IMG/VR virus record: IMGVR_UViG_3300037096_000048
Location: 1-57,117 of that record
Origin: a virus
Lineage: Duplodnaviria > Caudoviricetes
Length of the DNA: 57,117 nt
Reading direction: 5' to 3' (one strand)
In this document: piece by piece, positions 1 through 57,117 of the stretch
How the letters are laid out: every line of letters begins with the position of its first letter
How positions within the stretch are numbered: the first letter of the stretch is position 1
The notes under the pieces: model-generated
Told to the model about the DNA's origin: nothing
Seen by the model: the letters and a program-made list of their open reading frames with translations, nothing else
The model's database searches: none
Position numbers and translations under genes: made by a program

Positions 1-142
1 ACGGCTCTCCTACCACGGACACTAAATCTGGCATCACAGACTATGCTAAGGGCGGCAGGGCGATGGAAAAGGCCGGATTCAAGCGGGGGACTATCCTAGG
101 TAACGAAGAGTATCGCCGCGACACGGCGGAAGGCGGAAATCA
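1..142. repeat. Terminal direct repeat, left copy (circular assembly overlap)
   Basis: 1-142 is identical to 56976-57117 except C16 vs T56991. Confidence 0.95.
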
Positions 143-869
143 TACTATCAATGCCAATAGAAAAGGAGATAACGGAAAAACGGTCACCTATCTTACTCGC
201 AGAGGCGGAGCAGAAGGCGATAAAATGCGCCACACTACGCACGATAGCGTAGAAGATGCCATAGCCGCATCTCATCAGGAATCACCACCTAAAGATAAAA
301 TTAAACCCGAAGCATTTGCCGAAGACGACGAAGACACGATGATGGCCTACGGTGGCCCAGCAGTGCGCGCTACACAGGAGCCGGGTGTACCACAACGCAA
401 GCCCGACGATAAGCGGTGGCCTAAAGAAGACTATATGGGCGAGCAATGGGATGGCGGACCGGACTACGAGCATGCCAGCCTCACTATGGGTCCGGACAAA
501 AAGGAATACGATGCCGAGCAGTGGGTAGCTGAAGGTGGTGAGATTGGATCTGACTCCAATGACTTCATGAACGACGATGAAGACCACGCCAGCTCGATCG
601 CAGACGCCATTATGGCCAAACGCGCAGCACGTAAGGCTGCACTTGACACTGGTGAATCTGACATCCAAGAGAATGCCGACGATAATGATCAGACGCCATA
701 TGTCCGCGCCAATGCCCATGCACTTGAAGACGTATACGATGATAGCCAAATCAGTAAACAACCTCTTGATTCTAAAGGAGATATGGAAGAAGAGAACTCC
801 GAGAATATGCAGGACAATAGCATCGTGAGCAAGATCAGGGCAAAGCTGAAGGCAAAGCGAGGGTTCTAA
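63..869 (+). CDS. 3' part of an acidic pre-portal protein that starts at 56822 and crosses the origin
   Basis: Frame is continuous across the terminal repeat (MPLINSKSKQAFGKNV...YAKGGRAMEKAG); D/E-rich; sits between terL and portal. Confidence 0.8.
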   Translation: MEKAGFKRGTILGNEEYRRDTAEGGNHTINANRKGDNGKTVTYLTRRGGAEGDKMRHTTHDSVEDAIAASHQESPPKDKIKPEAFAEDDEDTMMAYGGPAVRATQEPGVPQRKPDDKRWPKEDYMGEQWDGGPDYEHASLTMGPDKKEYDAEQWVAEGGEIGSDSNDFMNDDEDHASSIADAIMAKRAARKAALDTGESDIQENADDNDQTPYVRANAHALEDVYDDSQISKQPLDSKGDMEEENSENMQDNSIVSKIRAKLKAKRGF

Positions 870-870
870 C

Positions 871-1116
871 ATGACCCCCAAAGAACTTGCTGCCCTAGCT
901 AAAGCCTGTCGCAAGGCTGGTATACTGCACTACAAGCAAGGCGATATTGAGTTTACTTTAGCGCCTACACCACTACCCAAAGTTGTTAAATCAGCTTCAA
1001 AGCAAACTCAATCCATCCAAGGCGAAGTGCAAGTTGAGGGTTGGGACGCACTGTCAGAAGAGGACAAGCTCTATTACAGCGTAGGCGGCATACCTATAGG
1101 ACTTCTGGAGTCTTAA
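871..1116 (+). CDS. Hypothetical protein (head module)
   Basis: 81 aa ORF tightly packed between neighbours. Confidence 0.75.
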   Translation: MTPKELAALAKACRKAGILHYKQGDIEFTLAPTPLPKVVKSASKQTQSIQGEVQVEGWDALSEEDKLYYSVGGIPIGLLES

Positions 1117-3027
1117 GTGAAAGTCACGAACGTAGACCGCCCAAAACACACCAGCTACACCGCTAAGACTACAGAGAATAGTCAACGCAACGGTGCATAT
1201 CAATGGTGGCTGGGTAAGAATGCGACAGAGCGCGGCGCACAGCTCGTTGCTACAGCGGTGTATCTTCAAAAGAATCAGATATTTAGAGAAAGACAGGCAG
1301 CAATATATGCACGTTTGTACGGCAATATGTCCATGTTCAGCTTCATTGGCACCAATATGTCGAAGTTCGACAGTGCCAACAATCTGCCAATGGATCGCCC
1401 CACATTCAACGTCGTACAATCAGCTACAGATACACTTGTATCCAGAATTTCTCAAAGCCGTCCAGCACCTGTCTTCCTCACCGACAATTCAGACTACAAA
1501 GAGCGTAGACTTGCAAAACAACTCAATAATTTTATATTAGGAGAATTCTACCAGACCAAAACCTATGAGAAAGCATCGGTAGTACTTCGAGACGCCCTTG
1601 TAGAAGGTACTGGCTGCCTCAAGGTTTATGAGAATCAAGACAAAGTAGTCGTAGAGCGTAGGCTGCTCACAGAACTGATTGTGGACCACAATGAAGCCGT
1701 CTATGGTGAACCTCGCACACTGTACGAAAAGAAACTCATTGATCGCCGCGTACTTATGGATATGTTCCCGGGCTACAAGAATATCATCAAGGATGCAGAG
1801 ACAGCCACAATCGATAATAGTTCAGACAGCACCCGGTCGGTCGCAGAAATGGTGCTTGTCATTGAAGGTTGGCGTCTCAAGTCGGGCAAGGATGCCAAGG
1901 ATGGCCGCCACACGATAGCCTGCAGCTCTGGCACTATCTTAGACGATGAGTGGGGCAAGGATCGCTTCCCCTACGCCTTCCTGCACTACAGCCCTCGCAT
2001 GCTAGGTTTCTGGGCTCAAGGGCTTGCTGAGCAGCTCATGGGCACTCAGATGGAGATTAACTCCTTGCTGTATACTATAAGCCGTGCAATCCGCCTAGTC
2101 GGTGTACCGCGTGTTTTTGTTGAGATGGGCAGTAAAGTCAATAAAGCTAGTTTTAACAATGAGATAGGAACATTAATTGAATACCAAGGCACGAAACCTG
2201 TCTACGAAGTTGCTCCGTGTGTACCTGAAGAACTCTACGCACAATTGCAAAGGCTCATCGGCTACGCATATCAGCAATGTGGTGTGTCTGCATTGCAGGC
2301 TAGTTCCGAAATACCAAGTGGTCTCGACTCCGGCGAGGCTATACGAACTTACGATGACATTTCTACTGACCGTTTTGCTGCCCTTAGCCGTCGTTACGAT
2401 AATTTATTCATTGATCTGGCTTACTTGGTTACTGATGTCGCCAAAGATGTAGCAGAGCGCACGGGTAGTTATGAAACTGTATACCCCAATAAGAATGGAG
2501 CCAAACAGATAGACTTACCTGACATGGACATGCTGGAAGACCCATTCGTGATCCAGTGCTTCAACATGAGTAGTTTGCCTAGAGACCCAGCCGGGCGCAT
2601 GCAGAAGATCACTGAAATGATCCAAGCGGGTATGGTGACCATCAAGGAAGGCCGCAGACTGCTGGATTATCCAGATCTTGATCAAGTCGAGACCCTAGCC
2701 AATGCCAGCGAAGAGCGCATATTCCAGTACTTAGACGCCATAGTGGAAGAAGGCGACTACAAGATGCCAGATGCTTTCATGGACTTGGACTTAGCCAATG
2801 AGCTGACGGTGCAATATTACAACCTGTATGCAAGTTCCAAGCTTGAAGAAGACCGCTGCCAAATGCTCCGGGACTTCTTTTCGCAGATCCAAGCTATCAA
2901 ACAGGCTTCAGTGCCGCCAATGCCACCAGCAGGCCAGCCAGCGGCCCCACAAGCGAATCCACAGCCTACACCCCAATCTCCGTTAATCCCTAACGGTGCC
3001 CAGCAGCCCGCACCCCCGGCTGCATAA
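1117..3027 (+). CDS. Portal protein
   Basis: 636 aa, downstream of terL and upstream of scaffold/MCP; portal-like segments (PTFNVVQSATDTLVSRI, RFPYAFLHYSPRMLGFWAQGLAEQL, DSGEAIR); Pro/Gln-rich tail. Confidence 0.85.
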   Translation: MKVTNVDRPKHTSYTAKTTENSQRNGAYQWWLGKNATERGAQLVATAVYLQKNQIFRERQAAIYARLYGNMSMFSFIGTNMSKFDSANNLPMDRPTFNVVQSATDTLVSRISQSRPAPVFLTDNSDYKERRLAKQLNNFILGEFYQTKTYEKASVVLRDALVEGTGCLKVYENQDKVVVERRLLTELIVDHNEAVYGEPRTLYEKKLIDRRVLMDMFPGYKNIIKDAETATIDNSSDSTRSVAEMVLVIEGWRLKSGKDAKDGRHTIACSSGTILDDEWGKDRFPYAFLHYSPRMLGFWAQGLAEQLMGTQMEINSLLYTISRAIRLVGVPRVFVEMGSKVNKASFNNEIGTLIEYQGTKPVYEVAPCVPEELYAQLQRLIGYAYQQCGVSALQASSEIPSGLDSGEAIRTYDDISTDRFAALSRRYDNLFIDLAYLVTDVAKDVAERTGSYETVYPNKNGAKQIDLPDMDMLEDPFVIQCFNMSSLPRDPAGRMQKITEMIQAGMVTIKEGRRLLDYPDLDQVETLANASEERIFQYLDAIVEEGDYKMPDAFMDLDLANELTVQYYNLYASSKLEEDRCQMLRDFFSQIQAIKQASVPPMPPAGQPAAPQANPQPTPQSPLIPNGAQQPAPPAA

Positions 3028-3065
3028 AACTAGAAGCTACTGATTACCAACAAGCAAGGAAAAGT

Positions 3066-3278
3066 ATGTGTATTTTTATGACCGAACAAAAAGCAGAAGA
3101 ACAGCGTCACCAAGCCTACCTAAAATTATTGGCTAATATGCAAGTTATCTTCGCTGCCGAAAAGGCATATGAAGAAGCTTGCACAGTGACGCTTTTCATC
3201 CGCAACGCCGATTCGCAACAATGTACTTTAGTCCGCAGGCAAAGACCGAGTACAAAATTAAGGCCGGGTGTAAAATGA
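3066..3278 (+). CDS. Hypothetical protein
   Basis: AAGGA upstream; ATGA overlap with next gene. Confidence 0.6.
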   Translation: MCIFMTEQKAEEQRHQAYLKLLANMQVIFAAEKAYEEACTVTLFIRNADSQQCTLVRRQRPSTKLRPGVK

Positions 3279-3649
3279 GAAATACATTTTGGCTATCCAG
3301 CTACACGGACCTATCTAAGGTCTACATCATACCCAAAGAGAGCCGCTCGCCTGGCTTCACTGTGCGCGAAATACGACCGGAAGACTATGCCGAGCATAAA
3401 CGGCTAACCCAAGAAAAGAACGCTATCCGGTTGTCAGCGAAAAGGGATGCATGGGTACGTACTCGTAACCACCTCGCCGCTCAGCTTCAAGAATGTTTTA
3501 ACAAATACTTCCAAGGCATTGAAACCCCAGTGAATATTTGCGAATGCGGTAGCACTAAAGCAGGCACCGGCGGTCACAGCACTTGGTGCCCGGCCTTTGC
3601 TGCTACTGAATACGAGCGTCTGAAAACTTCGGACAATAACGTAAAATAA
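3275..3649 (+). CDS. Hypothetical protein with C-terminal CxC...HxxxC motif
   Basis: ATG 3275 overlaps previous stop; ICECGS...HSTWCP. Confidence 0.65.
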   Translation: MRNTFWLSSYTDLSKVYIIPKESRSPGFTVREIRPEDYAEHKRLTQEKNAIRLSAKRDAWVRTRNHLAAQLQECFNKYFQGIETPVNICECGSTKAGTGGHSTWCPAFAATEYERLKTSDNNVK

Positions 3650-3664
3650 CAACCAACTAAAAGC

Positions 3665-3693
3665 ATTGTCACATCAACTAAATCCATAAAGGA
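3665..3693 (+). promoter_or_regulatory. Bipartite antisense target (ATTGTCAC...AAATCCAT) abutting the scaffold SD AAAGGA
   Basis: Complementary, in antiparallel order, to GUGACAGU (45020-45027) and AUGGAUUU (44975-44982) of the c4-like RNA. Confidence 0.6.
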
Positions 3694-3700
3694 AACTACC

Positions 3701-4717
3701 ATGGCTTTCACAGTCACGTCATCAGCAGTCGCACCAACAGCAAACTCTTCAGGCTCCAATCATCAGTCCACAGGCAGAGAGCGCGCTATTGCAATGCTCA
3801 CCAAGGGCTCTCCCGCTCAGCTTGCCCTGGTGAGTCAGAATAACGCTTCACCCGAAGATATCTCAGCAATATCACCAACTAAAGCCGCAACACTAGACCA
3901 ATTACGCAGTGCTGAAGACGGACAGGACAATCCGACTCCAGAAGCTACGAAGACCAAAGAAGAGCCGCTGTCATCTCAATATGCCCAGCTCGCCCGCAAG
4001 GAAAAGGCTCTCAGAGCCGAAGCTATCAAGCTTAAAACCGAACGAGAAGCGATCAAGGCAGAACGGGAAGCATCAGCGAAGGCCAATGCCGCTCCGGCGT
4101 TTGATCAATCCAAATACATCGACAAGGACAGGATCACGAAGGACACAATGGCCGTTCTGCAGGAACTTGGTATCGGTTACGACCAGCTCACTCAGATGGC
4201 TCTAAATGGTCCCTCACCAGAATCCCAACAGCAGCAAGCCTACATTGCAAAGTTAGAAGCGAGATTGAACTCGTTAGAAACTAAGCAAGCATCCACTACG
4301 ACAGCCTTCGAGGCCAGTCAACAGCAAGGTTACGATCAAGCCGTCAAGCAGATCAAAGCAGATGCAAGACAGCTGGTGCAATCCGACCCAGACGCCTATG
4401 AGGCGATTCGGGCGGCGGGCACCGTAAATGACGTTGTTGAACTCATTGAACAGACATTCAAAGAGGATGGCATCTTGATGTCAACGGAAGATGCGGCAAA
4501 CGCTGTTGAAGAACACCTAGTGGAAGAAGCGATGAAATACGCGCGTCTGAAAAAGACCCAAGCGCGTATGAGGCCCACAACGGCCACCACGACTCAGCAA
4601 GAGTCAGTCCCCGGCTCCAAGCAGCCACCCAAGACTTTAACGAACGCAGCAGGCGCCCAGCGGCCGATGACAAGTCGCGAACGTGCAATTGCAGCGTTTC
4701 ACAACAAATTGAAATAA
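3701..4717 (+). CDS. Capsid scaffolding protein
   Basis: Coiled-coil, A/E/K/Q-rich, directly before MCP; RERAIA motif at both ends; strong SD. Confidence 0.8.
   Translation: MAFTVTSSAVAPTANSSGSNHQSTGRERAIAMLTKGSPAQLALVSQNNASPEDISAISPTKAATLDQLRSAEDGQDNPTPEATKTKEEPLSSQYAQLARKEKALRAEAIKLKTEREAIKAEREASAKANAAPAFDQSKYIDKDRITKDTMAVLQELGIGYDQLTQMALNGPSPESQQQQAYIAKLEARLNSLETKQASTTTAFEASQQQGYDQAVKQIKADARQLVQSDPDAYEAIRAAGTVNDVVELIEQTFKEDGILMSTEDAANAVEEHLVEEAMKYARLKKTQARMRPTTATTTQQESVPGSKQPPKTLTNAAGAQRPMTSRERAIAAFHNKLK
3894..3915 (+). promoter_or_regulatory. Putative late promoter motif (inside scaffold gene, upstream of MCP)
   Basis: TAGACCAATTACGCAGTGCTGA; first 15 nt identical to the copy at 56498. 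Confidence 0.65.
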
Positions 4718-4731
4718 AAGGATAAAACGAT

Positions 4732-6030
4732 ATGGCAGCGGTATATGCAACTAGTGGTAATCAGATTGCTTCTCTTAAGGAGTTGTATACTGATGACAAA
4801 GATTACATGCAGGATCTAGTCTACAAGGAAAACCCTTTCCTTGCTCTAGTTCCGAAAAATGAGAGTCCAGACGGCTTCGCGGGTAAGTACATCCCGGTTC
4901 CTCTGGAATATGGAGTTCCGCAGGGTCGTTCCCACACGTTCACCAACGCGCAGGGCAACCAGACACCGACGCAGCTTGCAAGTTATTTCGTGTTCGTTAT
5001 TCAGGATTACCAGTTGGTCACTATCACCAACCTCCTGATGGAACAGACGAAAACTGACGCCGGTGCATTCGTCGATGCTGCGAAGCTTCAGATGGATGGC
5101 GGTTTCAGGAACATTACCAACAACATCGCGTTTGAACTCTTCAATAGCGGTACGGCAACGCGTGGCAGTTCTACAGCAACTTCCACCCAAGCCGGTGTAA
5201 CTGTTGGCGGCACGGTCCTTCCCTTGGGCAATCCCCAGGCGATCGTTCAGTTCGAAGTGGGCATGACCATCGTGGCATCTGCTACGGATGGCGGCGCACC
5301 TAGCGCTGACTTTGTCACTCTCACCAGCGTGAACAGGGCAACAGGCGTTGTCAGCGGTACAGCTTCGGCTGCAACGTTGTCGGCTAACTGGGCTATTGGC
5401 ACAGGCATCGCATATCTGACAGTCATGGGCGACCTTCCAGCCGCCGGTGCAACGAGCACTGGTAGCTTCTTGGCACTGTCTGGACTGGCCGCATGGATTC
5501 CAGTCACTTCCCCAGCACCTACGGATAATTTCTGGGGTGTGAATCGTTCGGCTGACCCAACGCGTCTTGCAGGTCTTCGGTACAATGCGCAGGCATTCAC
5601 CATTGAAGAAGGCATGACAAATGCATTGGCATTCGCTAACCGAGAAGGTGCCAAGCCTGACATGATCATCATGGACTTCGCGTCCTATGCATCGCTTGTC
5701 AACGCTCTGGGCGCTAAGGTCTTATATGCTGAAGTGAAGCACGATGAAGTTGAAGTTGCATTCGACGGCATCACGTTTCAGAGCGCGTATGGCAAGGTGA
5801 CCATCTTGGCTGACAGGTCATGTCCTGCTCAGACCGCGTATGTCCTGACCATGAATACGTGGAAGCTTAGGAGCTTGGGCAAGGTACCGCATATCTTAAC
5901 ATATGGTATGGAAGGTTTGGAGGGACTCAGGGTTGGTAACGCGGATGCACTGGAAATCAGGATCGGGTATTATGGCAATCTGATTTGTTCTGCTCCTGGT
6001 TGGAATATGGTGGTCCAGCTCAGCGCGTAA
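4732..6030 (+). CDS. Major capsid protein
   Basis: 432 aa after scaffold; LKELY...QDLVYKENPFLAL N-terminus and GYYGNLICSAPG C-terminus typical of HK97-fold MCPs; strong SD; followed by terminator. Confidence 0.88.
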   Translation: MAAVYATSGNQIASLKELYTDDKDYMQDLVYKENPFLALVPKNESPDGFAGKYIPVPLEYGVPQGRSHTFTNAQGNQTPTQLASYFVFVIQDYQLVTITNLLMEQTKTDAGAFVDAAKLQMDGGFRNITNNIAFELFNSGTATRGSSTATSTQAGVTVGGTVLPLGNPQAIVQFEVGMTIVASATDGGAPSADFVTLTSVNRATGVVSGTASAATLSANWAIGTGIAYLTVMGDLPAAGATSTGSFLALSGLAAWIPVTSPAPTDNFWGVNRSADPTRLAGLRYNAQAFTIEEGMTNALAFANREGAKPDMIIMDFASYASLVNALGAKVLYAEVKHDEVEVAFDGITFQSAYGKVTILADRSCPAQTAYVLTMNTWKLRSLGKVPHILTYGMEGLEGLRVGNADALEIRIGYYGNLICSAPGWNMVVQLSA

Positions 6031-6054
6031 TAGTCAAGTAAAATCGTAAGATTT

Positions 6055-6086
6055 AAAGCCTGGAGCGAAAGCTCTGGGCTTTTTTC
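6055..6086 (+). terminator. Rho-independent terminator after MCP
   Basis: AAAGCCTGGAGC-GAAA-GCTCTGGGCTTT stem with GNRA loop and T tract. Confidence 0.9.
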
Positions 6087-6087
6087 A

Positions 6088-6116
6088 TTTACAACACGTA
6101 CAAATAAGTGCATACT
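6088..6116 (+). promoter_or_regulatory. Sigma70-type promoter, near-leaderless for HNH gene
   Basis: TTTACA-17 nt-CATACT; ATG at 6123. Confidence 0.6.
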
Positions 6117-6122
6117 TTAAGG

Positions 6123-6905
6123 ATGAATACGTGCTCGATAATAGGTTGTAAGAATGCTTATTACTCTAAAGGTTTTTGCAAGAAACACTACGACAAAAAT
6201 CGTAGGCATGGATCGGCTGAATACGAGAGAGTATTAGAGAAAGAGCAAAAATGCACGTCGGCGGGATGTACTAACAATAGGTTTTCGGAAGGTCTATGCG
6301 CTATGCATCGCATGCGGGAACGTCGAAAAGATCCCGCTCAACAGACTAAAGACGTTGCCTACACTAAGGCATGGAAAAAAACTCATCCTGAGCTAGCCGC
6401 CAAGCATCAAGCCTCATACTGTCGTAAAAACGCCAGGCGCCTGAACGTCGCTACTGCCAAATGGAAACGCGATAATTGGGATTATTATAAGGCATACTTG
6501 ATAGCATCCAAAAAGAGGACTAGCAACGCCACGCCGCCTTGGCTTGACAAGCAAAGTCTGATCACTATTTTAAAGGAGGGTCCTAAAGGTCACCACGTTG
6601 ATCACATCATTCCCGTAACCCACAAAGATGTGTGTGGCCTAAACGTGCCTTGGAATTTGCAGTACTTGACCAAAGCTGAGAACCTAGCTAAATCTAATAA
6701 ATTTGACATAAATAAGCCGCTGAAGTATCTTAAACTTATGGAACAGCATTATCAAGCCATAGACAAATCCTTCGCACAATTGGAAACCCAAGGAGACACT
6801 AATGAGCCTAATCCCCCGGTGCAAAACCCTATTCCAGGAATTGGACAGTCTATCCCTACAGGAGAAAGTGCAAGCGATAAATCAGATACGCCAAGCGCTC
6901 CATGA
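6123..6905 (+). CDS. HNH homing endonuclease with N-terminal Cys-rich zinc-finger repeats
   Basis: CSIIGC...FCKKHY and CTSAGC...LCAMH repeats; ATPPW, HVDHIIP, VCGLNVPWNLQYL...NLAKSN. Confidence 0.88.
   Translation: MNTCSIIGCKNAYYSKGFCKKHYDKNRRHGSAEYERVLEKEQKCTSAGCTNNRFSEGLCAMHRMRERRKDPAQQTKDVAYTKAWKKTHPELAAKHQASYCRKNARRLNVATAKWKRDNWDYYKAYLIASKKRTSNATPPWLDKQSLITILKEGPKGHHVDHIIPVTHKDVCGLNVPWNLQYLTKAENLAKSNKFDINKPLKYLKLMEQHYQAIDKSFAQLETQGDTNEPNPPVQNPIPGIGQSIPTGESASDKSDTPSAP
6703..6731 (+). promoter_or_regulatory. Sigma70-type promoter for the ParB/PAPS-reductase operon
   Basis: TTGACA-17 nt-TATCTT at the end of the HNH domain. Confidence 0.65.
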
Positions 6906-7914
6906 ACACTCTCCAATGCGCGACCATCCCATTGACTTAGTGCTCTGGGAGCCTGTCGCCACGGTGAAACGCAATGATTACAATCCTAACTCTGTGGCGC
7001 CTACAGAACTCAAGTTACTAGAAACCTCTATAGCTGAAGACGGCTATACCCAACCCATCGTCACCTGGATCTCCGGTGATCACCGAGAGATAGTTGACGG
7101 TTTCCATCGCAGTAAAATTGCTATGGAGTCTGAAAAGGTCGGTAAGACTCTACACGGTTACATCCCGGTCACCACGGTGAGAGACCGCCAGCTCGATAAG
7201 AGTAACCGCATGGCATCCACAATCCGCCACAACCGTGCGCGCGGCTCTCACAGTGTTGACGCTATGTCTGAGATAGTGCTAGAGCTGAAAGCTAGGAATT
7301 GGAAGACTGCACGCATCTGCAAAGAGCTTGGCATGGAAGAAGACGAAGTGTTGCGCCTATGCCAGATCAGCGGGCTATCCGGACTATTTGGCGACGCTGA
7401 ATTCAGCCTAGCTTGGGAGAGTGACACCGCATCCAATGACTCTGAGTTAGACTTTGCGGCTGACTATTCCGCACTGACCCAGAACACAGGTGACAAGGAC
7501 CGAATCTTCCACACTTTTGACAAATGGGAAGCCGTGGGTGCTGGCTTCTTCGCGCCGGGCTTGAAAGGCCGAAGCAAGGACGAATGCGAGGATGAGTATG
7601 GTGCATTCCTGGCAGACTCTAATGCTTTCGCAGAAGGTATCCAGAAGGTATTTGCGGAATGGCCGAATAGCTGTGAGCATAACCTGACTAACAGCTCCAT
7701 GAATCGCATTGCTTGGATCGGGCAAGCTGCGGCATGTGCGGCACGTGGCTTGCCATCTACGTTCCGGGGTGGTTTTTCCGCGCTGCCTAAAGAGAAGCAG
7801 GACGAAGCTAATCAAGTAGCCTTGCGTTATCTGAATAAATGGCTAAAATCTAAGTCTATACCAGAAGTCACTATGGACAAGGCTTTCAGCGGTCGAGATT
7901 CAGACTTATTCTAG
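6802..7914 (+). CDS. ibrB: IbrB/YbdM-like ParB/Sulfiredoxin-fold protein with ~140 aa extra C-terminal domain
   Basis: NDYNPNSVAP, DGYTQPIV, EIVDGFHR, STIRHNRARG, KELGMEEDEVLRL motifs; SD AAGGAG. Confidence 0.85.
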   Translation: MSLIPRCKTLFQELDSLSLQEKVQAINQIRQALHEHSPMRDHPIDLVLWEPVATVKRNDYNPNSVAPTELKLLETSIAEDGYTQPIVTWISGDHREIVDGFHRSKIAMESEKVGKTLHGYIPVTTVRDRQLDKSNRMASTIRHNRARGSHSVDAMSEIVLELKARNWKTARICKELGMEEDEVLRLCQISGLSGLFGDAEFSLAWESDTASNDSELDFAADYSALTQNTGDKDRIFHTFDKWEAVGAGFFAPGLKGRSKDECEDEYGAFLADSNAFAEGIQKVFAEWPNSCEHNLTNSSMNRIAWIGQAAACAARGLPSTFRGGFSALPKEKQDEANQVALRYLNKWLKSKSIPEVTMDKAFSGRDSDLF

Positions 7915-7922
7915 GAGAAACC

Positions 7923-9164
7923 ATGATCAGACGCCTCAATATAGACGTGCTGCAAGCCTCTAGGGACCGAATCAACGTCATCCTAGACACTATCCCTCAT
8001 CCCTACGTGTCGCTGTCTGGTGGGAAGGATAGCACGGTTTTACTGCATTTGGTTATGGACGAGGCTATCAAGCGCGGTCGAAAGATAGGCGTCTTTATCG
8101 TAGACTTGGAAGCGCAGTACAAAGACACTATTGTCAATTTAGAGCAACTAGTTGAAATGTATAAAGATCACATTGACTTGCATTGGGTATGTCCCGAGAT
8201 GACGCTCAGGAACGCTACATCGGTGTACGAACCTAAATGGACATGCTGGGAACCTAGCCAGGAAACAGTGTGGGTTAGGAACAAACCAAAGTTAGCCGCC
8301 GATATGAGCCAATATGACTTCTACGTACCGGGTATGGAGTTTGAAGAGTTTGTGCCTTTATTTGGCGAATGGTATGGTGGTAATGAACTCTCATGTGCCT
8401 TTGTGGGTATTCGGGCAGACGAATCTCTGAACCGATACAAGACAGTCGCGGTGTTCAAGAAGACTGAAACTATCAACGGCACGTCTTGGACCACGAAGAT
8501 GAGTGCCGCCTGTTATAACGCCTATCCTATTTATGATTGGAAGGCCTCGGACATCTGGAAGTATCATTATGTTCATCCTCATAAGCCACACAACCACATT
8601 TACGATAAGATGCAGATGGCTGGTGTGCCTATGAAGGACCAACGCCTTTGCCAGCCCTACGGTGACACCCAGCGGCGGGGTTTGTGGTTATACAGCGTAC
8701 TAGAAGCTGATACGTGGGCTAAGCTGATTAATCGGGTAATCGGCGCTAATTCGTATGCTCTTTACGCTCAGGAAAAAGGTAATGTGAATGGCGAGGGCAA
8801 GATAACGAAGCCTGCAGGCTTGACTTGGGAACAATACTCCAAAGTATTACTTAAAAGCCTGCCTCGTAAGTCAGCAGAACATTACGCTGAACGCATTAGG
8901 CGGTTCTTCGGAGGCTGGAGTAAACGCGGCTATGCAGTAGTACCCGACGAAGTGAATCAAGACGTAGAGAACCTGCATTTTGCCCCTTCTTGGCGGCGCG
9001 TGGCTAAGACTCTGCTCCGGAACGACTATTGGTGCAAAGGTCTAGGGTTTAGCCAGCCAAAATCGGATGCTTACGGCAAGTACTTAGAACTAAAAGGTAA
9101 AGTTCGCACAAAAGCCAAACCCAAGAAGTGGGGCGACGCTAAAGGAAAAGAGGATCACAAATGA
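7923..9164 (+). CDS. ibrA: IbrA/YbdN-like PAPS-reductase family protein (DUF3440)
   Basis: PP-loop SGGKDS, DLEAQY, GIRADESLNR, YPIYDW, QRLCQPYG, PSWRR...NDYWC. Confidence 0.88.
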   Translation: MIRRLNIDVLQASRDRINVILDTIPHPYVSLSGGKDSTVLLHLVMDEAIKRGRKIGVFIVDLEAQYKDTIVNLEQLVEMYKDHIDLHWVCPEMTLRNATSVYEPKWTCWEPSQETVWVRNKPKLAADMSQYDFYVPGMEFEEFVPLFGEWYGGNELSCAFVGIRADESLNRYKTVAVFKKTETINGTSWTTKMSAACYNAYPIYDWKASDIWKYHYVHPHKPHNHIYDKMQMAGVPMKDQRLCQPYGDTQRRGLWLYSVLEADTWAKLINRVIGANSYALYAQEKGNVNGEGKITKPAGLTWEQYSKVLLKSLPRKSAEHYAERIRRFFGGWSKRGYAVVPDEVNQDVENLHFAPSWRRVAKTLLRNDYWCKGLGFSQPKSDAYGKYLELKGKVRTKAKPKKWGDAKGKEDHK

Positions 9165-9889
9165 CCATCGCACAATCCCCCTACCGCCGTATCTACGCCA
9201 TACCTGACATCCACGGTACCTCGACACTATTGCGCAAAGCCATAAAACTGATACGTGCCCATGGATATGACAAACAGACTGATATGATCATTTTCCTTGG
9301 CGACTACATTGACCGTGGTCCCGATACCCCCGGTGTAATCGACATCGTGCGTAATATGGTGGATAAGGGCTTTGCTAAGGCTATTAGAGGCAATCATGAT
9401 GACTTTGCGGTCAATGTGTACGTTAAATACAGTTTGACCGCTGCGCTCGACTGGGAGGCCAATAACAGGTGGATCACCGACGAACAGTACCCCAACAAAC
9501 GAATGTCTGAGGACCACGTCAGATTCCTGGGCTCATTACCTTATGCGATAGAAATGCAAGGCTTTTTCTTCAGTCACGCACCGGTGTTGAGAGAGAAACA
9601 CCGTAAACCAGGGCCATACCACGTGGATGAGCTGACGTGGACGAAGTTCGGCCCTGAGTGCGAGAAGCCTGGCGGCATGATGGACAAGCATGAAGGTCCA
9701 AAGAGTGATTGTGGCGTCGGTGAGACCCATCTCATAGGCATTTGTGGTCATATCCACCAGAGTAGGGACTTTGTGCGCAGGTTTCCTATGTACCGCATGC
9801 TAGACGCGGGTTGCGGGTGCTCATGGGGCAAGCTTGCAGTACATGAGTGCATTGAAAACATTACGTTTTACGCTGAACACGATAAATAA
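9161..9889 (+). CDS. Ser/Thr phosphatase-like metallophosphoesterase
   Basis: DIHG, GDYIDRG, RGNHD, CGH motifs (lambda NinI-like). Confidence 0.88.
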   Translation: MTIAQSPYRRIYAIPDIHGTSTLLRKAIKLIRAHGYDKQTDMIIFLGDYIDRGPDTPGVIDIVRNMVDKGFAKAIRGNHDDFAVNVYVKYSLTAALDWEANNRWITDEQYPNKRMSEDHVRFLGSLPYAIEMQGFFFSHAPVLREKHRKPGPYHVDELTWTKFGPECEKPGGMMDKHEGPKSDCGVGETHLIGICGHIHQSRDFVRRFPMYRMLDAGCGCSWGKLAVHECIENITFYAEHDK

Positions 9890-9901
9890 AAATAATCGTT
9901 T

Positions 9902-9938
9902 TTGACACAGTTGTGCTAATTTCCAACCGGTGTATTCT
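9902..9938 (+). promoter_or_regulatory. Promoter/operator with 14-bp element TTGACACAGTTGTG
   Basis: Same 14-mer at 51494; TTGTGC-16 nt-TATTCT. Confidence 0.5.
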
Positions 9939-10024
9939 TTAATTGTAGGCAGCTGGAAACACGGAAACCCTTTAAGACGGGATAACAGCATGTAACCAGC
10001 TGCCACTAACAAAGAAGGACGTAT

Positions 10025-10174
10025 ATGAGTGCTAATGTGTTGATTTTATTAATTTTGGTTGCTTCAATGGTGTTGTTTATCTGGTTTTGTGCGATGCTCA
10101 CTGGCGCACTATCCACCGCGCCAGAATGGGCTGTAGCAATGTTTTTTCTTTACATGCTCAATAGAAAGAATTGA
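10025..10174 (+). CDS. Small membrane protein (49 aa), not in ORF track
   Basis: MSANVLILLILVASMVLFIWFCAML...; SD AAGGA. Confidence 0.6.
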   Translation: MSANVLILLILVASMVLFIWFCAMLTGALSTAPEWAVAMFFLYMLNRKN

Positions 10175-10175
10175 T

Positions 10176-10319
10176 ATGGCACAAACAGAAGTCAATGGTA
10201 TAGTTTGGATATTGGACGACATTCAACTGATGACTGGGATCGGGCATGAACATCTGATTGTGAATGGTGTTTTGGTCGCTAAGTTTTTCAACGGTAACTT
10301 GGTAAGGGAGACAGTATGA
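10176..10319 (+). CDS. Small hypothetical protein (47 aa), not in ORF track
   Basis: MAQTEVNGIVWILDD...; ATGA overlap with next ORF. Confidence 0.6.
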   Translation: MAQTEVNGIVWILDDIQLMTGIGHEHLIVNGVLVAKFFNGNLVRETV

Positions 10320-10504
10320 AGAAATCACTAGAAGACTTGTTGAAACGCGTACTTAGAATGTCTGAAAATAGTGTTATTGCAGAAGATAACTTTATGCCTT
10401 CACTTATGGCTGCATGTGCATATAGTTTTGCATACCCTAATTTTCTAACAGTAGCAGACCAAGAAGAATTGAGACACATATATCAAGAATTAGATAGGCA
10501 ATAA
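10316..10504 (+). CDS. Hypothetical protein
   Basis: SD GGGAG; coupled to previous ORF. Confidence 0.65.
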   Translation: MKKSLEDLLKRVLRMSENSVIAEDNFMPSLMAACAYSFAYPNFLTVADQEELRHIYQELDRQ

Positions 10505-10600
10505 AATGTACTCTATCTTAATGTTTTGTCTGGGGTTTTTGATTCATAAGAGTATGCTGTAAAGCCGATAAATGGGATAATAGTTAAAGGGAGAAGGAAT

Positions 10601-10783
10601 ATGACAAAAGTAAATCGCGCTAAGATGTTGTTGGTGGAAATTGAAGCATTGCAGACAGGAGACTATGAAGGCCGGGTGCAAGACATGCTGATGATTGTGA
10701 ACCATATCATTCGAGATGCCCAGGTGCTGGCTAAAGAAGTAGCTGGCGATGAGAGTCAAGAACTAGAGAAGAAAGCGGCATAA
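10601..10783 (+). CDS. Hypothetical protein
   Basis: SD GGGAG/AAGGA upstream. Confidence 0.7.
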   Translation: MTKVNRAKMLLVEIEALQTGDYEGRVQDMLMIVNHIIRDAQVLAKEVAGDESQELEKKAA

Positions 10784-10784
10784 T

Positions 10785-11366
10785 ATGAAGATATTTACTA
10801 TTGCTGACATTCGTTCGTGGAGACCTTGCTATGACCCTATTAAGCACATTTCTGAAACTTGGGAAGGAACAGCTATTGACATCTTGAAAATGGAAAACAT
10901 TACTTTTGCTGACCGACTATGGGTTGTATTGCGTATTGAATTAGTTTCAGAACGTGTTATGAGACTATTTGCAGTATGGTCCTATAGACAAACCCTTGTT
11001 TTTATTAAAGACCCCGATCTTAGAAGTATCGAATGTGCAAACGTGGCAGAAAGATTTGCTAACGGTGAAGCCACACGAGAAGAATTGTCGGCGGCGCGGT
11101 CAGCGGCGCGGTCGTCGGCGGAGTCAGCGGCGTGGTCAGCGGCGCGGTCAGCGGCGTGGTCAGCGGCGGGGTTAGCGGCGCGGTCGTCGGCGGAGTCGGC
11201 GGCGCGGTCGGCGGAGTCGGCGGCGTGGTCAGCGGCGCGGTCGTCGGCGGAGTCGGCGGCGCGGTTGGCGCGGTCGGCGGCGTGGTCAGCGGCGTGGTCA
11301 GCGGCGTATTCGGCTCAATGTGAGAAACTAATTGAAATGATCGAAAAGGAAAATGGTTTGATATGA
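10785..11366 (+). CDS. Phage protein with SAAW/SAAR tetrapeptide repeats
   Basis: N-terminal RLFAVW...AERFANGEATREEL domain followed by Ala/Ser repeats. Confidence 0.8.
   Translation: MKIFTIADIRSWRPCYDPIKHISETWEGTAIDILKMENITFADRLWVVLRIELVSERVMRLFAVWSYRQTLVFIKDPDLRSIECANVAERFANGEATREELSAARSAARSSAESAAWSAARSAAWSAAGLAARSSAESAARSAESAAWSAARSSAESAARLARSAAWSAAWSAAYSAQCEKLIEMIEKENGLI
11088..11316 (+). repeat. Degenerate 12-bp tandem repeat (TCRGCGGCGYGG) inside CDS
   Basis: About 19 GC-rich units within an AT-rich region. Confidence 0.9.
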
Positions 11367-11671
11367 AAAAGACAATGAAATACACCTTGGAAGTTGGAGC
11401 CTTTAAAGATTTCAAACAGTTCTATGCCTTGCATCCTATAATGGACTGCCAAGATGAAGTGTATCTGGAAGTAGAAGTTACCCGGAATCATCTCTATGGC
11501 TTCAATGTTTACGCGGAAGACGATGCAGATATCACCGCGTTCTTGACAGATGAAACTGCAGGAAACATACTTAGAGCGTATAATAAAGATGTAGATGATG
11601 AAATAAAACGCGTTTTTGCAAGCGACGAATATTTTTGCTTTGCCGATCAGTTTGGTAATGACGACTGTTAA
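11363..11671 (+). CDS. Hypothetical acidic protein
   Basis: ATGA overlap with previous gene. Confidence 0.7.
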   Translation: MKKTMKYTLEVGAFKDFKQFYALHPIMDCQDEVYLEVEVTRNHLYGFNVYAEDDADITAFLTDETAGNILRAYNKDVDDEIKRVFASDEYFCFADQFGNDDC

Positions 11672-11684
11672 GGAGATTATCTCT

Positions 11685-11864
11685 ATGAATCCACAACTTG
11701 TTGCTGAATGGATCGCCACAGACCCTAAGATGTATATGGCCGCCGTGCAAGCCTTGACCTTGTTGGAACGGCTCAAGTTCGTGGCATCTGCATCGCATGA
11801 CTCGGAGATAACAGCCTGTATCGCTTCCCTATTGAAAGCCCTTGATCAGGCTAGGTGTGTTTAA
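11685..11864 (+). CDS. Hypothetical protein
   Basis: SD TAAGGAG before ATG 11685 (MNPQLVAEW). Confidence 0.65.
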   Translation: MNPQLVAEWIATDPKMYMAAVQALTLLERLKFVASASHDSEITACIASLLKALDQARCV

Positions 11865-11865
11865 A

Positions 11866-11973
11866 ATGATAAGAGGATTAAAACAAAAATATAGGTCGCA
11901 GTTGTGGTCGCGGTCGGCGGCAAATCCAAGCGACAGCGCTGACTTACTGTGTTATGACTGGGTGGTCTTATGA
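11866..11973 (+). CDS. Small hypothetical protein (35 aa)
   Basis: Fills the gap exactly with ATGA overlap into next ORF; contains a WSRSAA remnant of the upstream repeat. Confidence 0.4.
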   Translation: MIRGLKQKYRSQLWSRSAANPSDSADLLCYDWVVL

Positions 11974-12251
11974 AGAGCGAATTTAAGCCCCTCTTGCAGC
12001 GCTATTGGGAGAACGAGGACAAGATTAGAGCAATCGAGTTCGAGACCGGTCTCTCCGTTGATGCTATTGCGGACAATCCAGATCTGGCATCAGAAGTTGA
12101 CCTAAATCGATTAGAAGCGCTACTCGAAAACAAGGAGGGTCTGCTCGTCTCTCTCGCGAAATCCGAACAGCAGGACATTGCTCACGCGAATGTTTCGGAC
12201 CTTATGCGCTTTCGGCAACTGTCTTCTTGCGTCTCTGCCGAAGTTTCTTAA
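11970..12251 (+). CDS. Hypothetical protein
   Basis: 93 aa ORF at end of small-gene cluster. Confidence 0.65.
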   Translation: MKSEFKPLLQRYWENEDKIRAIEFETGLSVDAIADNPDLASEVDLNRLEALLENKEGLLVSLAKSEQQDIAHANVSDLMRFRQLSSCVSAEVS

Positions 12252-12370
12252 GAGCCTCACGTGTCCGAGGCAACTCTTTGACTGCCTCTGGCCGGGATTG
12301 CAGCGATAATCAATATAAGCCTTAATACCAAAAACTAACCTAAAACCCAGTATTTAACCCCAAGACTGGC

Positions 12371-12423
12371 ATAATGTACAGTATGTTACACAAAAAGTAA
12401 CATATTGGACATTATAGTGTCCA
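12371..12423. repeat. 19-bp imperfect inverted repeat plus overlapping short palindrome
   Basis: ATAATGTACAGTATGTTAC / GTAACATATTGGACATTAT; TGGACA-TTATAG-TGTCCA. Confidence 0.75.
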
Positions 12424-12436
12424 TTAGCTGCCATTA

Positions 12437-12458
12437 TAGACCAAATGCGCTAGGGCGA
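12437..12458 (+). promoter_or_regulatory. Putative late promoter motif
   Basis: TAGACCAAATGCGCTAGGGCGA upstream of the resumed virion module. Confidence 0.65.
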
Positions 12459-12563
12459 AGGCTTGAGATATCCTCAGAGCTTCAGCCCGTTGAGCCTAGT
12501 CCCCGTGCTTGCCGGTGAATGCGTCAATTTAGACGATATAGAGGGGCACGTGAGGATACCTAT

Positions 12564-13889
12564 ATAGCTAACCGCAACTGGGCCAATGCAGGCCGCAATT
12601 TCAGCATGCACGTCAAGCCAGTCACTCTAGACTGCAATTTCGTCGTAGACTCAACCAATGGTAATGGACTCGGCATCAGAAACCTTAAAGGTGCTGAAAT
12701 TGCTAATGTTTTCATGAACACTACGGCTGGAAGTCTTCCACCCGCCTCTCCCAATCTCGGCACCGCCAGAACCTATGGCCTTTTGGGTGCTACGGCAGTT
12801 ACTGGTTCGACCGGCGCCGGTAGTACAGTAACGGGCAACATCGGTGTAACTCCAGGTACATCCATCACTAACTTCCCGCCTTCCACATTCACGGGCAGGG
12901 AAGACATTGCAAACACAGCCGCAGCACAGGCTAAAGCCTTCGCGCAGGCAGCTTACATTGCATTGCAGGCTCAGACGCCTACAGGTATCAATAGTGAGCT
13001 TGGCGGTCAATCCTTAGCGGCTGGCACTTATAAAGCAACATCTGGTACGGCTGGCACATTCACTCTGAATGGCACGCTTACGCTGACAGGCTCTGCAACA
13101 GATATATATGTCTTCCAGACGACTACAACTCTGAATACTGGGGGAAGTAGCACTCCAATTATCTCCCTAGGTTCTGTCAAGGCTAGTAATATCTATTGGG
13201 TTATTGGTTCTAGTGCAACACTGAATTCTAGTAATGCCGGGACTTTCCAGGGCAATATTATTGCTCTGACCTCGATCACTGACACTCTTGGCACGGTCGC
13301 GAATGGCTCTTTAATCGCTCTGAATGGCGCCGTCACTTTGAGCGCGACTACAGCAGTCAATGTGCAGCTTCCAGCGGCCACACCACTTGGCGGCAATCCC
13401 AACCCAAATCCTGGGTACATTGCAGTCCAGTTCGCATCGTCTTACAATCGCTATCTGTATGGCGCTGCAGGCTTTGTATCTCCTCTGTCGGGCACGGTAT
13501 TGACTAGCACAGTAGTAGGTCAGCTGTACGTCATTGTCAGCTTGGGAACGGCTACAGCTGCTCAGTGGCTTGCAGCGGGTCTTCCAGCTGGCATCACACC
13601 TGTAATCGGTGCGGCCTTCATTGCTTTAGCCACAGGCTCTATAGGCGGTTCAGCAGCTGTTGAAACTGCCGGTACTAGTGGTGTGGATCACTTGGAAGTT
13701 GTGGGCGATCCAAACACTGAGTTGTTATCTGTCGTTCCAACAGGAACCGTACCCGGCGGAATCGTATCGGGCGGATGGATCTTCCTTCAAGCATTGTCTG
13801 GCGGCGTGTTGACAGCACCAGCAGATGGCACGGTTATTGGCTTGACATTCATCATGTCCGATAGTTCTGTCCTGATCAACGGCGAGTAA
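12564..13889 (+). CDS. Virion structural protein with inserted DUF3494 ice-binding domain
   Basis: 12747-13367 has ice-binding-family hallmarks (NLGTARTYGLLG, VTGNIGVTPG, AAAQAK..A..AY helix, ELGGQSLAAGTY, YVFQ, ASNIYWVIGSSATL, FQGNIIA, NGSLIALNGAVTL); best SD (GAGGA) precedes ATA 12564, alternative ATG 12519. Confidence 0.85.
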   Translation: MANRNWANAGRNFSMHVKPVTLDCNFVVDSTNGNGLGIRNLKGAEIANVFMNTTAGSLPPASPNLGTARTYGLLGATAVTGSTGAGSTVTGNIGVTPGTSITNFPPSTFTGREDIANTAAAQAKAFAQAAYIALQAQTPTGINSELGGQSLAAGTYKATSGTAGTFTLNGTLTLTGSATDIYVFQTTTTLNTGGSSTPIISLGSVKASNIYWVIGSSATLNSSNAGTFQGNIIALTSITDTLGTVANGSLIALNGAVTLSATTAVNVQLPAATPLGGNPNPNPGYIAVQFASSYNRYLYGAAGFVSPLSGTVLTSTVVGQLYVIVSLGTATAAQWLAAGLPAGITPVIGAAFIALATGSIGGSAAVETAGTSGVDHLEVVGDPNTELLSVVPTGTVPGGIVSGGWIFLQALSGGVLTAPADGTVIGLTFIMSDSSVLINGE

Positions 13890-13896
13890 GAGAATT

Positions 13897-13971
13897 TGCG
13901 CGGTAGTGGAGTGGTACCATACGAGGCTCATAACCTCAGTGACAAGGGTTCGAATCCCTTCCGCGCTACCA
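13897..13971 (+). tRNA. tRNA with CAU anticodon (Met/fMet-like)
   Basis: Acceptor TGCGCGG/CCGCGCT (1:72 mismatch), D-arm GTGG/CCAT, loop CTCATAA, T-arm AAGGG-TTCGAAT-CCCTT, ACCA end. Confidence 0.92.
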
Positions 13972-14062
13972 GAGTGACCACGAGATCCCAGGCTGAGCGT
14001 AGTTGAAACAGTTGATCAGCTTGGGATAGTAACCTTAACTAAGGGAATTCTTAATAAAGCTT

Positions 14063-15169
14063 ATGGCAGTTCCTTTAACTCCCTTAAATTTCGTTGTCCA
14101 AACAGCAAATGCTCAGAATTTCTTGAGCTGGTCTCCACAGTTGATAGGGGCAGTAGATCCAGTTGTATCCTATTCTATTTTTAGAAGTCTCGACGGTGTG
14201 ACCTATTCCAATCTCGCTGCAGTGGTGGTAATGCCGCTACCGCAGCCGCATTTACCATCTTTTTTCCTCGACACTTCGGTAATACCTGGTATCCAATATT
14301 GGTACGAACTATTTGCATTAGATAGCGCACCTAACGCAAGTTTACCCGCTTTTGCTGCGCCGGTAATCACGGCTAACCCCGGTGAGATATCATTAGGTCA
14401 AATTAGACTCATGTCCCAACAGCGAGCGGATAGAGTCAATTCTAACTTCGTTACCTTATCAGAATGGAATGATTTCATTAGGTTATCTTGTTATGAGCTG
14501 TATGACATCCTGATAACCACCTACGATGACCAATACATATCTACACCGGCTCAGTTTGTCACTAGCGCCAGCGCACAGCTCTATCCGTTGCCTAATGGAC
14601 TCTTAACATTTACTAATGGTCTTAACCCAAACTTAAATTTCGTAGCGCCCGCTCTGTACAAGCTACGCGGCGTGGACCTTGGGCTTAATCCCGGTCAAGG
14701 TGCTACGAACAATAACGGTTGGGTGAGTATCAATAAGTTCAACTTCGCGGATCGTAACAAGTATTTCTACCCTAACACCGCTAGTACTATCTATGGCGTG
14801 TTCAACATGAGTTATCGTATGCTGGGCAGCAATATTGAGTTCATTCCAGCACCGAGCGCTAATCAGCCGGTGAGACTCTGGTACGTACCAGAATTGACAG
14901 CTTTACTCCAAGATACGGACATGACAAGTTACTCTATCTCAGGATGGATATGGTACGTCATTCTTCGCGCTGCTAAGTATGCGTTAGATAAGGAAGAATC
15001 TGATACATCAGGCATTGCGGCTGAGATATTGTTTCTCAAGACGCGCATTGAAGCCGCAGCCCAGAACAAAGATGCTGCTCAACCCGATACAATCAGCGAC
15101 ACACGCAGAAGCCTATCAGGCGGTCACTGGGGCTATGGGGACTCTAGCGGTTTCGGCGGGGGCTGGTAA
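14063..15169 (+). CDS. Head-tail adaptor / tail tubular protein A-like, with N-terminal Fn3-like domain
   Basis: Position; LGQIR...QQRAD...EWNDFI, RLWYVP motifs; N-terminal LSW...YSIFRS...YWYEL. Confidence 0.7.
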   Translation: MAVPLTPLNFVVQTANAQNFLSWSPQLIGAVDPVVSYSIFRSLDGVTYSNLAAVVVMPLPQPHLPSFFLDTSVIPGIQYWYELFALDSAPNASLPAFAAPVITANPGEISLGQIRLMSQQRADRVNSNFVTLSEWNDFIRLSCYELYDILITTYDDQYISTPAQFVTSASAQLYPLPNGLLTFTNGLNPNLNFVAPALYKLRGVDLGLNPGQGATNNNGWVSINKFNFADRNKYFYPNTASTIYGVFNMSYRMLGSNIEFIPAPSANQPVRLWYVPELTALLQDTDMTSYSISGWIWYVILRAAKYALDKEESDTSGIAAEILFLKTRIEAAAQNKDAAQPDTISDTRRSLSGGHWGYGDSSGFGGGW

Positions 15170-15173
15170 GCCT

Positions 15174-15491
15174 GTGGCGTTCACACGACAGCAGACAAGC
15201 GACTTGGACCTTCAGTTAGTGCAATCGAACGTACAAGCCGCTTTGACGCCTTTACAGAATATACCTATGGTAGGCGGTAATGTTCACGGTAGCATTGCTC
15301 TTCCGGTAACCTTGAATTCAGCAGCAAACCCCACAGCCGTGTCCCATGGATTGGGTAGAATTCCGCAGTATTGGACATTGCTGGGGATAATGCAAAATAG
15401 TACTGTGTGGCAGTCACAACCTTCAGATGCCAACTTCATCTATCTAAGCTGCAGTGCCGCTGTATGCCAGATCATATTGTGGGTGAACTAA
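15174..15491 (+). CDS. Small virion protein
   Basis: GTG start just after upstream stop; VSHGLGRIP motif. Confidence 0.65.
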   Translation: MAFTRQQTSDLDLQLVQSNVQAALTPLQNIPMVGGNVHGSIALPVTLNSAANPTAVSHGLGRIPQYWTLLGIMQNSTVWQSQPSDANFIYLSCSAAVCQIILWVN

Positions 15492-15492
15492 T

Positions 15493-18400
15493 ATGTGCCC
15501 CCTGCAGGATAGTGTGATTCCTATTGATTTTGGCGGTGGACTTGACAGTAAAACCGATCCAAAGAAGGTAGTTCCTGGCAAGTATCTTTTAGTGCAAGAT
15601 GGTGTGTTCACTGCGCCAAGTCAGGTACGCAAGCGCAACGGCTACACGCCTATTCTACCTGACCGAATCAACATGGATGCCAGCACGGGCAATCTCATTG
15701 CACCCAACATGATCCGAACCTACAACGACGAATTAGTAGCGCAGGATAGCGGCAAGTTTTATGGCTATTCAGAAACAGTTGGTGTGTGGGTACAGAAAGG
15801 TAACTATCAATCCGTAGATGTAGTAGATAAGTGTTTCTTTGAGGGATTTCCCAGCACTGGTGAAGTGGACGTAGCTTCGTCCAACGGCCTTAGTGTATAC
15901 GTGGGAAGCTTCATAACTGTTCCACCGCAAGAAGGCAATACTACATTCACTGTCTATGCCGCTGCAGTGGATCAGGATAATAATAATTTCATTATACCGC
16001 CGGAAGTCATACCAACAACTTTAGCCCTTAGTACTACTGGTGAGCCAAGGGCAATAGCTCTCGACACAAGTGCTATTGGCATTACTTATGTGAATAACCA
16101 AGGTTCTGCGAATCAACTTGTACTTCGCCTATTAATTCATACCACATTAAGTATTGTCTTTGGGCCTGAAGTTGCATTAGCTTCAAACGTTGGTCGATAT
16201 GATCTAACCACGACTACAACAGGTTTTATTACACCGGGCTTTGCTGTAGCCTATATAGACACAAGTACTGGTAATCTTACAGTAAAAACCTATGATTCTA
16301 CGGGTACTCTGCAAGCTACAAATGCGACGGTGACAGGAGCCGCTAGCAATGTTCACATAAATTCCAACACAGTGGACGGCAATCTCTGGGTTTACTATGT
16401 AGATGGAGCGGATAATCTGAAGTATGTTGTTTATCCTCCTACTCTCGCCACCATACCCACACCCACATTGATCAATGGCCCTGGTGTTGCACTGTTCAAT
16501 CCTTCAGCAGTAACTATATCGAACACAACTCAGGAAGTTTACTACGGCGTAGGGTATGGAGCGACAGGATTCTCAGCGCCAGCGACAGCGCCATTTACTC
16601 GGCAGGCGACTGTAACCACGACCGGTGTAGTGACGGGGTTACAGATAGTATTACCTGGCGCTTTTCCCGCGTCTCATGCATTTACTGTGCTAGGTAGAAA
16701 CTACATGATACTGTACCATTCGCCTCCGACACAAGGAACAGTGACGGGCGGCACTTTCCCAGTTGTTAACCAAAATACATACTTTGTCGTGGACTTAGCT
16801 TTAGACTCTTTGTCTAATTCAGAACTTACAATCGTAGGACGCTTATCTGCTCAGCTGGCTTTCACTTCATTCCAGATTCCTGGTATGGCACTTAGGAACG
16901 CAGCAGCTATTGTTGGCACTAATAGTGTAATGTTTGGCGGAGTTATCACGCAAAATAACAATTTGAATGCCGATCCTGACAGCGCCGCTGGTGCTTTCAT
17001 ATGGACACTAACCTTTTACACCAACAGAACCTACAAGTCCGAAGTATCCGGCAACATGCTGATGACTAACGGTGCTATTATTGATGCATATGATGGCGCG
17101 CTAATAACAGAGTGGAATTTCAACCTTTATCCAGAACTATTGTCTGTAATACAAGTCACTTCAGGCATCGGTGCATTCCTTCCAGCGGGTACCTATTCGT
17201 ATATTGCGGTGTATGAATGGCTAGATGCTAATGGCAACAAGCATCAAAGCGAAACCTCAGTGCCTGTGCAAGTGGTAATCCCCGCATCCACAACTCGCAG
17301 TGTTGAGATAGCATTCACAATGTTAGGCCCTACGGCAAAGTCTAATGTGCAGGTGGTGTTGTACCGGACACTGGCTAACCAGAGCATTTATATCCAACTC
17401 CCTGCCGTTACTTCTGGTTCCCCCTTGGTGAATCAATCAGCTGCTGTTGCTGCTAGCTTTACTGATGACACGCTTGATACTGACCTGATTGGGGGTTTAC
17501 AACTTTATACGACCGGCGGTGTTCTAGACAATGGACCTCCTCAGCCATCTTTGGTGCTTACGTCTAGGTTGAACCGACTCTGGTACGTGGACGCCGAGAA
17601 TACTAACACCACGTATTATAGCAAGGCTTTCACTCTGCCAGGGCAAGGATTGAGCCCTAGCCAGCTGCTATTGATCAATGCCAATCCGGATCAAGGTTCT
17701 ATTGCGGGCTTGAGCATGATGGACGAAAAGCTAGTCTTCTTTAAAGACAAAGGCATAACATGGTCATCCGGCGATGGAGCAGACGCCACAGGGCAAAATT
17801 CAACGTTTGCAACTCCTCAGAACTTGCCTAGTGATGTGGGGATAACCAATAGTCCTAGCATAATACTTACACCCAAAGGTATAATCTTTCAGACTTCTAA
17901 AGGAATTTACTTGTTAGATCGGTCACTTGGACTGCATTACTATGATTCAATATTCACTGGGGCATCTGTAGAGCAGTATAACGGTCAAGTCATCTCAGAT
18001 GCTCGTATTATGAATGCCTTGAGTCAGATCAGGTTCTTGACCCAGTCCGGTTCCACATTGGTGTATGACTACATCTTTGACAAATGGGCATCGTTCAGCA
18101 ATCATTTGGGTATTGCGGCGGACATTTGGAATGGTAACTATGTGTATTTACGCGCTAAAGTGGCGAGCGGGCAGACTTTAGATGCCAGCGCTATATTCCA
18201 AGAGAATGACACAAACTACTTAGACAACGTCACGGCCTATAATCTGCAATTGCAGACATCCTGGCTTGCCCTAGGATCAGTACAAGGCTTCGAGCGAGTG
18301 AAGATAGCTCAGACATTGGGGGACTATCTAGGGGGTGCTGGGCATGGTATCCAGATAAGTTACGCGTATGATTTCATACAGACTTTTACGCCAACAAGTC

Positions 18401-18600
18401 CATATAGTTTCGATGCTACATCCGGACCATTCCAGTTCAGGTCATTCCCAGAACGCCAGAAGTGCGATGCCATATCCTTGTTGATACAAGAGATTGTCAC
18501 CGGTGTGGCTGGTGAATACATTGATCTTACGAACCTTTCATTTGACGCGGGCGTTAAGAAAGGTCTTCATAAGCTGGCGGCAAGCAGGTCAGTTGGTTAG
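15493..18600 (+). CDS. Tail nozzle / tail tubular protein B-like
   Basis: 1035 aa beta-rich; FGGGLDSKTD and RKRNG N-terminal motifs; position after adaptor. Confidence 0.75.
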   Translation: MCPLQDSVIPIDFGGGLDSKTDPKKVVPGKYLLVQDGVFTAPSQVRKRNGYTPILPDRINMDASTGNLIAPNMIRTYNDELVAQDSGKFYGYSETVGVWVQKGNYQSVDVVDKCFFEGFPSTGEVDVASSNGLSVYVGSFITVPPQEGNTTFTVYAAAVDQDNNNFIIPPEVIPTTLALSTTGEPRAIALDTSAIGITYVNNQGSANQLVLRLLIHTTLSIVFGPEVALASNVGRYDLTTTTTGFITPGFAVAYIDTSTGNLTVKTYDSTGTLQATNATVTGAASNVHINSNTVDGNLWVYYVDGADNLKYVVYPPTLATIPTPTLINGPGVALFNPSAVTISNTTQEVYYGVGYGATGFSAPATAPFTRQATVTTTGVVTGLQIVLPGAFPASHAFTVLGRNYMILYHSPPTQGTVTGGTFPVVNQNTYFVVDLALDSLSNSELTIVGRLSAQLAFTSFQIPGMALRNAAAIVGTNSVMFGGVITQNNNLNADPDSAAGAFIWTLTFYTNRTYKSEVSGNMLMTNGAIIDAYDGALITEWNFNLYPELLSVIQVTSGIGAFLPAGTYSYIAVYEWLDANGNKHQSETSVPVQVVIPASTTRSVEIAFTMLGPTAKSNVQVVLYRTLANQSIYIQLPAVTSGSPLVNQSAAVAASFTDDTLDTDLIGGLQLYTTGGVLDNGPPQPSLVLTSRLNRLWYVDAENTNTTYYSKAFTLPGQGLSPSQLLLINANPDQGSIAGLSMMDEKLVFFKDKGITWSSGDGADATGQNSTFATPQNLPSDVGITNSPSIILTPKGIIFQTSKGIYLLDRSLGLHYYDSIFTGASVEQYNGQVISDARIMNALSQIRFLTQSGSTLVYDYIFDKWASFSNHLGIAADIWNGNYVYLRAKVASGQTLDASAIFQENDTNYLDNVTAYNLQLQTSWLALGSVQGFERVKIAQTLGDYLGGAGHGIQISYAYDFIQTFTPTSPYSFDATSGPFQFRSFPERQKCDAISLLIQEIVTGVAGEYIDLTNLSFDAGVKKGLHKLAASRSVG

Positions 18601-18967
18601 GCTTTACACTACATCGGATTACCCGCAGATATGCGATTGGCTGCGTTCGAGAGCATTGCCTATAGTGCCAGAAGACTGTCTACCGCGCATTGGATATCTA
18701 GTGGAAGGTGTATGTGCGTCATTCTTGTACCAGACGGATAGTTGTTTTGCTATCAGCGATTGTACAATCTCCAATCCTAATGCTGATTCAGCGCTTAGAT
18801 CAGCGTGTGTGGACAGGGTTATCTTACAAATACTTAAGAAAGCTAAAGAATTAGGCTTTAAGTACGTGAAAGGCGAGACCAAAAACGCTAGTATGGACGA
18901 CAGAGGCCTACGCCTAGGTTTCCTCAGTACAGGGTCATTCTCTGGCTGGATCAAGGAGTTGCGTTAA
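18593..18967 (+). CDS. GNAT-like protein preceding the internal virion proteins
   Basis: VRLYTTSDY...AKELGF...RLGF; probable TTG start overlapping the nozzle stop. Confidence 0.6.
   Translation: MVRLYTTSDYPQICDWLRSRALPIVPEDCLPRIGYLVEGVCASFLYQTDSCFAISDCTISNPNADSALRSACVDRVILQILKKAKELGFKYVKGETKNASMDDRGLRLGFLSTGSFSGWIKELR
18875..18896 (+). promoter_or_regulatory. Putative late promoter motif (upstream of ejection proteins)
   Basis: GAGACCAAAAACGCTAGTATGG; shares 14 nt with the copy at 25766. Confidence 0.55.
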
Positions 18968-20562
18968 TGGGCGGCTTTCTCTCAGGACTATTCGGTACTC
19001 AGCAGAACACCAACACCGGGCAGCAGGCCGCTGCTACAGGCCAAGCCCTTGCTGCCAACAACCCTTACACTCCAGCCCAACTCCAACAACAATACCAGTT
19101 TGGGCAAGCCAATCAAGCGGCCGAGCAAGGACTTGCAGGCCAGTTATCAGCCCAGTCCCAAGGTCAAGGCCCTAATCCAGCACTTGCCCAACTCAATCAG
19201 ACAACTAACGCTAACAACCAGCAATCTGCTGGGATGCTAGCCTCTACCGCCGGGCTTAACCCTGCAGTGGCTGCCAAACTGGCTGCAACTAATCAAGCTA
19301 ACTCCAATCAAGGCGCCGCCGGACAAGCAGCGACGATGGAAGCTCAGCAACAGCTCGCAGCTGAAGGTCAGTTAGCTGGCTTGCAAGGTCAGATGGGACA
19401 ACAGGCGCAAGGACAGCAAAGCGTTGCGAATCAAGCTAATCTCGGTACACAGGCTATAGGCGCCAACATCGCAGGCGCTAACACTCAGGCAGCTGGACAA
19501 GCAGCTGGTGCAGGATTGGGCGCCTTGGGCAGTTTAGGCTCGTTGGCTGGCAGTCTAGTAGGCGGAGGTGCAAGCGCAATTCCTACTACTAGTGTTGCAG
19601 CTGGTGGAATGATTCAAAAAATGGCAGGCGGTGGCGTGAGCAATCCTTACATGGACATTGTCGCAAGTAACTCTGGACTCCCTGCATCCATCACTAACGC
19701 TGGTGAAACCCCGAATACGCCTAATCCTATCGCTCAAGGTTCTAGTATTGGCAGCGGCCTTATGGGCGGTATCGGGTCAATTGGCTCTAAACTGCTTGGA
19801 AGTGGTTCGGGCAGCGGCGGGGATGCAGGCGCTGCGGCTGGTGACACGGCCATGGCTGGCAGTGATGTAAGCGCTTTAGGTGATTTTGCAAGTCTTGCAG
19901 CTAAGGGTGGCATGATGTATGCACCTGGTGGTGTAACTGGAGCTGTGGCACCCCAGCCTGCAGACCCAAATATGGCAACCCAAGGCGTGCCAATGAAACT
20001 CAATGCGCCTACGGCCACAGGATCTGCTGTAACTCCCAATCAAGCGCCATATACTGGGGCATTGACCGATGCCAATGGCAATCCTGAAACTGGCGCCACA
20101 CTGGCTCAAGGGCAGGCCAATCAAACTGCACTGCAGAACCAAGCCACTGGCGCTTACAATACGCAAGCTGCAGCACAAAATACCAATGCTCAAGCTGCAT
20201 TAGCGCAATCTCAGGCCGCTCAAAAAGCTCAGATACAACAGATGAACGGTGTTGGCGGTCCCAACCAGAATGGCCAACCCACCGCCATACAATCCGGACT
20301 TATGGACGTTGCTCAATATGGCGGCCTTATGGGCTTGCTAGCGAGTGGTGGGATGATTAACATGGGCGATAAACTCCGTCAAGGGGGTAGTGTCCCAGGA
20401 AAAGCGGTAGTCAAAGGCGATAGTTACGCCAATGATAAGGTGAACGCGCGTCTTTCGCCTGGAGAGGTTGTGATCCCACGCCATATTATGCAAGGTCCAG
20501 ACCCAGCCAATAACGCCGCTAAGTTCGTCGCAGCGTGCTTGGCGAAGAGCGGTAAGCGCTAA
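18967..20562 (+). CDS. Internal virion / DNA ejection protein
   Basis: Q/A/G-rich low complexity, Gly-rich hydrophobic segment, C-terminal GGSVPG...DKVNARLSPGEVVIP. Confidence 0.7.
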   Translation: MGGFLSGLFGTQQNTNTGQQAAATGQALAANNPYTPAQLQQQYQFGQANQAAEQGLAGQLSAQSQGQGPNPALAQLNQTTNANNQQSAGMLASTAGLNPAVAAKLAATNQANSNQGAAGQAATMEAQQQLAAEGQLAGLQGQMGQQAQGQQSVANQANLGTQAIGANIAGANTQAAGQAAGAGLGALGSLGSLAGSLVGGGASAIPTTSVAAGGMIQKMAGGGVSNPYMDIVASNSGLPASITNAGETPNTPNPIAQGSSIGSGLMGGIGSIGSKLLGSGSGSGGDAGAAAGDTAMAGSDVSALGDFASLAAKGGMMYAPGGVTGAVAPQPADPNMATQGVPMKLNAPTATGSAVTPNQAPYTGALTDANGNPETGATLAQGQANQTALQNQATGAYNTQAAAQNTNAQAALAQSQAAQKAQIQQMNGVGGPNQNGQPTAIQSGLMDVAQYGGLMGLLASGGMINMGDKLRQGGSVPGKAVVKGDSYANDKVNARLSPGEVVIPRHIMQGPDPANNAAKFVAACLAKSGKR

Positions 20563-22565
20563 TGAAAGGACTCAATTTAGACGGGTTTAAGAAAATCCAT
20601 TCAGACGCCAAAATAACTACACTTAAGCATCCGGCAGGTCATGAAATCAAGGTATTGCATTCTGCACTACATCCTGAAATGCGCAAACAGCTCGCTGCAT
20701 TACCCATTGAAAAAATGGCTGACGGTGGTAAGTTTGAAGAGACACACTTCAGCTCAAAGAAAGGCGAAAAGCATGCAAAAACAATGAACGCTGCAGCCAC
20801 TAAGCAATTTCCTAAGAAATTCCAAGAAGGTGGCACAGCGGATGATGTAGCAGAGCCGAACGCACAGAACGCAGCCGCCATGCAATCAGGCGCCACATCA
20901 TCAGGAACTCCAACATTCAGCGATGTAGCTAAGAATATTAAGGCTGGCCTTTCTGGGCCTGCACCTAAGACAGATACGGCTGTCTCTGACCCTGGTGTAA
21001 AGACTTCCACCGATCCTAACACTAAGAATGACCTCGGCGCAGAAATACCTGGCACAAAGCGGACACATCAATCTAGCAATTATGCTCAAGGCGGAAAGGC
21101 TGTTCAATATGCTAAAGGCACTGAAGACGCCCCAGTTTCAGATGATTCTAGTCCTGATAGCGATAACGATATTCCTTCTGGCGGTCCTAATGACAAGCCC
21201 CCCGTCGTCATCAACGTCGGTGCAACGCCTGCCGCTAACGCTCCCGCACCATTCCCGGGCCCTGGTCCCCAAGGGACGTCTGGTCCTGGCGCCGCACAGG
21301 GTGCTGCTTCAAGTACTCCAGACCTTGACGCCGCTCCAAGTGAAGGACAAGGCGGAGGGGACAATTCGGCCCAAGCTTCCCCCGGCGTGGTGGCACCTAG
21401 TGGGCAGGCGAACGGTGCTGGCGGTGCAACTCCAAACGACCCCTATGGCGCCACAGCCACTCAGAAAGCCTATCTCCAAGGTTTAGGCGAACAAAAGGCA
21501 GGCTTAGCACAGCAGTATGCCGGTGAATCGGCTTTAGGCACTGCGCAGGCTACATCTTTGAACAAAGCTGCAGCCATGCAGCAACAAAATATTGCCAACT
21601 TTCAGAGTCATTATAATACTTTAGATCAAGCTCGACAGCACTTTCAACAGGCTATAGAGCAACAGAACATTGATCCGAACAAATATATCTCAGGGATGAG
21701 CACTGGCGGTAAGATTGCCACTGCTCTAGGGCTTATCGCTGGTGGTCTTGGTGCAGGACTGACCAAAGGCCCAAACTTCGCCATGGACTTCCTGAATAAG
21801 CAAATTAGCAATGATATTGATGCCCAGCGCGCTAATCTTGGAAAAACAAGTACGTTACTTTCCAAAAATATGGAACAATTCGGCAATATGAGGGATGCGC
21901 AGGAAATGACTCGCATTCAACAGCAAGACTTGATCAAGACTGCTATGGAACGCAACGCAGCTGAGCAGACTGATCCAATGGCAAAGGCACGACTGTTGCA
22001 AGCCACCGGCATAGTGGACAAGGATAGCGCGGACAAGATGGGTCAAATGGCCATGCGCCGCACGCTGCTCAGTGGCGCTCAGAACGGTACTATTCCACCA
22101 GAACAGTTTATTAGAGGTGTGGTGCCTGAAGGTCAGCAAGCGGAGGCGCTGAAACAATTAAAAGACGCTCAAGATGCTGTATCTCTTAGGGATAACACAC
22201 TGAATGCATTTGACCAAATCGCTCAGATCAACACCGCCGGGAACCGCGTGATGAATCCTATCCAATCAAAAGCACAGATTGATGCCATTCGCGGCGCAGC
22301 TCTGGACAAACTCACCAAGGACACGTCGGGAAGAGTCACACCGCAAACGATTGAGCTGATCAGCGGTATGTTGTCCCCCGGTGTAACCCACAATGAGAAG
22401 ACTCGCGGTATTGAAAAAAGCAGACTTAACGCCGTATTAACCCAGGGCATGCACTATCCAGTATTAGCGCAATGGGGATTACATCCGGAGCAGAATGGTA
22501 CGCACAACAGAGCCGGGCAAACGACAATACCCGAGTCTGCTCCTGTCCGCCCGAATCAAGAATAA
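20562..22565 (+). CDS. Internal virion / ejection protein
   Basis: Disordered N-half, hydrophobic IATALGLIAGGLGAGL segment, coiled coil. Confidence 0.7.
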   Translation: MKGLNLDGFKKIHSDAKITTLKHPAGHEIKVLHSALHPEMRKQLAALPIEKMADGGKFEETHFSSKKGEKHAKTMNAAATKQFPKKFQEGGTADDVAEPNAQNAAAMQSGATSSGTPTFSDVAKNIKAGLSGPAPKTDTAVSDPGVKTSTDPNTKNDLGAEIPGTKRTHQSSNYAQGGKAVQYAKGTEDAPVSDDSSPDSDNDIPSGGPNDKPPVVINVGATPAANAPAPFPGPGPQGTSGPGAAQGAASSTPDLDAAPSEGQGGGDNSAQASPGVVAPSGQANGAGGATPNDPYGATATQKAYLQGLGEQKAGLAQQYAGESALGTAQATSLNKAAAMQQQNIANFQSHYNTLDQARQHFQQAIEQQNIDPNKYISGMSTGGKIATALGLIAGGLGAGLTKGPNFAMDFLNKQISNDIDAQRANLGKTSTLLSKNMEQFGNMRDAQEMTRIQQQDLIKTAMERNAAEQTDPMAKARLLQATGIVDKDSADKMGQMAMRRTLLSGAQNGTIPPEQFIRGVVPEGQQAEALKQLKDAQDAVSLRDNTLNAFDQIAQINTAGNRVMNPIQSKAQIDAIRGAALDKLTKDTSGRVTPQTIELISGMLSPGVTHNEKTRGIEKSRLNAVLTQGMHYPVLAQWGLHPEQNGTHNRAGQTTIPESAPVRPNQE

Positions 22566-22576
22566 GGTAATAACTC

Positions 22577-25500
22577 ATGGTTGATGGTTCTGGCATACCG
22601 ACAACATCTGATGCAGATCAGGAATTCGATGCTACGGTGGCTAGGGCTAACTCACCGGCTGAAGCCCCTGCAGCACCCTACGTTCAACCGATGACCGAAC
22701 AAGCACCGCAAGGGCCTGTCAACGTCATGAATCCCCAGGGTGATCTCGTAAGCATCCCTGGTGAGCACCTTGATGCCGCGCTAGCTGGCGGTTATACTCG
22801 CGCTACACAAGCTCAGCTCGATGCCTACGACCAGCAACAGAAATATGGCACCGGGTTACAGACTGCCAAGACAGCTGCAGAATCAACTGCAAAGGGTCTG
22901 GTTGGTCCGCTAGCGCCATTGGTTGAGACGGATATACTTGGTATTGACCCAAAAGAGATTGCCGCTAGAGAGGAAGCTAACCCTGGTGTAGCTACTGCGG
23001 GCACTATTGGCGGGTTGACCGTGGGCTCTATCTACGGCGTCGGTGAAGCTGCTCTATTAGGCAAGGCTGGCGATTTAGCTGCCCATGGCGTCGCTGCTAT
23101 GCTGCCAGAAGCTACGGGGCTTGCTGGACGACTTGGCACGGGTATTGCGACTGGAGCTGCACGAGGGGTTGCAGAGAATGCTCTGTTTCAAGCCGGGGAC
23201 GAAACCTCGAAGATGATCGAGCAACCCACAGCTGACTTTACTGATACGGCAATGACGAATGTGGGTATGGCCGCGTTGCTAGGCGGCGGTATTGGAGGTG
23301 CATTCGGCACGGTGTCACCATTGTGGAAAGCTACGTTCGGCAAGGATGCACAGGCTGGACTAGAAGCCGCACACAATGACGCGAATGGCATTCCACAGAC
23401 TTCAGGTCCTGACCTTCCAGGCCCGATCAAGAAGATCATCTCAGTGTATGGCGGTGTATCTGAGAAGGACACAACAACTTACTTGAAAGAACGCGACGCC
23501 ATGCGTGCGCTGCCATCCACAGATGAAATCTATCAGCATGGTTTACAGTATGTTGGAACCATCAACGATGCCGTTGCAAAAGGCAAGATGGATGAAGTTG
23601 ATGCTCTAGCGGCATATAAAAGCGCTGACTCCGATATGAGACAAGACTTGAAAGAGCAGGGTTATGATGTCAGAAATGCCGCGAAAACGGCAGCGGACAG
23701 TTTGAAACAAGCCCAGACCGATTTAGCTGGCACTTTACGCACTAATGCCACAGAGACCGCACCGTCTATCACCGACGCCGTGGGCAAGTTAAAGCAACAG
23801 GCTTTAGATGGCAGCGAAGCCGCCGTTGATGCCCTACATTACTCAGACAAGACTATAAGTCTTGAAAATACTTATAATAAAGGGCAAGAATTAATTGATA
23901 AGCTTCGACTTCGAGGAACTACAGAGGCCAAAGCTCAGGCGCAACAACTGCAAACATATCTCGACGGCGTGCATCAAGACCTTGGTGATATTAATGCAGT
24001 ACCCGCTGCTCGTGCAAAGCCTCTAATCCAAGGCTTACAGGCTAACGGCAAGTATGGTTTAGGCGCCAGTGAGTTTGATAAGGGCTTGTCTGGCCAATAT
24101 AAACAGTTAGCCTACACATTGGATAGCGATCTTAAGACAGCAGTTCCGGAATATGCCGCAGCTATGAAGCCCGTAGCAGCTAAGTTTTCATTGCTGGACG
24201 ACCTCAAGGACTACGGTGACCCCGACTCAGCCGCTAGGCGTATCAAGGGCTTGACAGATCCGCTGAAGTACAAGGAAGATATGCCAATGCTGCGAGACCT
24301 GGAAGCGCACACGAATACTCAGTTTACGAATCATATTGAGCCTTATGCTAATCCTGACATCACAGCACGCCTGAAGAAAGCGATACCTGAATATGCTGAG
24401 CACCAGAAAGCAGCTGCGATTGAGGCCGAGTTCAAGAATCCTCGCACTCAAGCCGCCATGCAAGAGGCTCTGGCCAATTCTCCGGAGCATAAAGCTTTGG
24501 TCTCGGCCCGCGCAGCGAAGGAAGCCGCTATACTTGAGAAAGAAAGTCTTAGAGGAGTTACGACCGGGAACCTGGAAAGTAAACTAAAGTCTCTAGGAAT
24601 GGGCAAGGAAGGTGCTAAGAATGCCTTTGCACAGTTTCCCCAGATGAACGGACAGAACCTTGAAGATGTCCTTCGTCTTAAGCGGACACAAGAAGCGTTT
24701 TCCAAGGGTCAGATGAACGGCAGCCGCTTAGTGAATGCATTCGCCGGGTTGCTGGGCGGCATCGGCGGCCTATTCACTGGGCATACGTTCGCTGGTATGG
24801 CCCTAGGTTCCCAAGTCGGCGCATTTGAGGACAGGTATGGCCCCACATCGGTGCAGAAACTTCTGGATATTTATCTTAACAATCCCTCTAACCCAATCGT
24901 GAAAGCTCTGGGCGGCGGTGTGTCGGCCGATGCTGCACGTGTTGCCATGGCCAAAGTAGTGGATAGTGCCAATCCAGCCAGCGCCGAGGGCTTTAAAGCT
25001 GCTGCAGATTTGATCCATAATGCCACGAAAGGCGAAAATTTAATCACGAAAGCCACTAAAGGCATCTTCAAGGCCGGTGCCGAAGTACTTCCATCATCTC
25101 AGCTGCCTACAGATGCCACTAGAGCCTCAATAGACAAGAGTCTGAAACGTATCCAGACCAATCCAAATGAGTTACTGCAGAAGTCAAACAATGCTGCATA
25201 TTACATGCCACAACACGGCGCCGCACTTGCACAAACAGCCACGAAAGCTTCAAACTATCTCAATTCAATCCGCCCCAATACCGCACCAGCTCAGCCATTA
25301 GATTCCAAGCGCGACCCAAGCCCAACTGAGAAAGCCGCCTTCGGAAGGGCATTAGATATAGCTCAGCAGCCCTTAGTTGTGCTCAAGAGCCTGGCTGAAG
25401 GTCGTTTAGTGCCGGATGACATGAAGCACCTACAGGCTCTGTACCCTGCTCTGACAGCAAAACTGCAATCCGGACTTATATCGCAGATGACAGAGCACAT

Positions 25501-25768
25501 TTCTAAGGGTGAAAGCGTGCCGTATAGCACCCGAATGGGCCTCTCATTGTTCTTAGGACAGCCTTTAGACAGCACTATGACCCCTACAGGCATAACAGCT
25601 GCTCAGATGGCCCTGGTGATGCCAAGCAAGGGTGCTCCGGCTACTTCTCCCACGAATGGAAAACCTCCATCGGCTAGTAGCGTCAAAGGATTAGAGAAAA
25701 TGGGCACTATGTACCAGACAGCGGGTCAGAAAGCGCAGAAGGATCGGGATGCTGGAGCTAAAGCCTAG
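22577..25768 (+). CDS. Large internal virion / ejection protein
   Basis: 1063 aa, Ala-rich helical, glycine-zipper hydrophobic stretches; third gene of the ejection block. Confidence 0.7.
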   Translation: MVDGSGIPTTSDADQEFDATVARANSPAEAPAAPYVQPMTEQAPQGPVNVMNPQGDLVSIPGEHLDAALAGGYTRATQAQLDAYDQQQKYGTGLQTAKTAAESTAKGLVGPLAPLVETDILGIDPKEIAAREEANPGVATAGTIGGLTVGSIYGVGEAALLGKAGDLAAHGVAAMLPEATGLAGRLGTGIATGAARGVAENALFQAGDETSKMIEQPTADFTDTAMTNVGMAALLGGGIGGAFGTVSPLWKATFGKDAQAGLEAAHNDANGIPQTSGPDLPGPIKKIISVYGGVSEKDTTTYLKERDAMRALPSTDEIYQHGLQYVGTINDAVAKGKMDEVDALAAYKSADSDMRQDLKEQGYDVRNAAKTAADSLKQAQTDLAGTLRTNATETAPSITDAVGKLKQQALDGSEAAVDALHYSDKTISLENTYNKGQELIDKLRLRGTTEAKAQAQQLQTYLDGVHQDLGDINAVPAARAKPLIQGLQANGKYGLGASEFDKGLSGQYKQLAYTLDSDLKTAVPEYAAAMKPVAAKFSLLDDLKDYGDPDSAARRIKGLTDPLKYKEDMPMLRDLEAHTNTQFTNHIEPYANPDITARLKKAIPEYAEHQKAAAIEAEFKNPRTQAAMQEALANSPEHKALVSARAAKEAAILEKESLRGVTTGNLESKLKSLGMGKEGAKNAFAQFPQMNGQNLEDVLRLKRTQEAFSKGQMNGSRLVNAFAGLLGGIGGLFTGHTFAGMALGSQVGAFEDRYGPTSVQKLLDIYLNNPSNPIVKALGGGVSADAARVAMAKVVDSANPASAEGFKAAADLIHNATKGENLITKATKGIFKAGAEVLPSSQLPTDATRASIDKSLKRIQTNPNELLQKSNNAAYYMPQHGAALAQTATKASNYLNSIRPNTAPAQPLDSKRDPSPTEKAAFGRALDIAQQPLVVLKSLAEGRLVPDDMKHLQALYPALTAKLQSGLISQMTEHISKGESVPYSTRMGLSLFLGQPLDSTMTPTGITAAQMALVMPSKGAPATSPTNGKPPSASSVKGLEKMGTMYQTAGQKAQKDRDAGAKA

Positions 25769-25787
25769 ACCAAAAACGCTCTGGTGA
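25766..25787 (+). promoter_or_regulatory. Putative late promoter motif
   Basis: TAGACCAAAAACGCTCTGGTGA upstream of the tail-fibre block. Confidence 0.65.
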
Positions 25788-25830
25788 ACAGTCTAGGGCC
25801 ATAAGCCCTTAACTTATAAGGGGTCTGTCA

Positions 25831-26223
25831 ATGTCTTCTCGCCCAATCCTCAGTCCATTCCAAGTCATCACCAACGGCGCCATGGTCGGCAATCTGACTA
25901 GCATCGTAAGCGTCATCCAAAACCTTTCTATGCTCAGCTATGCGGCGAGTTGGACTGGTGCGACACCGGTGGGCACTTTGTCAGTCCAGGTCAGCAATGA
26001 CTATTCGCAATACGCTGATGGCTCCGTGAATAATCCAGGCACCTGGACTACTATGATTTTGAATGTGGGCGGAGTGCCATCACCGACTGTCCCGGTAACT
26101 GGATCTCCCGGCACTGCATTTATTGACATTGACCAAACTGCTGCTTATGCAATGCGTTTAATTTACACGGCTGGGTCAGGCACAGGTTCTTTGCAAGCTT
26201 TCTTGAACGGGAAAGTAGCATAA
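25831..26223 (+). CDS. Small beta-rich virion protein (paralog of 29818-30198)
   Basis: WTGATPVGTLSVQVSND...MRLIYTA vs WTGSPIGNFTLEVSND...VRLVYTA. Confidence 0.7.
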   Translation: MSSRPILSPFQVITNGAMVGNLTSIVSVIQNLSMLSYAASWTGATPVGTLSVQVSNDYSQYADGSVNNPGTWTTMILNVGGVPSPTVPVTGSPGTAFIDIDQTAAYAMRLIYTAGSGTGSLQAFLNGKVA

Positions 26224-26224
26224 A

Positions 26225-29143
26225 ATGGTTTACGCTCAATACCCATTTGAACTTGGCGGGGGAGTTACTACCATAAATGGCTTGACTGGCGCAGTGACCT
26301 TAGTTGGCGGCACGGACATTTCTGTTGCTGTAGCTGGACAGAATATCACTATTGCTTTCACTGGAGCTGGCTTATTCGCTAATACTGCATTGAGCAACCT
26401 CGCTGCAGTGGCTATAAATACTTCCCTGCTCCCCGGTGCAGATAACTCTATCGATCTAGGCTCATTGACCTTGGGTTTCCGCAATACGTTCATGGATGGG
26501 TATACTCAGTACACTGCAATAGCCACGCCAAGTGCGCCAGCGGCAGGACACAAACTCATTTATGCTACTACCGAGTCTACCCAGACGGTAATGGCAGGAC
26601 TTGGCCCGACGGGCAATCAAGTCATCATGTTCCAAGACATCTTAACGCCAGCTTTCAATGCATCTGGCGGCACCATTACCCGAGGTCAAGCTGTAATCCA
26701 GAGCGGTGAGAGCGGCGGAACTCCAGCGTTCATCTTAGCAGAAGCGAATTCAGGTACAGGCGCGCAAGTTTATGGCCTTGTACTGACAACATCCATCGCG
26801 TCGGGCGCTATTGGCGAAGTGTTATCTCAAGGAAAGTTAACAGGAGTTAATACTTCTGCTTTTAACGCTGGTGATACACTCTATCTATCTGACACTGTTC
26901 CGGGCGGCCTGCAAAACTTCCCCCCGGTGTATCCGTCGTTTGTTACTAAGATCGGCGTCGTACTGGTAGCAGATGCCACAGTCGGTGTTATTTCTCTTCA
27001 GATCATTCCTGCCGTTATTTTGCCTGTTATTGCAAGCCCTGTCGGCTTTTATTATTGGGCAATAGCATCAGCAGATATTGCTGGCTATGATCAAATGAAT
27101 ACTGCACCTAGCACTGCGGCTACCGTAATATTCACTTCCACAGGGTCTACTAGCAAGACCTTGATGGAAGCATTTGCCACGCCTATTGGTTCGCCGGATA
27201 CTACGAGTATCCCAGCAGGTAGCTGGTTGTTCACGATATTTGCTAAGGCTTCTTCCGCAGCAGGAACCAACACTGTCACGGTTGATGTGTACCAGCGTTC
27301 CCAGCCGGGCGGAGTTGAGACATTACTCTTCACAGTTGTAACGCCACAACTGACTGCTACATTAGCGGAATATGATGTGCTTTATACGTCAGGTGCTATA
27401 ACGCTGTTGGCAACTGATAGACTGGTGTTTAAGGTTTCAGGAACTAGCTCGGTAGCCGCGCACACAATCTCTTTCTATACGCAAGACACTAGCAATAACA
27501 GCTTTGTTTCCACGCCTTTGGCGGCGGGCACTGGTGCAACGACCAGTATATCCGTTGCTACAGCCAACGGCTTTGCCGGGACTTCTAGCGGCGGTACGAC
27601 TCCAGTATTGACTTTGTCAACTACTCTGACTACTCCAGTAGTTGCAGCAAATGGTACAGCGTTGATAGCGGGCACGACAACCGGCACGGGCTCGACAGTG
27701 ATGTTGAATGCCGGTCCTACTTTCACGGGTACTATGGGTGGTGGGGCACTTACACTCACAACAGCACTGGCCGTGACAAGCGGTGGAACGGGTCAGAACT
27801 CTGCTTTGACCCAGTGGGGAAGCATCTACGCAGCATCGGCCACAGCGATGGCATCTACCGCAGCCGGAACAACTGGCCAAGTTCTCACTGCTGCGACTGG
27901 GGGTGCTCCTACTTGGTCAACTAATCCTAGTGGTGCTGCTATATCCATCGGTGCCCTAGATGCTCAAGCTGAGAATGCTAAGGGTTTAGCGCTGGTATCC
28001 GGTGTTCTGTCAGCCCAGAGCGCAGATGCAACACATCCTGGCATGGTTAATAATACTACACAAACTCTTGGAGGCGCAAAGACATTTAACGCTTATATGG
28101 GAATTGGGATAGCTGCGGTCAACACTACTGGATTGCTGGTGTCCGCCGAAGCCGCCGGTGTAGGTGCTGGTACTGAAGTTGCTTTCAGAGACATCAGTAC
28201 TTACACTCCGTCTGGTGGAACAGGTATTTCTTTCTTTTCCACTCCGACTGTAGCGACCAATACTGTAGCTCTCATATACCATTATAATGCAGTCAACACA
28301 GTTGTCAGCAGCGGCGCTCTGACTAGAGAAGTTGGATTTCTGTACGGAACTCCCGGATCAACCCAGGCCGTTACGGGTATGGCCGTGGTAACGGATAATG
28401 TTGTCTTCACGGGTAATTGGTTCATAAATCAAGTTAGCACGTTGCCTAGTTTATTCAGCGGACCCGTTACCGCAGGCGCATCTGGAACTAGTTTAGCAGT
28501 TACGAGTAACGCAACTGTCGGCGGCACGCTCACGGTGACTGGGCTACTAACCGCTTCCGCTGATCTTGCGGTGACTGGAAACATCATAGATACAGGAGCG
28601 GGCGGCCCGCCCTATCTCCAGTTGGTAAATAACCAAACTGGCGGTGTGAACTACAGCCTGTATTCCGCAAATTCCGCCAGTAATGGATTCAACGGATTTG
28701 GCATCTTGGATAGTTCATCGACGTATGTCTTTAAAATAATTGCTGGAACGGGTGCCGCAACTTTTTCAGGACCGCTCACTGTGACTGGCGCGACGACATT
28801 GAACGGCTCTTCAACGACAAATAACGGCGCCGAGTTTCTAGCCGGCGGGGTCGCGGACTTCGGGAAAACCTACGTAACATCGGCCGGGAATTTCACAATC
28901 GCAAATAACGTCTGGCACGTCATTGTGAATGCGGGGACTCAGACTACCCTCACAATCACGATGCCAGCGGTCGCAAATAACGGCCAGATCGTAACGATCT
29001 CGTTTGTTGGTGCCATTACGACTCTTTCTGTCGTGGCAAATACCGGGCAGACGCTCGACGGGACGCCGACGACTGCGGCCCTGAATGCATTTGCTACTTG
29101 GATCTACAATACGAGCACCACCACTTGGTATCGGTGCGGATAA
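26225..29143 (+). CDS. Tail fibre / receptor-binding protein
   Basis: 972 aa T/G/A/S-rich, multi-module; VTTINGLTGAVTL, ANTALSNL, LAVTSGGTG fibre motifs. Confidence 0.8.
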   Translation: MVYAQYPFELGGGVTTINGLTGAVTLVGGTDISVAVAGQNITIAFTGAGLFANTALSNLAAVAINTSLLPGADNSIDLGSLTLGFRNTFMDGYTQYTAIATPSAPAAGHKLIYATTESTQTVMAGLGPTGNQVIMFQDILTPAFNASGGTITRGQAVIQSGESGGTPAFILAEANSGTGAQVYGLVLTTSIASGAIGEVLSQGKLTGVNTSAFNAGDTLYLSDTVPGGLQNFPPVYPSFVTKIGVVLVADATVGVISLQIIPAVILPVIASPVGFYYWAIASADIAGYDQMNTAPSTAATVIFTSTGSTSKTLMEAFATPIGSPDTTSIPAGSWLFTIFAKASSAAGTNTVTVDVYQRSQPGGVETLLFTVVTPQLTATLAEYDVLYTSGAITLLATDRLVFKVSGTSSVAAHTISFYTQDTSNNSFVSTPLAAGTGATTSISVATANGFAGTSSGGTTPVLTLSTTLTTPVVAANGTALIAGTTTGTGSTVMLNAGPTFTGTMGGGALTLTTALAVTSGGTGQNSALTQWGSIYAASATAMASTAAGTTGQVLTAATGGAPTWSTNPSGAAISIGALDAQAENAKGLALVSGVLSAQSADATHPGMVNNTTQTLGGAKTFNAYMGIGIAAVNTTGLLVSAEAAGVGAGTEVAFRDISTYTPSGGTGISFFSTPTVATNTVALIYHYNAVNTVVSSGALTREVGFLYGTPGSTQAVTGMAVVTDNVVFTGNWFINQVSTLPSLFSGPVTAGASGTSLAVTSNATVGGTLTVTGLLTASADLAVTGNIIDTGAGGPPYLQLVNNQTGGVNYSLYSANSASNGFNGFGILDSSSTYVFKIIAGTGAATFSGPLTVTGATTLNGSSTTNNGAEFLAGGVADFGKTYVTSAGNFTIANNVWHVIVNAGTQTTLTITMPAVANNGQIVTISFVGAITTLSVVANTGQTLDGTPTTAALNAFATWIYNTSTTTWYRCG

Positions 29144-29157
29144 CAGAAGGAATAAAT

Positions 29158-29490
29158 ATGGCAAATACATTGAAAGACGGCGTAGCAAATATTATATGTG
29201 GATTAGGGACTTACACCTATACCACAACTGTAACAGGCATCCTGTTTGTCTCGGCGCAGTGCTTGGAGAATCCTCCATCCAGCATTAGCATCACTCTGAG
29301 TCAGACGGGTAGCATCACAGCATCGGTGACTTCCACTGCACCAACTGTGCCTCAGGAAAACATCACCGTGCAGACTAAGTTCAACATTACTGCCGGAGAT
29401 ATCATCACGGTGGCTATCAGCTCTGCAGCGGCAATCGATAATCAACTAAACACTGTGAAAACTACGGTAACATTGGGAAGAACAAACTAA
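29158..29490 (+). CDS. Small beta-rich virion protein
   Basis: SD AAGGA; paralogous to next ORF (ITLSQTGS / VTLSQSGS). Confidence 0.7.
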   Translation: MANTLKDGVANIICGLGTYTYTTTVTGILFVSAQCLENPPSSISITLSQTGSITASVTSTAPTVPQENITVQTKFNITAGDIITVAISSAAAIDNQLNTVKTTVTLGRTN

Positions 29491-29500
29491 GGGGAATGGT

Positions 29501-29818
29501 ATGAACGGGTTTCAAGCGTCGGTTAAAGCAGGTCTGAGTACAAGTCAACACAAGGTAATCACGGCGGGAGTTTATAAACTTTCAGCTTTTACCACAGTGC
29601 TGCCAGTGTCGGGCATCACAGTGACTTTGAGCCAGTCAGGAAGTACGACGGCATCCATTGCTTCGACTCAAACTCAGTTGGGTGAGAGCGTTACTATTGA
29701 GAAGTCCTTTAACTGCGCGATTGGAGATATGCTCATGTGCCAAGTGACTTCATCTACGCCCATGGATCAACCTCCAAACATGATCAAGACTGTAATCAGC
29801 CTGAATAGGATAAGCTAA
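29501..29818 (+). CDS. Small beta-rich virion protein (paralog of previous)
   Basis: FNCAIGD...DQPPNMIKTVISL vs FNITAGD...DNQLNTVKTTVTL. Confidence 0.7.
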   Translation: MNGFQASVKAGLSTSQHKVITAGVYKLSAFTTVLPVSGITVTLSQSGSTTASIASTQTQLGESVTIEKSFNCAIGDMLMCQVTSSTPMDQPPNMIKTVISLNRIS

Positions 29819-30198
29819 TGCGAGTTGCATCAATCGATATGTTACAGCCAACAGGCGGTCTCCCGCTTGACTTGACCGTCAGTCAAGCAACCGCAGGTTT
29901 CTATGTGGGTCAGGCATTTAATTACTCAATTCAAATGGTATGGACTGGCAGTCCTATCGGAAACTTCACTCTTGAAGTTAGCAATGACAGCGGACCATAT
30001 GAAGGCGTTATTACCCCGTCATCCCCCGGTGTAGTAAATTGGGACACATATGTAGGTTCTACCGTTGCAGCCGGTGCGGGATCTGGCTCGTGGCTCTATG
30101 ACGTAACCCTGACAGGCGTGCGCTGGGTGCGCCTGGTATACACTGCAACCGCATCTGTCGGATCACTAGTGTCCGCTAGATTGAATCCTAAAGGATAA
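29818..30198 (+). CDS. Small beta-rich virion protein
   Basis: Paralog of 25831-26223. Confidence 0.7.
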   Translation: MRVASIDMLQPTGGLPLDLTVSQATAGFYVGQAFNYSIQMVWTGSPIGNFTLEVSNDSGPYEGVITPSSPGVVNWDTYVGSTVAAGAGSGSWLYDVTLTGVRWVRLVYTATASVGSLVSARLNPKG

Positions 30199-30201
30199 TT
30201 T

Positions 30202-31107
30202 ATGCCAACCAACGGCTCAACGATCCTACCCCCAACTGGTGGCGGCGCAGGCGGTGCAGATACAGCCCTAGACAATCTGACAACCACGTCTATCAACATG
30301 AGTCTAATTCCCAATAATGATGCGAGTCTATTTTTAGGCGCATCAGGACTTCGATGGGGGGGACTGTATGTCGTCAATATCCTAGACAATTCTGGTACAC
30401 CGGCTATTGACATAACCAATAGAAATCTTGATGATGAGAATGGAAATAGGCAGCTTACTTGGAATTCAACTGTCGGGGTTAAGATATGGAATCAACTAGA
30501 GTTTCAAGCCCCAGGTCAGAGTAGTAGCACGTTCCTTACACAGGCAGCCTCGCCGGATATGGCCAGTGCGTATGAAATCATATGGCCGCCAGCCCAGGGT
30601 GCAGCAACCACAGTTTTAGAGAATGATGGGGCTGGCAACCTAAGTTGGGTGGCAAATGGCGGGAGTACGCCCACATTTGCATCTGCAAAGTATAATACTT
30701 CTTCGCAAGCTATCTATGGTTCCTTGGCACCTCTTCAATGTTCGGTGGCAGAGTTTGATAATCTTACAGCTTACAATCCTGCTACGGGATTATTTACTGT
30801 TCCGGCGGGACAAGCTGGGATTTATATGGTTGGTTTTGGTGTTAACGGTACTACGGCTATGGCCACCTTCACAGATGAATTGATGTTACTAGCCACTTTA
30901 GGACAAAATTCTAATGCAAACGTTACATTGATATCACAGTTAATTTATCAAGTAATCGGCGTTGCATTATCTCCACAAACATCAGCCTGGACAACGATCA
31001 GCGCAGCTGTAGGGGATACACTGTCGGTACAATTGGAGACTTCTACAGATTTTAGTTTAACAGGTGCGGGTGCAGCGAATTGGGTATCTTTTGTACGAGT
31101 TGGATAA
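30202..31107 (+). CDS. Second fibre/spike protein with C1q-like C-terminal domain
   Basis: ADTALDNL...INMSLIP shared with the long fibre; FDNLTAYNPATGLFTVP...GIYMV C1q/TNF-like pattern. Confidence 0.65.
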   Translation: MPTNGSTILPPTGGGAGGADTALDNLTTTSINMSLIPNNDASLFLGASGLRWGGLYVVNILDNSGTPAIDITNRNLDDENGNRQLTWNSTVGVKIWNQLEFQAPGQSSSTFLTQAASPDMASAYEIIWPPAQGAATTVLENDGAGNLSWVANGGSTPTFASAKYNTSSQAIYGSLAPLQCSVAEFDNLTAYNPATGLFTVPAGQAGIYMVGFGVNGTTAMATFTDELMLLATLGQNSNANVTLISQLIYQVIGVALSPQTSAWTTISAAVGDTLSVQLETSTDFSLTGAGAANWVSFVRVG

Positions 31108-31110
31108 GGT

Positions 31111-31356
31111 ATGAGTTTAGACGATAAAATCGACCGTATCGCTGCTGACTTAGGAGATATCAAAGCTCTGCTATTTGCGGAAAGCCAAGCACGGAAAGAC
31201 TTGACCCGGCGCACCGAGGAGTTAGAAAAAGGACTTGAACCGGTGAAATTGCATATCGCCGCAGGTCAAGGCATTGTAAAGTTACTTAGTTTAGCAGCTA
31301 TGATGGCTGCCGCCATGGAAGGCGTAATGGCTCTATTGACCTACTTTAGAAAGTAG
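31111..31356 (+). CDS. Coiled-coil protein with C-terminal TM (holin/antiholin-like candidate)
   Basis: 81 aa; hydrophobic C-terminus; converges on endolysin. Confidence 0.55.
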   Translation: MSLDDKIDRIAADLGDIKALLFAESQARKDLTRRTEELEKGLEPVKLHIAAGQGIVKLLSLAAMMAAAMEGVMALLTYFRK

Positions 31357-31358
31357 GT

Positions 31359-31832
31359 CTACTCCCTTGCATCCAGGATAGCGTAAAATCCTTTGTAATC
31401 AGAAGCATATAGGCAAGCTTCAGCCGCGCGGCGGGCGACTAGCCCTTCCAAAACTTCGCCGCCAGCGTAGATCCATTTTTTAAACTCCGCTGCCACGACA
31501 CCGCTGTCATAACCTTGGTTGATCTTGTTGAGCAGGGTAGAACCGTTGAGCTTATGCAGGCCCTCGTTGTAGGCGAAGTCTACTAAGGCGTCTAGCTCAT
31601 CATCATCTGGTGTAATGGCTAAGATAGCCCTGACACCAGCTTCAACCTTGTCTAGGTCGTCTGCTAGACGGGCATCGGCTTGCTCCTGGGTCCACTCTGT
31701 GCCCTCGGTGATACCTGCACCTGTTGCACCCCAGCCAATAGTCCAGGGCAAACCTGTGGGGCCAGGATCAGGGTAAGCTTTCAACCGACAACTTTCGAAA
31801 GAATGCAACAATTCTAAACCTTTATAATTCAT
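31359..31832 (-). CDS. Endolysin, GH24 lysozyme
   Basis: FESCRLKAYPD...WTIGWG, ALVDFAYN, STLL, GLVARRAAE. Confidence 0.93.
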   Translation of the reverse strand: MNYKGLELLHSFESCRLKAYPDPGPTGLPWTIGWGATGAGITEGTEWTQEQADARLADDLDKVEAGVRAILAITPDDDELDALVDFAYNEGLHKLNGSTLLNKINQGYDSGVVAAEFKKWIYAGGEVLEGLVARRAAEACLYASDYKGFYAILDARE

Positions 31833-32155
31833 TTTTTAACCCTTTTCCATTCATAGACCGTTATTTTTCCATGCCTTTCACCGTTTGTTGAAAAAGCATT
31901 TTTAGCTGCCTCTTCTGTGCCATAGTTCATAAGCCCCGGAGTACCATCACAGTCTAGAATCCAAAGTGTTTTAAACGGAGTTTTCTCTTTAAGTTTTCGG
32001 CATTGTTTGTAGTGGACTTCCATACTTTGGCCACACTTAGTTTTAACCATCATAAAACCACGATCTTTTACGGCAGTAACAGTTAAAGCTTCAACATCTG
32101 AAGCAATATCTGTCCCGTATGCTCGTGCTCTATCCCCAACTTTGAACTTGTTCAT
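31829..32155 (-). CDS. Hypothetical protein (SH3-like N-terminus)
   Basis: MNKFKVGDRAR; coupled overlaps on both sides. Confidence 0.7.
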   Translation of the reverse strand: MNKFKVGDRARAYGTDIASDVEALTVTAVKDRGFMMVKTKCGQSMEVHYKQCRKLKEKTPFKTLWILDCDGTPGLMNYGTEEAAKNAFSTNGERHGKITVYEWKRVKK

Positions 32156-33501
32156 CCTATCTCCAATTTTACAGGTTTTACATTGTACTCATCTCTAAAG
32201 AACTTAACACACGCATTGAAATGTTTCAATAGCCAAGGATGACTAGAATCACGAAAAAGTATCACCTTGGCGCTCTCTTTTCCCGGATACCGCCTGAATG
32301 CCCTACCGCACTGCTGCATGAACTGATTACGGCTCTTTCCACCTCCAGCCAATATGACCCACTCGCAAGCTCTAGTGTCCACGCCTTCTCCCACAACAGA
32401 AGTACCTATCAATGTCTTTAGTTGACCCATACTGAACTCAGCTATCATGTTCTTGCTGCACTCATCCTGGCCATTGGCAAAGGAAGCGTCTGTAAGGCCT
32501 TTGATAGCCTCGCCATGGGCAATCTCCTTGACTAGACATAGGGTACTGGCTTCATTCATATGAAGCGTCTTCATGAGCCAAGCAATCTTACGGTTGCGGC
32601 TTGTGTTGTTCACTACCAACTCAGTGTAGACAGCAGGCCAATAGGTCGGGTCACCTTTCATCTGAACTTTGGGCAAGTCCACGTAGTAGGCTTCGAGCGG
32701 CACGATTCGACCTAGTTCAACGGCCGCTTTGTGCTCTTGACGATAGATTACCTTGGATAAGACGCTTTCAAGCAACAATCGTTCATTTTCATCCGATCTA
32801 AACGGCGTAGCCGTCAACCCGAATCTATAGAAGACATTTGTCCAGGACTTTTGATTGAGTTTACGGTAGGTGGCTGCAGCAGCATGATGAAATTCATCTA
32901 TGATAACACAATCATAGGCTTTGAGAACTTCTTTAGGGTCTAAGGCGTCTACATTTTCAACTGCTATGGGGCACCACTTGTCTGCATTGAGAGGGCCTAC
33001 TAACCCGGTGCCAAACGCGGATCGAAGGGTTTCTGTGAGTTGGCGCTTAAGTTCTAAATTGGGCACTACTACAAGTGTCGGAACTTGCAGTTTATTTATG
33101 ATCATGGCGCATATGACAGACTTACCCGCTCCAGTAGGCGCTACCACTATGCCTCTGCATTGGTCCCCGCAAGCCTCTGCAGCCGCTGTTTGTTCCGGAT
33201 AGGGTGTATGCCTTAAGTTGAGTACTGCCAAGCCTTCACGGGCATGTGGGCGCCGTCTCATGTCATTCCTAAGTACTTGGATCTTAGGAGCTATAAGGAC
33301 AGCCTCTACTAGATAGAGTAAGCCAGTCGGGAAGTTCCCATGCCGATCCATTAGGTTCCTGCAACTGCTTCTGTGCCCCCCGATGTAAAAAGCCTGACTC
33401 GGTGTCAAGTTATATGATAAAATCTTGCGAATCGTGGCAAATTCACTGGGTGAAAGCCCTTCGAGTGAAGACATACTGTTATTTATTGTCAATTTAATCA
33501 T
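32152..33501 (-). CDS. Superfamily II DNA helicase (UvsW-like)
   Basis: APTGAGKS, DEFHH, GLTATP, GEGVD, QQCGRAFR. Confidence 0.92.
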   Translation of the reverse strand: MIKLTINNSMSSLEGLSPSEFATIRKILSYNLTPSQAFYIGGHRSSCRNLMDRHGNFPTGLLYLVEAVLIAPKIQVLRNDMRRRPHAREGLAVLNLRHTPYPEQTAAAEACGDQCRGIVVAPTGAGKSVICAMIINKLQVPTLVVVPNLELKRQLTETLRSAFGTGLVGPLNADKWCPIAVENVDALDPKEVLKAYDCVIIDEFHHAAAATYRKLNQKSWTNVFYRFGLTATPFRSDENERLLLESVLSKVIYRQEHKAAVELGRIVPLEAYYVDLPKVQMKGDPTYWPAVYTELVVNNTSRNRKIAWLMKTLHMNEASTLCLVKEIAHGEAIKGLTDASFANGQDECSKNMIAEFSMGQLKTLIGTSVVGEGVDTRACEWVILAGGGKSRNQFMQQCGRAFRRYPGKESAKVILFRDSSHPWLLKHFNACVKFFRDEYNVKPVKLEIG

Positions 33502-33512
33502 AGTGTTAGCTT

Positions 33513-33541
33513 ATTATATGCCAAGGCAATGTAAAGTTCAA
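33513..33541 (-). promoter_or_regulatory. Sigma70-type promoter for helicase-endolysin operon
   Basis: Minus strand TTGAAC-17 nt-TATAAT, 11 nt before ATG, no SD. Confidence 0.7.
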
Positions 33542-33736
33542 TAATAAATGAATTATTGTATTGACAGAGGAGGTAAAAAGAGGTGTAGTAATGAAGTGGA
33601 CTCGTTATGCCTATTTTTACGAGGGGTTCACTAAAACATTACGACTTGACTTAAAGCTTTTGCTTAAATGTAACATAGTAAAGTTGTAATTGTTAAGTTC
33701 ACGACTCTAGCAAAAATTTTACACACAAAATAATCC

Positions 33737-33765
33737 TTGCATTCCAAATATACCCATGCGATACT
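33737..33765 (+). promoter_or_regulatory. Sigma70-type rightward promoter
   Basis: TTGCAT-17 nt-GATACT with TGn extension, in the divergent AT-rich region. Confidence 0.5.
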
Positions 33766-33827
33766 GATTTCAGTAGACGGACTAAGCTTCCCAAGGCTAA
33801 TCCCTACTACATGTCCCCTCTCCCCAA

Positions 33828-33867
33828 CCCCTAACATATGATGCTGAAATAAATTATATGTTAGGGG
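33828..33867. repeat. 15-bp inverted repeat in divergent intergenic region
   Basis: CCCCTAACATATGAT / ATTATATGTTAGGGG. Confidence 0.8.
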
Positions 33868-33924
33868 ATCTATAACGATTGCATATCCTGCACACCTAGT
33901 GTAGTTTTTACTTAAGGAGACCCT

Positions 33925-34185
33925 ATGAAGCACTTTTTATTGTCTTTTTTCCTGACTCTATATGTGATCGCAATAGTATTCACCGTATGTCTAATCTGTG
34001 GTTGCACAGTGAAACCTAGCACTAAACCGTCCCAGCACGGCTTCTGCACTCATCCGGCGATCAATGGCGGCCAGGTGTTCCCCATTGATGACGCAGCCAC
34101 ATTTGAAGTGGGCAGTGTTAGATTTATTTCCCCTCTCGGTGAAATTACTCTTACCGGAGCACAATGCATATACCAAAAGAATTGA
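33925..34185 (+). CDS. Putative lipoprotein / exported protein
   Basis: SD TAAGGAG; hydrophobic N-terminus ending ICGC. Confidence 0.65.
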   Translation: MKHFLLSFFLTLYVIAIVFTVCLICGCTVKPSTKPSQHGFCTHPAINGGQVFPIDDAATFEVGSVRFISPLGEITLTGAQCIYQKN

Positions 34186-34192
34186 GGGTATA

Positions 34193-34582
34193 ATGGAACA
34201 TAAGTTTAAAATTGGAGACAGAGTCAAGATTAAAGATATTTGCTTACTACCTGGCGTAGTATTAGGTTCTAAAGGAATTATTACCCGCGTGATGAGTAGC
34301 GCCGAATGCATAGTGAAACCGGACAAGTGGACGGCTGCCAAAGATTGGGGATGGATAGCGGGCAGACAGTTTCTAGTGTCTGGTCGTTCTCTTGTAAAAC
34401 TTAAACCGCGCGTTGAAAACTTGATTGTGCGTGCTAATCGCGGCGGAAGGGCGGTGAAAGAGATACTTGAATCATACCCAGGCAAAGTGGAAGTGGATTA
34501 CATCGCTGTGGGCAAGTATAGCCCGGTAGAAAAATATCTGGGGACTGGCCTTTACACGTACCGGCTGAGAAAAAAGAAATGA
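34193..34582 (+). CDS. Hypothetical protein (SH3-like N-terminus)
   Basis: SD GAGGG; MEHKFKIGDRVKI. Confidence 0.7.
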   Translation: MEHKFKIGDRVKIKDICLLPGVVLGSKGIITRVMSSAECIVKPDKWTAAKDWGWIAGRQFLVSGRSLVKLKPRVENLIVRANRGGRAVKEILESYPGKVEVDYIAVGKYSPVEKYLGTGLYTYRLRKKK

Positions 34583-34800
34583 AACTAAGTGAAAAATTTG
34601 CAATCGGCGCTATGGCCACTGTTCTATTCAAAATACTATCCGCTGGAGTCTGTATCAAGTGGAATGGGGATTCTGTGACTCTAGGATCGATAGACGCTGG
34701 CACCGTAGCAGCCCTACTGACCCCGGTGCTAGGAGCCGTGCATCTAGGCACCTGGGTAGAATCCACAAGATGGGAGACTGACCATGATGGTAAAGGCTGA
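34579..34800 (+). CDS. Small two-TM membrane protein (holin candidate)
   Basis: Two hydrophobic segments, charged C-terminus. Confidence 0.55.
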   Translation: MKLSEKFAIGAMATVLFKILSAGVCIKWNGDSVTLGSIDAGTVAALLTPVLGAVHLGTWVESTRWETDHDGKG

Positions 34801-35272
34801 AATAGGCACTATAGCGGTAGCCCTGGTGGTGGCCTTCGCAGCGGGCAGGTGGGCTGCACCAACTAAAGTAGTTTATCACGCCACTAGTGTGACTGCGGAT
34901 AAAAAGACTGAGTCTATCAATACCGATAGTAATCAAAACAAACATATAGAAACAAAAGTGACCCAAAGTGACTCAAAAGACGGCACGAAAGTTGTGGTTA
35001 CGGAAATCACGGAAGACGATGAGACAGTTAGGGCTAAAACTTCAAATACTAGTGAAGAAACCCAAAAGACCGAAACCCGGGACAAGACGGTAATCTATAA
35101 CTCGCCCAAAGTCACCATAAGTGCCCTGGCCGGGCTGTCAGTGCATGACCTCTCCGTCCCATCCCCGGTGTATGGCGCCAGCGTTAGCAAACAAGTCTTA
35201 GGGCCTATCAGCGCGGGCATATGGGGTTTATCCAATGGCGTATTCGGACTATCAATAGGAGTAAGTTTATGA
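34784..35272 (+). CDS. Membrane-anchored protein with C-terminal amphipathic beta-strands (spanin-like candidate)
   Basis: N-terminal TM, T/K/E-rich linker, ends GVFGLSIGVSL. Confidence 0.55.
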   Translation: MMVKAEIGTIAVALVVAFAAGRWAAPTKVVYHATSVTADKKTESINTDSNQNKHIETKVTQSDSKDGTKVVVTEITEDDETVRAKTSNTSEETQKTETRDKTVIYNSPKVTISALAGLSVHDLSVPSPVYGASVSKQVLGPISAGIWGLSNGVFGLSIGVSL

Positions 35273-35430
35273 TGACGACTTGTGTTTGCTGTGGGTTTTC
35301 ATCCGCCTACGCGGATATATATTTAGAACATGTTTGCAGTGTAAAACGAGAGCTGACTGGCGCAGAAAAAGCGGTTGACGCCGCTTGGGAACTGCAGTAC
35401 GATCTAAGTAAAGGGAGACTCAACAAATGA
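35269..35430 (+). CDS. Small zinc-finger-like protein
   Basis: CxxC...HxC; SD AGGAG. Confidence 0.55.
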   Translation: MMTTCVCCGFSSAYADIYLEHVCSVKRELTGAEKAVDAAWELQYDLSKGRLNK

Positions 35431-35846
35431 ACAAAGAAATTATGGAAGTACTAGCTAGCTTAGCAGCGGGCCTGCATGGAGATATCATAGAGGCGTATGT
35501 AACCAGCCCGACGATAGAGGAAGCTGAAAAACTGGCAGCCAAGTTTTTATCCGGTCAAATACATGCCGCTAATGCATTGCGCATCACTGACCTGGATGCT
35601 AGGATGCGCAAAGCTGGAGTCAAATCAGTCCGCGCCGCTGTGTACCTAGAAGAGTGTAACAAAAAAGACAAGAAACCTACCGAAGCCACGCTAATCGCTT
35701 TGATTGATAGTAATGCTCTGGTATGTAGTGAGCAGGTGGCATTCGACACTGCAGAAGTTGACCGCGACTTGCTTCAGAACTACTTCAATGTCTTCAAAGA
35801 GGCACATATTTATTTTCGTGGCCTTAGTCGGGGTCGTTTCGAATGA
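35427..35846 (+). CDS. Helical protein, possibly UvsY-like recombination mediator
   Basis: Coiled-coil, KKPTEA motif, upstream of RecA-like gene. Confidence 0.5.
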   Translation: MNKEIMEVLASLAAGLHGDIIEAYVTSPTIEEAEKLAAKFLSGQIHAANALRITDLDARMRKAGVKSVRAAVYLEECNKKDKKPTEATLIALIDSNALVCSEQVAFDTAEVDRDLLQNYFNVFKEAHIYFRGLSRGRFE

Positions 35847-35926
35847 CAAATCTTTTAGTATACTCTGGAATAGTAGCCGTTTTTTCAATCATGTTTTTTT
35901 TATTCATCTGTGTATTTAAAAGTTAA
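35843..35926 (+). CDS. 27-aa hydrophobic peptide, not in ORF track
   Basis: MTNLLVYSGIVAVFSIMFFLFICVFKS; ATGA overlap. Confidence 0.45.
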   Translation: MTNLLVYSGIVAVFSIMFFLFICVFKS

Positions 35927-35928
35927 AT

Positions 35929-36059
35929 AAAGTTTTCCGGCAGCGGTGTGGGTATCCTTAAGGACACACAGTCCTAGAGTCAAACGGGATGGCCAGCTAG
36001 AATAAGGGCAAGAATAGGCTGGAGTTGTGAGTACCGAATCTCACCTGCCGGAAAACTTT
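35929..36059 (+). ncRNA. tRNA-like multi-arm structured RNA of unknown class
   Basis: Perfect 15-bp closing stem enclosing four hairpins incl. T-arm-like GTGAG-TACCGAAT-CTCAC. Confidence 0.6.
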
Positions 36060-36068
36060 TGAGGATCT

Positions 36069-36977
36069 ATGACCAAAATTGACGTAAATGAGATCGTAGT
36101 TAAGGCCCGCCTACTATACGGCAAGGACACAACAGGCGCTGCTATGCTGGCGACAGGTACTGTACTGCGTAGGCCGTCAAAACCGGAAGAATTCATCCTG
36201 GCACCCAAAGGTCATCCTTGGGTACAGCTGACTGGCACGCTGGGGCTTCCATATGATAGTATCATTCAGGTTGCAGGTGCATACGACTCTGGAAAGTCCA
36301 CCTTAGCCGGTGAATTTATGGCCTCAGCTCAGAAACAAGGCGCATATGTAATCCTTGGCGATTCAGAGAAAAAATTTGACAAGACTCGCTTTGATAAGCA
36401 CTTCGGCGGTGACTCTTCGCAACTGTTAGTCGTTCAAAGCACAATGATTCGCAAACTAGCGGGAGGAATGCTCAAATATGTCAAAACCATCAAAAGCGAC
36501 GATCCTAATTCTAAAATTTTACTTGTGCATGACAGTATTGGCGGTAGCGTTAGTCGCTCTAGAGCAGAGCGTGATATCGACGACGAAAAAAGCAACCAGC
36601 CAGGTAGCGAAGCCGTAGAAAACAGCGACTACATGAAACATATTGTGGCGACTATGGACAAGTACCCCGGCTCCATAACCCTGCTGCTGATCAACCAGAT
36701 GACAGATAAAATAGGTTTTGGGCAGAAAGGTCAGAGCCGCAGTGGTGGTCATAAGATTTCATTCCACTCCAGCCTTATCCTCGAAATGAAAAAGATCAAG
36801 ACCTTAACGAAACAAGTTAACAAAGTTGAGACCAAAGTTGGCATTATAACTCAAGCCAAAGTTGAGAAAAATCACCTCTCGACATCTGAAGTCTCAGTCA
36901 ATAAGATGAACATAATGGTAACGGCAAAAGGATGGCAGGAAACAGATTTCACCTTTGAAGGGAAAGACGATGAGTGA
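36069..36977 (+). CDS. RecA/UvsX-like recombinase
   Basis: Walker A GAYDSGKS, DSEKK, HDSIG, LINQM, SGGHK, VEKNH. Confidence 0.9.
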   Translation: MTKIDVNEIVVKARLLYGKDTTGAAMLATGTVLRRPSKPEEFILAPKGHPWVQLTGTLGLPYDSIIQVAGAYDSGKSTLAGEFMASAQKQGAYVILGDSEKKFDKTRFDKHFGGDSSQLLVVQSTMIRKLAGGMLKYVKTIKSDDPNSKILLVHDSIGGSVSRSRAERDIDDEKSNQPGSEAVENSDYMKHIVATMDKYPGSITLLLINQMTDKIGFGQKGQSRSGGHKISFHSSLILEMKKIKTLTKQVNKVETKVGIITQAKVEKNHLSTSEVSVNKMNIMVTAKGWQETDFTFEGKDDE

Positions 36978-37338
36978 CAATGAAGAGATTCTCCAACTCC
37001 GCGCCGATCGCGACACGCTTCGGGAGGAACTGCGAGACACCTACAAATGTCTCAATGCAGACAGGCTGGAAATAGATCAGCTCCGCGCCGAGCGCGACCA
37101 GCTGAAACAGGAACGCTTTGCACTTCAGGCCCATGTTGCGGAACTGAAAGACGAAGTGCGAAAGGTCCGCACGGTGTCTGCAAGCAGGAACTATGAAATG
37201 GACCGACTCCGCGCCAAGCTCGTGCTAGCTACTGCGGCGCTTCAAATGGTGTATAGCGAATGGGATGCGCCAGATATCTGCTTCAATCAAATTGAAGAAG
37301 CCCTCTCCCGTTGCACGGCAAAGAAAGGGAAGAATTGA
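36970..37338 (+). CDS. Coiled-coil hypothetical protein
   Basis: QLRADRD/QLRAERD repeats. Confidence 0.7.
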   Translation: MSDNEEILQLRADRDTLREELRDTYKCLNADRLEIDQLRAERDQLKQERFALQAHVAELKDEVRKVRTVSASRNYEMDRLRAKLVLATAALQMVYSEWDAPDICFNQIEEALSRCTAKKGKN

Positions 37339-37389
37339 CGACCATTATGGAAACCTAGAGTATGCCATCACAAAAGAAAGAGAGAACTT

Positions 37390-38709
37390 ATGACCAAAAT
37401 CGAAACCTTAACCGACTCGCAAAAAGCACTCCTCCCCGTCTATCGTGACCGCTGGTTAAAAATCGGTCTAGCCCCGGGTCCAGCTGACCGCCCGAAAGCC
37501 GAGGACGCAATCCGGCGCGCGTACCAGATAGTAGGGCTTGCGCCTCCAAAACAGATCGTCTGGAGCACATCCCCCCTCTCGGGGTGGCTCACGGTATGCT
37601 GTTTGCGAAATGACGACCTGATGAAAAAAATCTACGCTGATTTCCTGGAGCATTTGAAAGTCCCGGTAGAAACGGCAAAGTCACTTGAGCCGTGGACCTC
37701 GGTGGCAGACTCGGTGGGCCATTCTGTGCGAAACTCAGTGGCAGACTCGGTGGGCCATTCTGTGCGGGACTCGATGGTAGCCTCGGTGTGGGATTCGGTG
37801 CGAAACTCAGTGGTGAACTCGGTGCGAAACTCAGTGGCAGACTCGGTGGGCCATTCTGTGCGGGACTCGATGGTAGCCTCGGTGTGGGATTCGGTGCGAA
37901 ACTCAGTGTGGGACTCGGTGTGTGATTCGGTGCGAAACTCAGTGTGGGACTCGGTGCGAAATTCGGTGGGAGACTCGGTGCGGGTCTCTGTGTGGGCCTC
38001 GGTGGCAGACTCGGTGGTGGACTCGGTGGTGGACTCGGTGGGGGCTTCGGTGGTGGACTCGGTGAAAACTTTTGATTTTTCAGAAACCTGTTTTGGGTCT
38101 CATGACGCTAATTGGCTGGGCTTTTATCAGTATTTTCTCGAAGTGTTAAAAATCGAAGCCTGCGAAAAACTTCTCCCCCTCATGGATCTTTCGAAAGAAG
38201 GCGGTTGGTTTTACCCCTATCAAAACATTTGCGTTATCAGTGAGCGCCCATGTGAAATTCACATGGACGGGACGCAGATCCATCGGGACGGAGGACCGGC
38301 GATCCACTATATGGACGGTTTTGCGGTCTATGCGCTCCACGGCGTCCAGATACCCGAATGGCTCGTTATGACACCGAAGGAGGAACTCGACTCCACTAAA
38401 ATCCTCGCTCTCCCAAATGCCCAGCAGCGGGCCGAAGGGGTGAAAAAAATCGGGATCAGCGCGATGTTATCCGCGCTCAAATGGGAGCGGATTGACAAAA
38501 TGGATGGCTACGAGCTTGGTTCGATTGAGTATGAAGGACGGCGGATTGGGCCGTATCTGTCGATGCAAAATCCCAGTACGGGCGAGCGGCACGTGGAGGG
38601 AGTGGGAACACCCAATGGCGGAGTCGATGAAACTGTGAAAACATGCGAGCAGGCGCTTTCTTGGCGCAATGGAACCAAAACCTATATCAAACCGGAGATT
38701 ATTACATGA
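37390..38709 (+). CDS. DUF6745-like protein with DSVx tetrapeptide repeats
   Basis: ADRPKAE...SPL N-terminus; GSHDANWLGFY, GWFYPY...ISERP, H..GGPAI.Y.DGF. Confidence 0.8.
   Translation: MTKIETLTDSQKALLPVYRDRWLKIGLAPGPADRPKAEDAIRRAYQIVGLAPPKQIVWSTSPLSGWLTVCCLRNDDLMKKIYADFLEHLKVPVETAKSLEPWTSVADSVGHSVRNSVADSVGHSVRDSMVASVWDSVRNSVVNSVRNSVADSVGHSVRDSMVASVWDSVRNSVWDSVCDSVRNSVWDSVRNSVGDSVRVSVWASVADSVVDSVVDSVGASVVDSVKTFDFSETCFGSHDANWLGFYQYFLEVLKIEACEKLLPLMDLSKEGGWFYPYQNICVISERPCEIHMDGTQIHRDGGPAIHYMDGFAVYALHGVQIPEWLVMTPKEELDSTKILALPNAQQRAEGVKKIGISAMLSALKWERIDKMDGYELGSIEYEGRRIGPYLSMQNPSTGERHVEGVGTPNGGVDETVKTCEQALSWRNGTKTYIKPEIIT
37699..38064 (+). repeat. 12-bp-period coding repeat with a 96-bp-period duplication
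   Basis: About 30 S-V-x-x units; 37726-37812 duplicated at 37822-37908. Confidence 0.9.
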
Positions 38710-39023
38710 TTATTCAACAAGGTGACGTGGTGATGAAACGAATCGATTCTATCCCAGCGGGCCAGCGCACTGAGGACGACCTGACCCGAAGTAAAATCCT
38801 CGCCACCGGTGAATCAACAGGCCACGTCCACGCGCTCGTTGACGACACCGATTCGGCCCAGGTTGTGCGCGTCATGGACCAGCTCTACATGATCATCGAG
38901 CGCGCGACGACTCTGAAGCATGAGGAGCATAACCCGGTCACGATCCCGCCCGGGACTTACCAGGTGGATATTGTGAAAGAGGCGGACCACATTTCTGGAG
39001 TAGTGCGGCAGGTTGCTGATTGA
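38706..39023 (+). CDS. Hypothetical protein coupled to the DUF6745-like gene
   Basis: QQGDV, GESTGHVH, LKHEEH, IPPGTY motifs. Confidence 0.8.
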   Translation: MIIQQGDVVMKRIDSIPAGQRTEDDLTRSKILATGESTGHVHALVDDTDSAQVVRVMDQLYMIIERATTLKHEEHNPVTIPPGTYQVDIVKEADHISGVVRQVAD

Positions 39024-39078
39024 CGGGCGCAAGATCACCAGTAACAGATATTGTCGAAGCTGTAAGGGCTATAAATAA

Positions 39079-40089
39079 ATGAGTAAACCTATAGCAGTTT
39101 TAATTTCTGATGTACATTACTCCCTAAGCACCTATAAAATAGCTGATCAAGCCTTCCGGGCTGCCATAGATAAAGCTGCAGAGCTTAGAGTGCCACTGAT
39201 AGACGCCGGTGATCTGACAAATGACAAAGCCATCCTACGGGCTGAAGTCGTGAACACGTTGATAGATACGATGAATTACGCTGCGTATAAGAAGGTTCAT
39301 GTATTTTGCTTAGTCGGCAATCACAGCCTATTAAACGAAAAAGGAAGTGAGCACGCTCTTCATTTTCTAGAGCCCTATGCGACTGTAATAGCTCATCCGG
39401 TCAAAGATTTGGGCCTGCTTCCATTGGGCAACGGTACACTTAACTTCATACCATACCAGCAGTCTGCTGAAAGGTTTCTGCAGTGCATACGGGAGTTTAA
39501 GGCCGGATCTATAGTCATAGGCCACCAGGGCACCATAGGCGGTGACATGGGCCACTACATGAAAGACCCATCTGCTATTGACCCGCATGACATATGCGGT
39601 TACACGGTGTTTCTGGGTCACTACCACTCTCACTACAGTAATGGTACCACCCTGAGCATTGGCAATCCGTACACCTTGACCTTTGCCGAAGCTGCCAGCG
39701 GTCCCAAGGGTTTCCTCGTGCTCTATGCCGATGGTACTTTTACCCGTGAACTACTCCCTAACCTACGCAAGCACGTAAAACTTGAAAGGACAATGGAAAC
39801 ACTTTATGACCCTGTGGATAATGTACGGCCTGGGGATTTGGTCTGGCTTAAGCTTAGCGCTAATTATTCACAGCTTGCGGCCCTCAACAAAACTGAAATC
39901 GGCACCCGTCTCTTCGGACACTCCAATTTTAAATTCGACAAAGTCTGCACTGAGAATGAAGGAGCGGGAGCAAGGGCTAAGACCGGAGCTATGACCGACA
40001 GCCAGGTACTAGACATGGTGATTGACAACACAGATGATTCAAAGGAATATAAGACAAAGCTGAAAGCACTTTGGAGGGAGATACTATGA
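39079..40089 (+). CDS. Mre11/SbcD-like nuclease
   Basis: SDVH, AGDL, GNH, GHQ, GHYH, GNPY; next to SbcC-like ATPase. Confidence 0.85.
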   Translation: MSKPIAVLISDVHYSLSTYKIADQAFRAAIDKAAELRVPLIDAGDLTNDKAILRAEVVNTLIDTMNYAAYKKVHVFCLVGNHSLLNEKGSEHALHFLEPYATVIAHPVKDLGLLPLGNGTLNFIPYQQSAERFLQCIREFKAGSIVIGHQGTIGGDMGHYMKDPSAIDPHDICGYTVFLGHYHSHYSNGTTLSIGNPYTLTFAEAASGPKGFLVLYADGTFTRELLPNLRKHVKLERTMETLYDPVDNVRPGDLVWLKLSANYSQLAALNKTEIGTRLFGHSNFKFDKVCTENEGAGARAKTGAMTDSQVLDMVIDNTDDSKEYKTKLKALWREIL

Positions 40090-40277
40090 AAATAGAAACT
40101 AAGTTTAGCATTGGGGATTATGTGGTTTCAAAAGATAATCCCTGGCTATGTTTTAGAATAGCCCAAATAGTTATATGCGCCGACGGGGCCATCTATTATA
40201 AGAGCGAATGCACCTATGATGGCGCCCACTATGATGCGTATACGTGTAATTTAGAGATCCTAAAAGTATGCGATTAG
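40086..40277 (+). CDS. Hypothetical protein
   Basis: MKIETKFSIGD; SD GGAG. Confidence 0.65.
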   Translation: MKIETKFSIGDYVVSKDNPWLCFRIAQIVICADGAIYYKSECTYDGAHYDAYTCNLEILKVCD

Positions 40278-41965
40278 GAACTTGCTCGGTGCAAAACTTT
40301 GGCTCTTATGCCAATCTTGATATAGACTTCTCAAACTTAGGTCTAGCTCTTATATATGGCTCGACAGGAGCGGGTAAGTCTACAGTAATGGACATAGCCT
40401 GTTGGATTTTGTATGGTATTACGGCTAAGGGCGGCAAGGTAGATGAAGTCAGGTCATGGCAGTCACCGTATGGCGATGCCACAACGGGGGTGTTAGATGT
40501 GGAACTCGGAGATGGAAAGATTACTGTTACTCGCACAAGAGGCAGAGCAAAACAAAACGACTTATTTTGGATTGAATCGGGCTTTGCCGGTGCGCCGTTT
40601 AGAGGAAAAGACCTCACTGAAACGCAAAAACTTCTTGAAACGCGCTTGGGTGTTTCTTCTGAACTATACCGGGTTTCTGCCTACTACCACGAGTTCAGCC
40701 CTTCCGGTCAATTCTTTACCGCAAACGCTAAGGACCAACGAACTCTGTTCGAACGGGTTACGGAGCTGGCTACCCCTGCAAAACTTGCCGAAAGATCTTC
40801 TCAACTCCGAAAAGATGCCAAAATTGACCTCTGCACGGAAGAGACGGCACGAGCTAAACTCACAGGGCGCTTGGAACAACTCCTGGAATCGCATGCTGAT
40901 GCAGTACGCCTTGCATCCAAGTGGGAGTCTAGTCAGGCTCAGACCATCGCAAATCTTGAGGTTCGCAGCAAAGGCTTTGAAGCAGAAAAAGCAAATACCT
41001 TAGCTAAACTCTTAGTCGAACTGAATGATCATGAAGTAAATCGGCAGAATAGCGTTCAACAATTATCCACTAAAATAATTGATCTGAATTTATCGATATG
41101 GCCTGACAGTCGTTATGGGGATAGTGCTGCAACGATAGTGTCTGAAAGACGTTGCAGTCAATGTGGCGCGCTACCAGAGGCGGCTTCTAAGGCCCTTTCA
41201 AGCCTCATGGAGGACAAAGCTGCTAATGATAGGCGTAAAGACCTGCTAGACAGGTACAATGCCGACCTTGGTCGTCTAGCCGCGCACATAAATCCATATA
41301 CACAGCAAATTCAACAAGCTCGACTTGTTGAAAATACATACGCTGAACAACTTAAAAATTGTAGGGAAGCTGGAAACCCGCACACGTTACAATGCATAGA
41401 GCTGGATAGACGGATACAGTATGGTCAACGTGATTTAGACGACCTCCTATTCAATGCAAGTGCTCTGGAGTACCGGGTAGCCCAGCTGTCCAGGCTTTAT
41501 GACCTGTCTTTCGTCTTTCGCGGCCAGCTGCTCAGCAAAGCAATTGAAGACGTGCAAAATGCAACTAATGGGTATCTAAGCAAATATTTTGATGCAGAGC
41601 TGACAGTTACTTTCAGGCTTAACGAAGATGAACTACAAGTCACAGTGTCAAAGTCCGGGTATGACTGCGTCTATCATCAATTATCGAAAGGACAACGCGG
41701 GCTGCTTAAATTATGCTTCAGTATTGCGGTACAGAATTCCGCTGCCAATGCCGCCGGTGTTCATTTTGATAATCTGTTTTTCGATGAAAGTTTGGATGGA
41801 CTGGACCCAGACCTGAAGGTTAAGGCTTATTCACTATTCGAATCTCTAAGTCTTGATCATAAATCTGTGCTAATAATTGAGCATACTTCCGAGTTTAAAG
41901 AATTATTTTCCAGTAAGTACGCGGTAACACTGGAAGGCGATCAGAGCAGGATGGAACTTGAATAA
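40268..41965 (+). CDS. Rad50/SbcC-like ATPase
   Basis: NFGSY, GSTGAGKS, coiled coil with CSQC hook, LSKGQ, FFDE, IEH. Confidence 0.92.
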   Translation: MRLGTCSVQNFGSYANLDIDFSNLGLALIYGSTGAGKSTVMDIACWILYGITAKGGKVDEVRSWQSPYGDATTGVLDVELGDGKITVTRTRGRAKQNDLFWIESGFAGAPFRGKDLTETQKLLETRLGVSSELYRVSAYYHEFSPSGQFFTANAKDQRTLFERVTELATPAKLAERSSQLRKDAKIDLCTEETARAKLTGRLEQLLESHADAVRLASKWESSQAQTIANLEVRSKGFEAEKANTLAKLLVELNDHEVNRQNSVQQLSTKIIDLNLSIWPDSRYGDSAATIVSERRCSQCGALPEAASKALSSLMEDKAANDRRKDLLDRYNADLGRLAAHINPYTQQIQQARLVENTYAEQLKNCREAGNPHTLQCIELDRRIQYGQRDLDDLLFNASALEYRVAQLSRLYDLSFVFRGQLLSKAIEDVQNATNGYLSKYFDAELTVTFRLNEDELQVTVSKSGYDCVYHQLSKGQRGLLKLCFSIAVQNSAANAAGVHFDNLFFDESLDGLDPDLKVKAYSLFESLSLDHKSVLIIEHTSEFKELFSSKYAVTLEGDQSRMELE

Positions 41966-42356
41966 CCCCAGGATTACAGCAAAGGAGCGCGGGTTGCTCA
42001 AGGGTGCTATCCGCAGGGTGTTTAGTCGCTCAGAACTACGACGGCAGGCATCAGAACGAGGTAGGATCACTTACGCTGCTTCAGACAGACCCAAAGTAAA
42101 GAAATGGTCCCGGTGTATGGAGTGCAACCAACCAACACCGACCTACTTGTGCGATCAGGACCACTGGGAACCAATAATTCCTGTAGAAATTAGTCTAGAA
42201 GATATGACTTGGGATCAGGTGATAGATAACGCATTTTGTCCGCTATGGAACCTGCGCACAATTTGCAAGCCATGCCATAAAATCAAAACTCAAGCTGAAA
42301 ACAAGGAGCGCAGGCGTATAAAAGCTGTTAAAAATATCAAATACGTGTCAAAGTAA
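41958..42356 (+). CDS. HNH-like endonuclease
   Basis: CMEC...DH...NLRTICKPCHKIKT. Confidence 0.8.
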   Translation: MNNPRITAKERGLLKGAIRRVFSRSELRRQASERGRITYAASDRPKVKKWSRCMECNQPTPTYLCDQDHWEPIIPVEISLEDMTWDQVIDNAFCPLWNLRTICKPCHKIKTQAENKERRRIKAVKNIKYVSK

Positions 42357-42376
42357 TAACAAAGGCGGTAAACGAT

Positions 42377-42667
42377 ATGGGACAAGAAGCTAAACTGAAA
42401 GACATGAGAAAGCAACTGCGAAACGTGGTCAAGGAATATCTGACAGACACCTGGCACCATGAAACAGTGAGCAAGGCCTTCAAGGAAGTGACGGACGCTA
42501 TGAATAAACGGCTAGACACTATCTCCGAAAACATGACTACGGCTATTAAGAACATCGATGATCGTTCCAAGGATGTCCAGAGCTACATTATCCGGAACAC
42601 TACCCACGTACCGGCGCCGGTAGAAATTCCCGCTAACACGCCGGTAGCTATCACCGAGGAGACCTGA
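42377..42667 (+). CDS. Hypothetical coiled-coil protein
   Basis: 96 aa ORF in operon. Confidence 0.7.
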   Translation: MGQEAKLKDMRKQLRNVVKEYLTDTWHHETVSKAFKEVTDAMNKRLDTISENMTTAIKNIDDRSKDVQSYIIRNTTHVPAPVEIPANTPVAITEET

Positions 42668-42692
42668 AACGCATCGTAGGAGAACAATACAG

Positions 42693-43361
42693 ATGAAAGT
42701 TTTAGTTTTGGGAGATCCACACTTGCCCGCACCAGATTGGCACTTGCTGAAGGAAGCCCACATCTTCAATAAAAGGTTCAAAGCTGACTCAATAGTCTGC
42801 GTTGGAGACCTGACCGATCAGAAGACGTGGTCTAAATATGGGAGGGACACCGACGATTCAGGTAACGATGCAGAATGGCAAGCTACCGCAGACGCTGCGA
42901 GCCGTCTTCTTAGCTTGTTTCCTAAGATGCACATTATTGTTGGAAATCATGATATTAGGTATTTCAAAGCCGCTAACACGGCTGGTGTCCCCTCTCAGCT
43001 GATTAAGTCGCTTAAAGAGGCTTTTCCTATGCCGGGCTGGAAGTGGCACGACACGTCTAGAGGTCCGCTCATGATAGACGGTGTGGGCTATATTCACGGG
43101 GATGAGCAGTCCGGCTCAGCCCTAGCGAAAGCCTGCTTTTTAGGTCATTCAGTAGTACAGGGACACGATCATAAAGGTATTTTGGAATATGCGCAGTCTC
43201 CGCACCGCAAAACTCCGCTATGGGGCATGTCTGCCGGGTGTACTGCCAACCCAAACGGTGCAGGTATGCGGTATGCCAAAAAGATGCTCAGAAAGTCCTT
43301 TGGTTGCTTCTGTGTAGTCGAGGATGGAGTACCTAGAATTTATCCCAAGGGCGCAACATGA
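42693..43361 (+). CDS. Calcineurin-like metallophosphoesterase
   Basis: GDPH, GDLTD, GNHD, HGD, GHDH. Confidence 0.88.
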   Translation: MKVLVLGDPHLPAPDWHLLKEAHIFNKRFKADSIVCVGDLTDQKTWSKYGRDTDDSGNDAEWQATADAASRLLSLFPKMHIIVGNHDIRYFKAANTAGVPSQLIKSLKEAFPMPGWKWHDTSRGPLMIDGVGYIHGDEQSGSALAKACFLGHSVVQGHDHKGILEYAQSPHRKTPLWGMSAGCTANPNGAGMRYAKKMLRKSFGCFCVVEDGVPRIYPKGAT

Positions 43362-43660
43362 AGACTATCCGTCTACCCCCGCAGAATAGTTACCCAGAAC
43401 AAATATATTTTGGCATGGAAACATACAAAATAGTCTACAAGAAAAATTTAGACTGTTATGCTATGACTGATTCCGACACCAAAACTATAGTAATAAAACA
43501 CGGTCTCAACCCACGGGAGTTGCTTAGCACGCTAATACATGAGATGTTGCATGTGGTGGAATTTGAATTGCCTTTGAAGATAAAGCATAAGACTATCCGC
43601 AAGTTAGAAAAAGCAATTTTACATATCTTAATGGATAACTTCTTGGGAGACAAAGCATGA
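43358..43660 (+). CDS. Zincin-like metallopeptidase (HExxH)
   Basis: TLIHEMLH. Confidence 0.75.
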   Translation: MKTIRLPPQNSYPEQIYFGMETYKIVYKKNLDCYAMTDSDTKTIVIKHGLNPRELLSTLIHEMLHVVEFELPLKIKHKTIRKLEKAILHILMDNFLGDKA

Positions 43661-43917
43661 AACTTATTGATAAGCTTACAGAACAATATTTGGACTCACA
43701 TTACCGCATCCCTTACGAACGGGAAGACACAGGTGACGCGTTTCAAGCAGGATTCTGTGCTGCTAGAGAGATGACGGCGGAGACGCTCGCACAGTTCATG
43801 CTTCGATCGGGCCGGGGAGGATATTTGAAGATGCCTGGTTATGTCGCGGGCGGCCGCCAGACCGATGAGATGTCCCTCAGTGATTTAATCCGCCAACTCG
43901 GCGAGGAAGAAGTATGA
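43657..43917 (+). CDS. Hypothetical protein
   Basis: Coupled ORF; AFQAGF motif. Confidence 0.65.
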   Translation: MKLIDKLTEQYLDSHYRIPYEREDTGDAFQAGFCAAREMTAETLAQFMLRSGRGGYLKMPGYVAGGRQTDEMSLSDLIRQLGEEEV

Positions 43918-44243
43918 CCAAAGCCGAATATTTTGAATATCACTCCGCAGTATGTGAAAAGATGATCGCTATCACCAAGGCAAAGAATGCCGACTACACC
44001 GGTGAAGGCGATAACCCGTTCGCAAACTTCAGCCGCGTGGAAGTCTTAGGCATCACGGACACTGTACGCGGTTTTCTGGTGAGAATGACAGACAAGTTGT
44101 CTCGCATTACTTCTTTCGCGCAGAAAGGCATATTGGAGGTAAAAGACGAATCTGTAGAAGATACCTTGCTTGACCTAGCAAACTACTGCATACTGTTGTC
44201 TGGATACATAAAAAGCATAAAAAATAAGGAGAAAGCACTGTGA
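43914..44243 (+). CDS. DUF1599 / nucleotide-modification-associated all-alpha protein
   Basis: KNADY, PFANF, RMTDKLSR, DESVEDTLLDLANY. Confidence 0.8.
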   Translation: MTKAEYFEYHSAVCEKMIAITKAKNADYTGEGDNPFANFSRVEVLGITDTVRGFLVRMTDKLSRITSFAQKGILEVKDESVEDTLLDLANYCILLSGYIKSIKNKEKAL

Positions 44244-44419
44244 CCCTCGAAAAATGGCAGGATATTTTTTCTGACGAAGCTCAAAAGATCACCACGACTC
44301 TGAATCCGCAGAACTGGGCAGAAGAAAGGCGTACTTTTATTATTTTCGTCAATGAAATGGACAAAGCAACTGAAGTATACGCGATGGAAAATGGTCCTCA
44401 CGGGATGGAGAAGAAATAA
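44240..44419 (+). CDS. Hypothetical protein (59 aa), not in ORF track
   Basis: GTG start with SD TAAGGAG; fills gap exactly. Confidence 0.6.
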   Translation: MTLEKWQDIFSDEAQKITTTLNPQNWAEERRTFIIFVNEMDKATEVYAMENGPHGMEKK

Positions 44420-44420
44420 T

Positions 44421-44975
44421 ATGGCGTACAAAAATGTACCTAATTTCAACGACTGCACGACTATAACGCTGGGTGGACAAAATGAAGACGGGAAACCCAA
44501 TCCTACTCAAATAGAAGGTTTCTACTTAGGATCGAAGGTAACGCCCGCTAAGGAGTATGGCCCTGGAATGCTTCATTTCTTCCAGACGGAAAAAGGCGTT
44601 ATTGGTGTATGGGGCAAGACCTGCATGAACAGCATGCTCATTCCAGCTCTAGCCGGTCAAATGTGCCGCGTTACATTCACCGGCATGGGCAAGAAAATCA
44701 AAGGACGCCGCCCGGCATATCTGTACTCCGTTGAACACGATGAGGACAATGTTACAGACGTGTCTGGCGTCAATGTAAGCGGTTCACAAGGTGAAGAACC
44801 TGAATATGACGCAGACGCGGCAGCCGGTGAAGCAGATGAAGGCGGAGACGAAACACAAGCCGATGAGGCCCCTGCAGCCCGCGCCGTACCGCCAAAGTCA
44901 GTAGCACGTGCGCCTTCAGCGGCCAGTCAAGCCAAAGTACAAGCATTGCTCGGTGGAACTCGCCGGACTGTGTAA
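44421..44975 (+). CDS. Putative single-stranded DNA-binding protein
   Basis: OB-fold-like N-half, acidic low-complexity C-half; upstream of primase-helicase. Confidence 0.6.
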   Translation: MAYKNVPNFNDCTTITLGGQNEDGKPNPTQIEGFYLGSKVTPAKEYGPGMLHFFQTEKGVIGVWGKTCMNSMLIPALAGQMCRVTFTGMGKKIKGRRPAYLYSVEHDEDNVTDVSGVNVSGSQGEEPEYDADAAAGEADEGGDETQADEAPAARAVPPKSVARAPSAASQAKVQALLGGTRRTV

Positions 44976-45045
44976 TGGATTTGTCGGGTCGCACCCGGCT
45001 GAACGTCGGAGTTGTGGGCGTGACAGTCGGGAGAGACCGGCACAT
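44970..45045 (+). ncRNA. c4-antisense-like cloverleaf RNA (~76 nt)
   Basis: GTGT/ACAT closing stem; unpaired AATGGATTT; GTCGGG/CCCGGC; CGTC/GGCG; unpaired TGACA; GTCGG-GAGAGA-CCGGC. Confidence 0.7.
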
Positions 45046-45047
45046 TT

Positions 45048-45119
45048 TTAGGGTAATCAGGCGAACCTGGTAATTAAACTGATGGCCTATCTCACTGAAC
45101 TGAGACGCATCGGCCCTGA
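45048..45119 (+). ncRNA. Three-way-junction structured RNA, unknown
   Basis: TTAGGG/CCCTGA; ATCAGG-CGAA-CCTGGT; CTGATG/CATCGG capped by TCTCA/TGAGA. Confidence 0.5.
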
Positions 45120-45124
45120 TTTTA

Positions 45125-45200
45125 TCAGGCTATAGTTTAACCGGTAAAACCTCGGATTGTGGCTCCGATGATTGGTGTTCAAGTCACCATGGCCTGACCA
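45125..45200 (+). tRNA. tRNA-His (GUG) with U-1:A73
   Basis: Acceptor CAGGCTA/TGGCCTG, TCGGA-TTGTGGC-TCCGA anticodon arm, TGGTG-TTCAAGT-CACCA T-arm, ACCA. Confidence 0.9.
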
Positions 45201-45213
45201 TCAGAAGGGGGAT

Positions 45214-47049
45214 ATGACAATTTATCGCTGCGTTGCCCCTCAGTGGCTATTAGACTCAAGTCCTACCTGGCCCCGCGTAAAAGAAGGTCAGTTTGACGAA
45301 TATGAAATAGCTCAGATCAACTCTGAAGGATATAACGTTTATTTCTTGCCCAACACCACCTCAAACTACACACCAAATACCACTGTTGACGGCTCCAGCA
45401 TAGACACGTTCACCTATGTATTCATAGACTTTGATTTAAAATCTGGAAATTGTGTGTCAAAAGAGGCCTTCATTGCTATGGTGGGTAGAACCGCCATAGT
45501 GCCGACATTCATTGTGGACTCTGGGAACGGCATCCATGTCTACTGGCAGGTGTCCGACCTCGATGCTATGAGCTATCTGAAACTCACTAGGCGCCTTATG
45601 CGTCATTTCAATACTGACCCGGCGGTGGGCGGAATTTATCAACTCATGCGGGCGCCGGGCACCTTAAACACGAAAGTAAAGGGAGACTTCAAGCCCTGTG
45701 AACTACTACACCAAGGTGACGCAGTATACACCTGTGAGCAGCTGGATGCCATACTTCCACCGCTTACCCACGATGACGAAATACACTGTCAGCAGCATTT
45801 TGACAAAACCTACGATATAACTGATAAAAATTCACGTATTGACGATATCTTGCCTAGTAAATTCGGTAAGTTACTTGCATCAAGTAAAGAAGTTAAGGAT
45901 ATATGGTCCTGCAATACCGACGACAGGAGCAAGTCAGATCATCGTCTAGGGCACCTGATGTTCGCTGCAGGCTTCACCAAGGCCGAAGCCCTATCCGTGC
46001 TAGTAAACTGTGCCAAGGCCCTTTCAAGGGCACCCAAGCACCGTATAAGCTATGCTGAGGGCATTGTAGGCAAGATATGGACATATGAGGAAGCCGCAGA
46101 CAAAGACTCGCTGAACCTATCCAGCACAGTCAAGGACATCCTGTCAAAATCGGGAGACACTATCAAGGGCACGAGATTCCCATGTTGGGGATACCTCGAC
46201 AACACGGCCCACGGATTCCGCCTAGGTCAAGTCATAGGTCTTGTAGCTGGCTCCGGTGTAGGCAAGACTTCGGTAGCATTGAATATGTTTCTAGGCTTTG
46301 TTCAGAATAACCCAGACTATGACCATTTCTTCTTGCCCCTGGAGCAAACGTCAAATGAGATAGCCGACCGCTGGAAGACCATGTGTGGTGACAAGACCCA
46401 ATTGCATGACAAGGTTCATATCTTGAGCAATTATGACCAAGACGGCACGTTTAGACACCTATCTTTCGATAATATTAAAGATTATCTATTGAAGTTTCAG
46501 ACCATCACTGGAAAAAAAGTAGGATGTGTAGTCATTGATCACATAGGCGCCCTAAAAAAGAAAGGCCGGGACGGTGAGAATCAAGATCTAATGGACATTT
46601 GTCATCAAATGAAAGCCTTCGCCGTTCAGACTAACACCATGCTAGTCATGCAGAGTCAGGCGCCGAGGGAGAAAGCTGGCATCGGTGACCTTGAGCTGAA
46701 TAAGGACGCCGCGTATGGCACGGTGTACTTCGAGTCATACTGCGACTACCTACTAGCCGTCTGGCAGCCTCTGAAGCGATGTTACACCCAAGGCGCCCCT
46801 ACAGTGACTGCGTACAAGTTTTGCAAAATAAGGCATAAAAAACAAAATGTGGACATTATCAAAGAGGATGAGAGATACTTGCTTATGTTCGATTCTGATA
46901 CTGAGCACCTGCGGGAGATGACGCAGGATGAAGAAACATCATTTAAATTCTTCAATAAAACTGCATCTAACTTGCGCGGACAGGATCGCAAGACTGAAGT
47001 CGTATCTTACACATCGGTGAAATGGGGTAAAGTTAATGAGACACTATAA
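45214..47049 (+). CDS. Primase-helicase (RepB-like primase + DnaB-like helicase)
   Basis: FIDFD, DSGNGIHVYW, MRAPGTLN; AGSGVGKT, VVIDH, QSQ; ATG 45214 with SD (ORF-track start lies inside the tRNA). Confidence 0.9.
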   Translation: MTIYRCVAPQWLLDSSPTWPRVKEGQFDEYEIAQINSEGYNVYFLPNTTSNYTPNTTVDGSSIDTFTYVFIDFDLKSGNCVSKEAFIAMVGRTAIVPTFIVDSGNGIHVYWQVSDLDAMSYLKLTRRLMRHFNTDPAVGGIYQLMRAPGTLNTKVKGDFKPCELLHQGDAVYTCEQLDAILPPLTHDDEIHCQQHFDKTYDITDKNSRIDDILPSKFGKLLASSKEVKDIWSCNTDDRSKSDHRLGHLMFAAGFTKAEALSVLVNCAKALSRAPKHRISYAEGIVGKIWTYEEAADKDSLNLSSTVKDILSKSGDTIKGTRFPCWGYLDNTAHGFRLGQVIGLVAGSGVGKTSVALNMFLGFVQNNPDYDHFFLPLEQTSNEIADRWKTMCGDKTQLHDKVHILSNYDQDGTFRHLSFDNIKDYLLKFQTITGKKVGCVVIDHIGALKKKGRDGENQDLMDICHQMKAFAVQTNTMLVMQSQAPREKAGIGDLELNKDAAYGTVYFESYCDYLLAVWQPLKRCYTQGAPTVTAYKFCKIRHKKQNVDIIKEDERYLLMFDSDTEHLREMTQDEETSFKFFNKTASNLRGQDRKTEVVSYTSVKWGKVNETL

Positions 47050-47287
47050 CAAAGACAAAAACGTCTATGAAGCCGAGAAGCAGATGGCGCGAGAACTAGT
47101 CGATAATTGGAACACCCGGACCATTGAAGAAAATCGTCAGCACATGACGGCGGCTATCGCATACCTACTGCACGCCTACGGCCGCGAGCAATGGTGCGCT
47201 GGCCGCGACAGGGCGGCGGAGATAATCGCCGAATCATACGGCGACTGCATGGGGCTGGCTGAGATCCGGGCTCTTGAGCCGCTGTAG
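47036..47287 (+). CDS. Hypothetical protein
   Basis: 83 aa, overlaps upstream stop. Confidence 0.65.
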   Translation: MRHYNKDKNVYEAEKQMARELVDNWNTRTIEENRQHMTAAIAYLLHAYGREQWCAGRDRAAEIIAESYGDCMGLAEIRALEPL

Positions 47288-47329
47288 GCGGCGCTTTCAA
47301 ACGGGTAGAACTAGAAGAGCGGACAAGGT

Positions 47330-49447
47330 ATGGAAAAGCTAATAGTAATCAGGACTGAAGCTGACTTATATCAACTTCAGGAATATCTCAAAGATAAAGA
47401 ATACATAGCCTTTGATACGGAAACCACAGGAGTCAACAAGGAAGACCACGTCATAGGCTTTTCGGTCTGCGCTGATATTGAAGTTGGGTCTTATGTCATC
47501 TGCAAATATTGGGACTCTATCAACCAGAAGTTGATAGATCTATCACCCGCCCTGTCAATATTAGCCTTCATGCGGTCGATAGAAAATAAGTCCTTGATCA
47601 TGCACAATGCAGTGTTGGACTGTTCTATGGTCAACAACAACTTCGGTATTGACTTGATGCCCTCTGTGCATACTGATACCATGTTGCTTGCTCATTTGCT
47701 AAACGAAAACCGCCGTGTAGGGTTGAAAGAACTCGCTATAAGTATCTACGGCGAGTCTTCTAAAAAAGAACAAATTGAGATGAAAGCCAGTGTAGCAGCT
47801 AACGGCGGAGTGCTCACTAAGGACAAATACGAACTATACAAGGCCGATGCTGACCTGATAGCACAATACGGTGCTAAAGATGCAATCCTCACTCTCAAAC
47901 TGTTCTATCACCTTGTTCCGGAGTTATATGAGCAACATTTAGACAAATTCTTCTATAAATACGAGACTATGCCCCTACTCAGAGGCCCCACGTACGAGCT
48001 GAATACCACCGGTCTACAGGTTGATCCCGTGAAGCTGGAGAAACTCCGCTGTGAGCTGGATGCGGAATGCATCGAAGCAAAGGCTTTCATACTCCGCGAA
48101 ATTGACGCCCACGTCAAAAGCAAGTACCCAGGCACCGGCAAGACCAACTATTTCAACATAGGCGCTTGCCAGCAACTTGCGTGGCTATTATTCGGGCAAT
48201 TAGGCAATGAATTCAATAATTTGACTGATGTTGGCCGTCAAGTCTGTAAGGTTCTGCAGCTTAAAATACCATACACGCCTAGTGCCAAGCGTGAATTCAT
48301 ACGCGTAGTACAAGAAAACAAAGGCCGAGTATGGCAAAAGGGTACGCTAGATGCCAAAACTGGCAAAATGAGCCGCCCTAAGAAAGTCTCTGATCCCTGG
48401 GCCTACATGACTAGCGGCAAAGTTACGCTGGGCAAGATGGCAGGCAAGTACCGCTGGGTGGCAAAGCTATTAGAGTACAGGAAAGCTCAGAAGTTACTTG
48501 GAACTTACGTCGAAGGCATCCAAGGCCGCATGAAGTACAATGTCATCCGGCCTAGCTTTCTGCAGCACGGCACTACGTCCGGAAGATACAGCTCAAAACT
48601 TCCAAACTTTCAGAATCTTCCTAGGGAAGACAAACGCGTAAAGTCCTGTATTATTGCTCGAAAAGGGAAGGTATTTGTAGGGGCCGACTATTCTCAGTTA
48701 GAGCCTAGAGTGTTCGCCAGTATCAGCCAAGATGAAACGCTAATGGCCTGCTTTGCCTCCGGTGAAGATTTCTACAGCGTAATCGGCGCCCCTATCTTTG
48801 GCATTCACGGTCTCAGTCTGTTCAAGGACGATCCAAATAGTTTCGCAAAGAAATATCCAGGATTGCGGGACAGAGCTAAGGTGCTAGCCTTAGCCACGCC
48901 ATATGGCCGCACAGCTGCCCAGCAGGCCGCCGCAATGGAGATCTCGATGGAGGAGTCACGAGACCTCATTGACCGCTACTTCACTGCCTATCCGGCCGTA
49001 GAGGCCATGATGTTGGAAAGCCATGAACAGGCTAAACTATATGGCATTGTTCACAGTTTATATGGACGACCCAGACGCATGCCGCAAGCCATGGGCATAC
49101 CAAAGTTGTTTGGAAAAACTGCGCATGCAGATTTACCTTATGACTATCGTAACCTATTGAATCTTGCAATGAATCACAGAGTACAGAGCACGGCATCAAG
49201 TATCATGAACCGCGCCGCCATCTCTTTTTGGAACATTTGCCATAAACTATCGGAAAGCGACAGTATGTGGGCAGATATTAGACTAGTGATGCAGGTCCAC
49301 GATGAGCTGATAGTAGAATGCCCGGAAGAAATTGCCGTTGAAGTAGCAGATTCTCTTAAATATGCCATGGAGAACACCAGCATTCTACCCGGTGTAGCGT
49401 TGATAACTAAACCTGTAATAGCCAATAATCTAGGAGATTTAAAGTGA
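47330..49447 (+). CDS. polA: DNA polymerase family A with 3'-5' exonuclease
   Basis: FDTETTG, TTSGRYSS..PNFQNLP, ADYSQLEPR, RDRAKVLALATPYG, QVHDE. Confidence 0.95.
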   Translation: MEKLIVIRTEADLYQLQEYLKDKEYIAFDTETTGVNKEDHVIGFSVCADIEVGSYVICKYWDSINQKLIDLSPALSILAFMRSIENKSLIMHNAVLDCSMVNNNFGIDLMPSVHTDTMLLAHLLNENRRVGLKELAISIYGESSKKEQIEMKASVAANGGVLTKDKYELYKADADLIAQYGAKDAILTLKLFYHLVPELYEQHLDKFFYKYETMPLLRGPTYELNTTGLQVDPVKLEKLRCELDAECIEAKAFILREIDAHVKSKYPGTGKTNYFNIGACQQLAWLLFGQLGNEFNNLTDVGRQVCKVLQLKIPYTPSAKREFIRVVQENKGRVWQKGTLDAKTGKMSRPKKVSDPWAYMTSGKVTLGKMAGKYRWVAKLLEYRKAQKLLGTYVEGIQGRMKYNVIRPSFLQHGTTSGRYSSKLPNFQNLPREDKRVKSCIIARKGKVFVGADYSQLEPRVFASISQDETLMACFASGEDFYSVIGAPIFGIHGLSLFKDDPNSFAKKYPGLRDRAKVLALATPYGRTAAQQAAAMEISMEESRDLIDRYFTAYPAVEAMMLESHEQAKLYGIVHSLYGRPRRMPQAMGIPKLFGKTAHADLPYDYRNLLNLAMNHRVQSTASSIMNRAAISFWNICHKLSESDSMWADIRLVMQVHDELIVECPEEIAVEVADSLKYAMENTSILPGVALITKPVIANNLGDLK

Positions 49448-51075
49448 ATTCGTTTTCAAAGCGCATCATGGAACAGAAGTACAGCCACACGCTGCCAGAC
49501 GGTACCAAAGAGACATGGCCGGATATTGCTAAGCGGGTAGTACAAAATGTAATGGGCGCAGTTTCTTGTAGCAAAAACTTGACATCTGAGATAGAAAACC
49601 TAATAGTTTCAAAGAAGTTTATCCCGGGGGGACGGTATCTCTATGCCGCTGGAAGACCCTTCCACCAGACCCAAAACTGTCTCCTACTCCGCGCCGAAGA
49701 CTCCAGGGAAGGCTGGGCCGACTTGATGCGAAAATGCACAATGGCCCTTATGACTGGCGCAGGCATTGGCATAGATTACAGCGCTATCCGGGCTGAAGGC
49801 CGCCTAGTGCGAAAGACTGGCGGCGTAGCCACCGGGCCTATATCTCTGGCTAAGATGATCAACGAGGCAGGGAGGGGCATCATGCAGGGAGGGTCTAGGC
49901 GTTCAGCCATATGGGCTGGACTTAATTGGAAGCATCCCGATATACACAAATTCATTACCGCCAAGAACTGGATACCAGAAGTTCGGGCCATGAAAGCTAA
50001 AGACTTTAATTTCCCAGCCGACCTAGACGGGACGAATGTATCTGTACAACTCGATGAAGAATTTTTCAACGCATATCATGATGATACGCACTTACATAAT
50101 GCTTTAGCCCACGGAGTGTATTGGGCTACAGTGAGACAAATGCTCAAGACTGCAGAGCCAGGTTTCTCGGTGGACACTGGCGCCAATACCGGGGAGACTC
50201 TTAGAAATGCTTGCACTGAAATAACTTCCCGAGATGATTCAGATATATGTAATTTAGGCAGTATTAATCTAGCAGAAATTGACAGTTTGGAAGACATGGA
50301 GCGCGCAGTTGAACTCGGCACGGCATTCTTGCTAGCCGGAACTCTCTATAGTGACGTGCCGTACTCCCGGGTGGATAGTGTCAGGTCAAAGAATCGTCGG
50401 CTAGGGCTTGGCCTGATGGGCATCCACGAATGGTTACTAAAGAACGGGCGCAGGTATGGACCTGATCAAGTACTAAACCATTACTTAGATATATATGCCG
50501 GGTCATGCAGGCATGCTTATAATTATGCCAGTGATTGGGAGATAAGTACTCCGGTGAAAACTAGGGCTATAGCTCCTACCGGCACCATAGGCATATTGGC
50601 AAACACCACTACAGGGATTGAGCCGGTGTTCTGTGCAGCCTACAAGCGCCGTTACCTTAAAGGCTTCAGCTGGCATTACGAGTATGTAATAGATCCCACG
50701 GCTAAGCGGCTTGTAGACCAAGGCATTGACCCGGACAGCATCGAGGATGCCTATAGCCTCGCCGAAGACGTTGAGCGTAGGTTAGCCTTCCAGGCTCACG
50801 TACAGCAGTACGTTGACCACGCCATATCCAGCACGGTGAATCTGCCAGCCTGGGGCTCTGAACTGAACAATGATGACCGCGTGAAGTCCTTTGGCGACAT
50901 GCTAATGAAGTACTTGCCTAAGCTGCGGGGCATGACAGTATACCCAGACGGTGCGCGCGGCGGGCAGCCGTTGACTAGCGTGGCATACAAGACAGCTGTG
51001 AAGCATACGGGTGAAGTTTTCGAGGAAGCTATTGATATGTGCGAGTTAACGAAAGGTGGAAGTTGTGGAAGTTAA
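49444..51075 (+). CDS. nrdJ: Ribonucleotide reductase, probably class II (B12-dependent)
   Basis: PGGRYL, NC, GGSRRSA, NACTE, CNLGSINL, IAPTGT, C-terminal Cys pair; no beta subunit gene found. Confidence 0.85.
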   Translation: MNSFSKRIMEQKYSHTLPDGTKETWPDIAKRVVQNVMGAVSCSKNLTSEIENLIVSKKFIPGGRYLYAAGRPFHQTQNCLLLRAEDSREGWADLMRKCTMALMTGAGIGIDYSAIRAEGRLVRKTGGVATGPISLAKMINEAGRGIMQGGSRRSAIWAGLNWKHPDIHKFITAKNWIPEVRAMKAKDFNFPADLDGTNVSVQLDEEFFNAYHDDTHLHNALAHGVYWATVRQMLKTAEPGFSVDTGANTGETLRNACTEITSRDDSDICNLGSINLAEIDSLEDMERAVELGTAFLLAGTLYSDVPYSRVDSVRSKNRRLGLGLMGIHEWLLKNGRRYGPDQVLNHYLDIYAGSCRHAYNYASDWEISTPVKTRAIAPTGTIGILANTTTGIEPVFCAAYKRRYLKGFSWHYEYVIDPTAKRLVDQGIDPDSIEDAYSLAEDVERRLAFQAHVQQYVDHAISSTVNLPAWGSELNNDDRVKSFGDMLMKYLPKLRGMTVYPDGARGGQPLTSVAYKTAVKHTGEVFEEAIDMCELTKGGSCGS

Positions 51076-51487
51076 ATTTAAAAAGTTGCATCTTGACGCG
51101 GTTATCCCGTCCTACTCAACTCACGGCGACGCAGGCATGGACATCAAGGCCGTGTCCGGAGCTATTTATAGTTGTCTTAATGACTTTGTAGAGTATAAGA
51201 CAGGACTCGCCGTTGAAATTCCTGAAGGATATGTGGGACTTATTTATCCTAGATCGTCTATATCTAAGTACACGGTGCTCTTGACTAATTCTGTGGGAGT
51301 TATCGATGCCGGGTTTAGAGGCGAAATATGCTTTAGATTTATGAAGTACGGCTCTAAGGTTTACTGTAAAGGCGATAGGATCGGTCAAATAATTATTATG
51401 CCTTGTCTTAAAATCATTCCTGTCGAAGCCACAGAGCTATCTGAAACTATTAGAGGAACAGGCGCTTACGGCTCATCCGGAAAATAA
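51056..51487 (+). CDS. dut: dUTPase (trimeric)
   Basis: AGMD, PRSS, GVIDAGFRGE, GDRIGQ, RGTGAYGSSG. Confidence 0.95.
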   Translation: MEVVEVKFKKLHLDAVIPSYSTHGDAGMDIKAVSGAIYSCLNDFVEYKTGLAVEIPEGYVGLIYPRSSISKYTVLLTNSVGVIDAGFRGEICFRFMKYGSKVYCKGDRIGQIIIMPCLKIIPVEATELSETIRGTGAYGSSGK

Positions 51488-51493
51488 TCATTC

Positions 51494-51531
51494 TTGACAC
51501 AGTTGTGTGGCAGGTATCAGTCTGTCATGCT
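51494..51531 (+). promoter_or_regulatory. Promoter/operator with 14-bp element TTGACACAGTTGTG
   Basis: Same 14-mer as 9902; TTGTGT-17 nt-CATGCT. Confidence 0.5.
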
Positions 51532-51551
51532 GGATTTAAGAGAGGTGCAAA

Positions 51552-51656
51552 ATGACCAAAATTAAAAGCGCCATAGTGTCCTTGCTAGTTATAGCTCTGA
51601 CCGGGCTGATCGTAGGTAGTTTAATGACTGTGCTTGTAGCTATAATGTTCAAATAA
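51552..51656 (+). CDS. 34-aa membrane peptide, not in ORF track
   Basis: SD GAGGTG; MTKIKSAIVSLLVIALTGLIVGSLMTVLVAIMFK. Confidence 0.6.
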   Translation: MTKIKSAIVSLLVIALTGLIVGSLMTVLVAIMFK

Positions 51657-51670
51657 AAAGGAGACTCCAT

Positions 51671-51871
51671 ATGACTGTATATGAAAAACACGCGTATAAC
51701 CCATATTGCGACTGCTACCGCTGCCATAAGATTGGCGAGGGATACAACCCAATCGATATTGACGCCTTTATCAGCGGTGAAATGCCCACCAATGCCGTGA
51801 AATCCAATGTAGTTTATATCAACTTCAAAACCAAGAAACCGCCGAGAATCATTGGGAGAACTCATGTTTAA
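51671..51871 (+). CDS. Hypothetical protein with H...CxCxxC motif
   Basis: SD AAGGAG. Confidence 0.7.
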   Translation: MTVYEKHAYNPYCDCYRCHKIGEGYNPIDIDAFISGEMPTNAVKSNVVYINFKTKKPPRIIGRTHV

Positions 51872-52280
51872 CGTAGGGGATATAGTTGAAGTTAATCCCT
51901 ACACTCTGCTCCTCCACAGCAACTTATTTTTACAGCTTAATCAACTTTACGTGGTCGTGGCAATAGGCAGTATAAATTCAGATATAGTTTATATCGGCAA
52001 TTGGGGCTGCGTTGGACCTGGGGTGCCTATTTCTGCAACATTTCTGCAGCTTTGTGTAGCTCCACACAATTCACCTATTTCCTGGGATGACGCTTTACGT
52101 TTGGTGAATTCTTTGGATGATATCGCGCAAGCATTGCCGAAATTGACAATGCACACTGTGGCCCGCTATCGCGGATTCACCGAGTCATACGACTACTGCA
52201 CGGTATGCGATAAAAAAGACACTAATGTGTGGGAATCGGAAACAACATTAGCAAGCATGGACTGTAAAGGTCATAAATAA
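51864..52280 (+). CDS. Hypothetical protein
   Basis: MFNVGDIVEV; C-terminal YCTVC. Confidence 0.65.
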   Translation: MFNVGDIVEVNPYTLLLHSNLFLQLNQLYVVVAIGSINSDIVYIGNWGCVGPGVPISATFLQLCVAPHNSPISWDDALRLVNSLDDIAQALPKLTMHTVARYRGFTESYDYCTVCDKKDTNVWESETTLASMDCKGHK

Positions 52281-52320
52281 CAATAACTTATCTAATAGGC
52301 AAAATAGACCTATGTAATAG

Positions 52321-52349
52321 TTGACACTATGCAAAATATGTTGTATAGT
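52321..52349 (+). promoter_or_regulatory. Near-consensus sigma70 promoter, leaderless onto ATG 52357
   Basis: TTGACA-17 nt-TATAGT. Confidence 0.75.
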
Positions 52350-52356
52350 CTTAACT

Positions 52357-52746
52357 ATGATGACCTTTATTGAAAAACTAACCAAGTTACTTCGTCAGAT
52401 CAGGGGCTTATTTCCCTCCCAAGTCCCACAGGGTATTACTGAATTCGAGCAATGGGCTGCCAGCATTGCCGCTACCTGGCATCTGCCCACGGCGGACCTG
52501 AATTCTATCAAGTCTACCCTAGCCGTGATAGTCATGCATATGGGTCCAAAGGACGATTCTAAATCCAAGTACCACTTTGTCCGCACTTTCAGAGCCGGTG
52601 CCGCAAAGCAAATCGCCAGCGCTGTGTTCACTGATATTAAGAATACCCAAGCCACAACGGCCCAGAAAGCCCTTGAAGCTAAACCCGCTGAAGCTACAGC
52701 TGTCATTCCCACGGCGGTAGCTACAAGTGGATCAAAAGCATTCTAA
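52357..52746 (+). CDS. Hypothetical protein
   Basis: ATG 7 nt after the -10 element. Confidence 0.7.
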   Translation: MMTFIEKLTKLLRQIRGLFPSQVPQGITEFEQWAASIAATWHLPTADLNSIKSTLAVIVMHMGPKDDSKSKYHFVRTFRAGAAKQIASAVFTDIKNTQATTAQKALEAKPAEATAVIPTAVATSGSKAF

Positions 52747-53155
52747 GCAGAAATTCTATGAAACGGAAGCTTTCAAAGAGCTTGAAATCAAGTGGAAAAA
52801 ACGCCTTGAACGCTCCGGTTTCGACGATATTGAGTACGAAGGCGGCTGCCTTAAAAAACCCGCCTGCGGGCTCTTCATCACAAAATCAAACGGTAGAGAT
52901 TACAAACTCCGAAAAGTACATTACGATTCAGTCGAAGATTACTATCGTTTGGCGGGACAGTTCTTGTATGATTATACCTTTGCAAACTCTAAAGAAAAAC
53001 TCATCTGGAAACTACACGCTGAAGGTATCAGTCAAAGAAATATAGTCATAGCATTGAGCAAGAAAGGTATCCATACGTACAAACTTCAAGTACATAACTT
53101 ATTGCAAATGTTAGAGAATGAGATGATAAATAAGTGCAAAAGCACAAAGATTTAA
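52727..53155 (+). CDS. Putative sigma-region-4-like HTH transcription factor
   Basis: EKLIWKLHAEGISQRNIVIAL...VHNLL resembles sigma-4/LuxR-type HTH. Confidence 0.5.
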   Translation: MDQKHSKQKFYETEAFKELEIKWKKRLERSGFDDIEYEGGCLKKPACGLFITKSNGRDYKLRKVHYDSVEDYYRLAGQFLYDYTFANSKEKLIWKLHAEGISQRNIVIALSKKGIHTYKLQVHNLLQMLENEMINKCKSTKI

Positions 53156-53538
53156 TCACCACTCGTGCCAATCTCCCTGGTGATCACGCATTCATCATGG
53201 CTACTTGGTTGCGCGGTGCCTACTTTGGCAACCCTTGGTTTAATCTTATACCCATGACTATTTACATGCTGTCCTATCATACGTTCTTGGAAAATTTACT
53301 GCAGCTCCCCGGCGTAGTGGTTAAAGTTGCATGCCTCCGGGAAGACCCTGATGTAATCTTGGGCTATAGCGTAAGTTGTGGCACTAGATTACATTGGGTA
53401 TTTGTTAAGTCCGCGTGGCGCAAGATCGGCATAGGCCGTAGTCTGTTACCTGAAAAACTAGAGTCTGTATCTCATATAACTGAAGTAGGCCGAAGCCTGC
53501 TTAAAAAGTGTCCGTCTGTCATCTTTAACCCATTCTGA
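53134..53538 (+). CDS. GNAT-family acetyltransferase
   Basis: ILGY, LHWVFVKSAWRKIGIGRSLL acetyl-CoA motif A. Confidence 0.75.
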   Translation: MQKHKDLITTRANLPGDHAFIMATWLRGAYFGNPWFNLIPMTIYMLSYHTFLENLLQLPGVVVKVACLREDPDVILGYSVSCGTRLHWVFVKSAWRKIGIGRSLLPEKLESVSHITEVGRSLLKKCPSVIFNPF

Positions 53539-53551
53539 AAGGAATAAGTCT

Positions 53552-53830
53552 ATGCAAGCCGTCCCTAGTTTTAAAGCCCCCAGAACACACGAGCAGATCA
53601 CAAATGAATACCAGAACCTCGCCCTCAAGGCCGGTGATCTCGGCTACAAGATTGAATGCTTTGAAAAGGATCTTGAGCAAGTCTATGAGCAAATGCGCAA
53701 TCTGAACTTTGAATTTGTGGCGGCAAACAATGCCAAAGCTGAGGCAGAGAATGCAGCTAAGGCCGCAGCCGCTAAACCAGTCGTATCTGTAGTTGCAGAC
53801 CCTACCCCCGTGTTGAAAGAGGAAGGCTGA
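53552..53830 (+). CDS. Hypothetical coiled-coil protein
   Basis: SD AAGGA. Confidence 0.7.
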   Translation: MQAVPSFKAPRTHEQITNEYQNLALKAGDLGYKIECFEKDLEQVYEQMRNLNFEFVAANNAKAEAENAAKAAAAKPVVSVVADPTPVLKEEG

Positions 53831-53832
53831 AA

Positions 53833-54162
53833 ATGAAACGTAAAGTATTGTCCGCCCGACTGCATGATATGAAGTTCGTTATCGCTGGCATGGGTCAGCT
53901 GGAAACCGTGTTGCCGCCCCAGCGCAAGACCTACCCAGGGCTTGAAATGTGGTATGATGGTTCCATCCTATGCCTAATGATCGCTGGCAAGCCCTATGGT
54001 ATCCCTTTGGCTAATGTGATGCTCATGGAGTTTGGTCCGGAAGAATTACTCCCGTGTGTATCAGTGGACTCCAATAATTTGCGTAGTCCACAGTCCTCGT
54101 TCGTCATGACAGACCAAGCACGTTATGACAATGAGCAAGCTGGGATCACTCGGAAAGTATGA
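53833..54162 (+). CDS. Hypothetical protein
   Basis: Coupled ORF. Confidence 0.7.
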   Translation: MKRKVLSARLHDMKFVIAGMGQLETVLPPQRKTYPGLEMWYDGSILCLMIAGKPYGIPLANVMLMEFGPEELLPCVSVDSNNLRSPQSSFVMTDQARYDNEQAGITRKV

Positions 54163-54398
54163 TTGAATACAGGAACAATATGAAATCTCCACTTAGTCAT
54201 GCTGTGAAAGTTCTGGTAAAAAAATTATCGAAAGACCCAGACTATTATATGTTGTGGCAGTCTAACATAGCGATGGCATTTAAAGACGAATGTAGCCGCA
54301 GAAACATAGGGAGTAAAATTAGGATTCACGATGCCGCTAATGTTGCCGCTAAGTACTTCTTGAATCTTCTTATCCTCGATGTATCTAAGAAATCATGA
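54159..54398 (+). CDS. Hypothetical protein
   Basis: WQSNIAMAF motif. Confidence 0.7.
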   Translation: MIEYRNNMKSPLSHAVKVLVKKLSKDPDYYMLWQSNIAMAFKDECSRRNIGSKIRIHDAANVAAKYFLNLLILDVSKKS

Positions 54399-54718
54399 CC
54401 GAATACAAGTCTATCAAGAACACCAAGGGGCAATATGAGAAGGTTGCTGTAGAAATCCCCCCAGAACCGCCTAGTATCCTCCCGGTGTCAAATGATGACT
54501 TGTGCATTGACACCCTACTCAAGTCCAGTCTAGGAGCCATAGATAGACTCTTAAAGCTGATATGGACCGACGTATCACACGGTAGCATTGACCGGGCTAC
54601 CGTGCAAAATCTTAAGGATGTCGTATCCATGCTCTTAGAGCTGAAGAAGAAAGAGCAAGATATGCTGGATATGCTACCCGATGCAGACCTGAAGAAACTA
54701 GCTGAAGATGTTGATTAG
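54395..54718 (+). CDS. Candidate terminase small subunit
   Basis: Helical, two genes before terL; ends LPDADLKKLA. Confidence 0.45.
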   Translation: MTEYKSIKNTKGQYEKVAVEIPPEPPSILPVSNDDLCIDTLLKSSLGAIDRLLKLIWTDVSHGSIDRATVQNLKDVVSMLLELKKKEQDMLDMLPDADLKKLAEDVD

Positions 54719-55022
54719 CGTCCACCATAAAATAGACTGTGAAGTAGACGGAAAGCCCAGACAACTCACAGTAGAAGAATACGGACGCGGCGGCACTAAA
54801 TCGCCTGAGATGTGGGTTATTGTCTGCGATGGAAAACGCTACGTCCCTAGAGCACAAAGACTAGCGCGAATAACAGTTACACTAAACGGCTTATTTAAGA
54901 TTGTCTATGCTCCAGCAGGACTCTTTAAAGACTTGGTCTACAAAACGAATCCTTTCATGGAGATGATTCCCAAAAACGAAACTTGGGGGGGAAAGTACAT
55001 CAGGCTGCCGGATGCTGACTAA
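54708..55022 (+). CDS. Hypothetical protein
   Basis: Overlaps neighbours. Confidence 0.6.
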   Translation: MLISVHHKIDCEVDGKPRQLTVEEYGRGGTKSPEMWVIVCDGKRYVPRAQRLARITVTLNGLFKIVYAPAGLFKDLVYKTNPFMEMIPKNETWGGKYIRLPDAD

Positions 55023-56433
55023 AGCTGGAGCGGCACGGGCCTATAACAAACGTAAGAACTATAAAGCAAAGCCCATAGTCCTGGACCCTAATTTTCCAGA
55101 CCAAAATTCCTTAATCTTAGACCCGGCCCGGTATCTAGCGGTGCAGTGCTCTAGGCGCGCGGGAAAGACTACCGGTCTGGCTATCAAGTTCTTCAACACC
55201 CTAGAGAAGTACCCCGGTTCACAGTGCATCTATCTCTCTCTCACTTATGATTCAGCCCGCGATATCATGTGGCCCGTATTACAGGAACTTAACGATAAAT
55301 ACAAGATTGGATGCACATTTATAGAGTCTAAGTTGTGGATGTTACATCCTAATGGCTCAAAGTTGAAGCTTGTCGGCGCAGACATGAAGAACTTCATCAA
55401 GCGTCTCAAAGGCCGCAAATTCCCCGGTGTAGGTGTGGATGAGAGCCAGGACTTTGGATCACACCTGCAGAGTCTCGTGGATGATATTCTGACTCCATCC
55501 ATTGCTGACTATGAAGATGGCTGGATAGCCCTCACCGGCACCCCAGGCCCAGTGCCGCAGGGCTATTTCTTTGATATTACCAACAATAAGAAGTTTGGCT
55601 ATTCCAACCACAGCTGGACACTCTTCGAAAACCCGCACATGCCCAATCCCAGGGCGTTCGTAGCGGACTTGAAAAAACGCCGCGAGTGGGAAGACAACTA
55701 TCCTACTTTACTCAGGGAATGGCGCAATCAGTGGGTATTAGACGTACAAAGTTTATGGATCAGATACAACGAGAGCATCAATCACTACACAGAGCTGCCT
55801 ACCTTGCCCGCAGGCAAGCTTTGGAACTACATCTTAGGCATTGACATAGGGTACAGGGATGCTGACGCCTTGGCCGTCCTAGCGTGGTCTGAGCACGATC
55901 CTAACACCTACCTGGTGAAAGAAGTCATCACGACCAAGCAGGATATAACTTCCCTTGCTGAGCAAATAGCAGCCCTAGCTATAGAGTACCCTATCTCTAA
56001 GATGATCATGGATGAAGGCGCACTGGGAAAGAAGGCCGCCGAAGAATTACGCCGCCGGAAGCACTTACCAATCCAGCCCGCAGACAAGACTCGCAAACAA
56101 GAAAACGTTGAAATCCTTAATGATTGTCTACGTCGCGGCAGGCTCAAAGCCAAAAGTGCTTCGCGTTTCGCACAAGACTCGTACTTAGTTCAGATAGATT
56201 GGGACAAGTCTACTCCCGAGCGCATAATTATTAAGAAAAATCCACATTCTGATATAATCGACAGCGTACTGTACGCTTTCAAAGAAAGTCCAGCCTTCAC
56301 CTATGTCGCCACAGTAGACAAGCCCAAATATGGTACGAAGGAATGGGCAGAAGCCCAGCAAAGTCAAATGTTTGAAGCGGCACAGACTCACTTTCAGGAA
56401 CTAGCCGACCGCGATAAGGGTTGGCACCCATAA
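55012..56433 (+). CDS. terL: Terminase large subunit
   Basis: SRRAGKT Walker A, VDE Walker B, TGTP, ENPH, GIDIGYRD nuclease, HSDIIDSVLY. Confidence 0.95.
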   Translation: MLTKAGAARAYNKRKNYKAKPIVLDPNFPDQNSLILDPARYLAVQCSRRAGKTTGLAIKFFNTLEKYPGSQCIYLSLTYDSARDIMWPVLQELNDKYKIGCTFIESKLWMLHPNGSKLKLVGADMKNFIKRLKGRKFPGVGVDESQDFGSHLQSLVDDILTPSIADYEDGWIALTGTPGPVPQGYFFDITNNKKFGYSNHSWTLFENPHMPNPRAFVADLKKRREWEDNYPTLLREWRNQWVLDVQSLWIRYNESINHYTELPTLPAGKLWNYILGIDIGYRDADALAVLAWSEHDPNTYLVKEVITTKQDITSLAEQIAALAIEYPISKMIMDEGALGKKAAEELRRRKHLPIQPADKTRKQENVEILNDCLRRGRLKAKSASRFAQDSYLVQIDWDKSTPERIIIKKNPHSDIIDSVLYAFKESPAFTYVATVDKPKYGTKEWAEAQQSQMFEAAQTHFQELADRDKGWHP

Positions 56434-56497
56434 AGTTATCCAATATTACCCATAAACGATAGTAACTTCCATAAACTCGCTATAATTCATCAAATAG

Positions 56498-56519
56498 TAG
56501 ACCAATTACGCATATCTGA
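56498..56519 (+). promoter_or_regulatory. Putative late promoter motif (head operon)
   Basis: TAGACCAATTACGCATATCTGA. Confidence 0.7.
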
Positions 56520-56549
56520 TAGGTTTTTAACCATTTCAGAGGTGTGCCC

Positions 56550-56819
56550 GTGCCACTGCCGTTCCTTAAGCCAAAATCCATAGCCGGTGTGATCCTCTCA
56601 AAGCGTAAGCCGGATGGCGGCCAAGAGACAACTGGCATGGAAGGTGTTGAAGACCCAGGGCTGATGGCCTGCGCCGAAGACCTTATCCGCGCCATGCACG
56701 CCAAAGATGCTCAGCATGTCGCCCTTGCCTTACGCGCCGCATTCGATTTACTTGACGCTCAACCTCATGACGAAGGCGAGCATACTAACGAAACACCAGA
56801 CACTGAGGATACTGAATAA
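56550..56819 (+). CDS. Hypothetical protein (head module)
   Basis: SD GAGG; acidic C-terminus. Confidence 0.7.
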   Translation: MPLPFLKPKSIAGVILSKRKPDGGQETTGMEGVEDPGLMACAEDLIRAMHAKDAQHVALALRAAFDLLDAQPHDEGEHTNETPDTEDTE

Positions 56820-56821
56820 CC

Positions 56822-57117
56822 ATGCCGCTGATCAATTCTAAATCAAAACAAGCCTTTGGAAAGAATGTAGCCACAGAAATGGATGCCGGAAAGCCACAGA
56901 AGCAGAGTCTCGCTATCGCATACAACACGAAGCGACACGCCGGTGCAAAAAAGAAGATGGCCAAGGGCGGAGTTTACGGCTCTCCTACCATGGACACTAA
57001 ATCTGGCATCACAGACTATGCTAAGGGCGGCAGGGCGATGGAAAAGGCCGGATTCAAGCGGGGGACTATCCTAGGTAACGAAGAGTATCGCCGCGACACG
57101 GCGGAAGGCGGAAATCA
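56822..57117 (+). CDS. 5' part of the pre-portal protein (continues into 63-869)
   Basis: MPLINSKSKQAFGKNVATEMDAGKPQKQSLAIAY, open to the window end. Confidence 0.8.
   Translation, partial: MPLINSKSKQAFGKNVATEMDAGKPQKQSLAIAYNTKRHAGAKKKMAKGGVYGSPTMDTKSGITDYAKGGRAMEKAGFKRGTILGNEEYRRDTAEGGN
56976..57117. repeat. Terminal direct repeat, right copy
   Basis: Matches 1-142 with one mismatch. Confidence 0.95.

Follow-up and report, generated by a model that had tools for sequence, protein, structure and literature searches.

What signal heads the structural gene blocks of this phage, and which RNA polymerase would read it? The window analysed here is the entire virus record IMGVR_UViG_3300037096_000048 (57,117 nt), from an uncultured peat phage (Duplodnaviria; Caudoviricetes). 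An earlier note had described a five-copy + strand motif in it and read this motif as a phage-specific late promoter. Searching both strands of the whole record for the pattern AGACCAANNRCGC yielded five exact matches, at 3895, 12438, 18876, 25767 and 56499, all of them on the + strand; the - strand has no match. The 22-mers of all five copies agree with the spelling given in the earlier note; compared in pairs they are identical at 13 to 19 of 22 positions. Only about 11 of the 22 are the same in all five copies, which makes this the least alike set among all genomes compared.

Copy A (TAGACCAATTACGCATATCTGA, 56498-56519, + strand) is intergenic, with the large terminase gene (55012-56433) on its 5' side and, on its 3' side, a 91-aa gene at 56544 (46 nt from the copy) that opens the head block. 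Copy S (3894-3915, + strand) lies within the scaffold ORF (3701-4717), 838 nt upstream of the capsid gene (4732-6030), and is identical to copy A at 19 of 22 positions. Copy C (12437-12458, + strand) is intergenic, upstream of the gene of an Ice_binding-domain protein (ORF 12519-13889), which is followed by a tRNA-Met gene and by ORFs 14063-15169 and 15493-18600. Copy D (18875-18896, + strand) falls within a small ORF (18494-18967), 92 nt upstream of ORF 18967-20562, which leads a set of three large genes previously labelled ejection proteins. The first three bases of copy E (25766-25787, + strand) are the stop codon of ORF 22577-25768; ORF 25831-26223 begins 65 nt downstream and is followed by ORF 26225-29143. 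The statement that every late gene block is marked goes too far, as no copy stands at the terminase genes or at the lysis genes on the minus strand.

Chance would be expected to produce 0.04 copies of AGACCAANNRCGC, and five copies were reached in none of 100 shuffles. This pattern was picked after inspecting the sequence, and when all patterns made of a 7-mer, a gap and a 3-mer were counted de novo, 17 of the 20 shuffled genomes had at least one with 5 or 6 copies. The number of copies alone is therefore not decisive. We then used a weight matrix trained on copies A, C, D and E, leaving copy S out. The held-out copy scored 24.9 bits with this four-copy matrix, against 11.5 bits for the next-best match in the genome and a best score of 21.5 bits over 300 dinucleotide shuffles, none of which reached 24.9. 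The five-copy motif on the + strand is borne out.

The same note had listed a weaker copy before the terminase genes, at about 54110 (54111-54123, + strand, one mismatch). We rejected it as a sixth member: matches with at most two mismatches are at chance level (31 observed vs 25.8 expected), the site is absent from the 12 best matrix matches in the genome, and scans of the relatives revealed none of their own motifs upstream of the terminase.

The decisive support for the motif is comparative. We compared sites A, C, D and E across 12 related phage genomes, at the homologous places after the terminase (A), before the ice-binding/tail block (C), before the large internal-protein genes (D) and after those genes (E). 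Nine of the 12 relatives have a genome-specific motif of their own, 14-30 nt long and on the strand of the genes, at three or all four of these sites: by scan, at four sites in G002, G003, G004, G005 and G008 and at three in G006, G010, G012 and G013, with a weaker site E copy in G010 and G012 seen by eye only. G001 has its motif at two sites only, G007 has no repeated motif, and G015 was inspected by eye only. In G011 the repeated word could be one arm of a terminator, which leaves this genome ambiguous. An own motif is found at site A in G001-G006, G008, G010, G012 and G013 and, by scan, at site E in G002-G005, G008 and G013. The sites are always on the gene strand, asymmetric and 26-133 nt upstream of the first gene of a structural block.

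Copies within a genome differ at 0-3 of 20 bases (G003, G004, G006, G008). When a motif is sought in the genome of another phage, the closest gene-strand match shows 4-7 differences in 20; one match on the opposite strand, in G005, differs by 3, a likeness at chance level overall. The exact motif of the window occurs in none of 34 related loci. The terminases of the relatives are 45-69% identical, yet the motif is different in each genome. At site C the motifs stand in register in six genomes, with a 5' core nGAC placed 25-27 nt upstream of a conserved GAGAT(A/G)TCCTC. Each related phage appears to have its own version of the signal at equivalent places. A sequence resembling the own motif also lies at the place homologous to copy S in five of ten relatives (G003, G006, G010, G012, G013); the scaffold-internal copy is real, and its position is kept in some relatives.

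RNA structures lie downstream of the motif at two of these sites. Past copy E by 8 nt is a conserved hairpin (25795-25809, + strand) with a 5-bp stem and the loop CATAA; in 12 aligned genomes 91.7% of the cells are paired, four of the five pairs show compensatory change, and the covariation score was reached in none of 500 shuffles. Across genomes it starts 2-8 nt past the site E motif, and we read it as the start of a 5' leader. In the copy C leader (12469-12558, + strand), the 5' arm TATCCTCA (12469-12476) is able to pair with TGAGGATA (12551-12558), which contains the ribosome-binding site of the Ice_binding-domain gene, whose start aligns with the ATA at 12564. This duplex measures 8-11 bp in seven of seven genomes and its flanking bases covary, while its lengths taken singly do not exceed the longest in 200 shuffles. 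Directly 3' of the capsid gene is an intrinsic-terminator-like hairpin (6055-6082, + strand; 12-bp stem followed by a T run), the only strong terminator-like site on the + strand and the likely end of units starting at A and S. No terminator-like site (GC-rich hairpin followed by a T run) coincides with any of the five copies.

We mapped two peat metatranscriptome runs from different studies over 3500-23499, the data being contigs, which cannot reveal starts or timing. RNA contigs begin at 3964 and 3974, past copy S, 10 nt apart and 48-58 nt beyond the end of the motif; their loose ends we take to be sequencing adapter. By arithmetic these contigs wholly explain the depth in bin 3500-4166, and there is therefore no RNA in 3500-3963, a stretch that a DNA run bridges (3500-4179). 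Past copy D, contigs begin at 18914 and 18960, and RNA depth rises from 0-1.75 in bins 15506-18840 to 9.65 and 5.5 in the bin containing the copy. Overall, the contigs begin 17-84 nt past the ends of copies S and D and none begins upstream. No RNA was found in 11504-12170, followed by a depth of 4.33 in the bin containing copy C, in one run only. Past the terminator at 6055-6082, both runs drop to a depth of 0 (bin 6168-6834). Together with the S-like sequences in the relatives, the contig beginnings at 3964 and 3974 lend support to the proposal that copy S gives the capsid gene a transcript of its own.

We infer that the five copies are probably the phage's own late promoters, or the core recognition element of such promoters, read by the host RNA polymerase together with a phage factor, for which a small protein, c142, is the candidate. 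A phage-specific late promoter fits the positional conservation in relatives, the RNA structures downstream and the beginnings of the RNA contigs. It would span about 22 nt of the coding strand and be asymmetric: the 5' part (TAGACCAAWWRCGC in this phage) would confer specificity, the 3' part would be looser, and transcripts would start at the 3' end of the element or a few bases past it. Copy A would open the head block, copy C the ice-binding-domain gene and the tail genes, copy D the large internal protein genes and copy E the distal tail or fibre genes; copy S would add an extra transcript through the capsid gene, ending at the terminator. A phage specificity factor, co-evolving with the motif, would redirect the host enzyme.

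Alternatively, the motif might act in RNA, marking where a long late transcript is processed or stabilised: an endoribonuclease, either phage-specific or from the host, would cut there, and hairpin-headed pieces would accumulate. Cutting followed by upstream decay would leave the same contigs past the copies and none upstream, conserved RNA structures do lie directly past the motif, and several copies sit inside or overlap upstream coding sequence. We nevertheless consider this rather unlikely: no secondary structure is conserved within the motif itself, no recognisable host-type promoter lies upstream to drive one long late transcript, and a linear element of 14-30 nt, near-invariant within a genome and different in each relative, is the usual signature of a protein-DNA site. 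Phage processing sites such as the RNase III sites of T7 and the RegB sites of T4 are structured or very short.

As a promoter, the motif is of neither common bacterial class, as had been claimed before. None of the copies has a + strand sigma-70-like site (-35 and -10 hexamers 16-18 nt apart) across it or next to it, and such sites occur at chance level (21 vs 16.6, 6 vs 4.9 and 6 vs 6.3). The sigma-54 form GG-N10-GC does not fit either: the copies in the window have AG...GC with one base too few, and the motifs of G003 and G004 are without any GG. The genome had also been said to encode no RNA polymerase, and none was detectable. Neither the window nor nine relatives, each searched in six frames with PF00940 (RNA_pol, T7-type), gave a match at E <= 10; this search is of unproven sensitivity, the control genomes being without the family and equally silent. 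Six-frame searches of the same ten genomes found no Sigma70_r2 or r4_2 domain, and Pfam and PHROG scans of the ORFs found no RNA polymerase or sigma factor. Since neither kind of protein is recognisable in the genome, the most likely reader would be the RNA polymerase of the host under the direction of a phage factor.

An unrecognised phage-encoded RNA polymerase, acting with neither host enzyme nor helper, seems quite improbable to us. The motif does have the form of a single-subunit polymerase promoter (about 20 nt, asymmetric, few copies, near-invariant per genome, different between relatives, heading transcription units, followed by leader hairpins), comparable to the four-copy 20-bp motif of LUZ19 and its relatives (PMC10914365), and many ORFs belong to no known family. 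The cognate T7-type polymerase gene of that promoter class was not found by the RNA_pol model, and the largest function-less ORF outside the structural block (439 aa) is repetitive and not kept in relatives. Conserved ORFs of no assigned function all encode 80-210 aa, too small, to our knowledge, for any known polymerase.

For the host enzyme redirected by a phage factor, c142 (52727-53155, + strand; 142 aa, pI 9.3) is the candidate trans factor. It is the middle member of a conserved trio of overlapping small genes (52357-53538, + strand) placed between the replication and packaging genes, flanked by c141 (52357-52746) and the weakly GNAT-like c134 (53134-53538). It lies 1.9 kb upstream of the large terminase, in the same order in relatives. 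Of 34 terminase loci 23 contain it, and several of these loci are near-identical to each other; G007, the one complete relative without it, lacks a repeated motif as well. Its model (pLDDT 85.7) has a C-terminal helix-turn-helix (residues ~65-142), perhaps of sigma-region-4 or LuxR type. Among the 50 VIA-align matches listed, 19 are sigma-factor chains and 4 LuxR-type domains (Z 5.4-7.0), and a small terminase supplies the top match with its N-terminal helix-turn-helix (Z 7.5); all have Z < 8, below which a match may reflect a common fold only. Foldseek returned nothing at E <= 0.001, a profile search against the PDB gave LuxR-type domains as best, non-significant matches (E 0.28-1.1), and hmmscan against Pfam at E <= 10 gave only two unrelated weak matches, with PF05263 and the other Ltr models unmatched. 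Of 295 relatives of c142, all 120 listed are unnamed or 'hypothetical protein', without a Pfam domain. Among its language-model look-alikes (score 0.90) are phage activators of the RinA family as well as a viral cluster named 'sigma factor family'. On this modelled fold and gene placement, c142 is a candidate reader of the motif, the link between the two being one that we infer.

For a comparison of co-variation between c142 and the motif, the register of the motif is ambiguous. If the leader hairpins are at the extreme 5' end, the motif would sit closer to the start than a -35 element, which would be unusual for a region-4-like reader.

A DNA site for packaging, replication, partition by a ParB-like protein or homing is highly improbable: the window does contain HNH genes and a gene for a ParB-like protein (6802-7914), but G001, G002, G004 and G005 keep their motifs without a ParB-like gene, and the sites are asymmetric, on the gene strand shortly before structural blocks and followed by conserved RNA leaders. 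That the five copies are a chance pattern chosen after the fact can practically be discounted, since 10-base gapped patterns as frequent do arise in most shuffled genomes but the held-out score of copy S, the single strand of all five copies, the fall of three of them in the small intergenic fraction and the relatives' own motifs at homologous places all contradict it.

Among known systems, the late sigma factors T4 gp55/gp33, SPO1 gp33/34 and phiEco32 gp36 serve single-element promoters with no -35 box, which are read by the host core enzyme with the phage protein. The capsid protein of the window matches the SU10_MCP family, whose name comes from a relative of phiEco32. Unlike in those phages, no region-2-like protein was found here, and the structure search with c141 gave no informative fold match (best Z 5.3). 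T4-like phages have the same late motif across relatives, in contrast to the genome-specific motif here.

The Ltr superfamily (RinA, ArpU, LtrA-C) comprises late activators of temperate phages of Gram-positive bacteria that work alike, with a C-terminal part that sets DNA specificity; one of the families resembles sigma-70 region 4, and the activators do not cross-react between phages (PMC3753634). Like the Ltr and RinA proteins, c142 is small and basic and is encoded between replication and packaging genes, and its model ends in a C-terminal helix-turn-helix. Ltr proteins act at a single promoter before terS via direct repeats (PMC3753634), unlike the four or five single sites here, which come after the terminase, with none before it. 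We did not file c142 as an Ltr member, the likeness consisting of the language-model score and a common fold.

In LUZ19 and other Phikmvvirus a 20-bp motif occurs four times, at positions conserved between genomes, and is almost identical among species (PMC10914365). The peat phage motif resembles these and other T7-group promoters in length, asymmetry, gene strand, low copy number, near-invariance per genome, conserved positions before structural blocks, structured leaders and a specificity that differs between related phages. It departs from them in that neither the window nor nine relatives have a detectable gene for a single-subunit polymerase, and from Phikmvvirus in differing per genome among phages with terminases 45-69% identical. 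Pseudomonas phages YuA and 14-1, which have no polymerase, bear conserved non-bacterial motifs at mapped start sites that are inactive without infection, a phage factor redirecting the host polymerase being thought necessary (PMC10914365). Theirs were mapped experimentally in cultured phages and number 9-11 copies (PMC10914365), unlike the five copies here, which come without a host and are supported by indirect evidence; what the two share is conserved phage-specific motifs in a phage with no detectable polymerase.

The complete IMG/VR record (57,117 bp, 48% G+C, completeness rating 100%) ends in a terminal repeat, positions 1-142 and 56976-57117 being identical at 141 of 142 bases, which implies a genome of about 56,975 bp, either a closed circle or circularly permuted; an ORF starting at 56822 runs across the record junction into 3-869. 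Genes, nearly all on the + strand, were named by PHROG and Pfam scans, which placed a replication block (RecA/UvsX-like protein, SbcCD, primase-helicase, family A DNA polymerase, ribonucleotide reductase, dUTPase), the large terminase (55012-56433), the portal (1117-3027), a capsid protein of the SU10_MCP type (4732-6030) and an Ice_binding-domain protein (12519-13889, E 2.5e-32), with an endolysin and a helicase on the - strand. For ORFs in 14063-29143 the earlier note gave the labels adaptor, nozzle, ejection proteins and fibres, which agree with podovirus gene order but gained no confirmation from PHROG or Pfam. No cultured phage is close: none gave a DNA match to the window or a tblastn match to its capsid protein, and the terminase shares no more than 23% identity with those of T5-like phages; DNA of the phage was present in peat and permafrost metagenome runs.

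The pattern AGACCAANNRCGC occurs five times in the window, on the + strand only, with 0.04 copies expected. Copy A (56498-56519, TAGACCAATTACGCATATCTGA) is intergenic, 46 nt 5' of the first gene after the terminase; copy S (3894-3915, TAGACCAATTACGCAGTGCTGA) lies 194 nt into the scaffold ORF and 838 nt 5' of the capsid gene; copy C (12437-12458, TAGACCAAATGCGCTAGGGCGA) is intergenic and followed after 82 nt by the ATG at 12519; copy D (18875-18896, GAGACCAAAAACGCTAGTATGG) sits within a small ORF, 92 nt ahead of ORF 18967-20562; and copy E (25766-25787, TAGACCAAAAACGCTCTGGTGA) takes in the stop codon of ORF 22577-25768, 65 nt 5' of ORF 25831-26223. Pairwise, the five 22-mers are identical at 13-19 of 22 positions. 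When all patterns of the form 7-mer + gap + 3-mer were counted, 17 of 20 dinucleotide shuffles held some pattern with 5 or 6 copies, so that the bare count proves nothing and was discarded as proof by itself. The weight that the count lacks is carried by the comparative data and by a matrix test, in which a weight matrix built from copies A, C, D and E only ranked copy S next at 24.9 bits, the following match reaching 11.5; none of 300 shuffles attained 24.9 (shuffle maximum 21.5). No sigma-70-like or terminator-like site adjoins any of the five copies in the three regions scanned, where sigma-70-like sites occur at chance level. Population variants over 20 kb (3500-23499) fell at only 6 places, none in a motif copy, which is too few for inference.

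A search with the terminase retrieved 34 related IMG/VR loci (identity 45-69%), and one with the 130-aa protein 3' of copy E retrieved 23. The exact motif of the window was found in none of the 34 terminase loci. We took 13 related records whole, mapped their genes onto those of the window and read the homologous places, called sites A to E after the copies; one genome, G015, was inspected by eye only. Each motif-bearing relative has a private motif, invariably on the gene strand. Sites A, C, D and E all carry it in G004 (ACCTAATACGCTATATTAAG, 0-2 mismatches), G003 (ATGAACGAATAGCCTTCTATAG), G008 (TTGGGACGTAGCGGCCTTATAG) and G002 (TACACTTAGTAAGGC), and four places do so in G005 (GTGACAAACCTGCT). 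G006 has a 30-mer beginning TAGGGACTAAATAGC at A, C and D; the word AAGACCAAATTTTGCC from locus L039, at one point taken for this motif, was the wrong one, the true repeat lying 30 nt further on. The remaining cases are G010 (TGGACAATNNGACANTGTAGGAGCC at A, C and D, with E by eye), G012 (AAGTGTCATTTCGGA at A and C, with a variant at E by eye), G013 (GCCTTAATTAAACAATTTTGTA at A, C and E) and G001 (its own motif at A and E). G011 is ambiguous, since the word that its sites share could be an arm of a terminator, and G007 has no repeated motif.

Privacy was quantified with 20-mers across nine genomes in both directions: copies in the same genome differ by 0-3 mismatches in the best cases, and the best match in a foreign genome by 4-7 on the gene strand. 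A G004-type motif with 3 mismatches also occurs on the opposite (minus) strand in G005, within the gene for DNA polymerase, and was taken as chance. At site C of six genomes the 5' core (AGAC, GGAC, GAAC or TACC) stands 25-27 nt ahead of a conserved leader element, and this shared register marks the motifs as diverged versions of one ancestral element, in which a 5' part gives specificity and the 3' part is often TATAG or TAGG.

The scaffold proteins all share the core P(L/I/V)SxQ(Y/F)A.LAR behind a variable N-terminal part, and copy S lies 71 nt upstream of the first codon of this core (3965). In ten relatives we searched the 130 nt ahead of the core for the genome's own motif and compared the best match with random windows of the same genome. 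Sites were found in G012 (2/15 mismatches, 52 nt ahead of the core), G003 (7/22, 77 nt), G013 (5/22, 58 nt), G010 (9/25, 64 nt) and G006 (13/30, 66 nt), only 0.7-2.8% of random windows doing better; no own motif was found there in G001, G002, G004, G005 and G008 (p 0.2-0.9). Given these five sites and the combined probability over all ten relatives (Fisher's combination, p = 1.8e-4), the scaffold-internal site is therefore old and partly retained in the lineage, and copy S is its best-kept representative. The proposed internal scaffold promoter, kept in part of the lineage, suggests a means to set the ratio of capsid to scaffold protein. A second, degenerate motif core, AGACCAAAGAAGA, lies at 3951-3963, its end abutting an RNA contig start at 3964, with the first core codon opening one base later at 3965. 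At 3643-3672 the minus strand carries a TG-extended sigma-70-like site, which is directed away from the scaffold start and may be linked to the idea, mentioned in the earlier note, of antisense targeting of the scaffold ribosome-binding site.

RNA structures follow the motif at two sites. After site E, five pairs of a hairpin (25795-25809) are 91.7% paired in 12 genomes, four of them with compensatory changes; its covariation score was reached in none of 500 shuffles, and sliding the partners by one column lowered pairing to 51-67%. After site C, a direct duplex search found in 7 of 7 genomes an arm GAT(A/G)TCCT(C/T) capable of forming an 8-11 bp duplex with the ribosome-binding site GAGGATA immediately 5' of the start codon, the duplex flanks changing jointly (TCA/TGA, TTAG/CTAA, TCGG/CCGA, TCT/AGA). 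Taken singly, none of the duplexes is longer than the longest obtained when its 3' region was shuffled 200 times, and the evidence lies in conservation and co-variation. The structures after sites E and C show that the DNA immediately 3' of the motif is transcribed and functions as RNA; the motif itself is structureless and conserved as plain sequence within a single genome only. Directly 3' of the capsid gene, 6055-6082 forms a strong intrinsic-terminator-like hairpin (12-bp stem and T run), and similar hairpins follow the capsid gene in three relatives (G011, G012, G013).

The site C pairing belongs to a leader of about 100 nt (12465-12566 in the window, also in G002, G003, G004, G006, G008 and G010), whose 5' arm can sequester the leader's own ribosome-binding site and which has a conserved GGTGAGA box in its middle; it matches no Rfam family. 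The Ice_binding-domain gene behind it begins in six relatives with ATG followed by A-N-R-N codons. The window codon aligned with this ATG is ATA at 12564, with a ribosome-binding site 7 nt upstream and an in-frame ATG 45 nt upstream, and the start in the window would thus be either non-canonical or shifted.

Two peat metatranscriptome runs from different studies, each containing parts of the phage, and two DNA runs were aligned to 3500-23499; the metatranscriptome runs consist of contigs, which cannot reveal transcription starts. RNA depth peaks at 7-13 in the 3' portion of the scaffold gene and in the capsid gene and drops to 0 in the bin 6168-6834, just 3' of the hairpin 6055-6082. No RNA lies ahead of copy S: by our own arithmetic, the depth of the bin 3500-4166 (7.16 and 7.09) is fully due to contigs beginning at 3964 and 3974, and a DNA contig (3500-4179) spans this gap. 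Upstream of copy D, depth is 0-1.75 from 15506 to 18840 and thereafter rises to 9.65 and 5.5, the contigs starting at 18914 and 18960; upstream of copy C, 11504-12170 has no RNA, followed by a depth of 4.33 in one run. The contigs at 3964 and 3974 carry loose ends, which we take to be sequencing adapter; their orientation, with that of two more informative ends, would fit a stranded library made from sense-strand RNA. Carry-over of DNA is made less likely by the uneven cover. Taken together, the runs give a weak but consistent hint that RNA begins downstream of the copies.

The motif is real, and its role as the phage's late promoter is very probable. This reading, first proposed in the earlier note, stands; what falls away is the word "every" in the claim that each late gene block is marked, together with a weaker sixth copy near 54110. 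That copy (54111) has a single mismatch, but matches with at most 2 mismatches number 31 against 25.8 expected and it is outside the 12 best matrix matches, which leaves it at chance level.

Several features of the gene map were recorded alongside. Between the capsid terminator and copy C, 6108-12251 holds an HNH endonuclease, ParB-like, PAPS-reductase-like and phosphatase genes and small ORFs; largely missing from the relatives and with little RNA cover, this block looks like an inserted accessory module. An Rfam scan gave two tRNAs and nothing else, tRNA-Met (CAT, 13897-13971), inside the transcription unit that copy C opens, and tRNA-His (GTG, 45126-45200). Directly 5' of the large terminase, the last 31 residues of ORF 54708-55022 are 55% identical to capsid residues 27-57 (E 6e-10), and G010 has a similar capsid-like piece ahead of its terminase. 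ORFs 10785-11366 and 37390-38709 hold in-frame tandem repeats, one of SAARSAAWSAA-like units, the other a DUF6745 protein with 12-nt periodic repeats; they are the source of the genome's commonest gapped words. In oriented coordinates, about 0.9-1 kb of inserted DNA interrupts the capsid gene of G004 (locus L049, ~9093-11315) and G008 (~13145-15248), and could represent an intron, or else an intein, that carries a homing gene.

For a factor that reads the motif, a six-frame search of the window and nine relatives returned no T7-type RNA polymerase, Sigma70_r2 or r4_2, although the control for the polymerase model gave no match anywhere, so that this absence is unproven; ORF scans of the window likewise gave no RNA polymerase or sigma domain. 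A 207-aa ORF (44352-44975) was dropped as a sigma candidate, being lineage-specific, without a PDB match and, at a guess by eye, OB-like. Between the replication and packaging genes lie three overlapping small conserved genes of no assigned function, c141 (52357-52746), c142 (52727-53155) and c134 (53134-53538); among the 34 terminase loci, homologues were found in 22 for c141, 23 for c142 and 24 for c134. As region 2 of a split sigma factor, c141 was rejected, its good model (pLDDT 86.4) giving a best Z of 5.3 and an uninformative match list.

The product of c142 has 142 aa and a pI of 9.3, and modelling with AlphaFold on 30 sequences (pLDDT 85.7) gave it a helix-turn-helix in its C-terminal part. 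A wide structure search placed a small-terminase helix-turn-helix on top (Z 7.5) and, among the 50 matches listed, 19 sigma-factor chains (mostly region 4) and 4 LuxR-type domains (Z 5.4-7.0), every match being below the tool's Z caution line. Foldseek against the PDB gave nothing at E <= 0.001, and in a profile search against the PDB LuxR-type domains were best (E 0.28-1.1). In a protein atlas, phage activators of the RinA family and a viral cluster labelled "sigma factor family" are listed for it at a score of 0.90, which we treat as a lead only. At least 295 proteins belong to the c142 family, and the contigs that encode them reach ~59 kb; the 120 members listed are all unnamed or "hypothetical protein", none with a Pfam domain. 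G007, the sole complete relative without c142, is also without a repeated motif, a single case. This unnamed helix-turn-helix family is the likely reader of the motif.

A further-reaching proposal, which we advance only tentatively and consider doubtful, is that c142 represents a new minimal family of polymerase-specificity factors. Such a factor, a region-4-like helix-turn-helix only, perhaps acting with c141 and c134, would retarget host RNA polymerase to single-element promoters of 14-30 nt, factor and promoter co-diversifying into a private code in nearly every genome at four or five fixed positions. To our knowledge, a genome-private promoter code has so far been typical only of phages with their own RNA polymerase. 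If the reading of the motif and its factor is true, the late transcription map of an uncultured peat and permafrost phage lineage can be read from sequence alone, with one terminator and four or five units, each with its leader. Genome-private promoters would then exist in the lineage without a phage polymerase, pointing to a small, fast-evolving, nameless specificity factor. Its non-cross-reacting promoter and factor sets could serve as orthogonal expression parts and as a clean system for the co-evolution of DNA-reading specificity and target.

In PMC10914365, LUZ19 and its relatives have four copies of a 20-bp promoter motif and a phage single-subunit polymerase, and the polymerase-less YuA and 14-1 have non-bacterial promoter motifs thought to depend on phage factors. 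The cis element of the window resembles both, the promoters of phage single-subunit polymerases such as that of LUZ19 and the motifs of YuA and 14-1. With the Ltr/RinA late activators of Gram-positive phages, as described in PMC3753634, c142 shares size, charge, gene position and a C-terminal DNA-reading part, but it is not a sequence member of these families; moreover, the target of Ltr proteins is a single repeat region ahead of the terminase, whereas c142 would use four or five single sites after it. Compared with the literature on this general kind of system, what is mainly new is the occurrence of lineage-wide private promoters at fixed places without a detectable phage polymerase, together with an unnamed family as their candidate reader.

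What the first reader, a model, noticed from the sequence alone, without database searches (positions are those of the whole stretch)
12564..13889. Ice-binding (DUF3494) domain inserted into a predicted phage virion protein
Seen: ~207 residues (12747-13367) carry the DUF3494 ice-binding pattern (NLGTA.TYGLLG, TGNIGV.PG, long AAAQAK..AY helix, LGGQSL.AGTY, YVFQ, ASNIYWVIGSSATL, FQGNIIA, NG.LIA..GAVTL) with many Thr/Ser-rich rungs. The domain is spliced between ...ANVFMNTTA and TPLGGNPNPNPGY... of a beta-rich protein. There is no signal peptide, and the gene opens the late adaptor/tail block behind a late-promoter motif. Known: DUF3494 beta-solenoids bind ice, inhibit recrystallisation or act as ice adhesins, usually as secreted or surface proteins of cold-habitat microbes. 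Inference: the domain is displayed on the capsid or neck, giving an ice-binding virion (freeze protection, or concentration at ice/brine interfaces where hosts gather).
Basis: partly seen in the sequence, partly recalled or inferred. Interest (0 to 1): 0.92.

Follow-up and report, generated by a model that had tools for sequence, protein, structure and literature searches.

The report
Ice-binding-fold cassette in phage head-module protein
A phage from peat and permafrost soils carries a complete copy of the microbial "ice-binding protein" fold spliced into a loop of a small protein encoded between its capsid and head-to-tail adaptor genes, so the particle probably displays a flat, threonine-rich sticky face, but whether that face binds ice has not been tested.

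Summary
ORF 12519-13889 (456 aa) holds a genuine DUF3494/PF11999 domain at residues 79-284. It scores 112.7 bits against a cut-off of 28.7. The AlphaFold model has pLDDT 91.6 and matches the ice-binding protein AnpIBP at TM 0.90. The domain sits in a loop of a ~220-aa beta-sandwich scaffold.

The scaffold family is known only from uncultivated phages. Most members lack the insert, 13 of 80 related viral loci carry it, and a family tree needs at least 9-13 gains or losses. Closely related cassettes also occur at a second site in the same scaffold and in at least three other protein contexts.

The gene is conserved between the SU10-type major capsid gene and an SU10-type adaptor gene. This is the position of SU10 gp10, a putative minor capsid protein. 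Virion display is therefore likely, but it rests on gene order only.

The face equivalent to the proven ice-binding site of AnpIBP is the most conserved part of the domain. It is 21/23 Ala/Gly/Ser/Thr with no charged residue. Near-identical DNA occurs in peat and permafrost metagenomes and in a peat RNA library.

Ice binding, virion location and host are untested.

This scan had already found the same phenomenon on other DNA, including the same head-module family. I found no paper that describes it.

The parts
12438..12450 (+). Copy of the phage-specific motif AGACCAANNNCGC upstream of the gene (candidate late promoter element)
   Evidence: 5 copies, all on the + strand, against 0.14 expected; 0 of 100 shuffles reached 5. 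Copies lie at 3895, 12438, 18876, 25767 and 56499. The motif is not conserved upstream of the gene in the 80 related loci. Promoter function is inferred.
12519..13889 (+). Open reading frame of the scaffold-plus-DUF3494 protein (456 aa from ATG 12519; 441 aa if it starts at ATA 12564)
   Evidence: There are 699 homologues at E<=1e-3 among 8000 scored candidates.
12564..12752 (+). N-terminal scaffold segment (residues 16-78): conserved arm (M)ANRNW..., two to three beta strands, and a Pro-rich linker into the insert
   Evidence: Alignment A1 has invariant F41, D44, N47, N49, G52, R54, L56 and K57. The AlphaFold model has strands 34-43, 53-57 and 61-66.
12753..13370 (+). DUF3494 / PF11999 ice-binding-type beta-solenoid with its long alpha helix (residues 79-284), inserted in a scaffold loop
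   Evidence: Pfam 112.7 bits. PDB sequence match to 7bwx, E 6.7e-24. Foldseek to 7bwx_A: E 5.9e-15, TM(target) 0.90, rmsd 2.0, 38% identity. B-face mapping.
13371..13886 (+). C-terminal scaffold domain (residues 285-456), the bulk of the beta-sandwich
   Evidence: 316 cluster representatives at E<=1e-3, most of them 200-240 aa proteins in which this domain begins near residue 50. Base-form model has pLDDT 91.7.
13897..13971 (+). tRNA with CAU anticodon, 7 nt after the stop codon
   Evidence: ARAGORN. Contigs of the RNA library reach across it to 14044.
14063..15169 (+). Downstream neighbour: Fn3 domain plus SU10-type head-to-tail adaptor homologue
   Evidence: A homologue lies directly after the gene in 77 of 80 loci. 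20 of 49 family members hit PF24175 SU10_adaptor (best E 1.5e-9), but the window's own copy gave no Pfam hit. The profile hits Fn3 domains in PDB at positions 9-77, E 1.8e-12.
4732..6030 (+). Major capsid protein (SU10_MCP type), the usual upstream neighbour of this gene family
   Evidence: PF17236, 25.5 bits against a cut-off of 24.1. phrog_9953 major head protein. Synteny.

Best explanation
The gene encodes an accessory virion-surface protein of an uncultivated short-tailed-type phage lineage. It occupies the slot between the major capsid protein and the head-to-tail adaptor that SU10 gp10, a putative minor capsid protein, occupies. Its ~220-aa beta-sandwich anchors to the particle. A surface loop after the third strand serves as an insertion slot. 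In this phage the slot holds a complete DUF3494 beta-solenoid joined by two Pro-rich linkers. The first and last coils of this fold lie next to each other, so the fold can be spliced into a loop without disturbing the host domain. The solenoid then projects from the particle and exposes its flat Thr/Ser-rich B-face. I take ice to be the most likely ligand. Many copies per virion would act as a multivalent ice adhesin or local recrystallisation inhibitor during the freeze-thaw cycles of peat and permafrost soil. Shown here: domain identity, fold, insertion topology, optional and mobile nature of the cassette, conserved gene position, conservation of the B-face, occurrence in peat and permafrost DNA, and presence in an RNA library. 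Inferred: presence on the virion, the site on the particle, copy number, and ice as the ligand.
For: Domain and fold: PF11999 at 112.7 bits against a cut-off of 28.7. AlphaFold model has pLDDT 91.6 and pTM 0.80. The best 28 or more Foldseek PDB matches are all solved ice-binding or antifreeze proteins; the top one is AnpIBP 7bwx_A with TM 0.90, rmsd 2.0 and 38% identity.

Ice-binding face: the AnpIBP paper lists the B-face segments and shows that S153Y and T156Y cut activity to 17% (passages read). Through the alignment these map to P0001 TSIT 114-117 (identical), SSATLN 231-236, TTLNTG, TSITDT, GAVTLS and TGSTGA. The 23 outward positions are 11 T, 5 S, 3 G, 2 A and 2 N, with none charged. Across 78 cassette-bearing relatives S231 is kept in 74/78, S232 in 76/78 and T234 in 78/78. 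These positions have a mean top-residue frequency of 0.83 against 0.64 for the rest of the domain, and are 86% A/G/S/T against 48%. 0 of 5000 random position sets reach either value.

Insertion in a loop: homologues without an insert align across the junction. In the high-confidence base-form model (pLDDT 91.7) the site is a coil between strands 44-48 and 66-71.

Structural module: the order TerL-portal-scaffold-MCP-[this gene]-adaptor homologue holds across relatives. The adaptor homologue follows within 1.3 kb in 77 of 80 loci. The capsid gene precedes within 1 kb in 41 of 65 loci that hold both. MCP is PF17236 and the adaptor family is PF24175. In SU10 the gene between MCP gp9 and adaptor gp11 is gp10, a predicted Ig-like minor capsid protein.

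The gene shares a five-copy + strand motif with the other structural blocks.

Habitat and expression: 5 runs from 5 studies hold at least half of the gene's sampled words (4 peat, 1 permafrost; one may be the source). 17 rows in 14 studies hold part of it. Five contigs of a peat metatranscriptome library, each with no more than 1 differing letter, lie on 12469-14044.
Against: No direct evidence places the protein in a virion. SU10 gp10, the positional analogue, was not seen in the SU10 capsid reconstruction. It also shows no detectable similarity to this scaffold (hhalign probability 0.2). The scaffold fold has only generic beta-sandwich matches, with best VIA Z 6.3 and no Foldseek PDB match at E<=1e-3. 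DUF3494 is described in print as both ice-binding and substrate- or surface-binding, and as occurring across many environments. The conserved GSSAT-type motifs are family-wide and partly structural, so B-face conservation does not prove ice binding. The same slot carries unrelated ~50-70 aa domains in 47 of 201 family members analysed, which suggests a general adhesion-module slot. Related cassettes sit in proteins of non-structural neighbourhoods in two other viral contigs. Earlier unchecked notes of this scan report such cassettes in ordinary soil and rhizosphere phages. An RNA library can contain DNA.
Confidence: 0.4

Rival explanations
1. The display architecture is the same, but the ligand is not ice. 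The flat Thr/Ser face binds polysaccharide: host capsule, exopolysaccharide slime, peat organic matter or a cell-surface glycan. It holds virions in the host's matrix or gives a first reversible attachment, as Ig-like decoration domains are proposed to do.
For: The literature describes DUF3494 as found in both ice-binding and substrate-binding or surface-adhesion proteins across many environments (passages). The insertion slot also holds other small domains in 47 of 201 family members and is empty in 67, as expected of interchangeable adhesion modules. One related cassette protein also carries chitobiase/Fn3-associated carbohydrate-type domains (P0100). Earlier unchecked scan notes report such cassettes in rhizosphere and general soil phages.
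Against: Every solved structure matched is an experimentally characterised ice-binding protein. The residues whose mutation cripples AnpIBP are conserved. Near-identical DNA was found only in peat and permafrost runs, although that search finds only near-identical sequence. No calls here identified a glycan-binding DUF3494 with a defined ligand.
Confidence: 0.3
2. The protein is not part of the particle. It is a late-expressed soluble DUF3494 protein released at lysis, or acting in the infected cell, that protects host or progeny from freezing. This is the 'auxiliary gene' reading used for viral PF11999 genes in Arctic viromes.
For: PF11999 genes on viral contigs have been interpreted as host cryoprotection genes (passages of PMC11515562). 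Related cassette proteins lie beside endonuclease, phosphoesterase and ribonucleotide reductase genes in two other viral contigs. SU10 gp10 was not seen on the capsid.
Against: The scaffold is a core, conserved gene of the head-tail module even without any cassette: 67 of 80 loci have no DUF3494, and position is conserved. A soluble cryoprotectant would not need this. There is no signal peptide. The conserved N-terminal arm is typical of an assembly contact (inference).
Confidence: 0.12
3. The scaffold is a small receptor-binding or fibre-tip protein attached to the adaptor, and the inserted domain is the host-recognition module.
For: The weak best structural matches include C-terminal domains of tailspikes and fibre tips: phiAB6 tailspike Z 6.3, AP22 gp53 Z 4.3, R-pyocin fibres Z 4.3. 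The central domain is variable. In SU10 the adaptor docks fibres.
Against: Those Z values lie within the tool's stated noise range. The protein has no shaft or N-terminal anchor domain. Its scaffold is about as conserved as the capsid and adaptor proteins: 39-56% identity across loci, against 24-40% for the large tail protein. It sits on the capsid side of the adaptor gene.
Confidence: 0.1

Closest known systems
Single-domain DUF3494 (IBP-1) ice-binding proteins: AnpIBP (PDB 7BWX/7BWY) and EfcIBP (6EIO)
   Same: Same Pfam family and fold: triangular beta-solenoid with a long helix (TM 0.90, 38% identity to 7bwx). The equivalents of the AnpIBP B-face ice-binding residues are kept, including S153/T156.
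   Different: Those proteins are free and secreted. Here the domain has no signal peptide and is nested inside a loop of a phage head-module protein. Activity is untested.
SfIBP_1 of Shewanella frigidimarina (PDB 6BG8): DUF3494 fused to Ig-like domains
   Same: A DUF3494 domain tethered to a larger surface through beta-sandwich domains. It matches P0001 residues 159-281 at E 1.1e-8 and by Foldseek at E 4.1e-11.
   Different: It is a terminal fusion on a bacterial cell-surface protein, not a loop insertion in a virus protein. Its adhesin role is recalled, not read here.
SU10 gp10 (Ig-like putative minor capsid protein), compared by its authors with the phage Epsilon15 minor capsid protein and the phi29 head-fibre N-domain
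   Same: Same genomic slot between an SU10-type MCP and an SU10-type adaptor. It is a small beta-sandwich.
   Different: No detectable sequence similarity (hhalign probability 0.2). 132 aa against ~220 aa. gp10 carries no inserted domain and was not seen in the capsid map.
PF11999 'ice-binding-like' genes on viral contigs of Arctic surface waters (PMC11515562)
   Same: DUF3494 encoded by viruses of a cold habitat.
   Different: They were reported as three auxiliary genes for host cryoprotection. The passages I read say nothing of a structural-protein context. That paper's supplementary tables were not available to me.
Jelly-roll cement proteins of short-tailed phages (KHP30/KHP40, Pam1, GP4 capsids)
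   Same: Small beta-sandwich proteins bound on HK97-type capsids, with weak structural resemblance (Z 3.4-3.6).
   Different: The scores are within noise. Membership is not shown.
DUF3494 cassettes in other phage virion proteins found earlier in this scan
   Same: The same kind of optional, swappable cassette in a sheath, fibre, adaptor or head-module protein. One note describes a duplicated small gene next to the capsid gene of a peat/permafrost phage.
   Different: Those are unchecked AI notes on other genomes. Here the phage has a single copy, and it is the cassette-bearing one.

Membership tests
Pfam PF11999 / DUF3494 (IBP-1) domain | Profile match above the curated gathering score | tested here: met
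   112.7 bits against 28.7, residues 89-278, profile positions 2-206 of 208. 114.6 bits in the whole-record scan.
Pfam PF11999 / DUF3494 (IBP-1) domain | Beta-solenoid of triangular cross-section with a long alpha helix packed alongside | tested here: met
   The model has helix 133-150 flanked by short strands. Foldseek TM(target) is 0.76-0.90 to 28 or more solved IBPs.
Functional ice-binding proteins of the DUF3494 type | Flat B-face rich in small and hydroxyl residues at the positions that form the ice-binding site in characterised members | tested here: met
   21 of 23 mapped outward positions are A/G/S/T, 0 are charged, and S231/T234 equal AnpIBP S153/T156. The mapping is by sequence alignment, not by coordinates.
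Functional ice-binding proteins of the DUF3494 type | Measured thermal hysteresis, recrystallisation inhibition or ice-plane binding | not testable with these tools
   Needs a bench assay.
Functional ice-binding proteins of the DUF3494 type | Export to the outside (signal peptide or surface anchor), typical of microbial members | tested here: not met
   The N-terminus MRQFRRYRGAREDTYIANRNW... has no hydrophobic segment. Exposure would have to come from release of virions.
Phage minor capsid / decoration / cement proteins | Gene in the head module next to the major capsid gene | tested here: met
   The gene lies within 1 kb after MCP in 41 of 65 loci, and after a 2.5-9 kb inserted island in 20 loci and in the window.
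Phage minor capsid / decoration / cement proteins | Sequence or fold homology to a known decoration protein | tested here: inconclusive
   0 families matched for the window protein at E<=1, and among 10 base forms at E<=1 only six weak rows (E 0.04-0.33), all but one of unknown function. hhalign against SU10 gp10 gives probability 0.2. VIA Z 3.4-3.6 to KHP30/40, Pam1 and GP4 cement proteins is within noise.
Phage minor capsid / decoration / cement proteins | Physical presence on the capsid lattice | not testable with these tools
   Needs virion proteomics or cryo-EM. No cultured relative was found: tblastn of this protein, MCP and the adaptor against 50,697 phage records gave no match.
SU10-like (Kuravirus-type) head-tail module | SU10-type MCP and adaptor families | tested here: met
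   PF17236 at 25.5 bits against 24.1 for the window MCP. PF24175 in 20 of 49 adaptor-family members, but not in the window's own copy. This is not membership of the genus, since there is no tblastn match to any phage record.
Receptor-binding tail fibres / tailspikes | N-terminal anchor plus trimeric shaft, a place among tail genes, and high sequence turnover | tested here: inconclusive
   No shaft or anchor domain in the models. The gene lies on the capsid side of the adaptor. Weak matches to fibre-tip domains have Z of 6.3 or less.

The most novel reading that the evidence does not exclude
Virions of a widespread peat and permafrost phage lineage are themselves ice-binding particles. Tens to hundreds of DUF3494 solenoids displayed on the head act as a multivalent ice adhesin and recrystallisation inhibitor. 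This keeps particles intact through freeze-thaw and parks them on ice grain surfaces and brine veins where hosts are concentrated. The cassette is a mobile 'cold-survival' display module traded among unrelated phage structural proteins.
Probability: 0.3. Interest if true: 0.85.

Novelty: new variant of a known kind. Interest (0 to 1): 0.6.

Why it matters
Ice-binding proteins are known as secreted or cell-surface proteins of cold-adapted microbes. A virus particle that carries them would be a new way for viruses to persist and find hosts in frozen soils, which hold large carbon stocks and where virus-host activity below freezing has been reported (PMC8522061, seen only in a search listing).

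The case is directly testable. The domain is small, folds confidently, and has named residues to mutate. The family also offers natural controls: relatives with no insert, with other inserts, and tandem base-plus-cassette pairs. It further marks a permissive display loop in a conserved phage protein.

The result is tempered in three ways. Function and virion location are unproven. The fold also has non-ice roles in the literature. This scan has already met the same cassette in many other phage genomes, so this window adds a clear, expressed, single-copy example rather than a first sighting.

Tried and rejected
Looking for a named family for the scaffold:
- PHROGs gave 0 families for the window protein at E<=1; among 10 base-form relatives at E<=1, six weak rows appeared (E 0.04-0.33), all but one of unknown function.
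- A profile of 80 base forms against PDB sequences gave nothing below E 2.9.
- The ESM Atlas gave only virus-only hypothetical clusters with scores of 0.87 or less.
- Foldseek against BFVD gave one match at E 2.5e-4 with TM 0.28 and rmsd 13. I rejected it as uninformative.

Looking for cultured relatives: tblastn of the protein, the MCP and the adaptor homologue against the phage collection found no match.

Neighbours: phmmer of the 368-aa and 1035-aa neighbours against PDB gave nothing useful.

Complex prediction of the capsid protein (alignment A5) with this protein (alignment A3) returned 'no answer' (score 0.00, mark 0.32). This is no evidence either way.

Host:
- A scan of genome contigs with the cassette alone gave only 7 loci of 28-37% identity, in Terriglobia, Holophagaceae, Bdellovibrionales and other MAGs.
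- The scaffold profile was not found in 2 of those genomes.
- It was not found in the 401 genomes searched from the phylum of the Terriglobia MAG.
- No host can be named from this.

The motif AGACCAANNNCG[CT] is not conserved upstream of the gene in the 80 loci. The shorter repeat CATTATAG is not significant: 4 found, 1.9 expected. A 20-nt probe of the upstream region is unique. The sigma-70 and terminator scans gave nothing above shuffles.

RNA library X6: no contig lay on 11900-12454 or on 14120-15200, while DNA runs X2 and X4 cover those parts.

Small-share runs X8-X17 are not used as habitat evidence.

Habitat correlation of cassette-bearing against base forms could not be done, because no sample metadata are served. 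I did not try to trace samples.

Literature:
- 'DUF3494'+'phage' returned 1 unrelated paper.
- 'DUF3494' alone returned 43 papers, 40 listed, none on a virion protein by title or abstract start.
- 'ice-binding'+'phage'+'capsid'+'virion' returned 6 papers, none describing such a protein.
- 'Acidobacteriota/phage/tundra/ice-binding' returned 34 papers at 3 of 4 terms; the 12 listed have 0 occurrences of 'ice-binding'.
The supplementary tables of PMC11515562, which would name its three viral PF11999 genes and their contexts, might bear on the novelty claim.
Full report
WHAT IS THERE. The window is a complete IMG/VR virus record of 57,117 bases, with CheckV completeness 100. It has phage hallmarks. 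These are a large terminase (55012-56433), portal (1117-3027), SU10-type major capsid protein (4732-6030), DNA polymerase, primase-helicase, ribonucleotide reductase and SbcCD. On the + strand an open frame runs 12519-13889 (456 aa, P0001). Pfam PF11999 'Ice_binding' matches residues 89-278 at 112.7 bits against a gathering score of 28.7. It is the only such match in the record. phmmer against PDB sequences aligns residues 79-284 to the ice-binding proteins 7bwx/7bwy (E 6.7e-24), 6eio (1e-21) and 6bg8 (1.1e-8).

STRUCTURE. An AlphaFold2 model built on 93 aligned relatives has mean pLDDT 91.6 and pTM 0.80. Only the first ~20 residues are poorly defined. Foldseek against the PDB returns solved ice-binding or antifreeze proteins in every row down to E 1.2e-8. 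The best is AnpIBP 7bwx_A, with E 5.9e-15, TM by target 0.90, rmsd 2.0 A and 38% identity. Nothing comparable appears for the rest of the chain.

THE FLANKS ARE A SEPARATE, CONSERVED PHAGE PROTEIN AND THE DOMAIN IS OPTIONAL. A word-indexed search found 699 relatives at E<=1e-3 among 8000 scored candidates. An exhaustive HMMER search with the C-terminal 172 residues alone found 316 cluster representatives. Most are 200-240 aa proteins in which that domain starts near residue 50. In alignment A1 the N-terminal ~50 residues (MANRNW..HVKPVLLDCNFVVDSTNGNGLGIRSLKG) and the C-terminal ~170 residues are conserved. Between them lies nothing, a ~50-70 aa unrelated segment, or DUF3494.

Among the 265 proteins fetched, 114 have the plain N-C architecture and 78 have N-DUF3494-C. 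Seven have a further insertion in the C-domain. One (P0071) carries DUF3494 at a different site near the C-terminus. Of 80 related loci in IMG/VR, 13 (L002-L014) carry the cassette, one has a 67-aa insert, and the rest are base forms.

On a FastTree of 201 scaffold sequences, with insert columns dropped, the cassette-bearing state needs 13 changes. Well-supported branches force at least 9 of them. The shuffled mean is 62. This means repeated gain or loss within a mostly coherent half of the tree. The caveats are that this is a quick tree, that the two searches sampled the forms unevenly, and that paralogues exist.

THE CASSETTE IS MOBILE. DUF3494 stretches 56-74% identical to the window's occur in other contexts. 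These include a ~355-aa family in which the domain is nested in a different ~150-aa scaffold (P0077 and relatives). They also include a 459-554-aa family with a C-terminal chitobiase/Fn3-associated domain (P0100, P0111), and P0120. P0057 (two copies), P0075 (four cassette stretches by phmmer; three by Pfam) and P0117 carry it as well. In a tree of 109 cassette sequences these nest inside the diversity of the head-module family's cassettes. The window's cassette lies in a supported 31-row group holding 13 site-1 cassettes of the head-module family, the site-2 cassette of P0071 and 17 cassettes from other scaffolds. Two of the other contexts were seen on viral contigs. One lies beside an endonuclease VII gene (L089). 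The other lies between a phosphoesterase and an HNH endonuclease near a ribonucleotide reductase (L090). Both are non-structural neighbourhoods.

WHERE THE GENE SITS. tblastn of the window's proteins on the 80 loci gives a fixed order. It runs terminase, portal, a scaffold-like protein, MCP, this gene, a 330-420-aa protein, then a ~1000-aa protein and further large proteins. The 330-420-aa protein follows within 1.3 kb in 77 of 80 loci. The MCP gene ends within 1 kb upstream in 41 of the 65 loci that hold both. In 20 loci, as in the window, a 2.5-9 kb island lies between them. In the window that island holds ParB-like, PAPS-reductase-like and phosphatase genes.

The downstream protein family has an N-terminal Fn3 domain (profile against PDB, E 1.8e-12). 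Twenty of its 49 aligned members hit Pfam PF24175 'SU10_adaptor' (best E 1.5e-9), although the window's own copy does not. The MCP hits PF17236 'SU10_MCP' at 25.5 bits against 24.1. In phage SU10 the order is portal gp6, scaffold gp8, MCP gp9, gp10, adaptor gp11. The structure paper describes gp10 as a predicted Ig-like protein. It likens gp10 to the Epsilon15 minor capsid protein and the phi29 head-fibre N-domain, and reports that gp10 was not seen in the capsid map (passages read).

The window's gene is thus the positional analogue of SU10 gp10. It is not a demonstrable homologue (hhalign probability 0.2). No record in the 50,697-phage collection matches this protein, the MCP or the adaptor homologue, so the lineage is uncultivated.

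THE SCAFFOLD FOLD. A base-form relative (P0127, 223 aa) folds with pLDDT 91.7 as a beta-sandwich with one short helix. The insertion site is a coil between strands 44-48 and 66-71. Its fold matches are generic. There is no Foldseek PDB match at E<=1e-3. The best VIA-align Z values are 6.3 (phiAB6 tailspike C-domain) and 6.2 (WSSV VP37). Jelly-roll cement proteins of KHP30/40, Pam1 and GP4 score Z 3.4-3.6 among many unrelated sandwiches. All of this lies within the tool's stated noise. I therefore call it an accessory head-module protein of unknown attachment site.

DOES THE CASSETTE LOOK ABLE TO BIND ICE? The AnpIBP paper locates the ice-binding site on the B-face and lists its segments. It shows that S153Y and T156Y reduce activity to 17%. 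I mapped the segments through the alignment; the chain numbering is offset by 6, which I checked at two segments. They correspond to P0001 as follows:
- TSIT 114-117, identical to AnpIBP T36-T39.
- TGSTGA 95-100.
- TTLNTG 203-208.
- SSATLN 231-236, where S231 and T234 equal S153 and T156.
- TSITDT 251-256.
- GAVTLS 270-275.

The 23 outward-pointing positions are 11 Thr, 5 Ser, 3 Gly, 2 Ala and 2 Asn, with none charged or bulky. AnpIBP is stated to have 70% small residues there. In 78 cassette-bearing relatives these positions are more conserved than the rest of the domain (0.83 against 0.64). They are also far richer in A/G/S/T (86% against 48%). 0 of 5000 random sets of 23 positions reach either value.

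This result is compatible with ice binding but does not prove it. The GSSAT-type motifs are conserved family-wide. The family is also described as substrate-binding and as found in many environments.

HABITAT AND EXPRESSION. Near-identical DNA of the gene is held by 17 listed runs from 14 studies. Five runs from five studies hold at least half of its sampled words (four labelled peat metagenome, one permafrost metagenome; one may be the source sample). When laid, one run carries the whole 3.3-kb stretch in one contig with a single difference. A peat metatranscriptome library has five contigs, each with no more than 1 differing letter, lying on 12469-14044. An RNA library can contain DNA, so I treat this as a hint of transcription only. 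The index finds only near-identical sequence, so it says where this phage occurs, not where the family occurs.

MECHANISM PROPOSED. The published description of the fold states that the final coil ends next to the initial coil (abstract start of PMC11645318 in the listing). This makes the fold suitable for loop insertion. Here it is joined by Pro-rich linkers (..TTAGSLPPASP.. and ..LPAATPLGGNPNPNP..). The window has a single gene copy, the cassette-bearing one, so every copy of the protein in this phage would carry the solenoid. Six related loci (L004-L007, L010, L011) instead hold a base-form copy directly upstream of the cassette-bearing copy. In the two pairs compared, L005 and L010, the copies are about 55% identical in the scaffold. 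This suggests that mixed assemblies are possible.

I judge display on the particle at about 0.65. Given display, I rate ice slightly above other ligands.

WHAT IS KNOWN. DUF3494 ice-binding proteins are well described, and viral PF11999 genes have been reported as putative host-cryoprotection genes. I found no paper describing the fold spliced into a phage structural-module protein (searches; supplements not seen). Earlier notes of this scan report the same kind of cassette in sheath, fibre, adaptor and head-module proteins of many uncultured soil phages; a word search returned 80 findings in at least 62 genomes. They include a duplicated head-module gene in a peat/permafrost phage. The sequence look-up shared only 4 of 110 words with other genomes. 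These are unchecked notes. They lower the claim to a first sighting and, because some concern ordinary soils, they weigh slightly against an ice-only reading.

VERDICT. This is a new variant of known kinds (a DUF3494 domain, and a phage accessory head protein with a display loop), unpublished as far as I could search. It has an attractive, cheap and decisive set of experiments. Interest is 0.6.

Noticed in passing
window 12564-12566; loci L055, L005-L007, L048, L076-L078, L065: At the codon aligned with the Met of the conserved MANRN N-terminus, 52 of 62 family genes with a recognisable motif have ATG. Seven have ATC, two have ATA (the window and L055) and one has AAA. This suggests near-cognate AUH initiation or upstream starts. 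The window has GAGGA 7 nt before the ATA, and an in-frame ATG 15 codons upstream.
   Followed up: partly
window 13897-13971: A tRNA with a CAU anticodon lies 7 nt after the gene's stop. Its identity (initiator, elongator Met, or Ile2 after modification, which would read ATA) is open.
   Followed up: no
window 3895, 12438, 18876, 25767, 56499 (+ strand): Five copies of AGACCAANNNCGC lie ahead of structural gene blocks, all on the + strand (0.14 expected). The motif is not conserved at the equivalent place in 80 related loci.
   Followed up: partly
L004, L005, L006, L007, L010, L011: These loci hold tandem paralogues: a base-form copy directly upstream of the cassette-bearing copy. In the two pairs compared (L005, L010) the copies are about 55% identical in the scaffold.
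   Followed up: partly
protein P0071; proteins P0016, P0018, P0026, P0037, P0041, P0070, P0228; loci L012-L014: DUF3494 is inserted at a second site, before the last strand, in one family member. A further ~140-aa insertion sits inside the C-domain of seven proteins and three loci. The scaffold therefore has at least three permissive loops.
   Followed up: partly
L089 8001-9044; L090 7329-8993: Closely related DUF3494 cassettes sit in other proteins of ~50-60 kb viral contigs, in non-structural neighbourhoods (endonuclease VII; phosphoesterase, HNH, ribonucleotide reductase).
   Followed up: partly
L024 8526-, L030 10149-, L057 6260-: In three loci the adaptor homologue (414-424 aa) contains a 66-78-aa segment that matches part of the C-domain of the head-module protein. 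This looks like a small shared sub-domain. The window's own pair shows no such similarity.
   Followed up: no
window 6802-9889: ParB-like, PAPS-reductase/DUF3440 and metallophosphatase genes form an island between the capsid gene and this gene. 20 of 65 related loci have a comparable gap of more than 2.5 kb there.
   Followed up: no
window 10785-11366: A 193-aa ORF has a long run of SAARSAAWSAA-type repeats. The opposite strand and other frames are open across the same low-complexity stretch.
   Followed up: no
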